In this document: positions 1-32,000 of the stretch, piece after piece
Layout of the letters: the number at the start of each line of letters is the position of its first letter
Numbering within the stretch: position 1 is the first letter of the stretch
Assembly (NCBI GenBank): GCA_965227835.1
Contig: OZ245768.1
Location: 1,080,001-1,112,000 of the forward strand
DNA: 32,000 bases
Direction: 5' to 3'
Origin: Candidatus Saccharimonadota bacterium
Lineage (GTDB): Bacteria > Patescibacteriota > Gracilibacteria > BD1-5 > UBA6164
Translations under genes and position numbers: made by a program
Notes under the pieces: generated by a model
Databases searched by the model: none
Told to the model about the DNA's origin: nothing
Seen by the model: the letters and a program-made list of their open reading frames with translations, nothing else

Positions 1-2
1 AT

Positions 3-356
3 ATAGGAAAAAATACTTCAATATGACCAAATACATATATAAATTGAACAAATTCTATTTGAAATAATTGTGAAATATGATCAAATAATGAAATTAAAAA
101 TAGCTATATATGAAATAATACCAAAATATCTAGTTCAAGCCATATATCAGATTCTATAGTATGAAACAATATAGAAATAAAATGAGGATTTATAACAGGA
201 AATACTAGAAATGATGACGGAAATATATCAGTATATATAAAATGAGAATTTAAAGATACTTGATTAAAAAATTTTTGATGTATTATTTGAGATAATTATA
301 AAAACTGAGTTAATTTCAGCTCTCAACCAGGAGAGATTTTAGAAATAAAAAAATAA
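3..356 (+). CDS. Hexapeptide-repeat (left-handed beta-helix) transferase, C-terminal fragment; 5' end lies off-window
   Basis: The frame is open from the window edge to TAA 354-356 only if 12 in-frame TGA are sense codons. With TGA=Gly it reads IGKNTSIGPNTYINGTNSIGNNCEIGSNNEIKNSYIGNNTKI..., the [LIV]-G-x4 hexad periodicity of GlmU-like LbH domains. Confidence 0.55.
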
Positions 357-366
357 ATATTTTTTT

Positions 367-1281
367 CTACTCCAACTCTTTTTCAATATCATCTAGTTTT
401 TCTTTACCCCTTTTATAAGCATAATACCATATAGCTACTTTTAATGCCTCAAGAACTCAAGTTAAATAACCCAAAAATAATATAAAACCTATAAAAACAA
501 CAACTATTATTATAAGAGTAAGAGTCTTTAGGATTTGAGTTGTTACAAATCATATAGCAATCATCATAATAATAGGAAATATAAGAAAAACTATAAAATT
601 AAATATAACCCTTATATTTAAAATAAACATCAAAAAATAAAGCTTAAAAGTATTAACCAAATTTATAGTAGCAATCTTTGAAGATTTTCATATAGAATCA
701 AAAACCTTACCATTTTCAAGCATTATTATATATTTACTATAAGAAAGAAACACATTTATAAATACTGAAAATAAAAATATAGCTAAAAATATATAGCTTA
801 TTTCTTTTATATACTGAAAATCAAAAAACCTCAAAATAAATAAATATCAATTCAAAATAGATAAAAATTTAAATTCTGAAAATAAGTTATTATATTTAAA
901 AAGTGGTAAAAATTTATACAGACCTATACTAACTGATTCTGATACTTCTAAATCTCAATCAACATCCTTTTTTGATATATATTTTATCAAAGCACCTTCA
1001 AAAATAGGTATAATTATTATATACAGTAGTATAAAAGCAAGAGCAAAAGCTATGGACTCTATAACATAAGTAGAATGTATAAAATTTATTAATTTATCAA
1101 GGATTTCTTCTCTTCTATCTGTTAATATTAAATATGTATATAAAGACTGGTATACAAGTATAGTAGTCAAAAGAATTATAGATAAAATCCCCGGAATAAA
1201 CTGCATTTTCTTTATTCTACCATCATCTTTTACTAGGTTCCAAGCAGGTATTACAATATCTTTTTTTATGTCTATTTTCAT
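367..1281 (-). CDS. Polytopic membrane protein, function unknown (304 aa)
   Basis: The track ORF 955-1281 continues through TGA 955-957 and four more TGA to TAG 367-369, in frame (915 nt). It has several long hydrophobic segments (ILSIILLTTILVY, IAFALAFILLYIIIIPIF, IFLAIFLFSVFINVFL, LIIIVVVFIGFILFLGYL). I recognised no family. Confidence 0.55.
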
Positions 1282-1419
1282 AAATCTGTTGTATAACTTA
1301 TTGAGAAATATATCACCATTTTATGAGAAATTATAATATTTTTATAAAAATAACAACTATCACTATGCCTAATATTTAATATTTTTTAATTATATAATTC
1401 CTATCTTGTATATACCCGT

Positions 1420-1580
1420 GTTCTATCCTTTCTGTTCTGTCCTTTCTCCTCTAAAAAGGAGAGGGTTAGGGTTTACTCAGAGAGGGTTAGAGTAAGTTTT
1501 TGCTAAGGTGAGATTAAGTTGTAGAGGGTTAAGGTGAGTTATAGAGAGTTAGAGTAAAATTTTATTTGATAAGGTGAGGT
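1420..1580 (+). repeat. GC-rich structured intergenic repeat, copy 1 (degenerate)
   Basis: Architecture: a CT-rich arm (ttctatcctttctgttctgtcc), a central hairpin (ctcct-ctaaaa-aggag, extended to gaggg) at 1441-1465, then a G-rich arm of GGGTTAGG/GGTGAGG-type units. The same layout occurs at 7943, 8731, 13771 (inverted) and 17331. Confidence 0.7.
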
Positions 1581-1783
1581 ATATTTGGAAAAATTTAGAA
1601 TAAGCTATATTAATCATTAAGATGATATATATATAAAGACATCTATAGTAAAATCTATTCAAAAAAACAAAACCTTTAAGGAAAGACAGAAGAATTCTTT
1701 AATTCCTATAAAATAAAAAATTTTTTAGTAAAAATTAGCAAAAAAGAATTGTTTTTATTTTAAATGAATTTTTCAGGGTTTCC

Positions 1784-4057
1784 TTAAAATAAATTACCAA
1801 CCAAGAATTTAAAAAAACCTAAAAAGCTCTTAGTATCTTTATCAACTATTTTCTCTTTTAAAATATATGATTTTGATAATGGATCAAATCTATAAGAGTC
1901 AGAAGGGATTAATTCTTCCAACTCATATCATTCTATATTTTTTATCACTAAATTTGAATAATAAGGAGAATATAAAGGCTTAAAAACAGCTTCCTTTTGA
2001 AGAACACCAACTATAGCTTTTTGTAACTCAATCATTTTATCTTTAGTCAAAAGACTAGATTTAAGATCTTCAAGTATATTATCTAAATCACTATTTTTTA
2101 TCTTGGATAAGTTCTTCCCTTCTCTTATTTGTCAGGAATAAAAATATTTAGATATGTTAAAATTGAAATACCCTAAATTTATACCTGCTAATAACATATC
2201 ATAATTTTCTTCATCATTTCATACTTTTTTTGTAATATTCAAAAGAGTTTCAGCTAAAATTTCAACCTTTATTCAAGATTCCTCTAAAACATTTGATATC
2301 ATAGAAGCAACATCTTCTGCTTGTTTGTTACCACTTATATAAGAAAGATTTAAAGAATAAGGGCTAAAATCCTTGTTATAATAGAACCTATCATCAAGCT
2401 CAGAAATTAGATTCTTTTTAATCAAATTTTCTTGATTTATCACAACTTCATTTTCTTTTTTTACTTGAGCTTTTTTAAGCTCTAAAAGCTCCTTTTCTTC
2501 TTCTATTTTTTCTTCTACCAATCTAGCAACTAGATCTGCTTCCCACTTCTCTAAGGTTTGTCTATCCTTATTATAAAATATATTTATACTTTCTTTCAAA
2601 GATTTCCTTCAATTCTCTACAAAATATATATCGTATTTATTCTCTCAAACCTTTATATTTCATATACCAGGAGATATTTTGTAATAAAATTTACCAACTA
2701 AAGGACTATATCTAGTAAGTTTATAATCATTTATATAAACCAAAGATACATTTTTATTAGTTTCTCATTCAAGTGTAATAGTAGGATTTGTAATATAGTT
2801 ATATTTATCAACCCAATCCGGACTTAAAATTATTTTTGATTTACTATTATAATTATCCTTTGTTATAGAATTTTTTATCTCTGTTATATTTATCTCTAGA
2901 ATATCTTCATCTTTTTTTATCTCAACTTCATCAGAATAGGTATTTATATCTTTATCTAGATCTACAAGACCTTTTAAATAGTAATCTTTTTTATAGTATC
3001 ATATACTATTCATCATTTCATCTATAGATGATTTTCATAGAAATGTATCAAGTTCTACTTCATTTAAAAAAGGTGATTTTATGGATTTATATGAGTTTTC
3101 TCATATTTTTTTTAATACATCTTCCCTGTTTATTTTTTCTAAAATATAGTTTCTTATATTAGGGTATTTTACCTTATCTTTGTTTATAAAAATACCTACA
3201 TATTGGGGTAAAATATAACTATATTTTTTCAATTTAGGTATAGAATTTCATATCAAATTTTTCTTATCACCAAATATATTTATACTATCTTTTTGTTGCA
3301 GTAGTGTAGTATAATCTTTGTAAAATTTGAGAATTATATTTTCTATATAAACAGGATTTCTTGAATAAAATTCATTTTTTTCTAAAAATATTTTTCTAAA
3401 TCAAACTGTATCATCAGAATCTACTTTTGAGATTTTATATTTTCAAGAGTAAATTCAATTAATAGGGGAAAAGTTACCATTAATATTTTCAATATCTATC
3501 TGTTCTACCACATTTTTTGGCAATATTTTTTGAAAAAATATATTTAATATATTTACATCATTTCATTTTGTTTGAAAAATTATACTGGATTTTTTAGGTA
3601 TTATTTCCACTTTTTCCAAAATAGATTTCATAATAGGATTTGCATCCGTTTGCTTGAGTATATCATAGGTAGCAACTATGTCTTCTATTTCTATATCATC
3701 TCATGAAGACCATTTCACATTGTTATCTAAAAAACACTCAATTCTAGATAAATCTCATATATCACACCTAGTAAGATCTCAAACTATTTTTCACTGAGCT
3801 ATATCATAAGTTAAAAGACTCCTATAAAGAATATGATTTATATATGAATTATGATCATTGTTTTGATATTTAAGAGGATTTAAGTCAGGAAAATCTCAAA
3901 CAAAGCTTTCAGATATAGTTCATCATTTTTGAGCAATCTCTTTACTATCATAATATATATAATTGTATATTAGATGAGATAAACTAAGAAACAAAAAAAC
4001 AACACTTATAAAAAATAAGTATTTTTTAAGTTTTTTTATTGCATATATTTTCTCCAT
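1784..4057 (-). CDS. ABC transporter substrate-binding protein, family 5 (peptide/nickel type), 757 aa
   Basis: ATG at 4055-4057 to TAA at 1784-1786. I checked every in-frame triplet across 2274 nt and found no TAA/TAG, only TGA. It has an N-terminal signal/anchor (KKYLFFISVVFLFLSL). SBP_bac_5-like motifs are present: VKWSSGDDIEIEDIVATYDIL, NPVYIENIILKF, and YDMLLAGINLGYF near the C-terminus. It contains the track fragment 2273-2599 in frame. Confidence 0.7.
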
Positions 4058-4163
4058 ACTATTTTTATCTTTTAGGTTTTAACAAAAAAAGCATAAGTGA
4101 ATTTTTCAAATTCTATTGAACAAAGGAATAAAGTCGTTTATTTTTCAGATTTTGATAATTTAA

Positions 4164-4373
4164 TTACAAAGTTATAAAAAGCAAAATACCATTAAGAGTA
4201 AAAATAACAGCCAATACTATACTAATATTTTGCAATATTTTTTCTCATCCTCTTTTACTCACTTCTCACATATCTCCACTCATAGATGAGATATTTAGAG
4301 TTACACTTTTATTTTGTAAAAGCACAACTATAGTAAGTAATATAGACAATATAATTTGTATGTTTAAAAGCAT
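4164..4373 (-). CDS. secG: Preprotein translocase subunit SecG (69 aa)
   Basis: MLLNIQIILSILLTIVVLLQNKS...SKRGGEKILQNISIVLAVIFTLNGILLFITL. It has two TM helices, the VLLQ motif and the RGxE..L..T..LA..F pattern typical of SecG, plus two in-frame TGA=Gly. Confidence 0.6.
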
Positions 4374-4376
4374 ATT

Positions 4377-4799
4377 TTATTTCTTAAAAAATAATAAAGA
4401 GTAAATTATGTTTAATATAGTAAATATTATAACCGCAATAACAAATTCTACTGTTCAATTTATGTCATATCATATTCAGTCTATAAGCAGTAAATCTGTC
4501 AAAATATAATCAAGGAGAAATAGTATAATACCATTTATAAAAAATACAACCAGACCGAAAAATAAAAAAAACAGAGGAATAGATAATATTTTTAATACAG
4601 GTTTAACAGTTATGTTTATTAAACCAAGTATTATTCCTCATAAAAGATATGTTTTCCAAGCTTCTATACTATTATAAGCACAATCAAGACATCAAAGTTT
4701 TATTCAAGATTCTAAATTTTTTAAATCATTTGCTCATAAAAAATAAGCAATAATAAAAAGTATTGAAGCATTTATTAATATGGATAAAAGTATTTTCAT
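4377..4799 (-). CDS. Phage-holin-family-4 / YvlD-like small membrane protein (140 aa)
   Basis: LLGGIILGLINITVKPVLKILSIPLFFLFFGLVVFFINGIILFLLDYIL resembles the PF04020 (Phage_holin_4_2) core. There are 4 TM segments. Its stop lies 4 nt upstream of the secG start. Confidence 0.5.
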
Positions 4800-4920
4800 A
4801 TTTTTTATTATAAGTTATATCTATTATATTATTTCGTCTAAGAATATAGTTTAGAGTTGAAAAATACAAACTTTTCTATTGGGAGTAGTACTCTTTTTTG
4901 AATATAAGAATATTGGTTTT

Positions 4921-5352
4921 CTAAATTTTTTTTATAAAACAATTATTATCTTTTATAAATTTTTCTGATTCGTCTCAAATATTATGTTTAAATTCTTCTC
5001 TGTAAAAAATATTTTTTATTCAAGATGATATAATATTTTTTGTACATTCATAACAAGGTTTGTGTGTACAATAAATACTAGCTCACTCTATCCTAACACC
5101 ATTTCTAGCTGACCATAGCAAAGCATTCATTTCAGCATGAATTTCATATTTTGAGGACCATTCATGATGTAAAGTTCTATCTTTTCATTTCATATAATCA
5201 TTACAATTCACATATCCACTAGGTGTTCAATTATATCATGTAGAAAGTATTCTGTTGTCCTTGACTATCAAAGCTCAAACTTTTATAGATATACATTTAG
5301 ATCATTTAGCTATCTCATAGGCTATATTTATAAAGTTTTCATTATCAAGCAT
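4921..5352 (-). CDS. dCMP (deoxycytidylate) deaminase, ComEB/CDA family (143 aa)
   Basis: The zinc-site motifs HAEMNAL and PCYECTKNI are present, along with LSTGYNGTPSG. In-frame TGA codons fall on the conserved Gly of GYNG. Confidence 0.8.
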
Positions 5353-5364
5353 TGTTTTAGTTTT

Positions 5365-5772
5365 TTAATTAATTGATCAAGTTCAAACTATTTCTTGTAA
5401 GCCATCTCATACTTCTTTAAGATCCTCTATAACATCTTTGGCTTTTTCAATCTTTTCTCAAGCATCTTCTATAAATTCTTTTGTTTGTTCATATTTTTCT
5501 TCCAAATCTTTTGCTGTCTTTCTAATATCGTCTATATCTTCTTTCAAGTTGTTTACTGCATCTTTAGCTCAAGAATAAGCTTCTTTGATTTCATCTTCTG
5601 TAGGAACATTGGTAGATAAATCTCCAAGCTTTTCTTTAAACTCCAATACTTCTTTGTTTATATGTCATATTCACAAAGTATCAAAAATTTTTTCTGCAAT
5701 GGATGGCTTTGTAAAAAGTAAAAATACATATAAACCTATAAGAAGAAGAAAAAACCAAATAATTTTTTTCAT
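5365..5772 (-). CDS. Small N-terminally anchored or secreted coiled-coil protein (135 aa)
   Basis: MKKIIWFFLLLIGLYVFLLF signal/anchor, followed by a charged heptad-like sequence (KEDIDDIRKTAKDLEEKYEQTKEFIEDAGEKIEKAKDVIEDLKE). The frame is open only with TGA as a sense codon. Confidence 0.45.
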
Positions 5773-6085
5773 ATTTTAAAATTAATACTTTAAAAAACAA
5801 GAAGTATTATAATTTAAAGAAGGTTTTTTGCAAAAAATTTAGAGAATGTTTGTATGTATTTTATCAATTTAAAATACAAATTTTATTATATCAAATTTAA
5901 AAACGATAAAATATCCTCTTAAAAACTAAATCTAAAAAAATACGGTATAATATTAAAATTTTATCAATATTAGGATAAATTTCTACTTCTCATTTAAAAC
6001 AATATTTTGTCAACTTAATTTTTTGGAAATAAAAAATTACTTATGATAAAATAATAAAAGCAATAAAAATAAAAACAAAAACAAA

Positions 6086-7006
6086 ATGACAAACGAAAAA
6101 AAAGATATCTTTGATATTTTTGAAGATATAAAACAGGAAGAAAAAGAAGTAAATATAGATTTTTCTTATCAAACAGAAAATATAAATTATAATACATACA
6201 GCTTCAATTATAAAATAAAAAAACAAATAAAAGCATTAGTAATATTAAAAAACTTATTGAAATATATTTCTACAAGCTTTTTGATATTTGCTGTTTTAAT
6301 TTTAACTACAAACTACTCAGCATATATAGAATTGCTTAAAAGTGATCTATATTCAGATAAAATACAAAAAGAATCAAGTTCTCTTATAAATTCGGTAGAA
6401 GCTTCAAAAATAAAATCCAGTATACAAGAAAAAGAAGAAATAAAAAAAAGAGTAGATGAAGAAATATCAAAATCAAAAAAATCAAAATATTCTTTAAAAA
6501 ACTTATCCCTTGAGACAAACAAGGAAAAACCAAAATTAGACATAGAGATAACACCATATGAAAACAGAATAATAATACCTAAAATCACAAAAAATATACC
6601 TGTATTGGACCTAAAGCAAAAAAGTGTATCTTGAGAGAAAGAGCTTGAAGATATTTTTATGAAAGAGCTTGAAGATTGAGTAGTTAGATATCCCGGTAGT
6701 TCGAAACCTGGAAAAAATTGAAATACATTTATTTTTGGACATTCATCAAACTATCCTTGGATAAAATGAGATTACAATGATGTTTTTGTAAATTTAAATA
6801 AACTTGAATATCAAGATGAGGTCATACTTTATTATGAACAAGAAAAATACACTTACAAAATAAAGGAAAAAAAAGTTATAAAACCAGGGCAAACTGATAT
6901 TTTAAAAAGGAATAAAAACAAAGATGAAATAACATTAATGACTTGTTGGCCTATTGGTACGACTCTTAACAGGTTAATAGTAATATGAGAAAGGGTTGAA
7001 ATATAG
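6086..7006 (+). CDS. Sortase-family transpeptidase (306 aa)
   Basis: The track ORF 6086-6634 continues through TGA to TAG 7004-7006. It has an N-terminal TM segment (STSFLIFAVLILTT), a catalytic His (FIFGHSS), the TLxTC motif (ITLMTCWPIGT) and a downstream Arg (LNRLIVIGE). Confidence 0.75.
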
Positions 7007-7023
7007 TTTAAAATAAATTATTT

Positions 7024-7296
7024 ATGATAGAAATAAACTACACATACAATTCAGTTGAAAAAATATTTAATGATGTAATACTGATAAAAGATTTTGATTT
7101 GATTTGATATTCAATACTTATTTCATTTTTAATTTTTTTCTTTATTAGTGTTACATATATACTACCTACTTTGTATATTTTTAAAGAAGAATATATAAAA
7201 AACAGAGAGAAAAAATCAAAAAAACTCCTTTTAAAACAAATAGTTATGCAAAAGGAGCTAGAAGATGAAATACTTAAAGAAGTTAAAAAGCATTAA
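7024..7296 (+). CDS. Small single-pass membrane protein (90 aa)
   Basis: ATG at 7024 to TAA at 7294-7296, with one TGA. It has a TM segment (ILISFLIFFFISVTYILPTLYIF) and then a Lys/Glu-rich tail. It lies 18 nt downstream of the sortase gene. Confidence 0.4.
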
Positions 7297-7329
7297 AGAT
7301 AAACTAGAATAATATTTTCAAAAAAATCA

Positions 7330-7405
7330 TGGAGCCATCAACGAGACTTGAACTCGTGACCTCTCCCTTACCATGGGAGTGCTCTACCAGCTGAGCTATG
7401 ATGGC
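7330..7405 (-). tRNA. tRNA-Thr (anticodon GGU), CCA encoded
   Basis: The reverse complement, GCCATCA-TA-GCTC-AGCTGGTA-GAGC-A-CTCCC-ATGGTAA-GGGAG-AGGTC-ACGAG-TTCAAGT-CTCGT-TGATGGC-T-CCA, folds as a canonical cloverleaf. The anticodon-loop positions 34-36 read GGT. Confidence 0.9.
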
Positions 7406-7435
7406 AGAAATTTTAAAAAAAATAACTTTTCTTTT

Positions 7436-7466
7436 CAAAAAAGCCATTCTAAAAAATAGAATGACA
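7436..7466 (-). terminator. Intrinsic terminator candidate downstream of rpmA
   Basis: On the minus strand, GTCATTCTA-TTTTT-TAGAATGGC is followed by a TTTTTT run, about 40 nt after the rpmA stop. Confidence 0.45.
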
Positions 7467-7501
7467 AAAGTAGCTATTTTTTATTTAAATTGTTTCAAAA
7501 T

Positions 7502-7774
7502 CTAAACTACAGAAACATATTTTTCTTTATAAATTCTACCATCAAATCTAGTCCTGTTTTTTTCAGTAAAAACTACATTTCATTCTTTAGTAGCAAATAA
7601 GGTAAAATCATGTCCTTGTCATACACCATCTCAAGGCCAAAATTTATTACCTTTTTGTCTAACAATAATATTTCATGCTATAGCTTTTTGTCCTCAAAAT
7701 AGTTTAACACCAAGTCTTTTGGCTTTACTATCTCTACCATTATTGGTGGATCATTGGGCTTTTTTGTGAGCCAT
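7502..7774 (-). CDS. rpmA: 50S ribosomal protein L27
   Basis: [61 protein letters not shown] matches L27 nearly position for position against E. coli ([28 protein letters not shown]...). TGA sits on the conserved Gly residues. Confidence 0.9.
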
Positions 7775-7942
7775 ATTTGTTTAAAATTATTAAAATAAAA
7801 TTTATATGCTTTTCTAGTAGTTTAATCAATTATCATTTTTTGATCTCCTATAAATATAAGACTTTTCTATACAACACGGGATTTTAGTCCTTTTTATTCT
7901 TTATCTCAATGTTTAAGTATTAAGGTTTAATAATTACCCTAG

Positions 7943-8145
7943 TTCTCTATTTTTTCTGTTCTATCACCTCTGTTCTGTTCCCTCTCCTTAAAGGAGAGGG
8001 TTAGGGTGAGGTTAATTTGACTTAGGGTGAGGTCTGCTCAAGTTAGCATAAGGTCTGTTCAAGAAAGGCTAGGGAATAGATTAAGATTTTTCAAAGAGTC
8101 AAAATCAAAAAGTATTCAATATTAGTAAGGGGCCAAGACACCTTA
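7943..8145 (+). repeat. GC-rich structured intergenic repeat, copy 2 (between rpsG and rpmA)
   Basis: CT arm (ttctctattttttctgttctatcacctctgttctgtt). Perfect hairpin CCCTCTCC (7980-7987) / GGAGAGGG (7993-8000). G-rich arm (ttagggtgaggttaatttgacttagggtgaggtctgctcaag). A terminal hairpin TAAGGGGCCAAGACACCTTA lies at 8126-8145. Confidence 0.8.
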
Positions 8146-8154
8146 TCTTTTGGA

Positions 8155-8586
8155 CTACCTAGCAAACCTAGCAAAAGCCTTATTGGCTTCAGCCATTTTG
8201 TAAACTTCCATTTTCTTTTTTATAGAATCTCCAGTTTCATTTGCAGCATCTATCAATTCTCAAGCAAGAAGTACGGGAAAACTAGCACCTTTTTTCTTTC
8301 TAGCTGCATCAAGTATCCATCTAGATGCAAGAAAAAGCTGTCTTTTAGTTTTAACTTCTTGTGGTACTTGATATATAGAACCTCATACTCTTCTAGGTCT
8401 AACTTCTATTTTTGGCATAACATTTTCCAAAGCTCTGATAAATATCTCTTTTGGTTTTTTCTGTCATTTAGATTTTATAACTTCAAAAGTTTCTTGCATA
8501 AGGTTATTAGCTAAAGATTTTTTACCATTTAGCATCACATAATTCGTAAACTTTGCCAAAAGGCTTTCAATTTTTGCATTTTCCAT
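8155..8586 (-). CDS. rpsG: 30S ribosomal protein S7 (143 aa; lacks the usual Arg-rich N-terminal tail)
   Basis: [18 protein letters not shown]...[18 protein letters not shown]...[12 protein letters not shown]...[15 protein letters not shown] aligns with S7 throughout. An in-frame TAA at 8623-8625 upstream rules out an N-terminal extension. Confidence 0.9.
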
Positions 8587-8730
8587 ATTTTTAAAATAAC
8601 AATTAATAATTATAAACGAAATTTAAAATATTTTCAGCAATTGTTAAACTTACTCTTTTAAATTTCTTTAGGGATAAATTTAATTAACAAATCTTTATCA
8701 CTATTCAAGATCTACTCAAAACAAATTTAA

Positions 8731-8910
8731 TCCTATTCTATCATCCCTTTGATCTATCACTTCTATTCTATCCTCTATTATTTCTGTTCTATTCCCTCTC
8801 CTCCAAGGAGAGGGCTAGGGTGAGGTGGAGAGAGGGTTAGATTAGGGTTAATTTTAGGTTAGGATGAGGTCTTGCCTAAGCTAGGGTTAAGTTTGCTCTA
8901 GCAAAGTCTT
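8731..8910 (+). repeat. GC-rich structured intergenic repeat, copy 3 (between rpsL and rpsG)
   Basis: CT arm (tcctattctatcatccc...ttctattctatcctctattatttctgttctatt). Hairpin CCCTCTCC (8794-8801) / GGAGAGGG (8807-8814). G-rich arm (ctagggtgaggtggagagagggttagattagggtta...ggatgaggtcttgcctaag). Confidence 0.8.
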
Positions 8911-9000
8911 TTCTAGGTTATTACAATGTCTTATTCTGTCATAACCAAAATATTGCTCGAATCAAAATAAGACTTACTAATTGGAACAATATTTCAAATC

Positions 9001-9417
9001 CTACTTAGGTTTTTTAGAGCCATATTTAGATCTACCTTGCTTTCTGTTAGCTACACCTTCACAATCCAAAACTCATCTAACTATATGATATCTAACTCAA
9101 GGTAAATCTTTTACCCTACCTCATTTAATAGCTACAACAGAGTGTTCTTGTAAATTATGACCTTCTCAGCCAATATAAGCATTAACTTCATATCAATTAG
9201 TAAGCCTAACTCTTGCAACTTTTCTAAGAGCAGAATTAGGTTTTTTAGGTGTTGCTGTATAAACCTTTACACAAACTCCTCTTTTTTGAGGACACCCTCA
9301 ATCTATAGCAACTTGTCTTTCTTTCAAAGAATTTTTAGTTACTTGCAAAGCTGGAGATTTACTCTTTTTGTGGGGAGTCTTTCTTTTTCTTTTTAGTAAT
9401 TGGTTAATAGTTGGCAT
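9001..9417 (-). CDS. rpsL: 30S ribosomal protein S12
   Basis: [60 protein letters not shown] is near-identical to E. coli S12. Six in-frame TGA all fall on Gly (for example 9166-9168, 9097-9099, 9073-9075). Confidence 0.95.
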
Positions 9418-9464
9418 AATTTAGTTTAGTAAATATTTAAGTTTCAAAATATATTAGAATTATA

Positions 9465-9863
9465 TTACCTTTTAGACCATTGCATTCATTTTCTAGCTTT
9501 ATGTTTTCATGGTTTTTTCCTTTCAACTTTTCTTGAATCTCTTGTAAGAAATCAAGCTTCTTTTAATATAGGCCTAAGTGATTCATCTTTAGATACAAGT
9601 GCTCTTGAAATACCTAATCTAATAGCTTGTGCTTGAGCTGAATCTCAAGATCAAGAAACTTTAATATCCAAGTAAAAGTTGTCTTTTTGTTTAGTAAGTT
9701 TTAAAGGAGAATAAACAACATCAAATAAATCTGTTCTTGAAATATATTCACTTATATTTCTTCCATTTATTATATCACTTCATTTTCATTCAAACATTTT
9801 TACTTGTGCTGAAGCTGTTTTTCTCTTTCAAATAGAATATGTATATTTAGCTGTTTTAGCCAT
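9465..9863 (-). CDS. rpsI: 30S ribosomal protein S9
   Basis: GKRKTASAQVKMFEGKG...GGDSAQAQAIRLGISRALV...[33 protein letters not shown] carries the S9 hallmarks, including the C-terminal ...SKR. Confidence 0.9.
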
Positions 9864-9877
9864 GGTTTAAAATAAAA

Positions 9878-10312
9878 TTATAATTGTATAGTAGTAGGTT
9901 TTTGTGCAACAAAACAGTGAGTCTCTCACTCAAAACCTTTTAGTCTAGAAATCATAGATTTTCTTAGTTTATTTTTTGGAAGCATACCCGAAACAGCCAA
10001 TTCTAAAGCTTTTAGTGGTTTTTTAACTAACATATCTTCCAAAGAAATTTGTTTAAGTCATCATAAATATCAACTATGTCTATAATAAATCTTATCTGTA
10101 AGTTTCTTTCAAGTTACATTGAATTTATTAGCATTTATGACAACAACATAATCTCCATTATCTACATACGGAGCAAAGTCTGGTTTATTTTTACCTTTAA
10201 GAAAAATTGCTATTTTGGATGCAAGTCTACCTAAAGTTTGTCATTTTGCATCTATAATATACCATTTTCTTTCATTAGATTTAATTTGTTTAGGCATTAT
10301 AGTTTTCATCAT
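9878..10312 (-). CDS. rplM: 50S ribosomal protein L13
   Basis: [48 protein letters not shown]...YYRHSGYLGGLK is the canonical L13 sequence. Confidence 0.9.
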
Positions 10313-10327
10313 TTTAAATTTATCTAA

Positions 10328-10690
10328 TTAAATTAATTCTAGCTTAACAAGTTTAGCATTATCTCATACTCTGTATTTTATAGGTATGATTCTTGTAAAT
10401 CAAGAAGTTTTTTTATCTTTATACTTAGGTGCTACATTCCTAAAAAGCTCTAAAGATGAGTCCTTTGTATAAATTATACTATTGGAAAATCTTATAGCAT
10501 TCATTTCATCTTTCGTATTAACAACATTTATCAACTTATCAATTATAGGTATGATAGATTTTGCTCTTTTTTCTGTAGTTTTTATAGATTTATGAAGAAA
10601 AAAAGAGGTTACTAAATTTCTCTTCATAGCATCTCTATGAGCAAAACTTTTATTGTTGAATTTCAAGTATTTTCTAACTTTATGTCTCAT
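10328..10690 (-). CDS. rplQ: 50S ribosomal protein L17
   Basis: The track ORF 10400-10690 (MRHKVRKYLKFNNKSFAHRDAMKRNLVTSFFLHKSIKTTEKRAK) continues through TGA 10400-10402 into GFTRIIPIKYRVGDNAKLVKLELI, ending at TAA 10328-10330. Confidence 0.9.
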
Positions 10691-10733
10691 TTTTAAGTAT
10701 TTAGATTGTAATTATTAATTTTTCAGACTCTTT

Positions 10734-11714
10734 TTAATCATCTCAAAGTAATCTAAGCCCTCTATCTGCCAAAGCAGCTCTAATTTCAGTCATAGCTTTC
10801 TTTCAAAATCATTTTATAGAAGAAAGTTTTGTTTCTGTACATTTAGTCAATTGTTCAACAGAAAGTACAGATCAATTTATAAGAGCATTTAGTGTTCTAG
10901 GGGATAATCCCATAATTTCAATAGGAGTATATGTTTCTTTTTCTAGTTCTACTTTTATCTCTTCTTTTTCTTTTTTAAGTAAGGTTCTTACATCTGATAT
11001 AAAGTTTCATCATACTTGTAATCATTCTTCATTGAATAGTCAAAAATAAGATTTAAGCATATCAGAGGAAAACTTAAGAGCTTCTACAGGAGTAATACTG
11101 GAGTTTGTGGATATTTCAATTATAAGTTTTTCTAGGTTTGATATATCTCAACTTCTGGTTTTTTCTACAAAATATTTTACATTGGAAACAGGAGAAAAAT
11201 TTGCATCAACAAGTATAATATTAGGATCTTCTTCTACAGCTTTCAAATCTTCAATACTTTTGTACCCTACATTTTTTTCTACTCTTATATCTATATCAAT
11301 TTCTAATCAATCTTTATCAATTTCTGTGATATATAAATCTTTATTAAGGATTTCTATACCTCAAGAAAGCTTTATATCTGAAGCTGTAACAACTCAAGCT
11401 TTCTTTTTATTTAATTTAATCCATTCAATACCTTCTTCTTTTTTGTCTAATATTAAGTCTTTTAAATTTAAAATTATATCAAACATACTGTCTTTTATCC
11501 CTGGTAAGGTTGAATACTCATGAGATACTCATTTTATTTTTACTCATGTTATCTTCGTACCAGGAAGACTAGAAAGAAGGACTCTTCTTAAAGAGTTTCA
11601 AACTGTTACACCATAACCTCTAGGAAGAGGTCAAACTTCAAACGATGACACATTACTTTCATTATCTTTTTGAGAGATTTTAGGAACTCATATTAGTTCA
11701 TGGATGATATGCAT
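10734..11714 (-). CDS. rpoA: DNA-directed RNA polymerase subunit alpha
   Basis: N-terminal domain: [28 protein letters not shown]. C-terminal domain: IEIMGLSPRTLNALINGSVLSVEQL...IKGFGKKAMTEIRAAL. It occupies the canonical position between rpsD and rplQ. Confidence 0.9.
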
Positions 11715-11749
11715 ATTGTTTTTGAATTAAGAAAATAACATAATTTTTA

Positions 11750-12373
11750 CTATTTTGAGTAAAATTCAACAATTTTTTGTATATCTATAATAGCTTCAAA
11801 ATCTTCCTGTGTAGGCTCAGATTCTATAGTAATTTTCAATTTATTAGCATCAACTGATATCCACTTAGAATTTGTAATCTTACCTTTATTAGATTTGGCA
11901 AATTCTGATAATTCAGAGGCAAGACTTTTGTAAAGATTACTTTCTCTAACTCTATCCCTTAGCTCAATAGTATCTCCTGGTTTTAAATTTATGGAAGGGA
12001 CTGTAACTTTGACTCCATTTAATTTAAAATGAGCATGGCTAGCAAACTGCCTAGCTTGCATCCTAGTTCTAGCAAAATTAGCCCTGTATATAACATTATC
12101 TAGTCTAAGCTCTAGTAGTTTTAGCATTTTTTCTCAAGTAGTACCAGAACTTCTAGATTTTTGAGCTTTTTTAAAGTATGATGCAAACTGCTTTTCGGAT
12201 AAAGCAAACATTCTTTTTGCTAGTTGTTTTTTTCTCAGTTGAGAACCAAATTCACTAGATTTTCTAGATCTAGGTAGAGTCTTTTTTGATTTGCTAAGAT
12301 CATATTTTTCTGTTCAAAAAAGATTAATTCATTCTCTTCTACAGAGTTTTTTCTTTGGTCAGGTATATCTCAT
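11750..12373 (-). CDS. rpsD: 30S ribosomal protein S4
   Basis: The track ORF 11750-12127 (S4 domain: LELRLDNVIYRANFARTRMQARQFASHAHFKLNG) extends upstream through TGA to MRYTGPKKKLCRREGINLFG. Confidence 0.9.
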
Positions 12374-12409
12374 TTTTTAATTAAAAGTTATCAAATTAAT
12401 TTTTAGATT

Positions 12410-12802
12410 TTATAATTTTCTAATTTTTTTCTTCCTACATCAGTTATGAGGTATTGGTGTTATATCAAATATAGCATCTATATCAACTCAACCAGAAAGT
12501 AATCATCTAATGGCTTGTTCTCTTCAAACTCAAATTCATTTTACATAGACTGTAACATTTTTTAGTCCGTGTAGTGTTACTGCTTTACTTGTAGCTTGTT
12601 CAGCTACGACTTGAGCCGCATAAGGAGTTGCTTCTCTAGCTCATTTAAATCAAGCACTTCATCAAGTACCCCAAGTAAGGGTATTTCATTTTTCATCTGT
12701 AATTGTAACAATAGTATTGTTGAAAGAAGCTTGAATATGAGCTTGTCATTGTTCTATAACTTTTCTTGTTTTTTTACTTTTTTTAACTGGAGTTTTTGCC
12801 AT
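12410..12802 (-). CDS. rpsK: 30S ribosomal protein S11
   Basis: [46 protein letters not shown]...GVGREQAIRGL...ITPIPHNGCR is the canonical S11 sequence. Confidence 0.9.
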
Positions 12803-12839
12803 ATAGTTTATAAAGTTTTAAAATAATAAATTTATAATT

Positions 12840-13208
12840 TTATTTTTTCTTACCTGCAATTGCTACAGATTTTCATTTTCTTGTCCTAGCATTGGTTTTT
12901 GTGGATTGTCATCTTACAGGAAGCCTATTTCTATGCCTAATTCATCTGTATGATCTAATTTCTTGAAGTCTTTTTATATTTGAAGTTACAAGCCTTCTTA
13001 GGTCTCATTCAACAGTATGATTAGCTTTTATTTCATCTCTTATTAAATCAAGTTGTTCTTCTGAAAGGGTTTCAATTTTGAGAGTTTTTTCTATTCAAAC
13101 TTTTTCCAATATTTTAGACGAATTACTTCTTCCTATACCATATATATAAGTTAAAGCGATTTCTACATGTTTACCTTTTGGTAAATTAACTCAAGCGATT
13201 CTAGCCAT
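12840..13208 (-). CDS. rpsM: 30S ribosomal protein S13
   Basis: [28 protein letters not shown]...[27 protein letters not shown] is the canonical S13 sequence. Confidence 0.9.
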
Positions 13209-13261
13209 TTTGTTAGATTTTAAATTAAAAATTAAAACAACCTAGTATTTTCAAATAGGTT

Positions 13262-13375
13262 TTATCCTTGTCTTTGTTTGTGTTTAGGATTTTTACAAAT
13301 AACCCTAACAATATTTTTCCTTTTAATAACCTGGCAATTAGAACACATAGGTTTAACAGAAGCTCTTACTTTCAT
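13262..13375 (-). CDS. rpmJ: 50S ribosomal protein L36
   Basis: [37 protein letters not shown] is the canonical 37-aa L36, with the C-x2-C...C...H zinc pattern. Confidence 0.9.
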
Positions 13376-13408
13376 AATAATTATCTTTAATATAAATTTT
13401 TTAAAAAA

Positions 13409-13639
13409 TTACTTATTTCTAAAAGTAATTCTTCATTTTGTTAAATCATAGGGAGTTAACTCTACTTTAACAGTATCTCATTCTATAAGTCTAATATTGT
13501 TGTTTCTCATTTTTCAGCTTAGGTATCATTTGATAATATTTCATCAAAAATCGTCTGGTAATTGTATATCAAAAACCAGACCAGGTAAAGCTTTGACGAT
13601 TACTCATTCTACTTCTATTTTATCTTCTTTACCAGACAT
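13409..13639 (-). CDS. infA: Translation initiation factor IF-1
   Basis: IEVEGVIVKALPG..F.IQL....[39 protein letters not shown] aligns with E. coli IF-1. TGA falls on Gly of ISGKMR, LTGD and SKGRI. Confidence 0.9.
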
Positions 13640-13770
13640 ATAAAAAGGGATGTTTGTAGTTAAATAACCGTGACATTATATAAAGATATATTTAAATGCA
13701 AATTTTTTGTAAATTTTTATTAAAAAACATCAAGAAATCTGCTAAATATAGATAAAAATTAATATCATAC

Positions 13771-13912
13771 TAGCTCTCTTCGAGCAAGACCTCACTCTAA
13801 AACTCAACCTAACCCTCTCCAACTTCACCTCACCCTAGCCCTCTCTATCTATACCTCACCCCCAACCCCTCTCCTTAGAGGAGATGGGAGTAAAACAGAA
13901 GGAATAGAATAT
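13771..13912 (-). repeat. GC-rich structured intergenic repeat, copy 4 (inverted orientation)
   Basis: The reverse complement reads ttctattccttctgttttactcc-CATCTCC-tctaa-GGAGAGGG-gttgggggtgaggtatagatagagagggctagggtgaggtgaagttggagagggttaggttgag...gagtgaggtcttgctcgaag. The architecture matches the other copies. The plus-strand hairpin arms are at 13867-13874 and 13880-13888, with a 1-nt bulge. Confidence 0.75.
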
Positions 13913-13987
13913 AAATTGTTATTACATAGTAGAGAATAATAAAATAAATTTTACTCTATAAATTATTTTTTAATCTATTGTTTCCCT

Positions 13988-14012
13988 TCAACAGAGGGCT
14001 TTAGCCCTTTGC
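13988..14012 (+). repeat. 25-nt hairpin motif TCAACAGAGGGCTTTAGCCCTTTGC, copy i
   Basis: Stem AGAGGGC/GCCCTTT with a TTTA loop. Near-identical copies lie at 22669-22693 and 25989-26013. Degenerate copies lie at about 14196-14230 and 14244-14275. Confidence 0.65.
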
Positions 14013-14158
14013 CCATTAACAATATTTGCATTCAGCCCTTTACCCATTAACAATATTTGTATTCAATCCTTTGCTCAATTAACAATATTTGCATTTAGCC
14101 CTCTGCTAATTAACAATATTTGCATTCAGCCCTTTGCATAGTAAGATTTTTGCAAAAT
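14003..14158. repeat. Tandem array, about 4.5 copies of a 31-bp unit (AGCCCTTTGCCCATTAACAATATTTGCATTC)
   Basis: Units start at 14003, 14034, 14065 (32 bp), 14097 and 14128 (partial). The core TTAACAATATTTGCATT is conserved in four units. The array sits in the divergent intergenic region between infA and the pilin gene. Confidence 0.8.
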
Positions 14159-14167
14159 AAAACTTAA

Positions 14168-14195
14168 TTGCAAATTATCCTAAATTTAGTATATT
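14168..14195 (+). promoter_or_regulatory. Candidate sigma-70-type promoter for the pilin-fibrinogen gene
   Basis: TTGCAA (14168-14173), a 16-nt spacer, then TATATT (14190-14195), about 135 nt upstream of ATG 14329. Chance matches are easy in AT-rich DNA. Confidence 0.3.
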
Positions 14196-14328
14196 CCTTT
14201 AGGCAGATGGCTTTAACCATTTGTCCCATATTACATTATATCCTTTCAACAGAAAGCTTCATCCCTTTGCCTAGTAGAAATTTTGACAAAAAACTATGAT
14301 AAACTTTTAACTCTTAACTCCCCCTCAA

Positions 14329-15606
14329 ATGAAAAACAAACTAACCCTCCAACCAAAAAAAGCATTCACCTTAGTAGAGCTAATAGTAGTAGTAACAATA
14401 CTAGCAATAATCTGAACAATATGATTTGTAAGCTATACAGACTATCTATCTTGAGTAAGAGATACAAATAGAACAGTACAACTAGAAAGTATATGAGATT
14501 GATTAAAACTATCACTAACAAAATGAAGACTTCCAATACCCGATGACTACATAGAAGTTAAAACTAGTTGAGATACTATAGCATATCAAGGATATGCATG
14601 AGAAGAAGTACTAAAAAAAATTAAATATGACAAAGAAGGTAAAGATCCACTAGATAATACATATTTTTCATACTATGCTACAGATAATAGAAAGAACTTT
14701 CAATTAATGGCATTACTAGAAGAAACAAATGAAACTGTAAGTTTATATAATAGAAGAGAAGTATTATCTGAGGATATAGATTATTCAGACAGACAAGTTA
14801 AGGTAAGTTGAAAGAAGCTATGAATATTAACTGGGGGTTGAGATAATTTAAATGTTCCAGTACAAGAAATATGAGAGATAAAAGATAATTGAGAATTAGA
14901 TATAGCTACTACACCAGAAGAATATATATCCCATATAGATGATAATGATAAGATTAGTTGAAATTGAAGTGAATTAATTAAATCAATATATAATGCTAGT
15001 TGTAAGAGGATTTTAGAATCTAGTTTAGATAATTGAGATTGAATTTATAAGATAAATCCTGCTGGAACAGAAGAATTTGAGGTTTATTGTGATATGGAAA
15101 CTGATGGGGGTGGGTGGACTTTAATAGAGAGTTTTTCTTTAGAAAACAAAGATATTTATACATTTGGAGCTTTCTATGAAGATTTACCAAGAAACGAAAA
15201 TACTCCAAAAAATTTTGAAGACTTTAGATTGTCTTTAAGTAAAATGGAAGACTTAGTAGATATTTCAACTGAAGTTAGAGCTGGATGTAATATGGAAATA
15301 AATCCATCAAAAGACTATGTATTTTTTGATTTGTCTGAATTAAATATTTTAACATTTCAAGGAATTGGAGAGTATAAAAAAACAAAAAAATTAAATGTAA
15401 GAGGAAATTTTTATGAAAATGAAGATCTAAAATGGTGGCAAGGAAATAATATTGGTAATAATGATCATCTACATATAGATTCAAATATTGATAATATTCC
15501 TAACTCAATTTACTCAGAAGATAACTTCGGCCATTATAGGTATATAAACCAAGAGTTTTCTTGTACTTCTTCTCAAAGTTCAACAACTAATTGGTATTTA
15601 AGATAA
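14329..15606 (+). CDS. Type IV pilin-like protein with a C-terminal fibrinogen-like YCDxxxxGGGW domain (425 aa)
   Basis: ATG at 14329 is the first start after an in-frame TAA at 14308. I checked all triplets to 15094 and found no TAA/TAG. The gene joins the track ORF 15094-15606 in frame. The N-terminus, MKNKLTLQPKKA/FTLVELIVVVTILAII, is a prepilin cleavage/methylation motif with Glu at +5. Residues encoded at about 15000-15130, [43 protein letters not shown], match the opening subdomain of fibrinogen-related domains. Confidence 0.8.
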
Positions 15607-15634
15607 AAATTTACAAATCATAATCCAAAAACAT

Positions 15635-16759
15635 ATGAACAAAACAAACGAATCTTCTAGATTAATATTATTTAATCTAAGCATACTTACAATAATAGCA
15701 GTAGCATATCTGATGTATATATGAAGCTCTCTTATACTACCTTTTGTAATAGCACTTCTAGTAAGCTTTTGAATAATATCAGTATCTGGATTTTTCAGTA
15801 ATATGGGTATGAATAAATTTTTTTCATACCTGTTTAGTGCATTTTGTTTTTTTATATTTTTCTTCCTCTTATGATGGATAATAAACAACAACATAGAAGA
15901 AATAACAAAACCAAAAAACATAGAATTTTACCAAAACAGATTTGAAGAAATATTCTCTCCGATGCTAGAATACACAACCAAACTTAATATAAACCAAGAA
16001 GAACTAAGACAAAAATTTTTAAAAAGCATTGATTTTTCAAATGTATTTTCTAGTGTAACCCTAGTTATAACCTCCATACTATCAAGTGCCTGACTAATAA
16101 TAATATACATATTGTTTATACTCCTAGAATATAGATTCTTTCAAGAAAAAATCTCACTTATATCTCCCGATGTAACAAAAAGAAAAAAGATATCTTCTGT
16201 AATAGAAAAAATAAAAAACGATGTAAAAACATATTTTTTGATAAAAAGTCTCACATCATTTTTTACAGGACTTTTGACATATATAGTGCTTTCTATATTT
16301 TCTGTAGATTTTGCTATGTTTTGGTCTTTTACAATATTTATACTAAACTTTATCCCTACAATTTGATCAATAATATGAGTATCAATAGTTTCTGTTTTTG
16401 TAGTAATACAAATATGATTCACTGCAGTGCTTTTCTTGGTTATTCTAAGTTTGATATGAATACAAACACTTATATGAAATATAATAGAACCAAAACTTAT
16501 GTGAAATAAACTAAATCTAAGCCCTCTTGTCATAATACTATCTCTTTGATTATGGTGAGCTATATGGTGAGTAGTTTGAATGCTTCTATCAGTACCAATA
16601 ATGGTAATAATAAACATTATCCTATCAAATTTTGAATCAACTAAACCCATATCTATAATGCTAAGTGAGAAATGAGTACTAGGAGATGAAAAAGAAATAA
16701 ATATAGCAAACACTAAAAAAGAACTCTATAAATTAATTAAAGACAATTTAAAGAATTAA
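15635..16759 (+). CDS. AI-2E family transporter (PerM/UPF0118-type permease), 374 aa
   Basis: It has about 8 TM segments and family motifs: FILNFIPTIGSIIGV and [38 protein letters not shown]. It contains the track fragment 16112-16366 in frame. Confidence 0.8.
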
Positions 16760-16872
16760 AAATCTAAAACTCTATTTTTTCTAACTCTGCTCTAATATAA
16801 ACATTGATGTTAGATTCAAACTAAAAAATATTACAATATATTTGTAGTCTAAAAATGATAAAAACACAAAAC

Positions 16873-17088
16873 CTATTTATAAGATTTATTGATGCAAAGA
16901 AGTTTAGAAAGGAATGCAAATGGCTGAAGACATCTGTTTAATAAAATTTTGGATAAATATAAAAAAGGAATAATGCTCTTTGTAGTGAATATGGTAGAAG
17001 CATAAAATACAAGATTTAAAATTTTCAAATTTATGAGAAAAATAAAAAACTCTTTTCTTGAACTAATACTTTTTATAATATCTTTCAT
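16873..17088 (-). CDS. Doubtful small hydrophobic ORF (71 aa from ATG; 115 aa if TTG 17220 is used)
   Basis: This is the only open frame in the 16760-17330 gap. I recognised no homology and saw no RBS. Its composition is typical of random AT-rich ORFs. Confidence 0.2.
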   Translation of the reverse strand: MKDIIKSISSRKEFFIFLINLKILNLVFYASTIFTTKSIIPFLYLSKILLNRCLQPFAFLSKLLCINKSYK

Positions 17089-17330
17089 ACTCACTTTTTT
17101 TAGATCAATAAAGTCTTTTTTAGGGCTAAAAAAAGTTAAATGAAATTTATTTTTTGATAGTCTGGATTTTACCTTTAAAATATGGCCCAAGTATTTTTGG
17201 TCCAAACCAAGCCTATACAAACTATTTTCTTTTTTCCCAGATTTACTTAAATTTGTACTAAAAAAGTAAAATATTTAGAGCTTTTTATACAAGAATTTAA
17301 AAGTAAGGATATGATGGAGAAATGTTAATA

Positions 17331-17577
17331 TCTGTTCTATCCCTCTCTACTCTGTTCTATTTCCCTCTCCTCCAAAGGAGAGGGTTAGGGTGAGGGCTTT
17401 ACGGGTTAGGATTAGGTTTTGCTGTAGAGGGTTAGGATTAGGTTTTGCTGGAGAGGGGCTCTCGGGTGAGGTCTCGGGTTAGATTGAAATCTTGAGCAAG
17501 TAAAAATCTGGGTTTAAGAATAAAATCTGGAATAAATTTATTCTTGTAAAAATATGCAAGGGGTCAAGACCCCTTGT
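17331..17577 (+). repeat. GC-rich structured intergenic repeat, copy 5 (most complete)
   Basis: The CT arm has tctgttctat twice. The hairpin is CCCTCTCC (17363-17370) / GGAGAGGG (17377-17384). The G-rich arm, gggttagggtgagggctttacgggttaggattaggttttgctg, contains an internal direct repeat of about 25 bp. It continues as gggtgaggtctcgggttag. A terminal perfect hairpin CAAGGGG-TCAAGA-CCCCTTG lies at 17558-17577. Confidence 0.85.
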
Positions 17578-17622
17578 CCTAAAGAAAAACCAAGTAAAAA
17601 ATTTAAAAGAAAATTATAAAAA

Positions 17623-18771
17623 ATGAGCAAAAAAGCTTTTACATTAATAGAAATAATGATATGAATCTTAATCAGTTCTATGATAATAGTAGTCTGATTT
17701 CAGTCATTTAGCTATATAATGGTTTGAAAAGTAAAACTTATAGAATCTACCAATATAGAAAAAGAAAGTTTTAGTTTTATGCAAAAATTCTTTGAAGAAA
17801 TAAAAGCTTGATGATTAATAGACTATGAAGAATATTTCAATAGAGCTATGATAAATTGAAACTCATCATGAAACTCACTATATTCTTCCTGACACTTCAA
17901 GAAAAAAAGCTGATTTTGAAACTTTTGAATAAATGGAACTTGATGAACAACTAGTTACTGAAATTGATTTTATTATTGTAGAAGTGATGGTTGAAAAAAA
18001 ATGACAGGAACATGATGTATAGCTGAATTTAATACCACATGAGCTTCTGTTTTTTGAACAAATCAAAGATATGGGCAATATAGTTTTCATTTTATAGACT
18101 ATAACTCAAATTTTGATAATGACTGATGAGATGAAGATTGAGATGGAAGTATAATTTGAGATGATGATGATGAGTATTTAGGAAAATGACCAAATGTATT
18201 TGATTCTTGAGAAGATGTAGTAGAACTATATCTAATATCTGCAGATAAAAAAAGAAGAACATTTTTCAGATGGAAAGTAGTTGATGATCCCTATATAGAA
18301 AATTCAGTAGCTAGCTGTGATTTTACCGATCCAAAAAGTCCAACAGGGTCAGGATGTCTAGGAACAATAGAATTTTTAAAATTAGACTGAAAAGACTGGG
18401 GCTTTGATCATGATATAAGTAATTCAGCAAAAAATTGAGAATATGATTGAGTAGTTGATACTTGGCTTATAGATAGTGATTTCTCTGAATTTGCAGGGCA
18501 AACTTGAAATAAAATAGCATGAAGTGATAATATAGACTATTGGATACCTCTGTTTCCAGATTCTATAAGTGTAAAGTCATTTGATGTGAGAGTTTATCCA
18601 CACAAGAATATAAAAGATGCTTGGAGGGAGCAATGAATTGATTTATCTCCGTATGTTAGAGTAAGTATAACTCTTACCCCCAGCTGGAAAATAAAAAAGA
18701 AAATAAGATGAAAAGTCCCAGAATTTAATATAAGTACAACTATTAATTTAACAGATATATTTAGTAGATAA
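17623..18771 (+). CDS. Minor (pseudo)pilin-like protein with a prepilin N-terminus (382 aa)
   Basis: MSKKA/FTLIEIMIGILISSMIIVVGF is a class III signal with Glu at +5. The large variable domain includes an Asp-rich loop, DNDGGDEDGDGSIIGDDDDEY (18115-18177). I checked in-frame triplets from 17623 to about 18300 and saw TGA only. The stop is TAA at 18769-18771. Confidence 0.7.
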
Positions 18772-18773
18772 AT

Positions 18774-19646
18774 ATGAAAAAAAACAAAAAATGATTGTCC
18801 TTAGTCGTTGCTATATCTATGGCATTACTTATGTGACTTTTGGCAATATATATTTTGGAGTATATGATACCTTTTTCCAAAAACACAAAAGGTATAGAAA
18901 ATAGTGTTTGAGCATATTATCTGGCAGACTCTGCAATAGAAGATGCCCTTTATTCTATGAGCTGACAAACACTAGGATATAAAAAAACAGATTCACTATC
19001 AGGAAATAGAGATTATTCTATAGCTATGTCAGCAAATTGAAATACCTTGCCACCTTCTGGAGAATGAAATAGTGAGTTTGATAAAGATTACAATATATTG
19101 AGATTATGAGACCCTATTCAAATAGAAGTTTGAAGTGGGGCAATTACTAGTAGTTCTAATTTTAAAATATATATCAAAGTACCAGACCTAAATTCAGCAA
19201 GTGAACAAGATGAGACATTAAGTTGAGCAAGTTTGAAGATAGCAAATTGGCAATTATCCTCAAGTAGTGATGTATTAAATGCAAGTGGTAGTCAAATAAC
19301 AGCTACAGAAATAAATAATGATTGAAGTAGTTGAATAAGTTTATGAAATAAAGTTTGATCCAATTTAGCAAATGATTCAAAAACTTTTTCTAATTTCTAT
19401 TGATCAGAGTGTAATGGTTCATGAGAAGTATGTAAACTAAAAATTTCAGTAATTAACAAACTTGAATTAACAAACGGAACAAATGTGCCTTATTTAGAAT
19501 GGAAGATAGTAAATGGTAGTAGTATACCTCTAAGATATACAATAATAGACACAATTTGAAGATCCTATGGTTTTAGAAAAATCCTAAAAGTGAAAGTCCC
19601 TCAACAAACTGTAAATGAAGCTTTTGATTTTACCGTATTTCAGTAA
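18774..19646 (+). CDS. PilX/ComGG-like minor pilin candidate (290 aa)
   Basis: It starts 2 nt after the previous stop. The N-terminus, MKKNKKG/LSLVVAISMALLMGLLAIYILEY, is a hydrophobic pilin-like helix without Glu at +5. That feature and the position after a minor pilin fit PilX-type proteins. Confidence 0.5.
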
Positions 19647-19751
19647 AAAGGTTATTTTTGTTGATATAATCTCTTAAGAGACAATTTAAAATTATACAGA
19701 TCCTCTCTAAAGAAAATATTTAAATACCTACAATGGTTTTTTCAATTTTTA

Positions 19752-19779
19752 TTGACAAAAATTTATTTTAGCATAATAT
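19752..19779 (+). promoter_or_regulatory. Near-consensus sigma-70-type promoter
   Basis: TTGACA (19752-19757), a 16-nt spacer, then TAATAT (19774-19779), about 35 nt upstream of the SD-led ORF at 19815. Confidence 0.45.
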
Positions 19780-19814
19780 ATACTAACTTTATTCACTTAA
19801 AAAAGGAGTTTGTT

Positions 19815-19880
19815 ATGAACATAACTACAATTACTGTGTTTAGAAAATTTCTTGATTCATTTTTCAACTGTGAGGTCTAA
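19815..19880 (+). CDS. 21-codon leader-like micro-ORF (MNITTITVFRKFLDSFFNCEV)
   Basis: It is preceded by AAGGAG (19803-19808) at 6-nt spacing, the only strong Shine-Dalgarno I found in the window. It ends 2 nt before the next ATG. Confidence 0.3.
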   Translation: MNITTITVFRKFLDSFFNCEV

Positions 19881-19882
19881 AA

Positions 19883-20122
19883 ATGTTTAAAACTATAAAA
19901 GATATAGACAGTAAGTTCAGCAAAAAAATAAGCAATTTTAGATTTACTCCTCTTAAATTAATTATAATTCTAGGATCAACATCTGTATTTTTTACTTGTT
20001 GTTATCTACTTAGAGGATTTTTAGTTGAGAATCCTGCTATATTTCTTGTTGTAGTAATTTTGTTCTATGCTATCACTTCATTTTTTAGAGATCTTTTAAA
20101 AGATGATTTAAAAATAGGTTAA
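19883..20122 (+). CDS. Small two-TM membrane protein (79 aa)
   Basis: It is a standard-code ORF in the track and contains no TGA. GAGGT lies 6 nt upstream of the ATG. The TM segments are LIIILGSTSVFFTCCYLL and AIFLVVVILFYAITSFF. It is followed by a strong terminator. Confidence 0.5.
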   Translation: MFKTIKDIDSKFSKKISNFRFTPLKLIIILGSTSVFFTCCYLLRGFLVENPAIFLVVVILFYAITSFFRDLLKDDLKIG

Positions 20123-20186
20123 TTTTCAGGATATTTTCTAAATACAAAATGGTCTTGTAAACTATAAAGTAAGAGAGTCTATTTTA

Positions 20187-20218
20187 AAGCCCCAGATTTT
20201 TAAAAAATCTGGGGCTTT
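20187..20218. terminator. Strong (potentially bidirectional) intrinsic terminator
   Basis: AAAGCCCCAGATTTT-taa-AAAATCTGGGGCTTT is a perfect 15-bp stem with a GC core, flanked by A and T runs. Confidence 0.7.
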
Positions 20219-20524
20219 AATTTTTAAATAGAAACTGAAAAATTGCTTCATAATGACAAAAATAAATATTTTTTAATTATAAAAATTGGATAGGATAAAT
20301 CTCAAAACTACCCACTTTTTATAAAAAGTATACCTATATTTTACTTTAAATAAAGGGAAATTAAGCTATTTTTAGTGTTTTATCTTTAGTATTTTATAAA
20401 TGACTTATTTAAGCTAACTTTATCTTTATAAAATTCAATCAATATAAAATCTCTGTTTTTACTTATATAAAGGTAAAAAATAAAATATAAAATACAAAAA
20501 ACTGGGTAGATTTAAGTAAATTGC

Positions 20525-20552
20525 TTGACAAAATTAATTTAATCCATAAAAT
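20525..20552 (+). promoter_or_regulatory. Near-consensus sigma-70-type promoter for the repeat-protein gene
   Basis: TTGACA (20525-20530), a 16-nt spacer, then TAAAAT (20547-20552), about 33 nt upstream of ATG 20585. Confidence 0.45.
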
Positions 20553-20584
20553 ACACAAAATTAATTTACTAACTTTTTAAAATT

Positions 20585-22480
20585 ATGTCTAAAGATATAA
20601 ATAAAATAAATAATTGATGAGATGCTCCCAAAGAAGACAAAGTATTGTTTGAGTTAATTAAAACTAAACAAACTATTTGAAATATACTAGAAGGAGATAA
20701 TGGAAGCTTATTGTCATTAGAGAATTTGAAAATAAATAAAGAAACTTGAGAAATTATAGGTTGAATTGCAAAAAGCTTGCAACAGGAAAAATTTCCATTT
20801 TGGAAACAAGAAGATAAATATGTACTAATAAAAGCAAAGTGAAAATATAACTATATTGATATTAAAAGTATTGATAGGGATAAAAAAACATGAGAAATAC
20901 TAATTTTTTCTATAAAAAATAACACCCCTATTGAAAGAAATTATTTTTATAAAGAAGCAGGTAAATATAAGAAGCTTAAAATAGAATGAATTGATAGCAT
21001 AGAAAAAGCATGTAGTATAAAATTAAATGAACAAACAGGAGAAATAGTAGGATGACGCTTTGAAGAATCTATTAATAGCTCTTGAGTTTTCATCAAAAAA
21101 GATAATAAATTTGTTAAATTAGAAATAGAATGAGTTGGTAATATTAGGAATATACATAGTTTAAAAATAGATGAAGAAACTTGAGAAATAATAGATTGAG
21201 TAGTAATATGTAAAAACCTCAAAACATTAGCATTTCAAAAACAATGAAATAAGTTTATTAAATTAGAGATAGAATGAATTAACCATACCATGGATATAGA
21301 AAGTTTAAAAATAGATGAAAAAACATGAGAAATATTAAGATGAATAGCCCTAATAAATGGATTTGACACTTGAAACTTTATGCCTTTTTACAGAAAAAAT
21401 GGTAAACTGACCAAATTAGAAATAGAAGGAATTGATGAAATTTTAGGTATGCATGATTTAAAAGTAGATGATGAAACCTGAGAGGTACTAGCTTGAATTG
21501 CAGTAGATAGAAATCAAGGACAAACTGCATTTGAAAAACAATGAAATAAATATGTAAAAATAAAAATAGAAGTAGAATGAGTTGGTGAGATAAAATGTAA
21601 GTATGATCTAGCTACAAATGACGAAAATTGAGAGTTATTAGCTTGAACTGGTCTAGATAAAAAATGATACCAAATACTATTTTATAAAAAATGAGATAAA
21701 TATGAAAAATTAAAAATAGAATGAATTAATAATGTAGAAGGAATAGAAACTATAGAAATGGACGAAGCAAAAAGAGAATTAATAAGTTGAGTATTAATAA
21801 TAGAAAATTGCAATCTTGTAGCTTTTTTAAAAGATAATGATAAATATATTAAGTTAGAGATAGAATGAATTAATGAAATTAAAAATATATATAATATAAC
21901 TTCAAATAAAGAAACAGGAGAGATATTTAGCTGAATAGCTGAATATGGAGAACTTAAAACTATACCTTTTTTCAAAAAAGATAATAAATTTATTAGGTTA
22001 GAAGTAGAAGGAATTGATGAAATACAGGATACAAATAACTTAAAAATAGATGATGAAACTTGAGAGGTTTTAACCTGAATTGCAATATATAAAGACTATT
22101 ATGAAATACCATTTTTTAAAGAATGAAGTAAATATGTTAAATTGAAGATAAAATGAGTTGATGAAATAATAGATACACCTATCAATACATTAAAAATAAA
22201 CAATAAAACTTGAGAAATATTATTTTGATTTGCGGTGTGTGAAAACTGATATGAAATACCATTTTATAAAAACTGAAATGAATATGTTAAATTGGAAGTA
22301 AAATGAGTTGACGAAATAGTAAATACGAAAAATTTAGAAATAGACTATGAAGCTTGAGAGTTATTAACTTGAGTATTAACAGATGGAATTTGAAACGAAA
22401 TATGATTTTATAAAAGATGAGGTGAATATGTAGTTAAAAAAGACAAAGAATACGATTTTGTAGAAGAGGATGTTTGGTAG
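20585..22480 (+). CDS. Tandem-repeat protein, about 12 repeats of about 48 aa (631 aa), function unknown
   Basis: ATG at 20585 to TAG at 22478-22480, in frame (1896 nt), open only with TGA as a sense codon. The repeat consensus is about K[YF]VKLEIEG[IV]DEIxxxxxLKIDxETGE[IV]LxGIAxxxxxxxxxF[FY]KKxN. There is no signal peptide. Confidence 0.75.
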
Positions 22481-22564
22481 AGTCTAAAAGAGTTGCACAA
22501 ATTAGGATTTTTGTTATTAAAAGCAATTATTCAAAATTTCCTTAAATTTTATAAGTATCTTTTT

Positions 22565-22596
22565 AAAATAGAAGCAAGAAATTACTTCTATTTTTT
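22565..22596 (+). terminator. Intrinsic terminator candidate after the repeat-protein gene
   Basis: AAAATAGAAG-(10-nt loop)-CTTCTATTTT runs into a T tract, 85 nt after the stop. Confidence 0.45.
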
Positions 22597-22668
22597 ATAG
22601 TAAACTAACTTGCAAGTTAGACTATTTTAAAAGGCAATTTTAATTGAAAGGGCAATTTTTACTTTTTG

Positions 22669-22693
22669 TCAACAGAGGGCTTTAGCCCTTTGC
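22669..22693 (+). repeat. 25-nt hairpin motif, copy iv (TCAACAGAGGGCTTTAGCCCTTTGC)
   Basis: It is identical to copy i at 13988-14012 and lies downstream of the separate terminator candidate. Confidence 0.65.
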
Positions 22694-22893
22694 TATTGTA
22701 AGAAGTTTCTATTTTTGAAAAGAGACTATCTAGTTTATTATATATATTTGAATTTATAAAGAAATTTAAGCTAAATCTAAACTGTCAAGCTAATTAAAAC
22801 AATTAAATTTGATATTTTAAATATTTTTTATATGATACGTCAAATTTCAAACTAAAATTGAATTTATTATTATAAAATATAAGTTAATTTTTT

Positions 22894-23265
22894 ATGACAA
22901 ACTCCGAATTAATAAAAAAAATACAAGAATCTTTCTTGCAAAAAGACAGAGAAGAAATAAGAACATGAATGGAAGTGGAAGTACATCAAATAATAAAAGA
23001 ATGAAATAAAGAGAGAATACAAAAGTTTAAAGGCCTTGTTATAAAGGTTGCTGGAAAATCTCCACTAGAAAAAACCTTAACTATTAGAAGAAAAATAGGT
23101 GCTTTTGGTGTAGAGAAAATATTTACCCTTCACTCACCAAATATAAAACAAATAGATATTATAAGACAATTTAAAGTTAGAAGAAAATCTATAAAATTTA
23201 TCAGAAATCTTACTGGTAAGGCAGCAAGACTTAAAGAAGTTAAAAAAAATACCAAAAAGAAATAA
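22894..23265 (+). CDS. rplS: 50S ribosomal protein L19
   Basis: IRTGMEVEVHQIIKEGNKERIQKFKGLVIKVAG....TLTIRRKIGAFGVEKIFTLHSPNIKQIDIIR is the canonical L19 sequence. Confidence 0.9.
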
Positions 23266-23280
23266 AATTAATTTAAAAAT

Positions 23281-24738
23281 ATGGAATTTAAAGATTTGTC
23301 TTTGATAGAAATAATAGAAAAAATAAAATCTGGAAAAACGACAAGCCAAGAAGTATTTGAATATTTTATAGCTAGAATAGAAAAATATGACTCAAAAGTA
23401 AAATCTTTTAATTTTGTAAACAAAGACTGACTAAATAAAAACTCAAAGTGAAGTATACTTGAAGGTGTACCTATTGCTATGAAAGACATATTTTGCGAAA
23501 AAAATATACCAACCACATGAGCTTCTCAAATACTAAAAGACTTCAAACCTCCTTATAATGCCACTGTAGTTGAAAGATTACTTGAGTCTTGAATGAGTTC
23601 TATATGAAAAGTAAATATGGATGAATTTGCTATGTGATCAAGCAGTGAAAATTCATCTTTTAAAAATACCCTAAATCCTTGGTGAGAAAACAGAATCCCT
23701 GGTTGATCAAGTTCCTGATCCGCATCTTGTGTATCAGCCTGATTAGCTCCAGCTTCTTTTTGAACAGATACATGATGAAGTATTAGACAACCAGCAAGTA
23801 TGTGTGGAGTAGTATGATTTAAACCTAGCTATTGAAGAAATTCTAGATATGGAATATCAGCTATGGCCTCAAGTTTGGATTGTCCAGGAACTATAACAAA
23901 AACAGTTAGAGATGCTGCTTTTTTATATGAAATAACAAACGGTGAAGATAAAAAGGAAAATACAAGTATAGAATGAAAAGATAGAATAAATCCTAAGATA
24001 TGGTCTAGAAAAGATTTTAAATGAATGAAAGTTTGAATACCAAAGCAATTCTTCGAAGAATGACTAGATAAAGGAGTAAGAGAAACTATAGAAAAAGCTA
24101 TAAAAGATATTGAAGAGTTATGAGCAGAAATTGTTGATATTGAACTACCTATGACCAAATATGCTATAGCTACATATTACATAATTATGTTTGCTGAGAT
24201 GTCTACAAATTTAGCTAGACTTGATTGAATAAGATACTGAAAAAAATCAGAAAAAAACTATTCCAGTTTAGAAGAACTTTTTATAAATAACAGAAGTGAA
24301 GGACTTTGAAAAGAAACTAAAAGAAGAACAATACTGGGTTCTTATGTACTGTCTGCTTGATATTATGAAGCATATTATAAAAAAGCAGCAAAAATAAGAA
24401 CCCTTATAATAAAAGATTTCAAAAAAGCTTTTGAGTCTTGCGATGTAATTGTATGACCAGTATCTCCCAGTGTATCATGGAAAGTATGAGAAAAACAAAA
24501 CGATCCTCTAAAAATGTATTTATCAGACTCTTATACTATCCCTGCATCCCTAGCTTGACTACCTGCAATGTCTGTCCCAGCATGATTTGCATTATCTAGC
24601 GATGAACAAAAAGAAAAACTCCCTGTATGATTACAAATAATTGCCCCTCAATTCCAAGAACAAAAACTTTTTGAATTTGCAGGAATTTATGAAAAAATAA
24701 ATAATCATTGAAAGCTATGTCCCCCAGGTTTTGAGTAA
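23281..24738 (+). CDS. gatA: Glutamyl-tRNA(Gln) amidotransferase subunit A
   Basis: The amidase signature reads [10 protein letters not shown]...[75 protein letters not shown]. The Gly-rich signature is largely TGA-encoded (for example 23704-23706 and 23716-23718). Confidence 0.9.
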
Positions 24739-24761
24739 AAAAACAATCTAATTATTTGGAA

Positions 24762-24803
24762 AAATAACTATTTATATGTTAAAATTATAATAGTTATTTT
24801 TTT
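24762..24803 (+). terminator. AT-rich hairpin / terminator candidate after gatA
   Basis: AAATAACTATT (24762-24772) pairs with AATAGTTATTT (24789-24799) as a perfect 11-bp stem, followed by a T run. Confidence 0.4.
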
Positions 24804-24814
24804 ATAAAGATTTT

Positions 24815-25960
24815 ATGGTAAATTTATTCAAATGAGGACCACAGGTATCTGAAAATTTCTCAGATTCTCTAGAAACAAAAGATCCTCTAACTAATTTAGA
24901 AGGAGAACAGATCACACCAGATGGTTGATGAATGTATGGAAAATTTGAAAGACCTAAAACTCCAACTGATCCTTTAGAAGATGTTGATGAAAGTGGTTGA
25001 ATATTAGATGTTTTGGATGAAGAAGAACCAAATAATGGGAATAGTGGAAATGAAATAGCAGATCCTTTTGGAAGTATTGATGATAGTAGTTTATCATCTA
25101 ATAATTTAAATGGAGCTGAAAATTTAGACAATTCAAACAACAAAAACGAAATAACTGATCCTTTTGGAGATATTGAAAACAATGATTGAGCATTAAATCA
25201 ATCAGATTGAACTGAAGTTTTAAATAATTCAAATGGTATAACACAAACAACAGAAGATTTATTGGCTTCCACTAATTTAGACGGACTTAGTGAAGAAAAA
25301 TTATTAGAAAGACAAGAAAATCTAAAAAACAAATCAAAAAATCTAGATACACTAATAAGAGATATTGAGACTATAAAAAATCTAGATTCTTTGTATAGTT
25401 TGGATATAGATTTAGCTACAGAGGAAAAAAGTTTTAACTCTGAGGTTTTAAATAAAATTTGATGAAATTATCTAAAAACACCTCTAGAAAATTGAGAGTT
25501 TGATTTAGAAGCTGATTTTAGTATGGCTATACTTGAAACAAAAGCTGAAATAATAGATGAATGTGCTAATATAAAAATGGATAGCGAGACTTACAAAGTT
25601 GCTATTAGAAATATAGAATCTGGAGATATAAAAAGACAGCTAGAATGAATAGAAAGTCTTTATTATTTAGCTTATTCAAATGAGTGAAAATTATGAAAAG
25701 CTAGTTTAGACAAATTTAAAAATAAGAAAAAACAAAGGTTAATAGATGAAGGAAGAAAGATAGATGAGAAATTACAATTAGCAATAAATCAAAAAAACGA
25801 AAAAGAATTACTAAATAAAAGAAAGCAGGAAATTATAATGGAATTATCTGAAATGACTTGAATAAAAGATTGAGAAAAAGTAGAATGATGAGATGTGTTT
25901 ACAGCAAGTATGAATGAGCAAAATGAAAGAGGAAGTTTAGAAAAAGAAGGGCAGGCTTAG
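24815..25960 (+). CDS. Acidic protein with a disordered N-terminal half and a coiled-coil C-terminal half (381 aa), unknown function
   Basis: ATG at 24815 to TAG at 25958-25960, in frame with the track fragment 25262-25462. An internal duplicated motif, NEI[AT]DPFG[SD]I, lies within 25049-25180. The C-terminal half is Lys/Glu-rich. There is no signal peptide. Confidence 0.6.
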
Positions 25961-25988
25961 AACTGAAACTATAACATCGTTTTTTCTT

Positions 25989-26013
25989 TCAACAGAGAGC
26001 TTTAGCTCTTTGT
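25989..26013 (+). repeat. 25-nt hairpin motif, copy v (TCAACAGAGAGCTTTAGCTCTTTGT)
   Basis: It is the same motif as 13988 and 22669 but with a compensatory double change in the stem (G-C to A-T). Confidence 0.6.
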
Positions 26014-26054
26014 AGACAAGAATTAGGAAATATTCAAACCACTAACTTATTAAA

Positions 26055-26093
26055 ACAAAAAAATAAATGAAACTTTGTTTCATTTATTTTTTT
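26055..26093. terminator. Bidirectional intrinsic terminator between convergent genes
   Basis: AAATAAATGAAAC (26061-26073), loop ttt, then GTTTCATTTATTT (26077-26089) form a perfect 13-bp stem. An A tract lies upstream and a T tract downstream. Confidence 0.6.
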
Positions 26094-26105
26094 ATATATC
26101 AAATT

Positions 26106-28757
26106 TTACCCTTCAACATAACTAAAATTCACTTCATCTATTCAAAAAACATTTGAAAGAGAATAATAAGTTTCACTATCTATAAACCAATCTGCTTTTA
26201 TATTTTCGTTACTAGATTTTAAATTCAAAACTCCACCTGATTGATCCAAACTAAACTCAATAGATTCTGAAATTTCTTCGGGAAAATATAGCTTAATTAT
26301 TTCTATTTTATCACTTGCTGATATAGAAGATGTATCTTGCCTTACTTTTTCCATATCTAATTCTCATTCCACCATATATTCATCATAACTTAAATCTTCA
26401 CTACCCATTGCATAAGAAAATCCTGAAATTCAAATCAAAGCAATAATTGCTGCAATTCTTTTCTTTCAAGAAAACTTACTAGTCTTAGAGATAGCATCTC
26501 TTAAAGCTTCTCTTGGACTTGGCATTACTCTAGCAGTTTTGTAAAGTTTATGTCAAATTTCAGCTGTTCCTCTTCATATATCATAAATATCCATAATTGG
26601 TTTACCCAAGTATTTAATCTTGGATTTAAGTCATTTTTCTTTAATTAAGAAATATCAATCCAAAGCAAGAAATCATCATCATAAGACAAGCTGTTCTAAA
26701 TTATCAACTTTTACACCATCATTCCAATCAATTCATGAATTTCAAACAAGTGCTATAGGTCATACAATAGGTATAAGATATGGAACTTGGTTCAATAATT
26801 CTTCTAAAAATGGTTTTTCAGAATGAGCAGAAAATCACACAATGGATATAATGGGAAGTTTATTAAAAAATCATTTAATTAGCTCTGGTGATGATTGAGC
26901 TAATACATTCATTTTTTTAAAAAAATTTTGTGCTCAAGCTTTATCTTGAAATTCAAAAACTAGTTTATCAGATAAATGTGCAACTTTTGAAACAGAAAGT
27001 GTTTCTCTAAATTTAGAAAAAACTCAAAATCATCTATCCAATACATTTTGCTGATGTTTTACAGCATTTTCTATAGCTCTATTTAGCTCTTGCATAGCAG
27101 AACTTTTTCAAAATCAAAATCCTACTTCTTTAATAAGATGATTTTTATTTGCTTGAAATTTTATTTCAAAATCTTCTGTAAAACCTGATCATACTCTTTG
27201 AGAAGCTAGTTTAGATATATCATCAAGATCACCATAACTATTTATATTAAAATTATTTCACATATAATTATTTATAAAAGAAGCATTTTTTCAGCTCATT
27301 TGTCTTTTAAATCAATCTATATCTCATGAACTTTCAATAATATGCATCATTCTATAGTTATCTTTGAGTTTACCAATTACAGCTTCAACTTTTGTAATAT
27401 AAATATTATCTGCTACTCAAGTAATTGCTTGTTCAAGCCTTGCTATATTTCTAAACTGTTGTTCCGGTCATTTTAAAATACCATCCTTAAATAGTTTTAA
27501 TCAATCTACTCATGTATTTGATGGTAAAACAACATCAAGTCAGACTCTGGCAATACCCGCTGATAAAGAACCAACAGCACTGAAAAATATTCATCATTTT
27601 CTATATAATAATCATATAAGAGCTGCTCTTTTATCTTCATCCATATTGTTAAGTTTTTCTATTAGTGAGTCAGTATCTATATTTCAAGATAATCATACTC
27701 AAGGTATGGCTATATTTATAATATCATTAGAACTTCAAACGAAATCCCAAGCCATATCAAAAACACTTATAATTCAACTTCACACTAAATCCAAACCAAA
27801 ACCTACAGAACTTCATAAAAGAGGGTAAATTTCTTTTATTTTTAGATTTTTGTCCTCAAGTATTTCATCCAGTTTACTGCTGGTTAAATCATCTGATAAA
27901 AAATGTTTTTGTATTAGTAACTTCAAAGAAGCTTGTTGGTCTTCATCCAAAGATGTATCAAAATTTCCTTCTATTAAAGATTTTATATCATCAAAATATT
28001 TCTGTCCTAAGTTTTCAAAAACTTGATTAAAATCTAGACTGGCAAAATCCTCTTTTAATTCTCATATAGTTATTCATTCTCAACTTTTAATTTTATTATG
28101 GTAATGTGTAATTTTTGCCTGTGTAAAAATAGTTTCATTATCAAGGATAATATCTACTTGATCTTCATCAAGGTTAGGAAAATATCCTAAAATACTAGAT
28201 CTTATACTATCTTTGACAGATTTTACTTCATCGTGATCTATTAATTCTTGTAATTTTTCTTGGGAATTTATCCCATTAATCATCTCATATCAAGTTTTTA
28301 AGCCTAAAAATCCCAAAATAGCCATTCAAATGGGTTTTTTAAACATTGAGTAAAAAGTGTTTCAAAGAGATGATTCACCTCCTTTAGTATTCATAAAATC
28401 TAAAGCAAAATCAAAGATATATCAACCAAATCAAAAAAACTTCTTACTTGCTACTTGTCTTAATTCCTTTATTTGTTCAGGATTATTTCCTTCTAATATA
28501 TCTGAAATATTTGTCTCTCTGTTTGAATTTCAAGACACAAGAGGTTTTTCAACTAAAGATTTAAGGTACAGGTAATGATCTTCTATATTTGATTGTAAAT
28601 TTTCTAGCCTTGAATTTATCTCCATTTCAAGTTCTTCTTTATTTGAAATTTCTTCTAATCTTTGTCTTATTTCTTCCCAGTTATATCATTCCTGTTCAAA
28701 TCTTTGCTGAATTTCTACTTGTTTTCACCCAAAGATGTCTAAATTTCTTGAACTCAT
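26106..28757 (-). CDS. Large membrane protein, unknown family (883 aa)
   Basis: I enumerated every in-frame triplet from 26106 to 28781. The only stops are TAA at 26106-26108 and the upstream TAA at 28779-28781. The first ATG is at 28755-28757. The gene absorbs track fragments 26142-26354 and 28080-28283. It has an N-terminal coiled coil (EIQQRFEQEGYNWEEIRQRLEEISNKEELEMEINSRLENLQ) and then at least 7 Gly-rich hydrophobic segments (for example LLGSSVGFGLDLVGSGIISVF, GGIFFSAVGSLSAGIARVGL, LVLGGGFLALDGYFLI, RIAAIIALIGISGFSYAMG). Confidence 0.7.
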
Positions 28758-28791
28758 TTTTTTTAATTTAATATTTATTTAAAATAATTCT

Positions 28792-31700
28792 CTACACTAT
28801 CTGATCAATAAATCAATCTTCTTTAATTCAAAGTTTTTCTAGTGCTGTATGAAGTCAAGCCATACTTATTATTCATAGCTTATACATACCATAAATATTT
28901 CAAGCTATAGCTCAAATATTTACTAAATTATCCATAGATAACAAATCTTTATTTTCGTCAGCAATCGAAGAAGCAATATTTACAATTTCATCATCAGACA
29001 ATAAAAAAGCTATTCATCCTGATACACCTTTATAGAAATTAGGATTTTTCTTCAAATGAGGTCAAATAAAAGGTAGTTTTTCTAAGTATGATCCTAAATT
29101 TGCATAATGTAGTTTTCAGTCTACCCATAATTTTGCTGCTTTTAGTTTATCCAGTGATGAATTAAATCATCTTTTGAAGTCCACATTTTTAAAAGATGCA
29201 GATAATCTAGGAATAGAAGATATAGCAGGATTAGAAGCTATAAAAAGCCTTTCATCCATCTTAACAGCTAAAGCTTCTATAATTTTTTCATCTTTTATAT
29301 TTACTTGTTGCCCATTAAATTTTGTTGTTATAGCTCAATTGTCATTAATAGAAACATTGTAGGTTTTACCATCTACTTCAACCTCTATATCTTTTCAAAC
29401 AAAATGCTTTTTAAATTTTGACATCTCAATATTGAAAAACTTTATTTCTTCAAGCACTCAATCTTTGTCTCATATAGCTTGTTTTAACTTTGTTCTACGC
29501 ATAGAAGCAGATATACTTCATACTCATCATATCAAAGCCAAAGGAGCCCAAGCAAGATTGTTTACAAAAGATGCACCTAGGTCATAATCATGTTCAAATA
29601 ACATAGCCCTTAGAGCTTCTCATCACATTCATATCACAGCTACATCTCAAGCCATTTCAGTTCATACTACTCATAGAGCAGTAAGCCTCGAGGTGTTTCT
29701 TTTGAGCATAAATTTACTAAGCATATTTATACCTTTAGCTGCTCATCCTTGAAGTCATAGAATTGCTGTTTCTCCAGCAAATTCTCAAATTCAATTACTT
29801 TCTCATCTGGCTATAGTATTTAGAGTAGTTCATGCTACAGCACCTCATCAAATAATAGCTCATCAAACTAATACTCAAGGAGCAAAAAATATAGTAGCTG
29901 CTGTTGCTCAAACCATTGTTACACCTCATCATACATTTTGTAATATATTATCTGTTGTTTCTTCTTCAAAATCAAAAAATCATATACCTCTGTTGTCTTT
30001 TAATATTGATATTGCCCTTTTTACCAAAGGATCTCTACTGTTACTATTTATTTCTATGAAATGTTCCAAGTCTATATCAAATTTTTTAATTTCTTTTTCA
30101 AAGTTAGGGTCATTTAAATCTGGAAATTTAGGACATCAATCAATATCTTGAAGTATTCAAAGTGCCATAATACTTGATAAGTTATAGTTTCTCAAATGAT
30201 CATTATCTAGTTCTCAAACTCATCATGAGTAATATTCAGCTAAAAATATATAGGTTTCTCTTAATTTACTAGATAATTCAGGGTTATTTTGCTCTCTTAT
30301 TCTAAGTTCAGAAATTATTATAAGTATATCTTCATACTGTGACTCTAATTCTTTGGAGTAATGTTCAATTGTATCTTTTTTATTCCAGACAATTCAAAGC
30401 ATATTTTCTAAATCCTCTGTCTTTTGGGCTATAATTTTAAAGTTTTCAAGTCTAAAGCTTAGACCATTTATAAGTTGAGAGTCAGAAACATTTTCTGGAG
30501 ATTGTGTTATTTGTTCTAAAATACTATCGTCTTCTACATCTATATCAGGAGTAGTTGTATCAAGAGTATTTGGAATATTGTTGTCTTGTGGCAATACTGG
30601 AGCTTGTTCACCTAAAGAAATTTGATTTTGTGAAATGTTTGCATCTTGCACATTAGTTTCAGTTCAAGATAAAGAAAGTATTACATCAGAAACTGTGCTT
30701 CTTCCATCACCTTTATTGTTAACTAAATATTGTATAAATTTAGGTATATCTTCATCTGTTATTCATGCATTTTGTAAAGCTCTTTTTTCTGTATCATTAA
30801 GTAGGAGAGCATTTATAGTAGTTATATCATCTATAGAATCTATATATTTTCAAAAGAGTATGGTATTTGAAGAAAAAACAGATGTAAGAACAGAAATTTT
30901 ATCTCTTCACAAAGCCTCTGATCATCTATCCAAATCCATATCACTTATGGAAGAAGAAGCATTTTCTAAAACTCTACCTGAGTCTATACTGTTGCTTCAT
31001 AAATTTGCACTACTGCTTCATAGATTTGTAGTTATATTATTTATAGCATTACTTCTAACTCTAGTTTGTTCAGGTGTATTTGAAAATCAAGAGCTAAAAG
31101 TATCTGTAACTTTATCAGAGGCATGACTTAAAAGTTCTCATCATCATAAGAATAAAAAACCTAAGGTTAAAGGTATCCTAGTATACCATTTTTCTCATCA
31201 GGGTATTTGTCTATACATTTCTTTTGGTATACCAAAAATTAATGATAATGTTAAAAATAACATACCCATTGATTTCAACCCTCACTTATTTTTATCAAAC
31301 CATGATCACCAGTCTTCTTTTCATTCAAATACTGGTATCATTGATCAGAAAAATGTTTTTGATGCCCCAGTTGGAATATTTTGTTTAGGGTCAACATTTT
31401 CTAAAACTTCACTATCTTCAGTTTTGTCAAAAAAACTGTCCAGTTTTTCAAAAAATATGCTATAATCATTTGTTTCATTTCATGTGGGTGTAGATCTAAA
31501 CTCAGATAAAAAAGCCAAAAGACCTTTATCTTCTGGTGTTCATACAAAGTTAAGTCAAGATATATTGGTATTTTTGTTTAATACAGAGAGTATTTCTATT
31601 TGATCTTGGCTTGATATACCTTGCTTGAATGAATCATTTCTAAATTTTTCCAAAACTGTTCAGGCTTTCATTTCTATATATGTCTCTTTCCCAAGTATTC

Positions 31701-32000
31701 AGTCTTTTGATATATTGTGTTCTTCTTGATAGTTTTGAATAGCTTGTTTAAAATCTTCAAACACAAAAGGATCTTCTACTCCCAAAGTTTCTTTTGCTAG
31801 TCTCAAAGCCTCACTTCTAGATATACCTATTTTTTCAAGATTTGAGGAAGTTAGTTGCATTTCATGGTTTGAAAGTCTTTCTTGAGTTTCTTCTATAATA
31901 TCTTCTTGGGCATTATTTACAGCTTCTAATTCTCATGTTTCTGCTTGCTCTTGAGATTCTGGCCAAACTTGTACTGGTCTTACCAAGCCTATACTTCATT
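28792..32000 (-). CDS. Giant membrane-associated protein, unknown family, more than 1069 codons; 5' end probably off-window
   Basis: I enumerated every in-frame triplet from TAG 28792-28794 to the window edge (32000) and found no TAA/TAG. It absorbs the track fragment 30394-30651. It contains a PG_binding_1-like motif (FEDFKQAIQNYQEEHNISKDGILGKETYIEM, 31669-31761), TM pairs (MGMLFLTLSLIFGIP, LTLGFLFLGGG), an acidic Pro/Asp/Thr linker and a glycine-zipper hydrophobic block (GGGVTMVGATAATIFFAPGVLVGGAIIGGGAVAGTTL...ALIGGVGSISA, about 29480-29940). An internal start (for example ATG 31858-31860) cannot be excluded. Confidence 0.7.

Follow-up and report, generated by a model that had tools for sequence, protein, structure and literature searches.

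The window, that is, the whole stretch of 32,000 nucleotides that was analysed, is almost certainly part of a low-GC Gracilibacteria/BD1-5 chromosome that uses genetic code 25, in which UGA is an ordinary, and indeed the majority, glycine codon and UAA and UAG are the sole stops. In 30 of the 32 protein genes, essential ribosomal proteins included, UGA occurs as a sense codon, and it encodes Gly and not Trp. In-frame TGA was counted 437-439 times, corresponding to 5.0% of codons, versus 243 GGN codons; its share of the Gly codons is about 64% in all genes and 61% in 11 conserved genes, and it reaches up to 84% among relatives. With TGA taken as Gly, this amino acid represents 7.8% of residues, compared with 2.8% if TGA is left uncounted. 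The GC content of the window is 26.6%.

The gene structure becomes apparent once TGA is read through. With table 11, no stop-to-stop frame of the window exceeds 194 aa and no start-to-stop ORF 190 aa, the longest of the latter being antisense; the limit of 190 aa given in the earlier note is thus borne out, as is its statement that a table-11 annotation loses nearly all genes, the contig yielding almost nothing with this table. When TAA and TAG are the sole stops, 82.2% of the window is covered by 30 ORFs of 70 aa or more that do not overlap; addition of rpmJ and secG leads to 32 protein genes, which together with a tRNA-Thr bring the coding fraction to about 83% (Table 1) and agree with the "about 33" contiguous genes proposed before. 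The long frames announced at 758, 632, 884 and more than 1069 codons were confirmed and correspond to 757, 631 and 883 aa plus the stop and to at least 1068 aa in the frame leaving the window. As had been claimed, genes are interrupted by TGA only, and neither TAA nor TAG occurs in phase, even in frames extending to 1068 codons. In the other two reading frames of these genes, which are non-coding, 7-10% of codons are TAA or TAG, so that chance cannot account for a stretch of over 1000 codons devoid of both. Among the 32 genes, 22 end with TAA and 10 with TAG, and no other stop is used; gene ends agree with the ends of the Pfam profiles. In the profile searches, where TGA was scored as X, most or all of the length of the profiles of S7, S12, S9, L13, L17, RpoA, S4, S11, S13, IF-1, L27, L19, GatA, sortase and the AI-2E transporter was matched across the in-frame TGAs. 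Rfam, at the gathering threshold, returned only the tRNA in the window.

Table 1. Features of the window, with strand and number of in-frame TGA codons.
Feature	Position	Strand	In-frame TGA	Remarks
Left-handed beta-helix (hexapeptide-repeat, GlmU-like), C-terminal part	3..356	+	12	PF25084, PF24894; cut by window start
304-aa membrane protein	367..1281	-	5	No family match
757-aa extracellular solute-binding-like protein	1784..4057	-	23	SBP_bac_5
secG, 69 aa	4164..4373	-	2	TAA stop
140-aa membrane protein	4377..4799	-	7	Phage_holin_4_2 family
dCMP/cytidine deaminase, 143 aa	4921..5352	-	8	
135-aa coiled-coil protein	5365..5772	-	7	Signal anchor
Sortase, 306 aa	6086..7006	+	5	
90-aa membrane protein	7024..7296	+	1	
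tRNA-Thr(GGU)	7330..7405	-		Sole tRNA of the window
rpmA (L27)	7502..7774	-	6	
rpsG (S7)	8155..8586	-	3	
rpsL (S12)	9001..9417	-	6	
rpsI (S9)	9465..9863	-	8	
rplM (L13)	9878..10312	-	6	
rplQ (L17)	10328..10690	-	2	
rpoA	10734..11714	-	17	
rpsD (S4)	11750..12373	-	4	
rpsK (S11)	12410..12802	-	12	
rpsM (S13)	12840..13208	-	6	
rpmJ (L36), 37 aa	13262..13375	-	none	
infA (IF-1)	13409..13639	-	7	
425-aa type IV pilin-like protein	14329..15606	+	17	N-terminal methylation motif, fibrinogen-C-like stretch
AI-2E family transporter, 374 aa	15635..16759	+	15	
382-aa pilin-like protein	17623..18771	+	32	N_methyl motif
290-aa protein	18774..19646	+	16	No family match
79-aa membrane protein	19883..20122	+	none	
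631-aa protein	20585..22480	+	44	About 12 tandem 48-aa repeats
rplS (L19)	22894..23265	+	2	
gatA, 485 aa	23281..24738	+	30	
381-aa acidic protein	24815..25960	+	16	No family match
883-aa protein	26106..28757	-	52	No family match
Protein of at least 1068 aa	28792..31998	-	68	N-terminus past window end; no significant family match

The meaning of UGA was established by a codon-level comparison of 77 TGA codons from the 11 conserved genes with 80 related loci. Opposite these codons, Gly encoded by GGN was found 3179 times, TGA 1959 times and Trp never. The same picture emerged from 20 relatives using the standard code, in which TGA is absent or nearly so (0-5 per locus) at the aligned positions: 1211 of the 1401 cells contain Gly and none Trp, and Gly is the majority residue in 69 of the 77 columns. 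The other eight columns are non-Gly positions in these relatives; they are variable or lineage-specific sites, as expected with any codon. In individual ribosomal genes, all 12 TGA positions of rpsK are Gly in the four high-GC standard-code relatives having the gene (4/4), and five of the six in rpmA are Gly in 6/6 such relatives. When every codon was examined in this way, TGA alone deviated, with Gly at 64 of 68 conserved TGA columns, and all other testable codons kept their standard meaning. TGG is among them, since it lies opposite Trp in 536 of 537 cells across the 80 loci, in keeping with the earlier statement that Trp is still encoded by TGG. Trp in the TGA columns, named in the earlier note as one outcome that would speak against Gly, was never found; the columns are conserved Gly.

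Further support comes from sequences of solved structures, from internal repeats and from a sister strain. In the alignment of S12 with PDB sequences, five of the six TGA codons fall on a conserved Gly, and in that of GatA with the Aquifex, Pseudomonas and Staphylococcus proteins, 20-23 of 30 align with Gly; none corresponds to Trp in either protein. The 48-aa repeats of the 631-aa protein contain three conserved Gly positions, which are encoded by TGA 28 times, by GGA four times and by no other codon. Comparison with a sister strain (L081), about 95% identical, revealed 14 swaps between TGA and GGN and 0 between TGA and TGG. The proposal that TGA falls on conserved Gly thus holds in the standard-code relatives, in the PDB sequences, in the internal repeats and in the sister strain. 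The triplets pointed out for rpsL (9166-9168, 9097-9099 and 9073-9075, minus strand) and for gatA (23704-23706 and 23716-23718, plus strand) are all TGA; the quoted motifs are present too, with the exception that infA reads LS-G-KMR and not IS-G-KMR.

Two other readings of these TGAs have to be weighed. That the organism uses the standard code, the TGAs resulting from pseudogenes, sequencing errors, selenocysteine or programmed read-through, has in its favour that table 11 is the default, and nothing further; this explanation is extremely improbable, given 439 in-frame TGAs in 30 of 32 genes, with essential ribosomal proteins among them and at conserved Gly columns, the sharing of these TGAs by dozens of independent MAGs (the TGA-to-TGA pairings mentioned above), and the long frames free of TAA and TAG. 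A reading of UGA as Trp, i.e., translation table 4, used by Mycoplasmatales and several insect endosymbionts, accounts for the frames equally well, because the long ORFs it yields are identical to those of table 25. The likeness to the code 4 organisms (Mycoplasmatales, Hodgkinia, Nasuia, Zinderia, Stammera and some Eggerthellaceae) extends to the conversion of a UGA stop to a sense codon in a low-GC reduced genome; however, UGA is Trp there and Gly, never Trp, here. Indeed, TGA is never opposite TGG at the DNA level, whether in the 80 loci, the 20 standard-code relatives or the sister strain, and the PDB homologues have Gly at the TGA positions; in addition, table 4 would raise the Trp content to 5.6%, compared with 0.57% from TGG alone. 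Thus, Trp is a very unlikely meaning of UGA in this genome.

What seems to favour Trp is a public protein collection, in which GatA of this organism is stored with Trp at 30 of 30 TGA positions. This entry is a table-4 mistranslation, and most stored GatA homologues of the lineage show the same Trp-for-Gly pattern: 98 of 121 have at least three Trp at the TGA columns, so that a naive protein-level alignment to the collection would seem to support Trp. These residues reflect the choice of translation table made by the pipeline; on the other side, the NCBI-named Gracilibacteria GatA entries belong to the 23 matches with Gly at the TGA columns. Table 4 leaves the genes visible, but it puts Trp for Gly throughout, and automatic fallback to it is common, giving full-length proteins with about 5% spurious Trp. 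Such entries harm homology searches, structure prediction and those codon-reassignment tests that are aligned against them. The value of the present result is practical, and knowledge of genetic codes is unchanged.

Returning to UGA as Gly, code 25 is a textbook alternative code, to which hundreds of genomes of this lineage have already been assigned; it was reportedly described in 2013 by Campbell and by Rinke, in Gracilibacteria/BD1-5 and Absconditabacteria/SR1. The UGA-to-Gly code found here was known from the lineage beforehand, and the genome had already been released. Recoding of UGA was described in a BD1-5/SN-2 bacterium by Hanke et al. in 2014 (PMC4032931), who reportedly used proteomics to find peptides with Gly at UGA in a BD1-5 bacterium. 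For Gracilibacteria and Absconditabacteria, it is established that UGA is read as Gly and that these bacteria have tRNA-Gly(UCA) and lack RF2 (PMC8629427; gTranslate preprint); the same literature agrees with the earlier claim that table 25 is known from these two groups alone. The S7 protein of the window is 65-84% identical to that of Gracilibacteria MAGs and its GatA 63-69% identical to NCBI-named Gracilibacteria GatA; for both proteins, the highest similarity is to MAGs labelled as Gracilibacteria, which likewise have TGA at those Gly columns, and 77 loci have the S12-S7-L27 gene order in common. Judged by similarity and not by a tree, the organism falls in the Gracilibacteria/BD1-5 or Absconditabacterales lineage. 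The window resembles the code 25 genomes of Gracilibacteria/BD1-5 and Absconditabacteria/SR1 (GTDB class JAEDAM01) in its in-frame UGA at conserved Gly, in the use of UAA and UAG only as stops, in the very low GC content and in its Patescibacteria-type genes (type IV pilin-like, sortase, few metabolic). No difference of substance was found, the UGA share of Gly codons being within the range of the relatives.

By analogy with the lineage, a special tRNA-Gly carrying a UCA anticodon would decode UGA, release factor 2 (prfB) may have been lost, and termination would be left to RF1 alone. ARAGORN searches of the window, of the 80 related loci, which are partial, and of the likewise partial locus of the sister strain did not reveal a tRNA with a UCA anticodon. 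Exact-protein look-ups with a TGA-free ORF, two table-11 fragments and the stored GatA gave no record, and JGI metagenome contigs contained no match to an exact 47-mer of the window.

It is also conceivable, though rather unlikely, that code 25 is accompanied by a second change, in which CGG, and possibly CGA, no longer encodes Arg and has either lost any assignment or come to mean Trp. If this were true, table 25 would be exact within the window but not across the genome as a whole, and the bacterium would deviate from the standard code in two ways; reassignment of CGA and CGG to Trp has been reported for Absconditabacteria, and computational work predicts such a change for some Gracilibacteria, including CGG as Trp (Shulgina and Eddy 2021, PMC8629427). 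The window shares with this variant the low GC content and the near extinction of CGN codons: among 8741 codons there are 2 CGN, neither of them CGG or CGA, versus 274 AGR, and CGG is wholly absent from the 11 conserved genes of the recoded low-GC relatives. It differs in that in-frame CGG and CGA do not occur in it, and so its genes provide no direct test of the idea. Against a change of meaning, recoded relatives at about 35% GC (L015 and L037) have CGG at Arg columns, and in two loci CGG lies at a Leu column. Pairing of Trp with CGG can, moreover, be mimicked by antisense shadow ORFs; since these give spurious Leu and Trp pairings, ORFs overlapped by a longer ORF were left out of the tabulation of CGG sites. 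Tentatively, CGG, and perhaps CGA, may have been driven out and then recaptured as Trp in this sub-lineage, and the code of the organism would then not be plain table 25. Two observations suggest this. Trp44 of S11, encoded by TGG in the window (12671-12673, rpsK) and conserved as Trp in each of the 72 other loci, is CGG in the sister strain, although this site is a single base in a contig (ERZ25074195) covered about 4.9x, where an error is possible; in a 382-aa protein, CGG is found in five low-GC loci at a conserved column where 21 loci have Trp.

The window has a GC content of 26.6% and, under the bacterial standard code (table 11), its longest stop-to-stop frame spans 194 aa and its longest start-to-stop ORF, in an antisense frame, 190 aa. 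With TAA and TAG as the sole stops, non-overlapping ORFs of 70 aa or longer number 30 and account for 82.2% of the window length; rpmJ and secG, located in ORF gaps, bring the total to 32 protein genes, besides one tRNA. TGA accounts for 5.0% of the codons in the coding frames, from which TAA and TAG are absent; since these two triplets together represent 7-10% of codons when the same genes are read in their two other frames, their absence from frames as long as 1068 codons cannot be due to chance. The long ORFs proposed from the sequence alone in the earlier note are real (757, 631 and 883 aa, and one of at least 1068 aa running past the window end), and the five TGA triplets that it located are all TGA on the strand given. 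For the Pfam search TGA was translated as X, leaving its meaning open: profiles were matched completely or for the greater part across TGAs for S7, S12, S9, L13, L17, RpoA, S4, S11, S13, IF-1, L27, L19, sortase, AI-2E transporter and dCMP deaminase, among others, and GatA matched profile positions 1-444 of 445; L36 and SecG were also recognised. All 32 genes end at TAA (n = 22) or TAG (n = 10). These results confirm the observation on the reading frames: the genes are genuine and extend to full length through in-frame TGAs.

Coordinates of the features described in the window
Feature	Position	Strand or orientation	Remark
secG	4164-4373		short gene in ORF gap
rpmJ	13262-13375		short gene in ORF gap
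tRNA-Thr(GGU)	7330-7405		
Ribosomal gene cluster	7330-13639	-	infA to tRNA-Thr
Type IV pilin-like gene cluster	14329-15606, 17623-18771, 18774-19646		
Gene of 631-aa repeat protein	20585-22480		
gatA	23281-24738		
Giant ORF	26106-28757	-	883 aa
Giant ORF, adjacent	28792-31998	-	at least 1068 aa
Dispersed repeat copies	1405-1560, 7930-8085, 8758-8905, 17330-17475	+	
Dispersed repeat copy	13780-13905	inverted	
31-nt tandem repeat	13984-14168		infA/pilin divergent spacer
TCAACAGAGGGCTTTAGCCCTTTGC motif copies	13988, 14246, 22669, 25989		84-100% identity

Residue composition points to Gly as the meaning of TGA: Gly constitutes 7.8% of residues when TGA is included, against an implausible 2.8% otherwise, while the alternative reading as Trp (table 4) would bring Trp to 5.6%, compared with 0.57% from TGG only. 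An S7 scan of the genome collection yielded 80 related loci with the same ribosomal gene cluster, and 11 conserved genes were aligned with them at the codon level. Opposite the 77 TGA codons that these genes have in the window, the related loci carry 3179 GGN codons, 1959 TGA and no TGG; the TGG codons of the window face Trp in 536 of 537 cells. About 20 relatives, of higher GC, appear to use the standard code, since they display long table-11 ORFs and, in the aligned genes, no or hardly any TGA (0-5 per locus). At the 77 TGA columns they have Gly in 1211 of 1401 cells, as the majority residue at 69 columns, and no Trp. When every codon was checked at columns at least 80% conserved in these standard-code relatives, TGA was the sole one departing from its standard meaning, corresponding to Gly at 64 of 68 columns; AGG remained Arg (12/12), TGG Trp (7/7) and ATA Ile.

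PDB sequences of distant standard-code bacteria also have Gly at five of six TGA positions of S12 and, for GatA, at 20 (Aquifex), 23 (Pseudomonas) and 22 (Staphylococcus) of the 29-30 aligned positions, with Trp at none of them. Two further lines of evidence are independent of distant homologues. The 631-aa protein is formed by about 12 tandem repeats of 48 aa (144 nt), in which the codon at three conserved Gly positions is TGA in 28 cases and GGA in four; in L081, a sister-strain contig (ENA ERZ25074195) sharing about 95% identity with the window, 14 codons differ as TGA/GGN and none as TGA/TGG. Composition, relatives, solved-structure sequences, repeats and sister strain thus all support the proposal of the earlier note that UGA is read as Gly. 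The repeat protein is without significant family match, and its L081 orthologue is only 416 aa long, indicating that the repeat number differs between strains.

In the window UGA functions as a sense codon, specifying Gly and being its majority codon (437 TGA vs 243 GGN), and termination occurs at UAA and UAG only. From what is known of the lineage, UGA would be decoded by a tRNA-Gly(UCA), RF2 would have been lost and RF1 would be the only class-I release factor; no UCA-anticodon tRNA was found in the window or in 81 partial loci. The reassignment is established in Gracilibacteria and Absconditabacteria, where recoded members possess tRNA-Gly(UCA) and lack RF2, which related standard-code members retain (PMC8629427); it was described in a BD1-5/SN-2 bacterium (Hanke et al. 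2014, PMC4032931), and a 2026 preprint reports table 25 (UGA as Gly) for the GTDB class JAEDAM01 (Absconditabacterales, BD1-5) in hundreds of genomes. Thus, the phenomenon is not new, and its restriction to these two groups had been stated correctly. The best S7 matches are MAGs labelled Candidatus Gracilibacteria (65-84% identity), some of which were deposited under the names "Peribacteria" or "Patescibacteria group"; GatA shares 63-69% identity with GatA proteins that NCBI names as Gracilibacteria, and low-GC relatives have TGA at the same Gly columns as the window. What the window shows is an alternative code already on record, from a lineage known for it and in a genome already public; table 25 is essential for annotating the contig.

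The window GatA is already present in the public protein collection, from a 1,489,121-bp NCBI/ENA contig, as an entry (P0001) identical apart from the TGA sites; Trp occupies 30 of 30 TGA positions, so the stored protein was translated with table 4. At least three Trp at TGA columns occur in 98 of 121 stored GatA homologues. Table 11 does hide the genes, as had been maintained, but the automatic table-4 fallback, which reveals and corrupts them, had not been anticipated. TGA columns aligning to Trp, which the earlier note would have taken as refutation, could therefore arise falsely against table-4 entries; the present tests escape this artefact because codons, standard-code relatives and PDB sequences were used.

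CGN codons number two of 8741 in the window, CGA and CGG being absent; low-GC recoded relatives also avoid CGN, with no CGG in the 11 conserved genes. L081 has CGG (697-699) at S11 Trp44, where the window has TGG (12671-12673) and 72 of 72 other loci have Trp, and at a position of a 382-aa protein that is Trp in 21 loci, CGG stands in five low-GC relatives. Recoded relatives at about 35% GC have CGG at Arg columns. A CGG-to-Trp reassignment is possible and would fit the prediction published for some Gracilibacteria (PMC8629427); for this organism it would depend on one base of the low-coverage L081 contig. ATA is the top Ile codon in all window genes (606, vs 272 ATT and 38 ATC); the columns to which it aligns hold Ile, Val or Leu, and its share in low-GC relatives is similar (40-60%).

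The ribosomal cluster has the order infA-rpmJ-rpsM-rpsK-rpsD-rpoA-rplQ-rplM-rpsI-rpsL-rpsG-rpmA-tRNA-Thr, with rpsL-rpsG directly joined to rplM-rpsI and rpmA next, at the place taken by fusA/tuf in many bacteria. The S12-S7-L27 arrangement is common to 77 related loci; the S12-S7 (414 nt; 42-256 in relatives) and S7-L27 (380 nt; 33-206) spacers are unusually long because copies of a dispersed intergenic repeat lie there. This repeat, of about 110-150 nt and with five copies in the window, combines a conserved box (TTCTGTTCTAT) with a hairpin rich in GC (CCCTCTCC-loop-GGAGAGGG), followed by TTAGGGT/GAGGT-like units; the hairpin core was found in only 4 of the 80 related loci. The 31-nt tandem repeat has about 5-6 units, and the 25-nt motif TCAACAGAGGGCTTTAGCCCTTTGC, within which lies a GGGCT/AGCCC inverted repeat, is present, identical or nearly so, in three intergenic regions, with two copies within the infA/pilin spacer.

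Two of the pilin-like genes encode an N-terminal methylation motif, one of them together with a short fibrinogen-C-like stretch; the second gene is very Gly-rich, with 32 TGA in 382 codons. No Pfam family was found for the two giant ORFs, which contain Gly-rich hydrophobic segments and 52 (883 aa) and 68 (at least 1068 aa) TGA codons; each of them is divided by the gene caller into two overlapping pieces in L081.

Follow-up and report, generated by a model that had tools for sequence, protein, structure and literature searches.

Hardly any CPR bacteria or DPANN archaea have been cultured, and the way in which they recognise their hosts and bind to them remains a central question. The locus described here lies in a window of 32,000 nucleotides (the whole stretch of contig OZ245768.1 that was analysed) and raises this question in a concrete form: what is a protein that begins as a type IV pilin and ends in a fibrinogen-like domain, and where did its C-terminal part come from? 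We favour, with a probability of about 0.7, a modular type IV pilin that acts as a tip-displayed adhesin with exchangeable tails, the present tail having been imported from a Woesearchaeota pool. Read with code 25, the gene is divided as follows:

14329–15606, + strand: modular type IV pilin gene, complete, 425 aa, code 25, with 17 TGA codons read as Gly and TAA as stop
14329–14364, + strand: predicted class III leader peptide MKNKLTLQPKKA, aa 1–12, with PF07963 and TIGR02532 above their cut-offs and cleavage predicted
14365–14994, + strand: pilin module, the constant "head", aa 13–222, with a predicted hydrophobic alpha-1 helix and a family-conserved globular part (from head identity and conservation)
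14998–15126, + strand: fibrinogen-like opening (A) subdomain, aa 224–266, with C225 and C254 (NF040941, PF00147)
15106–15603, + strand: imported tail, aa 260–425, the B/P-equivalent part of the fibrinogen-like domain (no TGA, archaeal nucleotide identity, AF2)

The frame from 14329 to 15606 is a single ORF of 425 codons under table 25, ending in TAA, and its in-frame TGA codons all fall within codons 29–238. A preliminary description of this DNA had proposed one gene split by in-frame TGA under table 11; with table 25 the gene is indeed intact, but the count is 17 and not "about 20". The two motifs that it had located are where it placed them, KKAFTLVELIVVVTILAII corresponding to aa 10–27 (14356–14410) and the GGGW-region peptide to aa 253–263 (15085–15117). 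The short table-11 ORF that it had listed is the TGA-free 3' part of the pilin gene, starting at M256. A code 25 host, with Candidatus Gracilibacteria as closest relatives, is borne out by the homologue search and the reading of TGA.

The N-terminus, which had been taken for a prepilin cleavage/methylation signal followed by the alpha-1 helix, scores above the curated cut-offs of both relevant models, PF07963 N_methyl (26.8 bits, cut-off 21.2, aa 10–31) and TIGR02532 (22.9 bits in the 425-aa pilin, cut-off 16.3). Cleavage is predicted before F13, between MKNKLTLQPKKA and FTLVELIVVVTILAIIGTIGF. As read from the sequence, F occupies position +1 and E17 position +5, while position −1 is Ala, where Gly is the usual residue. 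The "spacer of about 190 aa" that was thought to follow is instead the pilin module conserved throughout the family: in an alignment of 105 sequences many of its columns are nearly invariant, and aa 35–222 show strong conservation. The match to GspG is weak (aa 12–129, E = 0.0097), and the whole-family profile also aligns to the alpha-1 helices of geopilin and PpdD. With TGA read alike, the head is about 95% identical to those of the relatives P0001–P0006, and its nucleotide identity to the head at the orthologous locus, L003, is 93.5%.

The surroundings of the gene contain the following features:

14003–14137, + strand: tandem repeat array with the 31-nt unit AGCCCTTTGCCAATTAACAATATTTGCATTC, 4.3 copies, TRF score 198, 190–325 nt upstream of the start codon
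15635–16759, + strand: AI-2E family transporter gene (Pfam PF01594, E = 1.6e-47)
17623–18771, + strand: second prepilin-type protein, 382 aa, MSKKA/FTLIEIM..., a candidate minor pilin (TIGR02532, 17.9 bits, cut-off 16.3)
18774–19646, + strand: 290-aa protein with an N-terminal hydrophobic segment, forming an operon-like pair with the gene at 17623–18771 (by position only)

The repeat core TTAACAATATTTGYATT occurs four times in the window, always within the array, against 0.34 occurrences expected; among 76 loci it was found solely in L002, L003 and L004, in 1–4 copies each, and there it precedes the paralogous pilin genes. By this distribution the array may be a regulatory element common to the pilin paralogues. 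Downstream, the block 15601–17290, which includes the transporter gene, matches at 97% identity the DNA flanking another pilin paralogue (L004); it is missing from the orthologous L003, in which the gene pair at 17623–18771 and 18774–19646 is kept. The first protein of this pair scores 20.4 bits with PF07963, slightly under the cut-off of 21.2. The second is without a family match, and a minor-pilin-like role for it is possible but unsupported. A check for pilB, pilC, pilD and pilM-N-O, which the preliminary description had suggested, found none of these genes in the 32-kb window or in contigs L002–L004, and the window holds only the second prepilin-type gene. Rfam and tRNA scans of the window detected only a tRNA-Thr(GGT), which is unrelated to the pilin.

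The protein could instead be an unpolymerised cell-surface lectin, with the prepilin-like N-terminus serving as a signal, a membrane anchor or a pseudopilin-type stub. This is in line with the lack of assembly genes in the window and with the bulk of a 200-aa appendage for a filament subunit. Moreover, in the Woesearchaeota homologues a plain transmembrane anchor at the N-terminus, with no pilin motif, bears the same tails, so that surface display alone may suffice. However, about 210 residues of the pilin module, including F+1 and E+5, are strongly conserved in hundreds of Gracilibacteria homologues, and a mere anchor would need no such conservation. In addition, another prepilin-type gene lies 2 kb downstream, and type IV pili are expressed by Gracilibacteria (PMC11452946). 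We consider the unpolymerised lectin unlikely.

For the modular pilin, the following sequence of events can be proposed. A prepilin peptidase would remove the 12-residue leader before F13, and the alpha-1 helix together with the conserved pilin module (aa 13–222) would place the subunit in a type IV filament. Residues 224–425 (about 200 aa, probably of the fibrinogen-related/X-type-lectin superfamily) would face outward, most probably at the tip, which is also where modular pilins have been proposed to act as adhesins (PMC8179133). The displayed C-terminal domain would then be a putative ligand-binding adhesin for the surface of another cell, and several paralogues per genome would let a single assembly scaffold offer a range of binding specificities.

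The opening subdomain was said to match both animal fibrinogen-related domains and the bacterial YCDxxxxGGGW family, and this holds. NF040941 (GGGWT_bact) reaches 63.6 bits against a cut-off of 30 (aa 224–266, model positions 1–46), and PF00147 (Fibrinogen_C) 30.9 bits against 22 (aa 235–267), the latter covering only profile positions 14–47 of 221. All four models proposed for the table-25 translation (PF07963, TIGR02532, PF00147 and NF040941) thus exceed their curated cut-offs. No sequence match was obtained to the B and P subdomains of PF00147, the aligned profile positions being 14–47 here and 4–63 at most in the relatives. As the preliminary description had pointed out, the last ~160 aa diverge from the canonical animal domains: they are without Pfam coverage, and their fold likeness to ficolin, angiopoietin and intelectin is remote (TM 0.30–0.43). 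The tail-family profile aligns to the tenascin domain over 8–177 (E = 5e-6). The profile of the whole pilin family reaches E values of 1e-9 to 1e-11 against full fibrinogen-related domains (angiopoietin-2, FGL1, tachylectin-5A, fibrinogen beta), a signal that is largely due to other tail types.

The AF2 model of the tail, built with its true homologues, has a mean pLDDT of 96.8 and a pTM of 0.92; a model of aa 239–425 based on the pilin-family alignment reached a pLDDT of 55, and its fold search gave no significant match. The top 50 hits of the PDB fold search with the former model are all fibrinogen-related domains or intelectins (probability 0.66–0.99), although at the low TM scores given above, with an rmsd of 8–11 Å and Foldseek E values of 1.5e-3 or worse. 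The fibrinogen-related/X-type lectin classes are the only folds recovered, but the likeness is remote. As modelled, the tail fits the fibrinogen-related superfamily, and is not a canonical member of it. A ficolin-like lectin pocket cannot be assumed, because the fold similarity is weak and the Pfam match covers only 34 of 221 positions. In the model, long beta-hairpins and loops stand where the ligand-binding P subdomain would be, and no sequence motif for a Ca2+ site or an acetyl- or carbohydrate-binding pocket was recognised in the tail. The terminal strand, which ends in hydrophobic-x-Arg, recalls the MKIRP end of animal fibrinogen-related domains. Variable positions of the tail alleles cluster in aa 341–412 (40 of 77, against 10 of 77 in aa 264–340). 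Among viral structures, the significant matches, which are the top seven, come from cyanophages and other phages; the names of these proteins are fibrinogen-C, collagen-NC1, F5/8 type C or tail-fibre-like.

The pilin belongs to a large family. A survey for the same fusion, which had been suggested, yielded at least 557 relatives, mostly from Gracilibacteria, many of which NCBI or JGI already call "fibrinogen-like YCDxxxxGGGW domain-containing protein" or "prepilin-type...". The combination IPR012902–IPR002181 (pilin and fibrinogen C) is present in eight proteins of Dataset S1 of Raynaud et al. 2021 (PMC8179133), with two more that have a GspG domain. The preliminary description was not aware of any characterisation of such a fusion; the architecture itself is already named in databases and was catalogued in 2021 (PMC8179133), but no fibrinogen-type modular pilin is known to have been studied by experiment. 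Literature searches for the YCDxxxxGGGW domain and for modular pilins of Patescibacteria gave no results. The pilin/fibrinogen-like fusion is therefore already known, and the novelty is in the tail, in its exchange and its foreign origin.

Head and tail are decoupled in this family. Among 111 members the mean identity is 0.50 for the head and 0.18 for the tail (r = 0.11). Pairs with a head identity of at least 0.93 mostly have tail identities of 0.01–0.27, and P0003 and P0043 have heads at 0.55 and tails at 0.72. Pilin heads that are about 95% identical bear unrelated tails, with the switch point inside the YCDxxxxGGGW motif. The orthologous locus L003 illustrates this, as it matches window positions 5954–15123 at 93% and diverges exactly after GGGW. 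The tails that can be classified all have binding-type folds (fibrinogen-related, collagen C-propeptide-like, CBM_4_9 or Laminin_G_3), and the tails of the family end in a conserved hydrophobic-x-Arg/Lys terminus. As judged from these comparisons, the gene is a member of a large Gracilibacteria family with a constant head and interchangeable tails.

The codons of the tail indicate where it came from. Its Gly codons comprise no TGA and 11 GGN, whereas those of the 25 other genes in the window comprise 398 TGA and 211 GGN (65% TGA); the depletion is significant relative to both the other window genes (binomial P = 9e-6) and the head (Fisher P = 2e-5). Native tails are rich in TGA (TGA against GGN, 20 to 4 in L003 and 18 to 7 in L004). 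The absence of TGA therefore points to a recent import from a standard-code donor. The TGA-free tail is the most informative feature of the gene, and it had been left uninterpreted in the preliminary description.

The tail is 84–87% identical at the nucleotide level to genes on Woesearchaeota contigs of one metagenome, and these archaeal copies are 84–90% identical to each other. It shares exact runs with them of 116 nt (15327–15442, L007) and 94 nt (15260–15353, L005). A dN/dS of 0.24–0.34 indicates that the tail is a functional protein. A word-index search had returned only three proteins, which would make the tail an orphan; this was rejected when an exhaustive HMMER search returned 250 representatives. 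In searches of 1.84 billion representative and 5.8 billion proteins, relatives above about 50% identity were found only on contigs with archaeal-type genes, which include ribosomal proteins S6e, S8e, L15e, S4e and L32e, a split RpoA and NMD3. The EF-2 of one of the contigs, L006, is 76–84% identical to that of Woesearchaeota MAGs. Neither the 5.8-billion-protein and 1.84-billion representative sets nor the JGI metagenome contigs and IMG/VR contained a closer tail sequence. More distantly, the tail family is also widespread across other bacteria, and in early-branching animals (sponges, cnidarians), and it occurs elsewhere in large LamG, PKD and Big surface proteins. Among the 119 Gracilibacteria relatives listed, nothing corresponds to the tail of a second archaeal paralogue (L001) or to the archaeal head.

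Both ends of the foreign segment can be mapped:

15041–15123, + strand: junction segment of ~80 nt (IYKINP...), candidate homology anchor for tail exchange (blastn, alignment A1)
15091–15105, + strand: 5' crossover interval (alignment A1)
15601–15606, + strand: 3' joint AGA TAA, the final Arg codon and the stop (alignment A2, blastn)

When any Gracilibacteria head is compared with any Woesearchaeota head, the junction segment shows 80–85% nucleotide identity. On the 5' side of the crossover the window tracks the Gracilibacteria paralogues, the last informative site being TGT at C254, and on the 3' side it tracks the archaeal genes, beginning with GGG, not TGA, at G260. AGATAA is the sole sequence common to the archaeal-type tail and the Gracilibacteria downstream flank, and the blastn match to L004 restarts at 15601 with 97% identity. 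The tail is best read as a xenologue, drawn from the alleles of a surface protein that co-occurring Woesearchaeota (DPANN) carry on a membrane anchor. The donor allele itself is unsampled, because the tail diverges by 13–16% in nucleotides from every sampled archaeal copy; the donor would be a standard-code, Woesearchaeota-like organism, possibly acting through an unsampled intermediary.

The pilin paralogue in L002 has a COLFI-like (collagen-C-propeptide-like) tail with one TGA and 10 GGN codons, which is 86–87% identical in nucleotides to Woesearchaeota genes that share the archaeal head and come from the same sample. By these measures L002 repeats the pattern of a resident head with a foreign tail, and does so with a different tail.

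A passage from archaeon to bacterium would not be required if both had independently taken the tail from some unsampled donor with the standard code, such as a virus, plasmid or other bacterium, or if TGA-free tails move from Gracilibacteria to archaea. All sampled archaeal alleles are at most 87% identical overall and the tail family extends to other bacteria and even early-branching animals, as a third source would lead one to expect; mobile elements are also at hand, with integrase-core (rve) genes adjoining the archaeal copies in L005 and L007 and an IS110-family transposase-domain gene adjoining the L002 pilin. Nevertheless, the window tail falls inside the divergence range of four archaeal alleles at two loci, it shares the exact runs of 94–116 nt with archaeal alleles, and none of the four sequence sets searched holds anything closer. 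As for the reverse direction, a tail long resident in Gracilibacteria would be expected to contain TGA codons, as the native tails do, and these would be stops in an archaeon. Both variants together appear improbable, and we retain the import from a Woesearchaeota pool.

An assembly artefact would have to fuse Gracilibacterium reads with Woesearchaeon reads within the conserved YCDxxxxGGGW segment, and one sample does hold both lineages with ~80 nt at 80–85% identity. However, two joints would be needed, and the 3' joint shares only AGATAA, far less than an assembler k-mer. Gracilibacteria DNA resumes right after the stop, at 97% identity to L004, the tail differs by 13–16% from every archaeal copy, the reading frame is intact, and the independent contig L002 is a like hybrid with a different tail. 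A chimera is thus very improbable. A polymorphic-toxin-like system, with YCDxxxxGGGW marking off exchangeable C-terminal effectors delivered by the pilus, would share with CdiA/Rhs logic the constant head, demarcation motif, hypervariable C-termini, paralogues and lateral tail exchange, but is hardly credible and was rejected, as every classifiable tail has a binding-type fold and no conserved small, cognate immunity-like gene lies 3' of the pilin at the four loci, where the next gene encodes the AI-2E transporter (window and L004), IS110 transposase domains (L002) or a protein with no family match (L003).

With the modular pilin and its imported tail as the preferred reading, the tail would have been joined to the head by recombination in the ~80-nt conserved junction, and at the stop through the microhomology AGATAA. 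A plausible mechanism for such an event is homology-facilitated illegitimate recombination following the uptake of DNA. More tentatively, and with rather less confidence than in the import itself, co-resident Gracilibacteria (CPR) and Woesearchaeota (DPANN) may share one actively recombining pool of adhesin tail cassettes, in which the ~80-nt opening-subdomain segment would serve as a cross-domain docking site. The reading of TGA as Gly would make the traffic effectively one-way, from the standard code to code 25, and the gain of TGA with amelioration would be a built-in clock. If such a common pool exists, both ultra-small symbionts may compete for or share host-surface ligands.

The locus provides a concrete candidate for host attachment, a pilin whose binding domain can be expressed and screened for ligands, and in a large family with a constant scaffold and exchangeable domains the tail type could predict host range from genomes. 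It appears that two unrelated kinds of ultra-small symbiont take their surface-binding modules from a common stock. The exact runs indicate that the exchange between the domains happened recently; it involves two independent tails, and it is mapped with a precision that is uncommon for gene transfer from Archaea to Bacteria or the reverse. Codon reassignment can reveal from within one gene which segments were acquired horizontally, an approach applicable to all recoded lineages. The tail also defines an unannotated branch of the fibrinogen/collagen-C-propeptide/X-lectin superfamily that is common to prokaryotes, sponges and cnidarians.

The protein agrees with the definition of a modular pilin by Raynaud et al. 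2021, having the IPR012902 motif and an extra domain that is not specific to type IV filaments. With PilB and PilC of Streptococcus sanguinis it shares this motif and a pilin module to which a large binding module foreign to pili is attached; in those proteins the added part is a vWA or lectin module, with a proposed tip location and demonstrated adhesion (PMC8179133). In the present family, by contrast, the added module is swapped at a set position within its own sequence, between paralogues, between strains and even across domains of life. The animal fibrinogen-related domains (ficolins, tachylectin-5A, angiopoietins, FGL1, tenascins) and the X-type lectins (intelectin, XEEL) share the signature of the opening, Cys-containing subdomain, whereas the limited profile coverage and low TM scores separate the tail from the animal domains. 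The pilin is a clear member of the bacterial family NF040941, but that model, with its 46 positions, describes the junction subdomain only and is silent on the variable tail and the pilin fusion.

Phage receptor-binding proteins, including the cyanophage fibrinogen-C/collagen-NC1 proteins, likewise have a constant N-terminal part for attachment and a C-terminal binding domain that is exchanged horizontally, although the carrier is here a pilin (in the archaeon a membrane anchor) and not a virion fibre. Neisseria pilE/pilS gene conversion and the CdiA (VENN) and Rhs (PxxxxDPxGL) systems have in common with this locus a conserved 5' part and variable 3' cassettes that recombine at a boundary motif. 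Unlike the case of pilE/pilS, all four Gracilibacteria copies examined are complete genes and L002–L004 also carry the upstream repeat core, so that none of them is a silent cassette. In contrast to both Neisseria and the polymorphic toxins, what varies here is an entire binding domain and neither a loop nor a toxin, there are no immunity genes, and the donors include another domain of life.

The pilin gene at 14329-15606 (plus strand) is interrupted by 17 stops under the standard bacterial code, all 17 of them TGA and all within codons 29-238, and every long ORF of the window is interrupted by TGA in the same way. TGA accounts for 398 of the 609 glycine-position codons (65%) in 25 other genes of the window, which indicates that the organism uses code 25 (TGA = Gly). 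The preliminary description had placed the prepilin and YCDxxxxGGGW motifs exactly; it was also right about the in-frame TGA, though not about their number, which it put at about 20. The 425-aa product starts with MKNKLTLQPKKA/FTLVELIVV..., in which Phe occupies position +1 and Glu position +5, and four out of four HMM models score above their curated cut-offs on the code-25 translation:

aa 10-31: PF07963 N_methyl, 26.8 bits (cut-off 21.2)
425-aa translation: TIGR02532, 22.9 bits (cut-off 16.3)
aa 224-266: NF040941 GGGWT_bact, 63.6 bits (cut-off 30)
aa 235-267 only: PF00147 Fibrinogen_C, 30.9 bits (cut-off 22)

This confirms the proposed combination of a prepilin signal and a fibrinogen-like domain in one protein, whereas the 190 aa described as a spacer are instead a conserved pilin module, referred to here as the head (aa 13-222).

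The best database matches are 88% identical to the pilin, with a coverage of only ~63% of the query, and the mismatch is largely artificial, arising from database entries in which TGA is translated as Trp. With Trp and Gly merged, the homologues P0001-P0006 share 93-96% identity with the query in their heads and 1-27% in their tails, which in this family begin directly after GGGW. Among 111 family members the mean identity is 0.50 for heads and 0.18 for tails, with a correlation of r = 0.11, and similar tails (0.72) are found on distant heads (0.55) in the pair P0003 and P0043. The tails that can be classified include:

P0002: fibrillar-collagen C-propeptide-like (COLFI profile positions 51-225 of 233, E = 4e-8)
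P0075: CBM_4_9
P0106: Laminin_G_3

Nearly all tails end in hydrophobic-x-Arg/Lys, such as GMIFVR or WYLR, which resembles MKIRP, the final strand of animal fibrinogen-related domains. The pilin family is modular, with cassette-like tails.

The tail of the window pilin lacks the reassigned codon: codons 257-425 contain no TGA and 11 GGN glycine codons, against 17 TGA and 5 GGN in the head (Fisher P = 2e-5; binomial 9e-6 against the window background). Its only close relatives, at ~80% aa identity, are P0008 (83% in an alignment of aa 239-425), P0121, P0122 and the fragment P0123 (75-80%), and the source contigs of all four come from one ENA sample, ERZ25074195. These contigs have a GC content of 22-26% and carry archaeal-type genes for ribosomal proteins S6e, S8e, L15e, S4e and L32e, NMD3, a split RpoA and Spt5; EF-2 from one of them shares 76-84% identity with Candidatus Woesearchaeota MAGs, and in L001, a Woesearchaeota-type contig, none of the 17 genes checked has an in-frame TGA. 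In the archaea the tail is carried by another type of head, which consists of an N-terminal transmembrane anchor and a short stalk, lacks a pilin motif and bears at least three different tails, so that a constant head with variable tails is the logic of both lineages.

Window 15041-15607 is 82.5-85% identical to the archaeal genes at the DNA level. The tail proper is 84-87% identical to the archaeal copies, which are themselves 84-90% identical to one another, and the window allele thus falls inside the archaeal allele pool; dN/dS is 0.24-0.34. Exact runs of 116 nt (15327-15442) and 94 nt (15260-15353) are shared with the Woesearchaeota-type contigs L007 and L005, respectively, the window tail being a mosaic of archaeal alleles. 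No sequence closer to it than the archaeal copies was found in a 1.84-billion representative set, JGI metagenome contigs or IMG/VR. The Woesearchaeota copies of this fibrinogen-like surface gene, often damaged or unstable, are located as follows:

L001 5909-6793 and 10001-10888: two copies
L005 ~9760-10627: frameshift at a poly-proline (PPPP) tract; adjoined by a gene with an integrase-core (rve) domain
L006 ~9050-9944: in-frame stop
L007 10001-10285: truncated remnant with TGG changed to TGA; likewise adjoined by an rve gene

Their state suggests rapid turnover or contingency-type switching.

In the nucleotide alignment of the 5' tail junction, the window follows the Gracilibacteria paralogues up to the Cys codon of YCDM (TGT, versus TGC in the archaeal copies) and the archaeal genes from GAT GGG on, where the Gracilibacteria copies read GAT TGA. 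The switch between these sites places the 5' crossover within 15091-15105, inside the motif. Around it, every Gracilibacteria head shares 80-85% identity with every archaeal head over ~80 nt, even in the case of paralogues with unrelated tails. At the 3' end, archaeal-type sequence extends through AGA TAA and the Gracilibacteria flank resumes at 15601, so that the only sequence common to both is AGATAA. An assembly chimera as the origin of the hybrid gene is argued against by the two joints it requires, by a 3' joint without k-mer-sized overlap, and by a tail that is 13-16% different from every archaeal copy. The pairing of one good homology anchor with a microhomology joint is characteristic of homology-facilitated illegitimate recombination in naturally transformable bacteria, and we infer that the tail was probably joined by this process.

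Contig L003 holds the orthologous locus of a related strain, in which 1562-10792 matches window 5954-15123 at 93%; the homology ends exactly after the GGGW codons, and a further match joins window 17403-20159 to L003 12356-15149. Window 15601-17290, with an AI-2E transporter gene, instead shares 97% identity with the region flanking another paralogue, on L004, and at its place L003 has two small genes (170 and 79 aa). A block that matches L004 and is replaced in L003 implies rearrangement between paralogous pilin loci, and the locus, with a head and upstream region like L003, a tail unlike L003 and a downstream block like L004, is a three-way mosaic. A C-rich 26-nt repeat is present in three copies upstream of the pilin (13796-13874) and in two reverse-complement copies at 17403-17454, the exact point where the match to L003 sets in again; the strain-variable block of pilin tail and downstream genes lies between these inverted repeats.

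A second, independent case of an archaeal-type tail is the COLFI-like tail of P0002, the pilin of the related contig L002, which has 1 TGA and 10 GGN codons, compared with 20 and 4 in the L003 tail and 18 and 7 in that of L004. Its closest relatives (77-83% aa identity) are from ERZ25074195 in every case for which the source contig was checked; they include P0289, an archaeal head fused to an L002-type tail, and P0285, which adjoins RpoN and TFB genes. Nucleotide identity to the archaeal-type relatives is 86-87% over ~530 nt. The Gracilibacteria protein P0006, related to the P0002 tail, has in its database translation W, which stands for TGA in such entries, at several Gly positions of P0002, as would be expected of gradual amelioration. 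Directly 3' of the L002 pilin gene, at 4353-5375, lies a gene with IS110-family transposase domains (DEDD_Tnp_IS110, Transposase_20). Judged from codons and alignments, two tails of Gracilibacteria pilins have most likely been imported recently from Woesearchaeota-type genes; both imports are mapped and were revealed by the missing reassigned codons.

An exhaustive HMMER search with aa 266-425 gave 250 representative proteins (E <= 0.001, 30-44% identity). One group comprises prokaryotic surface proteins with the tail domain after YCDMxTxGGGW, possibly with LamG, PKD, Big or DUF2341 domains; the other comprises sponge, cnidarian and heterolobosean proteins (Oscarella, Nematostella, Exaiptasia, Pharyngomonas), of which the cnidarian ones, including those of Exaiptasia, are named EGF-like. 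Members are many in Oscarella, Nematostella and Exaiptasia (P0135, P0143, P0171, P0179), and most animal-type ones have VYCDFTSEPG.AWTL in place of the prokaryotic YCDxxxxGGGW-type motif. AlphaFold2, with the HMMER homologues as alignment, predicted the tail with a mean pLDDT of 96.8 and a pTM of 0.92. All of the top 50 Foldseek matches in the PDB belong to one of two groups, fibrinogen-related domains (ANGPTL3, FGL1, ficolins, fibrinogen, tenascin) and X-type lectins (intelectin-1, XEEL), with probabilities of 0.66-0.99 (at least 0.84 except in two); their E-values of 1.5e-3 or worse and TM-scores of 0.30-0.43 speak against a canonical fibrinogen-related domain. The best-scoring predicted viral structures are those of cyanophage proteins named collagen-NC1, fibrinogen-C or tail-fibre-like (TM up to 0.53). 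Since the fold matches are remote and no Pfam model covers the domain, the tail is probably a remote, unannotated branch of the fibrinogen/collagen-C-propeptide/X-lectin superfamily, common to early-branching animals and prokaryotes. Variable positions among the four alleles cluster in aa 341-412 (40 of 77); they are rarer in aa 264-340 (10 of 77) and absent from the terminus (0 of 13). In the predicted model aa 341-412 form hairpins and loops in place of the ligand-binding P subdomain, and their variability would fit a diversification of ligand recognition.

A 31-nt tandem repeat (AGCCCTTTGCCAATTAACAATATTTGCATTC) is found in ~4 copies at 14003-14137, 190-325 nt before the start codon of the pilin gene, and again at L002 2613-2724, L003 9684-9794 and L004 9729-9745. 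Its exact cores (four in the window, four in L002, three in L003 and one in L004) occur only upstream of paralogous pilin genes, and it may be a shared operator or phase-variation element. Other features of the window are:

6086-7006: protein with a sortase domain (PF04203, E = 2e-24), encoded close to this CPR bacterium's ribosomal protein cluster
upstream of the pilin, minus strand: ribosomal protein genes and rpoA
17623-18771: second prepilin-type gene, 2 kb downstream of the pilin (TIGR02532, 17.9 against 16.3)
downstream of the pilin: 290-aa partner of the second prepilin-type gene
20585-22480: 631-aa internal-repeat protein (KLEIEGIDEI...ETGE.L.G...) with 44 TGA codons and no family match above cut-off
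26106-28757 and 28792-31986, minus strand: adjacent giant ORFs of 883 and 1064 aa with 52 and 67 TGA codons

Staggered blastn matches of the 631-aa protein gene to L003 (66-68% identity) suggest a strain-variable repeat protein. The 883-aa ORF has no significant match in NCBIfam, and the 1064-aa protein contains a hydrophobic segment rich in glycine. No PilB, PilC or PilD genes were found within the 32-kb window.

The whole-family profile aligns to complete fibrinogen-related domains (E 1e-9 to 1e-11), including those of angiopoietin-2, FGL1, tachylectin-5A and fibrinogen beta, and to the alpha-1 helices of the pilins geopilin and PpdD, which supports the original interpretation as a pilin fused to a fibrinogen-like domain. 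A tip adhesin would be the best-supported mechanism for such a modular pilin. Such fusions are widespread: at least 557 relatives were detected at E <= 0.001 in 5.8 billion proteins (typical length 350-500 aa), the organism-named matches among them are all Candidatus Gracilibacteria, and a large number bear the label 'fibrinogen-like YCDxxxxGGGW domain-containing protein' or 'prepilin-type N-terminal cleavage/methylation domain-containing protein'. A literature search found no paper on this YCDxxxxGGGW pilin family itself. The modular pilin concept was introduced by Raynaud et al. 2021 (PMC8179133), whose Dataset S1 contains the architecture IPR012902-IPR002181 in eight proteins, and in two more that also have a GspG domain. 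The fusion is thus a modest novelty, and the interest of the locus lies more in its cassette-like tails and in the two mapped, apparently recent imports from Woesearchaeota-type genes.

What the first reader, a model, noticed from the sequence alone, without database searches (positions are those of the whole stretch)
17331..17577. Five-copy family of GC-rich, strand-asymmetric structured repeats in an otherwise very AT-rich genome
Copies lie at 1420-1580, 7943-8145, 8731-8910, 13771-13912 (inverted) and 17331-17577. They share a 150-250 bp architecture:
- A pyrimidine arm made of tctgttctat/ttctattc units.
- A conserved hairpin CCCTCTCC-loop-GGAGAGGG. It is perfect in copies 2, 3 and 5, has a 1-nt bulge in copy 4, and is degenerate in copy 1.
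- A G-rich arm of GGGTTAGG / GGTGAGG / GGATTAGG units, ending near a gaggtcttgctcaag-like box.
- In copies 2 and 5, a second hairpin (CAAGGGG-TCAAGA-CCCCTTG).

The two arms are not Watson-Crick complements. Hand-folding copy 5 nevertheless gives further short helices between the CT arm and the G arm that depend on G-U pairs. Such pairs form only in RNA made from the G-rich strand, which points to an RNA-level, orientation-specific structure.

The hairpin is not followed by a U run, so it is not a simple terminator. No transposase is nearby. Copies 1-3 are antisense to the flanking genes. Copies 4 and 5 are sense and upstream of infA and of the minor-pilin operon.

I do not recognise this as a described ncRNA or REP/MITE class.
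Basis: seen in the sequence. Interest (0 to 1): 0.7.

Follow-up and report, generated by a model that had tools for sequence, protein, structure and literature searches.

The report
BoxC-type triplex repeats in Gracilibacteria
The five GC-rich repeats are real, but their core is the long-known yet unexplained bacterial "BoxC / triplex motif" DNA repeat, here expanded into unstable arrays in a tiny AT-rich candidate-phylum genome, and related loci hint that this repeat class travels with a small DUF559 nuclease gene.

Summary
In detail: there are five intergenic copies, far more than chance would give. The "undescribed RNA" reading is not supported.

**What it is.** Each copy is built on a ~45-nt core: GTTCTRT box, CCCTCTCC, loop, GGAGAGGG, YTA, GGGTGAGG. 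This is the BoxC / PIT / TM_ECO motif, also described as a "G4-hairpin switch". It is known from E. coli and occurs across many phyla.

**Source and distribution.** The window comes from a Gracilibacteria genome (TGA is sense, 26.6% GC).
- The arms are tandem duplications of the core's own flanks.
- They differ by whole units from a sister strain at about 95% nucleotide identity.
- More distant relatives have short, empty spacers at the same sites.

**RNA reading.** There is no Rfam match, no covariation and no folding energy beyond shuffled sequence. The third block mirrors the second, which is the triplex-type rule (66 cases against 7). Copy 4 lies upstream of the conserved infA promoter.

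**Best reading.** These are non-coding, structure-prone dispersed DNA repeats that expand by slippage and mark indel and rearrangement sites.

**New lead.** In other bacteria, including other Gracilibacteria, Vibrio and E. coli ycjD, DUF559 (Vsr-fold nuclease) genes are flanked by these motifs. This suggests a relationship like that between REP repeats and their RAYT transposase. The window itself has no DUF559 gene.

The parts
1419..1580 (+). Copy 1, degenerate. CT arm 1419-1447 (period 14). Y block CCTTTCTCC 1441-1449. Loop 1450-1457. R block GGAGAGGG 1458-1465. TTA. Decayed H block GGGTTTAC 1469-1476. Then degenerate R-TTA-H modules to about 1580.
   Evidence: The hairpin is not stable (z -0.12). 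The whole 470-nt spacer is replaced by a 39-nt spacer in sister strain L241.
7943..8075 (+). Copy 2. CT units TCTGTTCTAT at 7955 and TCTGTTCTGT at 7969. Y 7980-7987. Loop TTAAA. R 7993-8000. TTA. H GGGTGAGG 8004-8011. Then TTA-GGGTGAGG-TCTGCTCAAG modules. It lies between the S7 stop and the L27 start, with the G strand antisense to the operon.
   Evidence: z -3.54. L241 has 28 extra nt in the CT arm and 50 extra nt in the G arm. Relatives have 32-85-nt spacers at this site.
8127..8144 (.). Degenerate 'second hairpin' AAGGGGCCAAGACACCTT, immediately 3' of the S7 stop on the minus strand.
   Evidence: z -0.13. Identical in L241.
8731..8910 (+). Copy 3. CT arm 8753-8792 (period 21). Y 8794-8801. 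Loop TCCAA. R 8807-8814. CTA. H 8818-8825. Then R/H-like modules and GAGGTCTTGCCTAAG at 8866-8880. It is inserted between the S12 stop and the conserved S7 leader.
   Evidence: In L241 the core is a different variant (CCCCTCTCC...GGAGAGGGG-CT-GGGGGTGAGG) and the G arm is longer. Relatives have 88-103-nt spacers that keep only the S7 leader.
13771..13912 (-). Copy 4, G strand on the minus strand. Y CCCATCTCC 13888-13880. Loop 13879-13875. R GGAGAGGGG 13874-13866. TT. H GGGGGTGAGG 13863-13854. Three R-YTA-H modules (period 26) end in GAGGTCTTGCTCGAA at 13793-13779. It lies upstream of the infA promoter.
   Evidence: (I5, I7). The conserved TTGCAT...TATAAT promoter lies between this copy and infA. 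In L241 the hairpin is disrupted by indels while the flanks are identical.
17331..17500 (+). Copy 5, the assigned finding. CT units at 17331 and 17351 (period 20). Y 17363-17370. Loop TCCAAA. R 17377-17384. TTA. H GGGTGAGGG 17388-17396. Two 26-nt GGGTTAGGATTAGGTTTTGCTG units at 17403-17457. Further G blocks to about 17500. It holds the only canonical G3 quadruplex motif in the window (17382-17405).
   Evidence: The L241 ortholog has the variant core CCCTCTTCT...AGGAGAGGG-TTA-GGATGAGG. Homology with L241 ends at the left edge of this copy.
17557..17576 (.). Second hairpin CAAGGGGTCAAGACCCCTTG, 45 nt upstream of the pilin-like gene. It scores as terminator-like only on the minus strand.
   Evidence: (z -3.95). 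Conserved in L241. Whether it belongs to the repeat is uncertain: it accompanies only 2 of the 5 copies.

Best explanation
The five loci are copies of a non-coding, dispersed DNA repeat. Its ~45-nt core is the BoxC / PIT / TM_ECO motif: a GTTCTRT box, a pyrimidine block CCCTCTCC, a short loop, the complementary purine block GGAGAGGG, YTA, and a second purine block GGGTGAGG that is the mirror image of the first.

**Shown**
- The core is the same as the E. coli and pan-bacterial motif.
- The hairpin is stable.
- The mirror rule holds.
- The flanking arms are tandem duplications of the core's own 5' box and of its purine modules.
- The elements are hypervariable between close strains and absent from orthologous spacers of more distant relatives.
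- They sit next to homology and rearrangement breakpoints.

**Inferred mechanism**
- The element acts as DNA, not as an RNA gene.
- When the DNA is single-stranded (during replication, repair or transcription) the core folds into a hairpin, or into an intrastrand purine-motif triplex. This stalls or misaligns polymerases.
- The flanking units are then gained and lost by slippage, and the site becomes a hot spot for indels and rearrangement.
- Where a copy lies inside an operon (S12-S7-L27) it is simply tolerated and read through.

**More speculative.** The family is seeded or mobilised in trans by a DUF559 (YcjD-like, Vsr-fold) nuclease. In other bacteria the genes for this nuclease are flanked by cognate versions of the motif. 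The window copies would then be solo, non-autonomous derivatives.
For: **Identity with the known motif**
They span Pseudomonas, Enterobacter, Azospirillum, Dehalococcoidia, cyanobacteria, Planctomycetes and others, and nearly all continue with GAGGG.
- The literature gives the pattern and properties of the motif (PMC4666352; PMC5100583).
- The window core matches 5409 of 5426 E. coli genomes in unannotated intergenic DNA.

**Mirror rule**
- Among 309 parsed instances, 95 have an asymmetric R block. The H block is mirror-type in 66, direct-type in 7 and symmetric in 22.
- Window copies 2, 3 and 4 obey the rule.

**Instability, from comparison with L241 at about 95% identity**
- Copy 1 is absent from L241.
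- Copies 2, 3 and 5 differ by whole-unit indels.
- The copy 4 stem is broken in L241.
- Homology ends at the edge of copy 5.
- L241 has an extra copy at an inverted junction.

**Lineage-specific gain**
- Relatives at about 80% S7 identity have short spacers and no elements.
- The exception is a minimal 45-nt element after the S7 stop in L242. Its sister L243, 95.6% identical, has a plain hairpin there.

**Tandem arms.**

**Against an RNA gene.**

**DUF559 link**
- There are 10 DUF559 genes in 0.81 Mb of GTTCTRT-motif loci and none in 0.91 Mb of the other motif loci. Eight lie within 50 nt of a motif, with the ORF often ending ...PSP* inside it.
- Six of six Gracilibacteria DUF559 loci (five distinct proteins), picked by protein homology alone, have an inverted motif pair upstream. 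In Gracilibacteria DNA outside the window lineage, 10 of 11 strict motif hits lie within 300 nt of a DUF559 gene.
- E. coli ycjD ends in a motif-like hairpin and has BoxC 170 nt downstream.
- In Vibrio campbellii a DUF559 gene is flanked by the motif and by tandem arrays of motif modules.
- In a spread sample of E. coli genomes, BoxC-like places have a median of 19 where ycjD is present and 5 where it is absent.
Against: - Triplex or hairpin formation in vivo is not shown here. It was not detected in E. coli by DMS footprinting (PMC4666352).
- Only 32 kb of this genome was available, so copy number, strand bias relative to replication and transcription, and the presence of a DUF559 gene are all unknown.
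- The window has no DUF559 gene or remnant.
- The genome-set loci held no DUF559 gene at all. Most motif copies everywhere are therefore solo.
- E. coli genomes without ycjD still carry up to 16 copies. The ycjD correlation is also confounded by phylogroup (PMC12817139).
- No clean target-site duplication or filled/empty junction was recovered.
- The outer G-U helix is pairable in all 14 copies tested, so a role as RNA cannot be strictly excluded.
Confidence: 0.62

Rival explanations
1. The element encodes a structured RNA, either a cis-regulatory leader or a small RNA. It would be made from the G-rich strand, with the core hairpin plus G-U-dependent helices between the CT arm and the G arm.
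For: - The outer helix (GTTCT box against TAGGGTGAG) is pairable in 97% of cells over 14 copies, against 58-70% in slid controls.
- It needs G-U pairs, so it is strand-specific.
- Copy 5 lies sense and upstream of a pilin-like operon.
Against: - No compensatory change, and covariation equals the shuffled value.
- Whole-copy folding is no better than shuffles (z -0.20).
- No Rfam match.
- Three of the five copies are antisense to their operon.
- Copy 4 lies upstream of the infA promoter.
- The arms vary by whole units, and the copy 4 stem is broken in a strain about 95% identical.
- Relatives lack the element in front of the same genes.
- Stem mismatches do not favour G-U on the G strand.
Confidence: 0.06
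2. The element works at the RNA level but in either orientation, like REP elements. The core hairpin, once transcribed within operons, would protect upstream mRNA from 3' exonucleases or attenuate read-through. It would therefore be kept at gene ends.
For: - Copies 2 and 3 lie inside the S12-S7-L27 transcription unit.
- In L242 a minimal element sits directly after the S7 stop. Its close relative L243 has an ordinary hairpin with the same loop at that place.
- In L242 the stem wobble is compatible with the mRNA strand.
- Many DUF559 ORFs end in the hairpin.
Against: - PIT/BoxC elements showed no terminator or promoter activity in E. coli (PMC4666352).
- The conserved third block and the 5' box are not explained by a simple hairpin function.
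- The tandem arms add nothing to such a role.
- Most relatives do without the element.
Confidence: 0.12
3. It is a classical MITE. That would make it a deletion derivative of an insertion sequence, moved by a DDE or Y1 (RAYT-like) transposase encoded elsewhere in the genome.
For: - Multi-copy, intergenic, found in either orientation, with presence/absence polymorphism.
- The cross-phylum spread suggests horizontal movement.
Against: - The two arms are not inverted repeats of each other.
- No target-site duplication is visible at the filled and empty sites.
- No transposase is present in the window or among recurrent neighbours of 240 motif loci. The largest neighbour cluster is ABC ATPases.
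- The E. coli literature found no link to IS elements, phages or plasmids. Only 36 of 68417 E. coli places are on plasmids.
Confidence: 0.05
4. It is a regulatory DNA element. It would act either as a G-quadruplex/hairpin switch or as a protein-binding site that tunes transcription of adjacent genes (infA and the pilin operons).
For: - Kaplan et al. showed hairpin and G4 signatures for the E. coli motif in vitro (PMC5100583).
- Copy 5 has a canonical G4 motif.
- Copies 4 and 5 lie in promoter-proximal regions.
Against: - Only 1 of the 5 copies has four G3 tracts.
- Neighbouring genes are functionally unrelated, both here and in E. coli.
- Relatives express the same genes without the element.
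- The copies are hypervariable.
Confidence: 0.08

Closest known systems
BoxC / PIT (potential intrastrand triplex) element / TM_ECO motif of E. coli and other Proteobacteria (Bachellier 1990s; Hoyne et al. 2000; Holder et al. 2015, PMC4666352). The same motif is the HPG1/HPG2 'G-quadruplex-hairpin-duplex switch' of Kaplan et al. 2016 (PMC5100583).
   Same: - The same block order and almost the same sequence: CCCTCTCC(C)-loop-(G)GGAGAGGG-TTA/CTA-GGGTGAGG(G).
- The third block mirrors the second.
- Strictly intergenic, on either strand, multi-copy.
- No coding capacity and no linked transposase.
- Local hypervariability between strains.
   Different: - The host is a 26.6% GC, TGA-recoded Gracilibacteria genome. 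Holder's TM_ECO census covered Proteobacteria only, although GC-rich triplex motifs were also noted in cyanobacteria.
- The blocks are 8 rather than 9 nt, because the terminal C-G pair is replaced by T-A.
- A GTTCTRT box lies upstream.
- Both flanks are expanded into tandem arrays, giving elements of 140-250 bp instead of about 35 bp.
- The type A + type B inverted pairs typical of E. coli are not seen.
REP/REPIN elements with their RAYT (Y1 transposase) genes
   Same: - Short GC-rich hairpin repeats dispersed in intergenic DNA.
- Many solo copies per genome.
- If the DUF559 lead holds, a single-copy nuclease gene flanked by its own cognate repeats, with the repeat variant changing along with the gene lineage.
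   Different: - No Y1/HUH transposase is involved. The candidate partner has a PD-(D/E)XK Vsr-fold (PF04480; PDB 3HRL).
- The repeat carries a third, mirror block that REPs lack.
- Mobilisation has not been demonstrated.
BOX elements of Streptococcus pneumoniae (boxA-boxB(n)-boxC). This comparison is from memory.
   Same: Modular intergenic repeats with a variable number of internal units and predicted stem-loops.
   Different: There is no sequence similarity. BOX modules are not pyrimidine/purine mirror blocks. This was not tested here.

Membership tests
BoxC / PIT / TM_ECO intrastrand-triplex motif | Three consecutive blocks on one strand: pyrimidine block, loop of 3-6 nt, complementary purine block, loop of about 3 nt, second purine block. 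Published pattern: CCCTCNCCC-N3-6-GGGNGAGGG-N3-GGGNGAGGG, with one mismatch allowed. | tested here: met
   - Copies 2, 3 and 5 read CCCTCTCC-N5-6-GGAGAGGG-YTA-GGGTGAGG(G).
- Copy 4 reads CCCATCTCC-N5-GGAGAGGGG-TT-GGGGGTGAGG.
- Copy 1 is degenerate.
- The strict 9-nt regex fails at the terminal position (T-A instead of C-G), so 8 of 9 triads are kept.
- The 51-nt window core aligns to E. coli BoxC sites at 82-89% identity.
BoxC / PIT / TM_ECO intrastrand-triplex motif | The third block is the mirror of the second, not a direct repeat of it. This is what an antiparallel reverse-Hoogsteen strand requires. | tested here: met
   - Across 309 instances, mirror-type outnumbers direct-type 66 to 7.
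- Window R/H pairs: GGAGAGGG/GGGTGAGG in copies 2 and 3, and GGAGAGGGG/GGGGGTGAGG in copy 4.
- Variant families keep the rule: GGGGAGG/GGTGGGG, GGAGGGG/GGGGAGG and GGAGGGAG/GAGGGTGG.
BoxC / PIT / TM_ECO intrastrand-triplex motif | Intergenic, on either strand, multi-copy, with no linked IS, phage or plasmid. | tested here: met
   - All five copies are intergenic, four on the plus strand and one on the minus strand.
- No recurrent transposase next to 240 motif loci.
BoxC / PIT / TM_ECO intrastrand-triplex motif | The isolated strand forms a stable triplex, shown by CD or NMR. | not testable with these tools
   Only Watson-Crick folding could be computed. The 8-triad AT-adapted variant has not been measured.
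Canonical G-quadruplex motif (G3+N1-7, four tracts) | Four G3 tracts with loops of at most 7 nt. | tested here: not met
   Only copy 5 qualifies (17382-17405). Copies 1 to 4 do not.
Described structured RNA family (Rfam 15) | A match to a covariance model at or near its gathering score. | tested here: not met
   - Only a tRNA matches in the window.
- With the E-value threshold, the best hits on copy 5 score 10.7-17.6 bits against gathering scores of 37-100.
Conserved structured RNA (any) | Covariation, or thermodynamic stability beyond what composition gives. | tested here: not met
   - None of 15 pairs is compensatory, and the covariation score is 0.136 against 0.140 for shuffles.
- z-scores are -0.20 and -1.58.
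MITE | Terminal inverted repeats and a target-site duplication. | tested here: not met
   - The arms are CT-rich against G-rich and are not complementary.
- No duplication is visible at the filled and empty sites.
REP/REPIN-RAYT | A palindromic REP with a 5' GTAG-type tetranucleotide, and a Y1 RAYT gene flanked by REPs. | tested here: inconclusive
   No RAYT gene is in the window or among the neighbours of the motif loci. The whole genome could not be scanned.
Intrinsic terminator | A GC-rich hairpin followed by a U-run. | tested here: not met
   The scan finds only the 17557-17576 hairpin, on the minus strand. None of the core hairpins qualifies.

The most novel reading that the evidence does not exclude
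BoxC/TM repeats, which have had no known origin or function for about 30 years, are the cognate repeats of DUF559 (YcjD-like, Vsr-fold PD-(D/E)XK) nuclease genes.

- The gene plus its flanking motifs would form a small mobile or self-maintaining cassette found across bacterial phyla.
- Solo motifs, including the five composite arrays in this Gracilibacteria window, would be non-autonomous derivatives. The nuclease would nick and copy them in trans.
- A concrete mechanistic idea follows. This is inference, and the Vsr specificity is from memory. The folded motif pairs the GTTCT box with YTAGGG through T:G mismatches. That resembles the T:G-in-CTWGG substrate of Vsr, so the nuclease may nick the folded repeat.
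Probability: 0.4. Interest if true: 0.8.

Novelty: new variant of a known kind. Interest (0 to 1): 0.55.

Why it matters
For the window itself, the result turns an apparently novel "structured RNA" into a member of a known, though still unexplained, DNA repeat class. It also extends that class to a recoded, very AT-rich candidate-phylum genome, where a GC-rich 45-mer cannot be a by-product of base composition.

Three points are of wider use:
1. The motif keeps nearly the same sequence from E. coli to Chloroflexota, cyanobacteria and Gracilibacteria. That argues for horizontal spread or for a shared machinery.
2. Across sequence variants, the third block always mirrors the second. This is comparative evidence that the three-block (triplex-type) geometry is the selected or copied feature, rather than the hairpin or the quadruplex.
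3. The physical link to DUF559 genes offers a testable candidate for the missing protein partner of BoxC, and a function for a widespread domain of unknown function.

If the link is confirmed, it would add a second system of the REPIN/RAYT kind. It would also explain why these sites are hot spots of genome rearrangement.

Tried and rejected
- **Rfam.** Searches at gathering and at permissive thresholds found nothing.
- **Whole-copy RNA folding.** Neither strand folds better than shuffles.
- **Covariation on 14 copies.** None found.
- **Wobble-bias test on unselected motif instances.** The sample was small (23), with no bias towards the G strand.
- **First mirror-test regex.** It mis-parsed the blocks and was redone.
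- **Guilt by association.** All-against-all clustering of ORFs of at least 100 aa within 3 kb of the motif in 240 loci found only ABC transporter ATPases and spurious GC-rich frames. No transposase was found. The short DUF559 genes were missed at this step and were found only later.
- **Looking up window proteins by exact sequence.**
  - No record was found for the table-11 fragment.
  - The collection translates TGA as Trp.
- **The source genome's 1.49-Mb contig.** It could not be read, so genome-wide copy number and DUF559 status remain unknown.
- **Profile search for DUF559.** No protein from that contig appeared among the top 120 of 7301 hits.
- **DUF559 remnants near the five window copies.** None found.
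- **Clean insertion boundaries or target-site duplications.** Comparisons of window with L241, L242 with L243, and L215 with L183 did not resolve any.
- **Possible origin of the G-arm linker.** The GCTCGGAGAG-type linker might derive from the DUF559 C-terminal coding sequence. Only about 6 nt outside the motif are shared, so this was judged too weak to claim.
Full report
**1. Source and context**

The window is 26.6% GC. With the standard bacterial code, ORFs of at least 100 aa add up to 27% of the window length. With TGA read as sense, the same measure, summed over all six frames, rises to 112%. A pilin N-terminus reads FTLIEIMI-TGA-ILI, which fits Gly (code 25). The S7 protein is 98% identical to a database protein that sits on a 1.49-Mb contig; the only differences are the three TGA codons, which the database reads as Trp. 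The next relatives are annotated Candidatus Gracilibacteria.

The gene order on the minus strand runs infA, S13, S11, S4, rpoA, L17, L13, S9, S12, S7, L27. Pilin-like genes on the plus strand begin at 14311 and 17620.

**2.

- They are recovered by repeat finding (families D6, D9, D10, D13, I5, I7).
- GGAGAGGGYTAGG gives 11 hits against 0.14 expected.
- An nhmmer profile gives exactly five hits, E 1e-17 to 1e-20.
- The core hairpin is stable as DNA in copies 2 to 5 (-9.1 to -9.9 kcal/mol, z -2.1 to -3.5). It is decayed in copy 1.
- Tandem Repeats Finder shows both arms are internally tandem. The CT arms have periods 14, 21 and 20. The G arms have period 26.
- The "second hairpin" matches a shared pattern in copies 2 and 5 but folds well only in copy 5.

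**3. The core is a known motif**

These covered Pseudomonas, Enterobacter, Azospirillum, Dehalococcoidia, cyanobacteria, Planctomycetes, Elusimicrobiota and others. Nearly all continue ...GAGGG, which the pattern did not require.

A text search for the sequence led to two papers:
- Holder et al. 2015 (PMC4666352) call it TM_ECO, earlier BoxC or PIT.
  - Their pattern is CCCTCNCCC-N3-6-GGGNGAGGG-N3-GGGNGAGGG.
  - They count 3610 copies in 262 proteobacterial genomes and 23 in E. coli K-12.
  - The copies are always intergenic and lie on either strand.
  - The single strand forms a triplex in vitro.
  - No promoter or terminator activity is found, and the loci are more rearranged than controls.
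- Kaplan et al. 2016 (PMC5100583) read the same motif as a G-quadruplex/hairpin/duplex switch.

The 51-nt core of window copy 5 matches 5409 of 5426 complete E. coli genomes, with a median of 14 places, all unannotated. GTTCTRT-N1-3-CCCTCTCC-N3-7-GGAGAGGG again hit the 120-locus limit in metagenomes, with GC from 0.23 to 0.71. E. coli's fepB BoxC has GTTCTG upstream.

**4. What constrains the motif**

I parsed 309 instances into Y, R and H blocks.
- G-run lengths of R correlate with those of H in mirror fashion (r 0.44 and 0.47), not in direct fashion (r -0.11 and -0.30).
- Of 95 instances with an asymmetric R block, H is mirror-type in 66, direct-type in 7 and symmetric in 22.
- Sequence variants keep the rule: CCTCCCC/GGGGAGG/GGTGGGG, CCCCTCC/GGAGGGG/GGGGAGG and CTCCCTCC/GGAGGGAG/GAGGGTGG.

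This is the geometry of an antiparallel purine-motif triplex. According to the literature cited in PMC4666352, that triplex type forms in DNA but not in RNA. Window copies 2, 3 and 4 obey the rule. Only copy 5 has four G3 tracts, so the quadruplex is not the conserved feature in this lineage.

**5. The RNA reading fails the tests available**

- Rfam gives nothing.
- Copy 5 folds no better than shuffles: z -0.20 on the G strand and -1.58 on the C strand.
- RNAalifold on 14 copies (window, sister strain and low-GC metagenome contigs) recovers the core hairpin.
- The outer helix is pairable in 97% of cells. But no pair shows a compensatory change, and the covariation score equals the shuffled value.
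- In 23 unselected instances, stem mismatches are C.A 11, G.A 7 and T.G 5. There is no preference for wobble on the G strand.
- Copy 4 lies upstream of the TTGCAT...TATAAT promoter that is conserved in front of infA in all relatives.

**6. Comparative evidence: unstable and lineage-specific**

L241 is a sister strain at about 95% nucleotide identity.
- Copy 1, together with its 470-nt spacer, is replaced by 39 nt.
- Copy 2 has an extra 28-nt CT duplication and 50 more nt in the G arm.
- Copy 3 carries a different core variant and a longer arm.
- In copy 4 the only differences from the window are indels that break the stem.
- Copy 5 has a mutated Y block, and homology ends exactly at its left edge. 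The window has an AI-2E transporter gene there and L241 has other genes.
- L241 has one more copy, at a junction where the NTP-transferase gene is inverted.

Relatives at about 80% S7 identity have S12-S7 spacers of 88-103 nt that keep only the conserved S7 leader, and S7-L27 spacers of 32-85 nt. They have no elements in 16-20 kb of synteny. The exception is L242, with a minimal 45-nt element directly after the S7 stop. Its sister L243, 95.6% identical, has a plain hairpin with the same loop at that site.

The elements are therefore recent gains that expand and contract by whole units. They are tolerated inside an essential operon.

**7. A lead on the origin of the class**

No transposase recurs near the motif. 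Small DUF559 genes (PF04480, Vsr-like PD-(D/E)XK fold; PDB 3HRL) do recur.

- *Enrichment.* Ten DUF559 genes lie in 0.81 Mb of GTTCTRT-motif loci, against none in 0.91 Mb of motif loci chosen without that box.
- *Adjacency.*
  - Eight of the ten are within 50 nt of a motif.
  - A forward motif typically lies about 40 nt upstream of the gene.
  - A reverse motif overlaps the stop codon, so the protein ends ...APSP* or ...PSPRPSP*.
  - The stop is the TAA of the YTA linker or sits in the hairpin loop.
- *Boundary.* Homology between two such loci ends at the outer GACAGAAC.
- *Reverse test.*
  - I took six Gracilibacteria DUF559 loci (five distinct proteins), chosen by protein homology alone.
  - All six have an inverted pair of motif variants 20-120 nt upstream of the start.
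  - Outside the window lineage, 10 of 11 strict motif hits in Gracilibacteria DNA lie within 300 nt of such a gene.
  - The site after alaS is filled in two genomes and empty in two others.
- *E. coli K-12.* ycjD ends ...RRSPSP* in a motif-like hairpin. A duplicated fragment of its 3' end and BoxC no. 9 follow within 170 nt.
- *Vibrio campbellii.* One DUF559 gene has the forward motif upstream and the reverse motif over its stop. It also has six upstream and two downstream tandem modules, each made of the gene's last 20 nt plus the motif. This architecture resembles the window's arrays.
- *Protein tails.* Many diverse DUF559 proteins end in Pro-rich then Gly-rich tails, as expected from reading into such hairpins.
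- *Correlation in E. coli.* ycjD is present in 3378 of 5426 genomes. In an evenly spread sample, BoxC-like places have a median of 19 with ycjD (n = 37) and 5 without (n = 23), Mann-Whitney p 6.5e-10. This is confounded by phylogroup (PMC12817139).
- *Literature.* I found no paper in the library that links DUF559 or YcjD to BoxC.

**8. Limits**

- The window has no DUF559 gene or remnant.
- The rest of the source genome could not be read.
- In vivo folding, mobilisation and any nuclease activity are all inferred.
- Most motif copies in every genome are solo.

**9. Verdict**

The finding is real. It belongs to a known class, BoxC/TM_ECO, in a new host, and it has an unusual tandem-array architecture. 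The orientation-specific RNA interpretation is not supported. The most interesting outcome is the DUF559 association, which concerns the whole repeat class and needs genome-wide and biochemical tests.

Noticed in passing
whole window: TGA is a sense codon. With table 11, ORFs of at least 100 aa add up to 27% of the window length. With TGA read as sense, the same six-frame sum is 112%. In a pilin N-terminus TGA falls where Gly is expected, which points to code 25 (Gracilibacteria). The protein collection translates these genes with TGA as Trp.
   Followed up: partly
window 14003-14137: A 31-nt tandem repeat (4.3 copies, unit AGCCCTTTGCCAATTAACAATATTTGCATTC) lies between infA and the first pilin-like gene. 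It sits near the minimum of cumulative GC skew. Each unit carries TTGCAT, and the array is conserved in the sister strain L241. It could be iterons, operator sites or stacked promoters.
   Followed up: no
window 13981-14011, 14193-14223, 14239-14269, 22662-22692, 25982-26012; also L241 spacers: This is a second dispersed intergenic motif, TCAACAGAGGGCTTTAGCCCTTTG. It is a short hairpin with compensatory variants (GGGC/GCCC against GAGC/GCTC). In L241 it replaces copy 1 and also occurs in the S12-S7 spacer. It may be a terminator-like or protein-binding element of this lineage.
   Followed up: no
window 14311-15606: A pilin-like protein with an N-terminal methylation motif also has a weak match to the fibrinogen C-terminal globular domain (PF00147, E 3e-07). 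That is an unusual combination for a candidate-phylum bacterium.
   Followed up: no
window 20573-22480: A 635-aa ORF is built from about 48-aa (144-150-nt) tandem repeats. It contains 44 TGA codons.
   Followed up: no
window 15602-17274 vs L241 1865-3428: Gene content differs between two strains about 95% identical. The window has an AI-2E family transporter gene here and L241 has unrelated small genes. The breakpoint is at the left edge of repeat copy 5.
   Followed up: partly
L258 800-2130 (Vibrio campbellii CP173387.1): A DUF559 gene is embedded in tandem arrays of about 125-nt modules, six upstream and two downstream. Each module is the last 20 nt of the gene plus a reverse triplex-type motif. 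A forward motif copy lies on each side. The protein search also returned many near-identical DUF559 clusters from Vibrio campbellii and V. owensii assemblies, which could mean several copies per genome or simply many sequenced strains.
   Followed up: partly
L249 (E. coli K-12 1351150-1351410): Downstream of ycjD there is a partial duplicate of the ycjD 3' coding end (GAGACGGTGCTGGAGAATATTCGGCA...). It lies between the gene's own terminal hairpin and BoxC no. 9. This looks like the remnant of a second cassette or a slippage product.
   Followed up: no
L255-L257 (GC 0.59 metagenome contigs): Here the DUF559 gene lies immediately downstream of an N6/N4 DNA methyltransferase gene and upstream of a ResIII helicase gene. 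This is a restriction-modification-like context, different from the solitary motif-flanked cassettes.
   Followed up: no
window 9001-9420 to 7502-7780: S12, S7 and L27 are appended to the infA-rpoA-L17-L13-S9 cluster. This order is conserved in the related Gracilibacteria loci L241-L248. No fusA or tuf gene follows S7 in any of them.
   Followed up: no

Follow-up and report, generated by a model that had tools for sequence, protein, structure and literature searches.

Organization of the locus

The window, as we call the whole 32,000-nucleotide stretch of DNA analysed here, ends inside a long gene on the minus strand (gene A, 28792..32000). It holds 1,069 codons of this gene, and about 34 N-terminal codons lie beyond its edge. 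We rebuilt the N-terminus from the 96%-identical contig L001, where the ATG is at position 2570. The full protein of about 1,102 amino acids begins MSRNIENVELDVGRMDINDGVSIPVGGKMDVPGG, and the gene ends with a TAG at 28792-28794 (minus strand).

Gene B (26106..28757, minus strand, 883 codons) starts 34 nt past the stop codon of gene A. The 34-nt spacer contains no hairpin or terminator structure. An AT-rich hairpin followed by a T-run lies directly 3' of the stop codon of B (26052..26089, minus strand); its RNA fold of -16.3 kcal/mol (z = -5.3) was reached by none of 200 shuffles, and it is probably the operon terminator. As A and B are co-oriented, with a terminator-free spacer between them and a terminator past B, they are very probably co-transcribed, and A comes first in an operon of two genes.

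The genes 5' of A were read on L001, which extends the window, an extension that the earlier note had recommended for finding the true start and the upstream neighbours. They are prmC-like and rsmB/F-like, the immediate upstream gene being a housekeeping rRNA methyltransferase. On the 3' side, B is followed by an unannotated acidic ORF, gatA and rplS.

Gene A is a single gene read with TGA as glycine

The frame of gene A is open from 31998 to 28792 on the minus strand when only TAA and TAG are taken as stops; it runs for 1,069 codons, passes the window edge and includes 68 in-frame TGA codons in its windowed part. This agrees with the earlier note, which had reported a frame free of TAA and TAG from 28795 to the edge, with dozens of TGA, and had taken it for one giant gene under code 25. 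Across the window, 22 open frames of at least 150 codons are found with TGA as a sense codon versus five with TGA as a stop. In an alignment of uS11, encoded in the same window, with solved ribosomes, the 12 TGA sites correspond to Gly (10/12) or Ala (2/12) and never to Trp (0/12). Three GGN/TGA swaps separate the window from L001, and TGA makes up 68 of the 97 Gly codons in gene A and 426 of 667 (64%) across the genes of the window. The uS11 alignment, the swaps and the share of Gly codons all place the organism under translation table 25, the code of Gracilibacteria and Absconditabacteria, in which TGA is Gly.

Gene A is one real gene, about 1,102 codons long, and is readable only with TGA as glycine. 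The alternative, that the region is a chance frame, a set of several smaller genes or a pseudogene read under the wrong code, is extremely improbable. It could draw on the L001 copy, which is called as two pieces owing to a 2-bp insertion; L001 is a 4.9x assembly, and B and rsmB are split there too, which indicates indel errors. Against it, uninterrupted gene A ORFs of 990 to 1,267 codons occur in other lineages (L002, L003 and L006 among them) as in the window, and the amino acids are conserved throughout the whole core. The probability of 1,068 codons without TAA or TAG, calculated from base composition, is about 1e-26 to 1e-33. The substitutions in gene A between the window and L001 (51 synonymous, 49 non-synonymous) bespeak purifying selection.

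Two long code-25 ORFs run antisense to gene A on the plus strand (29588-30187 and 30362-31465). We do not regard them as genes; they are by-products of the sense frame, and their seeming conservation in other loci mirrors that of the sense gene.

Modular organization of the gene A product

The gene A product is built of modules, all encoded on the minus strand: a wall-binding-type module at the N-terminus, which is exchangeable, then low-complexity linkers, a core, an insert that varies and a helical tail rich in Gly. The motif, the hydrophobic pair, the linkers and the Gly-rich block listed in the earlier note all lie where that note had placed them. The PG_binding_1-like module (31657..31845, residues 86-148 of the full-length protein, LEKIGISRSEALRLAKETLGV...YQEEHNISKDGILGKETYIEM) includes the PG_binding_1-like motif at 31669-31761. 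It is followed by a pair of short hydrophobic segments with a basic loop between them (31129..31290, residues 271-324), which is kept in L004 and L006, weak in L002 and missing in L003. The linker region (30481..31128, residues 325-540) passes from Ser/Asn-rich low-complexity sequence through a helical stretch to an acidic and polar linker. It is variable among orthologues, and that of L006 has Pro/Thr and Asn/Thr repeats.

The core of about 430 residues combines a helical domain with five weakly hydrophobic helices rich in Gly and Ala and with a small beta domain, and is 39-45% identical to those of L002, L003, L006 and L007. The conserved helical domain (29935..30480, residues 541-722) ends with the near-invariant motif DNRGIGFFDFEEETTD (29947-30006), which is unique in the window. 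The Gly/Ala-rich block of about five helices (29491..29934, residues 723-870) has the conserved polar turns APG, ARGES.G, KRNTSR, EHDYD and WAPL..LGG. A basic helix and a small beta-rich domain come next (29245..29490, residues 871-952, ...FVGKDIEVEVDGKTYNVSINDNG...KDEKIIEALAVKM) and are conserved in every orthologue that covers them (alignment A4). The last part, 28795..29244 (residues 953-1102, alignment A1), holds a variable region, with inserts of about 180 to 500 residues in L002, L003 and L005, and then the C-terminal Gly-rich helical tail.

An AF2 model of gene A, computed from the database sequence with W in place of G, has a mean pLDDT of 51 and a pTM of 0.31. The conserved helical domain is the only region with a pLDDT of 70-85; strands of the beta-rich domain are predicted at residues 627-656 of P0001 with a pLDDT of about 60-73. 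A Foldseek search of PDB and BFVD with this poor model gave no match at E <= 0.001, with TM-scores of about 0.1, an outcome that we do not count as negative evidence.

The N-terminal module resembles wall-binding domains

The match of gene A to Pfam PF01471 (PG_binding_1) has an E value of 0.005 and 17.4 bits, short of the gathering threshold of 23 bits. Weak PF01471 matches recur in three of the four orthologues with this N-terminal region (best E = 0.0032), and L006 gave no match at E <= 0.01. One orthologue, that of L003, carries an SH3b-like module at the same position, with an SH3_3 match that is also below the curated threshold. Four lineages appear to have a PG_binding_1-like N-terminal module and one an SH3b-like module, with all matches sub-threshold and L006 without a match. 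Of the motif described in the earlier note, the resemblance stands, as it recurs among the orthologues; a Pfam assignment does not, every match being too weak (17 versus 23 bits).

When a four-orthologue profile was compared with PDB, seven of the 15 weak matches fell on the PG_binding_1 domain of proteins that have one, with E values from 0.0038 to 1.6 (YcbB, 0.0038; 5tv7, 0.0051; KZ144, 0.014; also 4xxt, 1lbu and 5nm7), which is suggestive yet short of significance. Our reference group for wall-binding PG_binding_1 modules comprised the phage endolysin KZ144, the E. coli L,D-transpeptidase YcbB and 1lbu, the Streptomyces Zn D-Ala-D-Ala carboxypeptidase. Like these, the N-terminal 60 residues of gene A show the helix-loop-helix signature L..LG...(F/Y)Q...gi..DGi.G..T, and, like that of KZ144, the module sits at the N-terminus of a protein lacking a signal peptide. 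Unlike them, gene A scores under the Pfam cut-off and has no catalytic wall-hydrolase domain after the module, and the remaining residues, about 950, are unrelated. PG_binding_1 and SH3b modules are typical of lysins and autolysins, and their interchange at one position argues for a function in binding wall material.

Hydrophobic segments and export signals

The Gly-rich hydrophobic block noted earlier is present, with 19% Gly and 14% Ala, and the glycine zipper ascribed to it is not borne out. GxxxG occurs seven times versus 5.2 +/- 1.9 in composition shuffles (reached by 488 of 2,000), and the zipper motif twice versus 2.5 expected from shuffles. The orthologues have one to five GxxxG each, poorly conserved, and none exceeds its own shuffles. 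We therefore rejected the glycine-zipper class for gene A, the periodicity being no more than composition gives and not conserved in register.

Insertion energies were calculated with the Hessa scale in 19-residue windows, a position-independent measure that is not a full topology predictor. The segments of gene A that the earlier note had described as TM-like reach only +1.2 to +2.6 kcal/mol or worse, far weaker than the genuine membrane proteins encoded in the window at -1 to -4.6 kcal/mol. The best values in the Gly/Ala-rich block are +2.4 to +2.6, and the hydrophobic pair at 31129..31290 has no 19-residue window at 3 kcal/mol or less. Neither a signal peptide nor an N-terminal hydrophobic segment was found in five gene A orthologues. 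With no signal peptide and with these energies, a classical Sec/SRP-inserted membrane protein was rejected as a class for gene A. Hydrophobic helices weaker than true transmembrane helices are seen in proteins that enter the membrane once folded, colicin-type hairpins being an example.

Read from the sequence, the loop charges of the five-helix block agree with the positive-inside rule and an N-out/C-in topology.

Gene A and its partner in other code-25 bacteria

Searches of Pfam, PHROGs, NCBIfam and PADLOC with A and B, of Pfam with the orthologues, and of PDB by sequence and profile gave only the sub-threshold PG_binding_1 and SH3_3 matches. Gene B has no family match in Pfam, PHROGs, NCBIfam or PADLOC and no PDB match. 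It has no signal peptide, a coiled-coil N-terminus and several Gly-rich, weakly hydrophobic segments. A BLAST hint of paralogy between A and B (E = 0.007) was not confirmed by hhalign, which detected none (probability 0.15%).

The earlier note had also advised a search for homologues and conserved neighbourhoods. When 1.84 billion protein representatives were searched exhaustively, with the database sequences that have W in place of G as queries, five relatives emerged, all from code-25 organisms. In all, six lineages of related uncultured bacteria are known to have the A family. Every database relative has Trp at TGA or is broken into fragments. Word-indexed homology searches with A, B and the core profile yielded nothing beyond a single fragment of 54 residues and the near-identical copies in L001, and a peptide-pattern scan of GTDB genomes for the family found nothing. 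The degenerate DNA pattern DNRG[IV]Gx[FL]D[FL]xEExT, with TGA allowed for Gly, was absent from GTDB representatives, JGI metagenome contigs and IMG/VR; as it matches the window and four fetched loci, these collections simply lack the contigs concerned.

The A+B pair is conserved in two further code-25 lineages, L002 and L003, with B directly 3' of A (43% and 24% identity, respectively) and with differing housekeeping neighbourhoods. At other loci the neighbours are tuf, rpsJ, queA and a gene for a thioredoxin fold. We are nearly certain that gene A is real, that its operon is conserved and that it represents an undescribed family.

Phage and conjugation proteins

Some tape-measure proteins, such as T5 Pb2 and the TMP of mycobacteriophage TM4, carry muralytic or wall-binding motifs together with hydrophobic segments. 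Gene A is like them in length, helical content, weakly hydrophobic Gly-rich segments, a wall-directed motif and the lack of a signal peptide, and the earlier note had listed a tape-measure protein and a conjugation or secretion channel component among its options. This resemblance is general only, and the few tape-measure proteins among the BFVD matches are non-significant (E 0.1-1, TM-score about 0.1). The genes upstream, which that note had named as deciding the tape-measure option, are the prmC-like and rsmB/F-like housekeeping genes and not a tail module, so this option is out. As that note had also observed, phage and conjugation genes are absent from the window, where gene A sits among housekeeping genes; no tail, head, integrase, relaxase or coupling-protein gene is found there or in the L001-L006 loci, and the family motif is absent from IMG/VR. 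No tape-measure or type IV secretion match appeared at E <= 1 in PHROGs, Pfam or NCBIfam, nor any VirB6/TrbL/TraG-like match in Pfam or NCBIfam; relaxase, coupling-protein and VirB4 genes are missing among the neighbours. With tblastn, gene A matched none of 50,697 phage records and none of 72,556 plasmids. Unlike tape-measure proteins, gene A has the conserved partner B. A prophage tape-measure protein or a conjugation or type IV secretion channel component is thus a very improbable identity for gene A.

Comparison with membrane-active and polar proteins

Colicin-type pore domains were grouped for comparison with glycine-zipper membrane-active effectors. The latter include the T7SS LXG toxin TelE (bioRxiv 10.1101/2022.09.07.506920), the T6SS effector Tde1 (PMC10240207) and ionophoric CdiA-CT toxins (PMC11630599). 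Like these, gene A has Gly/Ala-rich, weakly hydrophobic helices made without a signal peptide, and a central hydrophobic hairpin (..IFFAPGVLVGG..) between amphipathic helices with acidic residues. Unlike them, it has statistically no zipper periodicity, no LXG, PAAR, Rhs or CdiA delivery domain, no adjoining small immunity gene and no T6SS, T7SS or CDI machinery, and its block takes up about 150 residues within a protein of 1,100. Delivery or toxin domains of the polymorphic toxin and effector-immunity class were not found in A or B (Pfam, NCBIfam, PADLOC). An effector-immunity system was rejected, as B is a conserved protein of 883 residues and not a small immunity protein, and no secretion apparatus adjoins the pair.

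YaxAB and XaxAB are binary alpha-helical pore-forming toxins. A and B resemble them as adjacent, co-transcribed genes with helical products, no signal peptides and hydrophobic helical "foot" segments. They differ in being two to three times larger, in not being detectable paralogues of each other, and in having no sequence or fold match to the group, the fold search having started from the poor AF2 model. Polar landmark proteins of the FimV/HubP/TspA type have an N-terminal wall-binding LysM domain, a membrane anchor and long acidic low-complexity regions. The gene A product is likewise large, with a wall-binding-like N-terminal module and stretches of acidic low-complexity sequence, and type IV pilin genes occur elsewhere in the window. 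It differs in having another wall-binding fold, no signal peptide and no sequence match, and the pilin genes are unlinked to A+B in other loci.

Possible functions of A and B

Our best guess, of low confidence, is that A and B work as a pair at the envelope or the host interface, docking on the wall and inserting into a membrane; we give this reading as a whole a probability of roughly one in three. A would be a conditionally membrane-inserting protein and not a classical Sec-inserted one. Its N-terminal module would dock on peptidoglycan, and its Gly/Ala-rich helical block, with amphipathic helices flanking, may insert into the membrane jointly with B. This insertion would form or keep open a conduit or lesion in the zone where the host-dependent cell touches its host. 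The chances that the gene A product acts at the envelope are about evenly balanced, and the more detailed picture, in which A docks on the wall and inserts from outside, is doubtful. A description of gene A as a cell-envelope or host-interface component, put forward in the earlier note, draws some support from the PG_binding_1/SH3b swap and is complicated by the absence of a signal peptide in the five orthologues; as gene A matches no described family beyond the weak wall-binding-like module, this role is a guess.

The insertion model is favoured by the wall-binding-type modules swapped among orthologues, by helices much weaker than the true transmembrane helices of the genome in a family whose five orthologues lack signal peptides, by Pro/Thr and Ser/Asn linkers typical of extracytoplasmic proteins, and by a narrow distribution in lineages known as host-dependent or predatory (PMC8080830, PMC11452946). 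Against it, there is no visible export route, and next to the pair lies neither a gene of a secretion system nor a small immunity-like gene nor a toxin domain. The PG_binding_1 and SH3_3 matches are all sub-threshold, with L006 unmatched. The loop charges fit a rule for insertion from the producer's own cytoplasm, and the stable setting of A+B amid housekeeping genes, with a well-conserved core, suits a resident component better than an effector. Such a component could be an envelope scaffold permanently in the producer's cytoplasmic membrane, with the Gly/Ala-rich helices as anchor and the N-terminal module tying the membrane to the cell's own peptidoglycan in a FimV/HubP-like manner, and its role would be structural or organizational, for example at the attachment pole. 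This is possible, if somewhat unlikely. It would account for a two-gene operon conserved in housekeeping contexts in several lineages, for the purifying selection and the conserved core, for the lack of toxin, immunity and secretion genes nearby and for the N-out/C-in loop charges. It would have to export an N-terminal region of 270-720 residues with neither a signal peptide nor a strong signal-anchor, and the L003 orthologue lacks even the short hydrophobic pair; helices at +1.2 to +2.6 kcal/mol compare poorly with -1 to -4.6 for real membrane proteins of the genome, and the family is limited to a few lineages and not general in code-25 bacteria.

The missing signal peptides, the marginal hydrophobicity, the sub-threshold module matches and the coiled-coil and helical content would also suit a scaffold inside the cell, in which A and B are held at the inner leaflet by weakly hydrophobic hairpins and the PG_binding_1-like and SH3-like modules are generic protein-interaction domains with no wall-binding role. 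We consider this rather unlikely, because two different modules, both typical wall-targeting domains, hold the same position, Pro/Thr, Asn/Thr and Ser/Asn linkers are uncommon inside cells, and the loop charge pattern, as we read it, indicates the opposite. A bolder form of the insertion model, which seems quite improbable, makes A and B the two halves of a new kind of Sec-independent binary translocon, a feeding or attack pore used by episymbiotic or predatory code-25 bacteria of one small clade. It would dock on host peptidoglycan via the swappable PG_binding_1/SH3b module and build a conduit through the host membrane via the Gly/Ala-rich helical block.

Implications for code-25 bacteria

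The core of gene A matches no family in the libraries searched here, and code 25 hides such genes thoroughly, since the database relatives are miscalled with Trp at TGA or fragmented. If A+B is an ordinary structural component, the gain would be a new lineage-specific protein family, of which the genomes of candidate phyla hold many. To our knowledge, the way in which Gracilibacteria and Absconditabacteria breach or tap their hosts has not been established. For their attack on hosts, published genome studies offer only pili, hydrolases and "giant surface proteins" (PMC8080830, PMC11452946). The A+B pair would add a concrete candidate, a conserved operon for two large proteins with a wall-binding-type head and a core that looks membrane-active.

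Gene A is a single gene read with the glycine code

Gene A, on the minus strand at 28792-32000, is firmly shown to be one genuine gene, ~1,102 codons long under translation table 25, in which TGA stands for glycine. Its frame extends from a TAG at 28792-28794 to 31998 and continues beyond the window edge. The 1,069 open codons in the window, with 68 in-frame TGA, bear out the earlier note, which had described a giant minus-strand gene invisible under the standard code and whose listed sub-features were all found where it had placed them. The chance expectation of such an open frame, calculated from composition, is ~1e-26 to 1e-33, and a reading of the region as not one gene is effectively excluded.

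TGA in the window is glycine, not tryptophan. At 12 TGA sites in uS11, solved ribosomes carry Gly at 10 and Ala at two. In L001, a contig 96% identical to the window, TGA stands where the window has GGT, GGG and GGA codons, and 68 of the 97 glycine codons of A are TGA. The G+C content of the window is 26.6%. Five open frames of at least 150 codons are seen with TAA, TAG and TGA as stops versus 22 with TGA as sense, and the 22 line up across the window as normal genes, among them those for ribosomal proteins, rpoA, gatA, a sortase, pilins and an AI-2E transporter. On the plus strand opposite A, code-25 open frames of 200 and 368 codons lie at 29588-30187 and 30362-31465, and antisense frames like these look "conserved" in L001 and in two other contigs carrying relatives of A, L002 and L005. 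They are reflections of the sense gene that can mislead gene callers in AT-rich code-25 genomes.

The sole close database match to A is P0001, encoded on L001, a 34.5-kb ENA contig that reaches 2.67 kb past the window end. There an AT-rich spacer precedes the ATG of A, which lies 34 codons beyond the window edge on the upstream side, so the full protein has ~1,102 residues. The earlier note had named a prophage tail module upstream of A as the context that would speak against it; none was found in those 2.67 kb, which hold a prmC/HemK-like gene and an rsmB/F-type methyltransferase gene instead. A 2-bp insertion splits A in L001. Because B and rsmB are split as well and the assembly coverage is 4.9x, these breaks are read as assembly errors. 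Codon differences in A between the window and L001 number 51 synonymous and 49 non-synonymous, a balance that indicates purifying selection. Over ~300 core codons (window 29500-30500, A codons ~500-800) there are almost no differences, synonymous included, and 5-15% of codons differ in the flanking parts; this near-identity could reflect recent recombination between strains or nucleotide-level constraint.

A and B form a conserved two-gene arrangement

Gene B (26106-28757, minus strand, 883 codons) begins 34 nt after the A stop, and the two genes are very probably one operon. A probable terminator follows the B stop on the same strand at 26052-26089, consisting of an AT-rich hairpin with 13 base pairs plus a T-run (-16.3 kcal/mol, z = -5.3). 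Its stem has just two G-C pairs and was missed by a standard terminator scan; a scan that expects G+C-rich stems will report too few terminators in this genome.

Among 1.84 billion cluster representatives, searched exhaustively by phmmer with P0001 as the query, there were only five true relatives. They are Trp-rich at positions belonging to Gly, which marks them as proteins of code-25 organisms with gene calls made under code 4. When their contigs were re-read with table 25, intact A orthologues were found in L002 (1,267 codons), L003 (8849-12577, 1,242 codons) and L006 (>990 codons), and fragments in L004, L005 and L007. A B orthologue lies directly after A in L002 (43% identity) and L003 (24% identity). 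This adjacency amid differing flanks marks A and B as a vertically inherited chromosomal cassette of a small clade. On the 399-kb contig L003, tuf, rpsJ, rpmB and rpsP lie upstream of the pair, and queA and a thioredoxin-fold gene downstream. In L004 and L006, queA and an extra gene, C (550-590 residues), are found upstream of A. Gene C, directly upstream of A at L004 2464-4230 and L006 1656-3314, encodes a protein with a GGFFGFILGLIFG segment plus an Ala/Lys coiled coil; identity between the two copies is 46%. Neither has a Pfam match, and the window, L002 and L003 contain no counterpart of C. A frameshifted ORF upstream of A in L002 (2-1521, 1.6x coverage) encodes a ..DIQGIGDWD.. motif, then Gly/Ala-rich helices and a Lys-rich beta region. 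Its layout is loosely like the core of A with no significant similarity by BLAST, and it may be a distant paralogue.

The pair was not found in 185,579 GTDB species representatives, the JGI contig collection searched, IMG/VR, 50,697 phage records or 72,556 plasmids. Those of the searches that were DNA-pattern scans overlook members that have lost the motif, and the JGI collection at least lacks contigs known to carry it. Conservation of the two-gene arrangement in other lineages is firmly shown, as are the undescribed status and narrow distribution of the A family, whose core is extremely rare in current databases. Neither the core of A nor B matched anything in Pfam, NCBIfam, PHROGs, PADLOC or PDB sequence and profile searches, and A and B are not detectable paralogues. 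Modelling A from the W-for-G database sequences gave a poor structure (pLDDT 51; 70-85 for the helical domain alone), for which Foldseek gave no match in PDB or BFVD at E <= 0.001.

Domain organization of protein A

Residues 1-85 of protein A are acidic, with no hydrophobic segment at the N-terminus, and precede a PG_binding_1-like module (86-148). Two short hydrophobic segments flanking a basic loop (271-324) are followed by a helical stretch bordered by Ser/Asn-rich and acidic linkers (325-540). The core (541-952), 39-45% identical across lineages, comprises a conserved helical domain with DNRGIGFFDFEEETTD at its C-terminal end (541-722), five Gly/Ala-rich helices with conserved polar turns between them (723-870), and a basic helix plus a small beta domain (871-952). 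A variable region (953-1024), which in other lineages holds inserts of roughly 180 to 500 residues, leads to a Gly-rich helical tail (1025-1102). The L003 orthologue lacks the short hydrophobic pair and has a C-terminal insert of ~500 residues.

The peptidoglycan-binding-like motif claimed in the earlier note persists as a weak, recurrent resemblance to PG_binding_1, scoring 17.4 bits against a Pfam cut-off of 23. Three A orthologues also match weakly, the L006 orthologue has no match at E <= 0.01, and PHROGs gives a weak endolysin match on the same residues. A profile of four orthologous modules searched against PDB sequences gave 15 matches, among them the peptidoglycan-binding domains of YcbB (E = 0.0038), 5tv7 (0.0051), KZ144 (0.014), 4xxt, 1lbu and 5nm7. 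These results are suggestive of a PG_binding_1-type module, not proof. In the L003 orthologue, an SH3_3-like segment (E = 0.0087) in the N-terminal 120 residues replaces this module. Two different wall-targeting-type modules at one position are the best argument for N-terminal wall binding.

The glycine zipper proposed earlier did not hold. Gly makes up 19% and Ala 14% of the block at 29491-29934, where GxxxG and glycine-zipper patterns show no excess over shuffles and lack conservation in register; the accurate wording is "Gly/Ala-rich weakly hydrophobic helices". Nor did the TM-like segments stand: for both A and B, the best 19-residue windows lie at +1.2 to +2.6 kcal/mol on the Hessa scale, versus -1 to -4.6 kcal/mol for membrane proteins from the same window. 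The hydrophobic segments of the two proteins do not qualify as ordinary transmembrane helices. A signal peptide is absent in all five A orthologues examined.

Other genes in the window

A type IV pilin-like cluster on the plus strand (14329-15606, 17623-18771 and 18774-19646) is interrupted by an AI-2E family transporter gene. N-terminal methylation motifs are present in the first two genes, the first of which also has a fibrinogen-C-like segment (PF00147, E = 3e-7), unusual in a pilin; the third, without a Pfam match, is classed as pilin-like by its hydrophobic N-terminus alone. At 20585-22480 (plus strand) lies a 631-residue protein of about eleven tandem units of ~50 residues (K.VKLEIEGIDEI....L.ID.ETGEIL.GIA...), with no signal peptide and just stray sub-threshold Pfam matches. 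Convergent with B, the gene at 24815-25960 (plus strand) encodes a very acidic, Asn/Asp/Ser-rich protein of 381 residues whose C-terminal region is a coiled coil; no family matches it, and it is missing beside B in L002 and L003. The window has just two phage-like or wall-anchoring genes, one for a membrane protein of the Phage_holin_4_2 (PF04020) family (4377-4799, minus strand) and one for a sortase (6086-7006, plus strand); both sit among housekeeping genes, at a distance of more than 20 kb from A.

Possible role of protein A

Five features of A together seem to fit a protein that docks and inserts better than a Sec-inserted membrane protein: wall-binding-type heads, extracellular-looking linkers (Pro/Thr repeats in L006), no signal peptide, weak hydrophobicity, and a hydrophobic hairpin (..IFFAPGVLVGG..) among amphipathic helices. 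Protein A would dock on peptidoglycan and, after synthesis, enter the membrane together with B. Host-dependent or predatory biology is described in code-25 lineages (PMC8080830, PMC11452946), which makes the host contact zone the obvious place for A to act. We give docking and post-synthesis insertion with B at that zone a probability of about 0.3-0.35.

The main rival, nearly as probable, takes A as a scaffold that stays in the cell's own envelope, tethered to the wall. The stable housekeeping context of the pair, the absence of immunity or secretion genes and loop charges obeying the positive-inside rule all favour a resident scaffold, but it offers no route for exporting the large N-terminal region of A. 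A scaffold purely at the cytoplasmic face appears improbable. That A has no phage or conjugative surroundings is firmly shown, and both the tape-measure and the conjugation reading of the earlier note are effectively excluded.

Unannotated large lineage-specific envelope proteins are common in candidate-phyla genomes. We rate A among modular wall-binding, membrane-active envelope proteins, with no new kind of system shown, and there is a small chance that it is the host-breaching pore of these bacteria.
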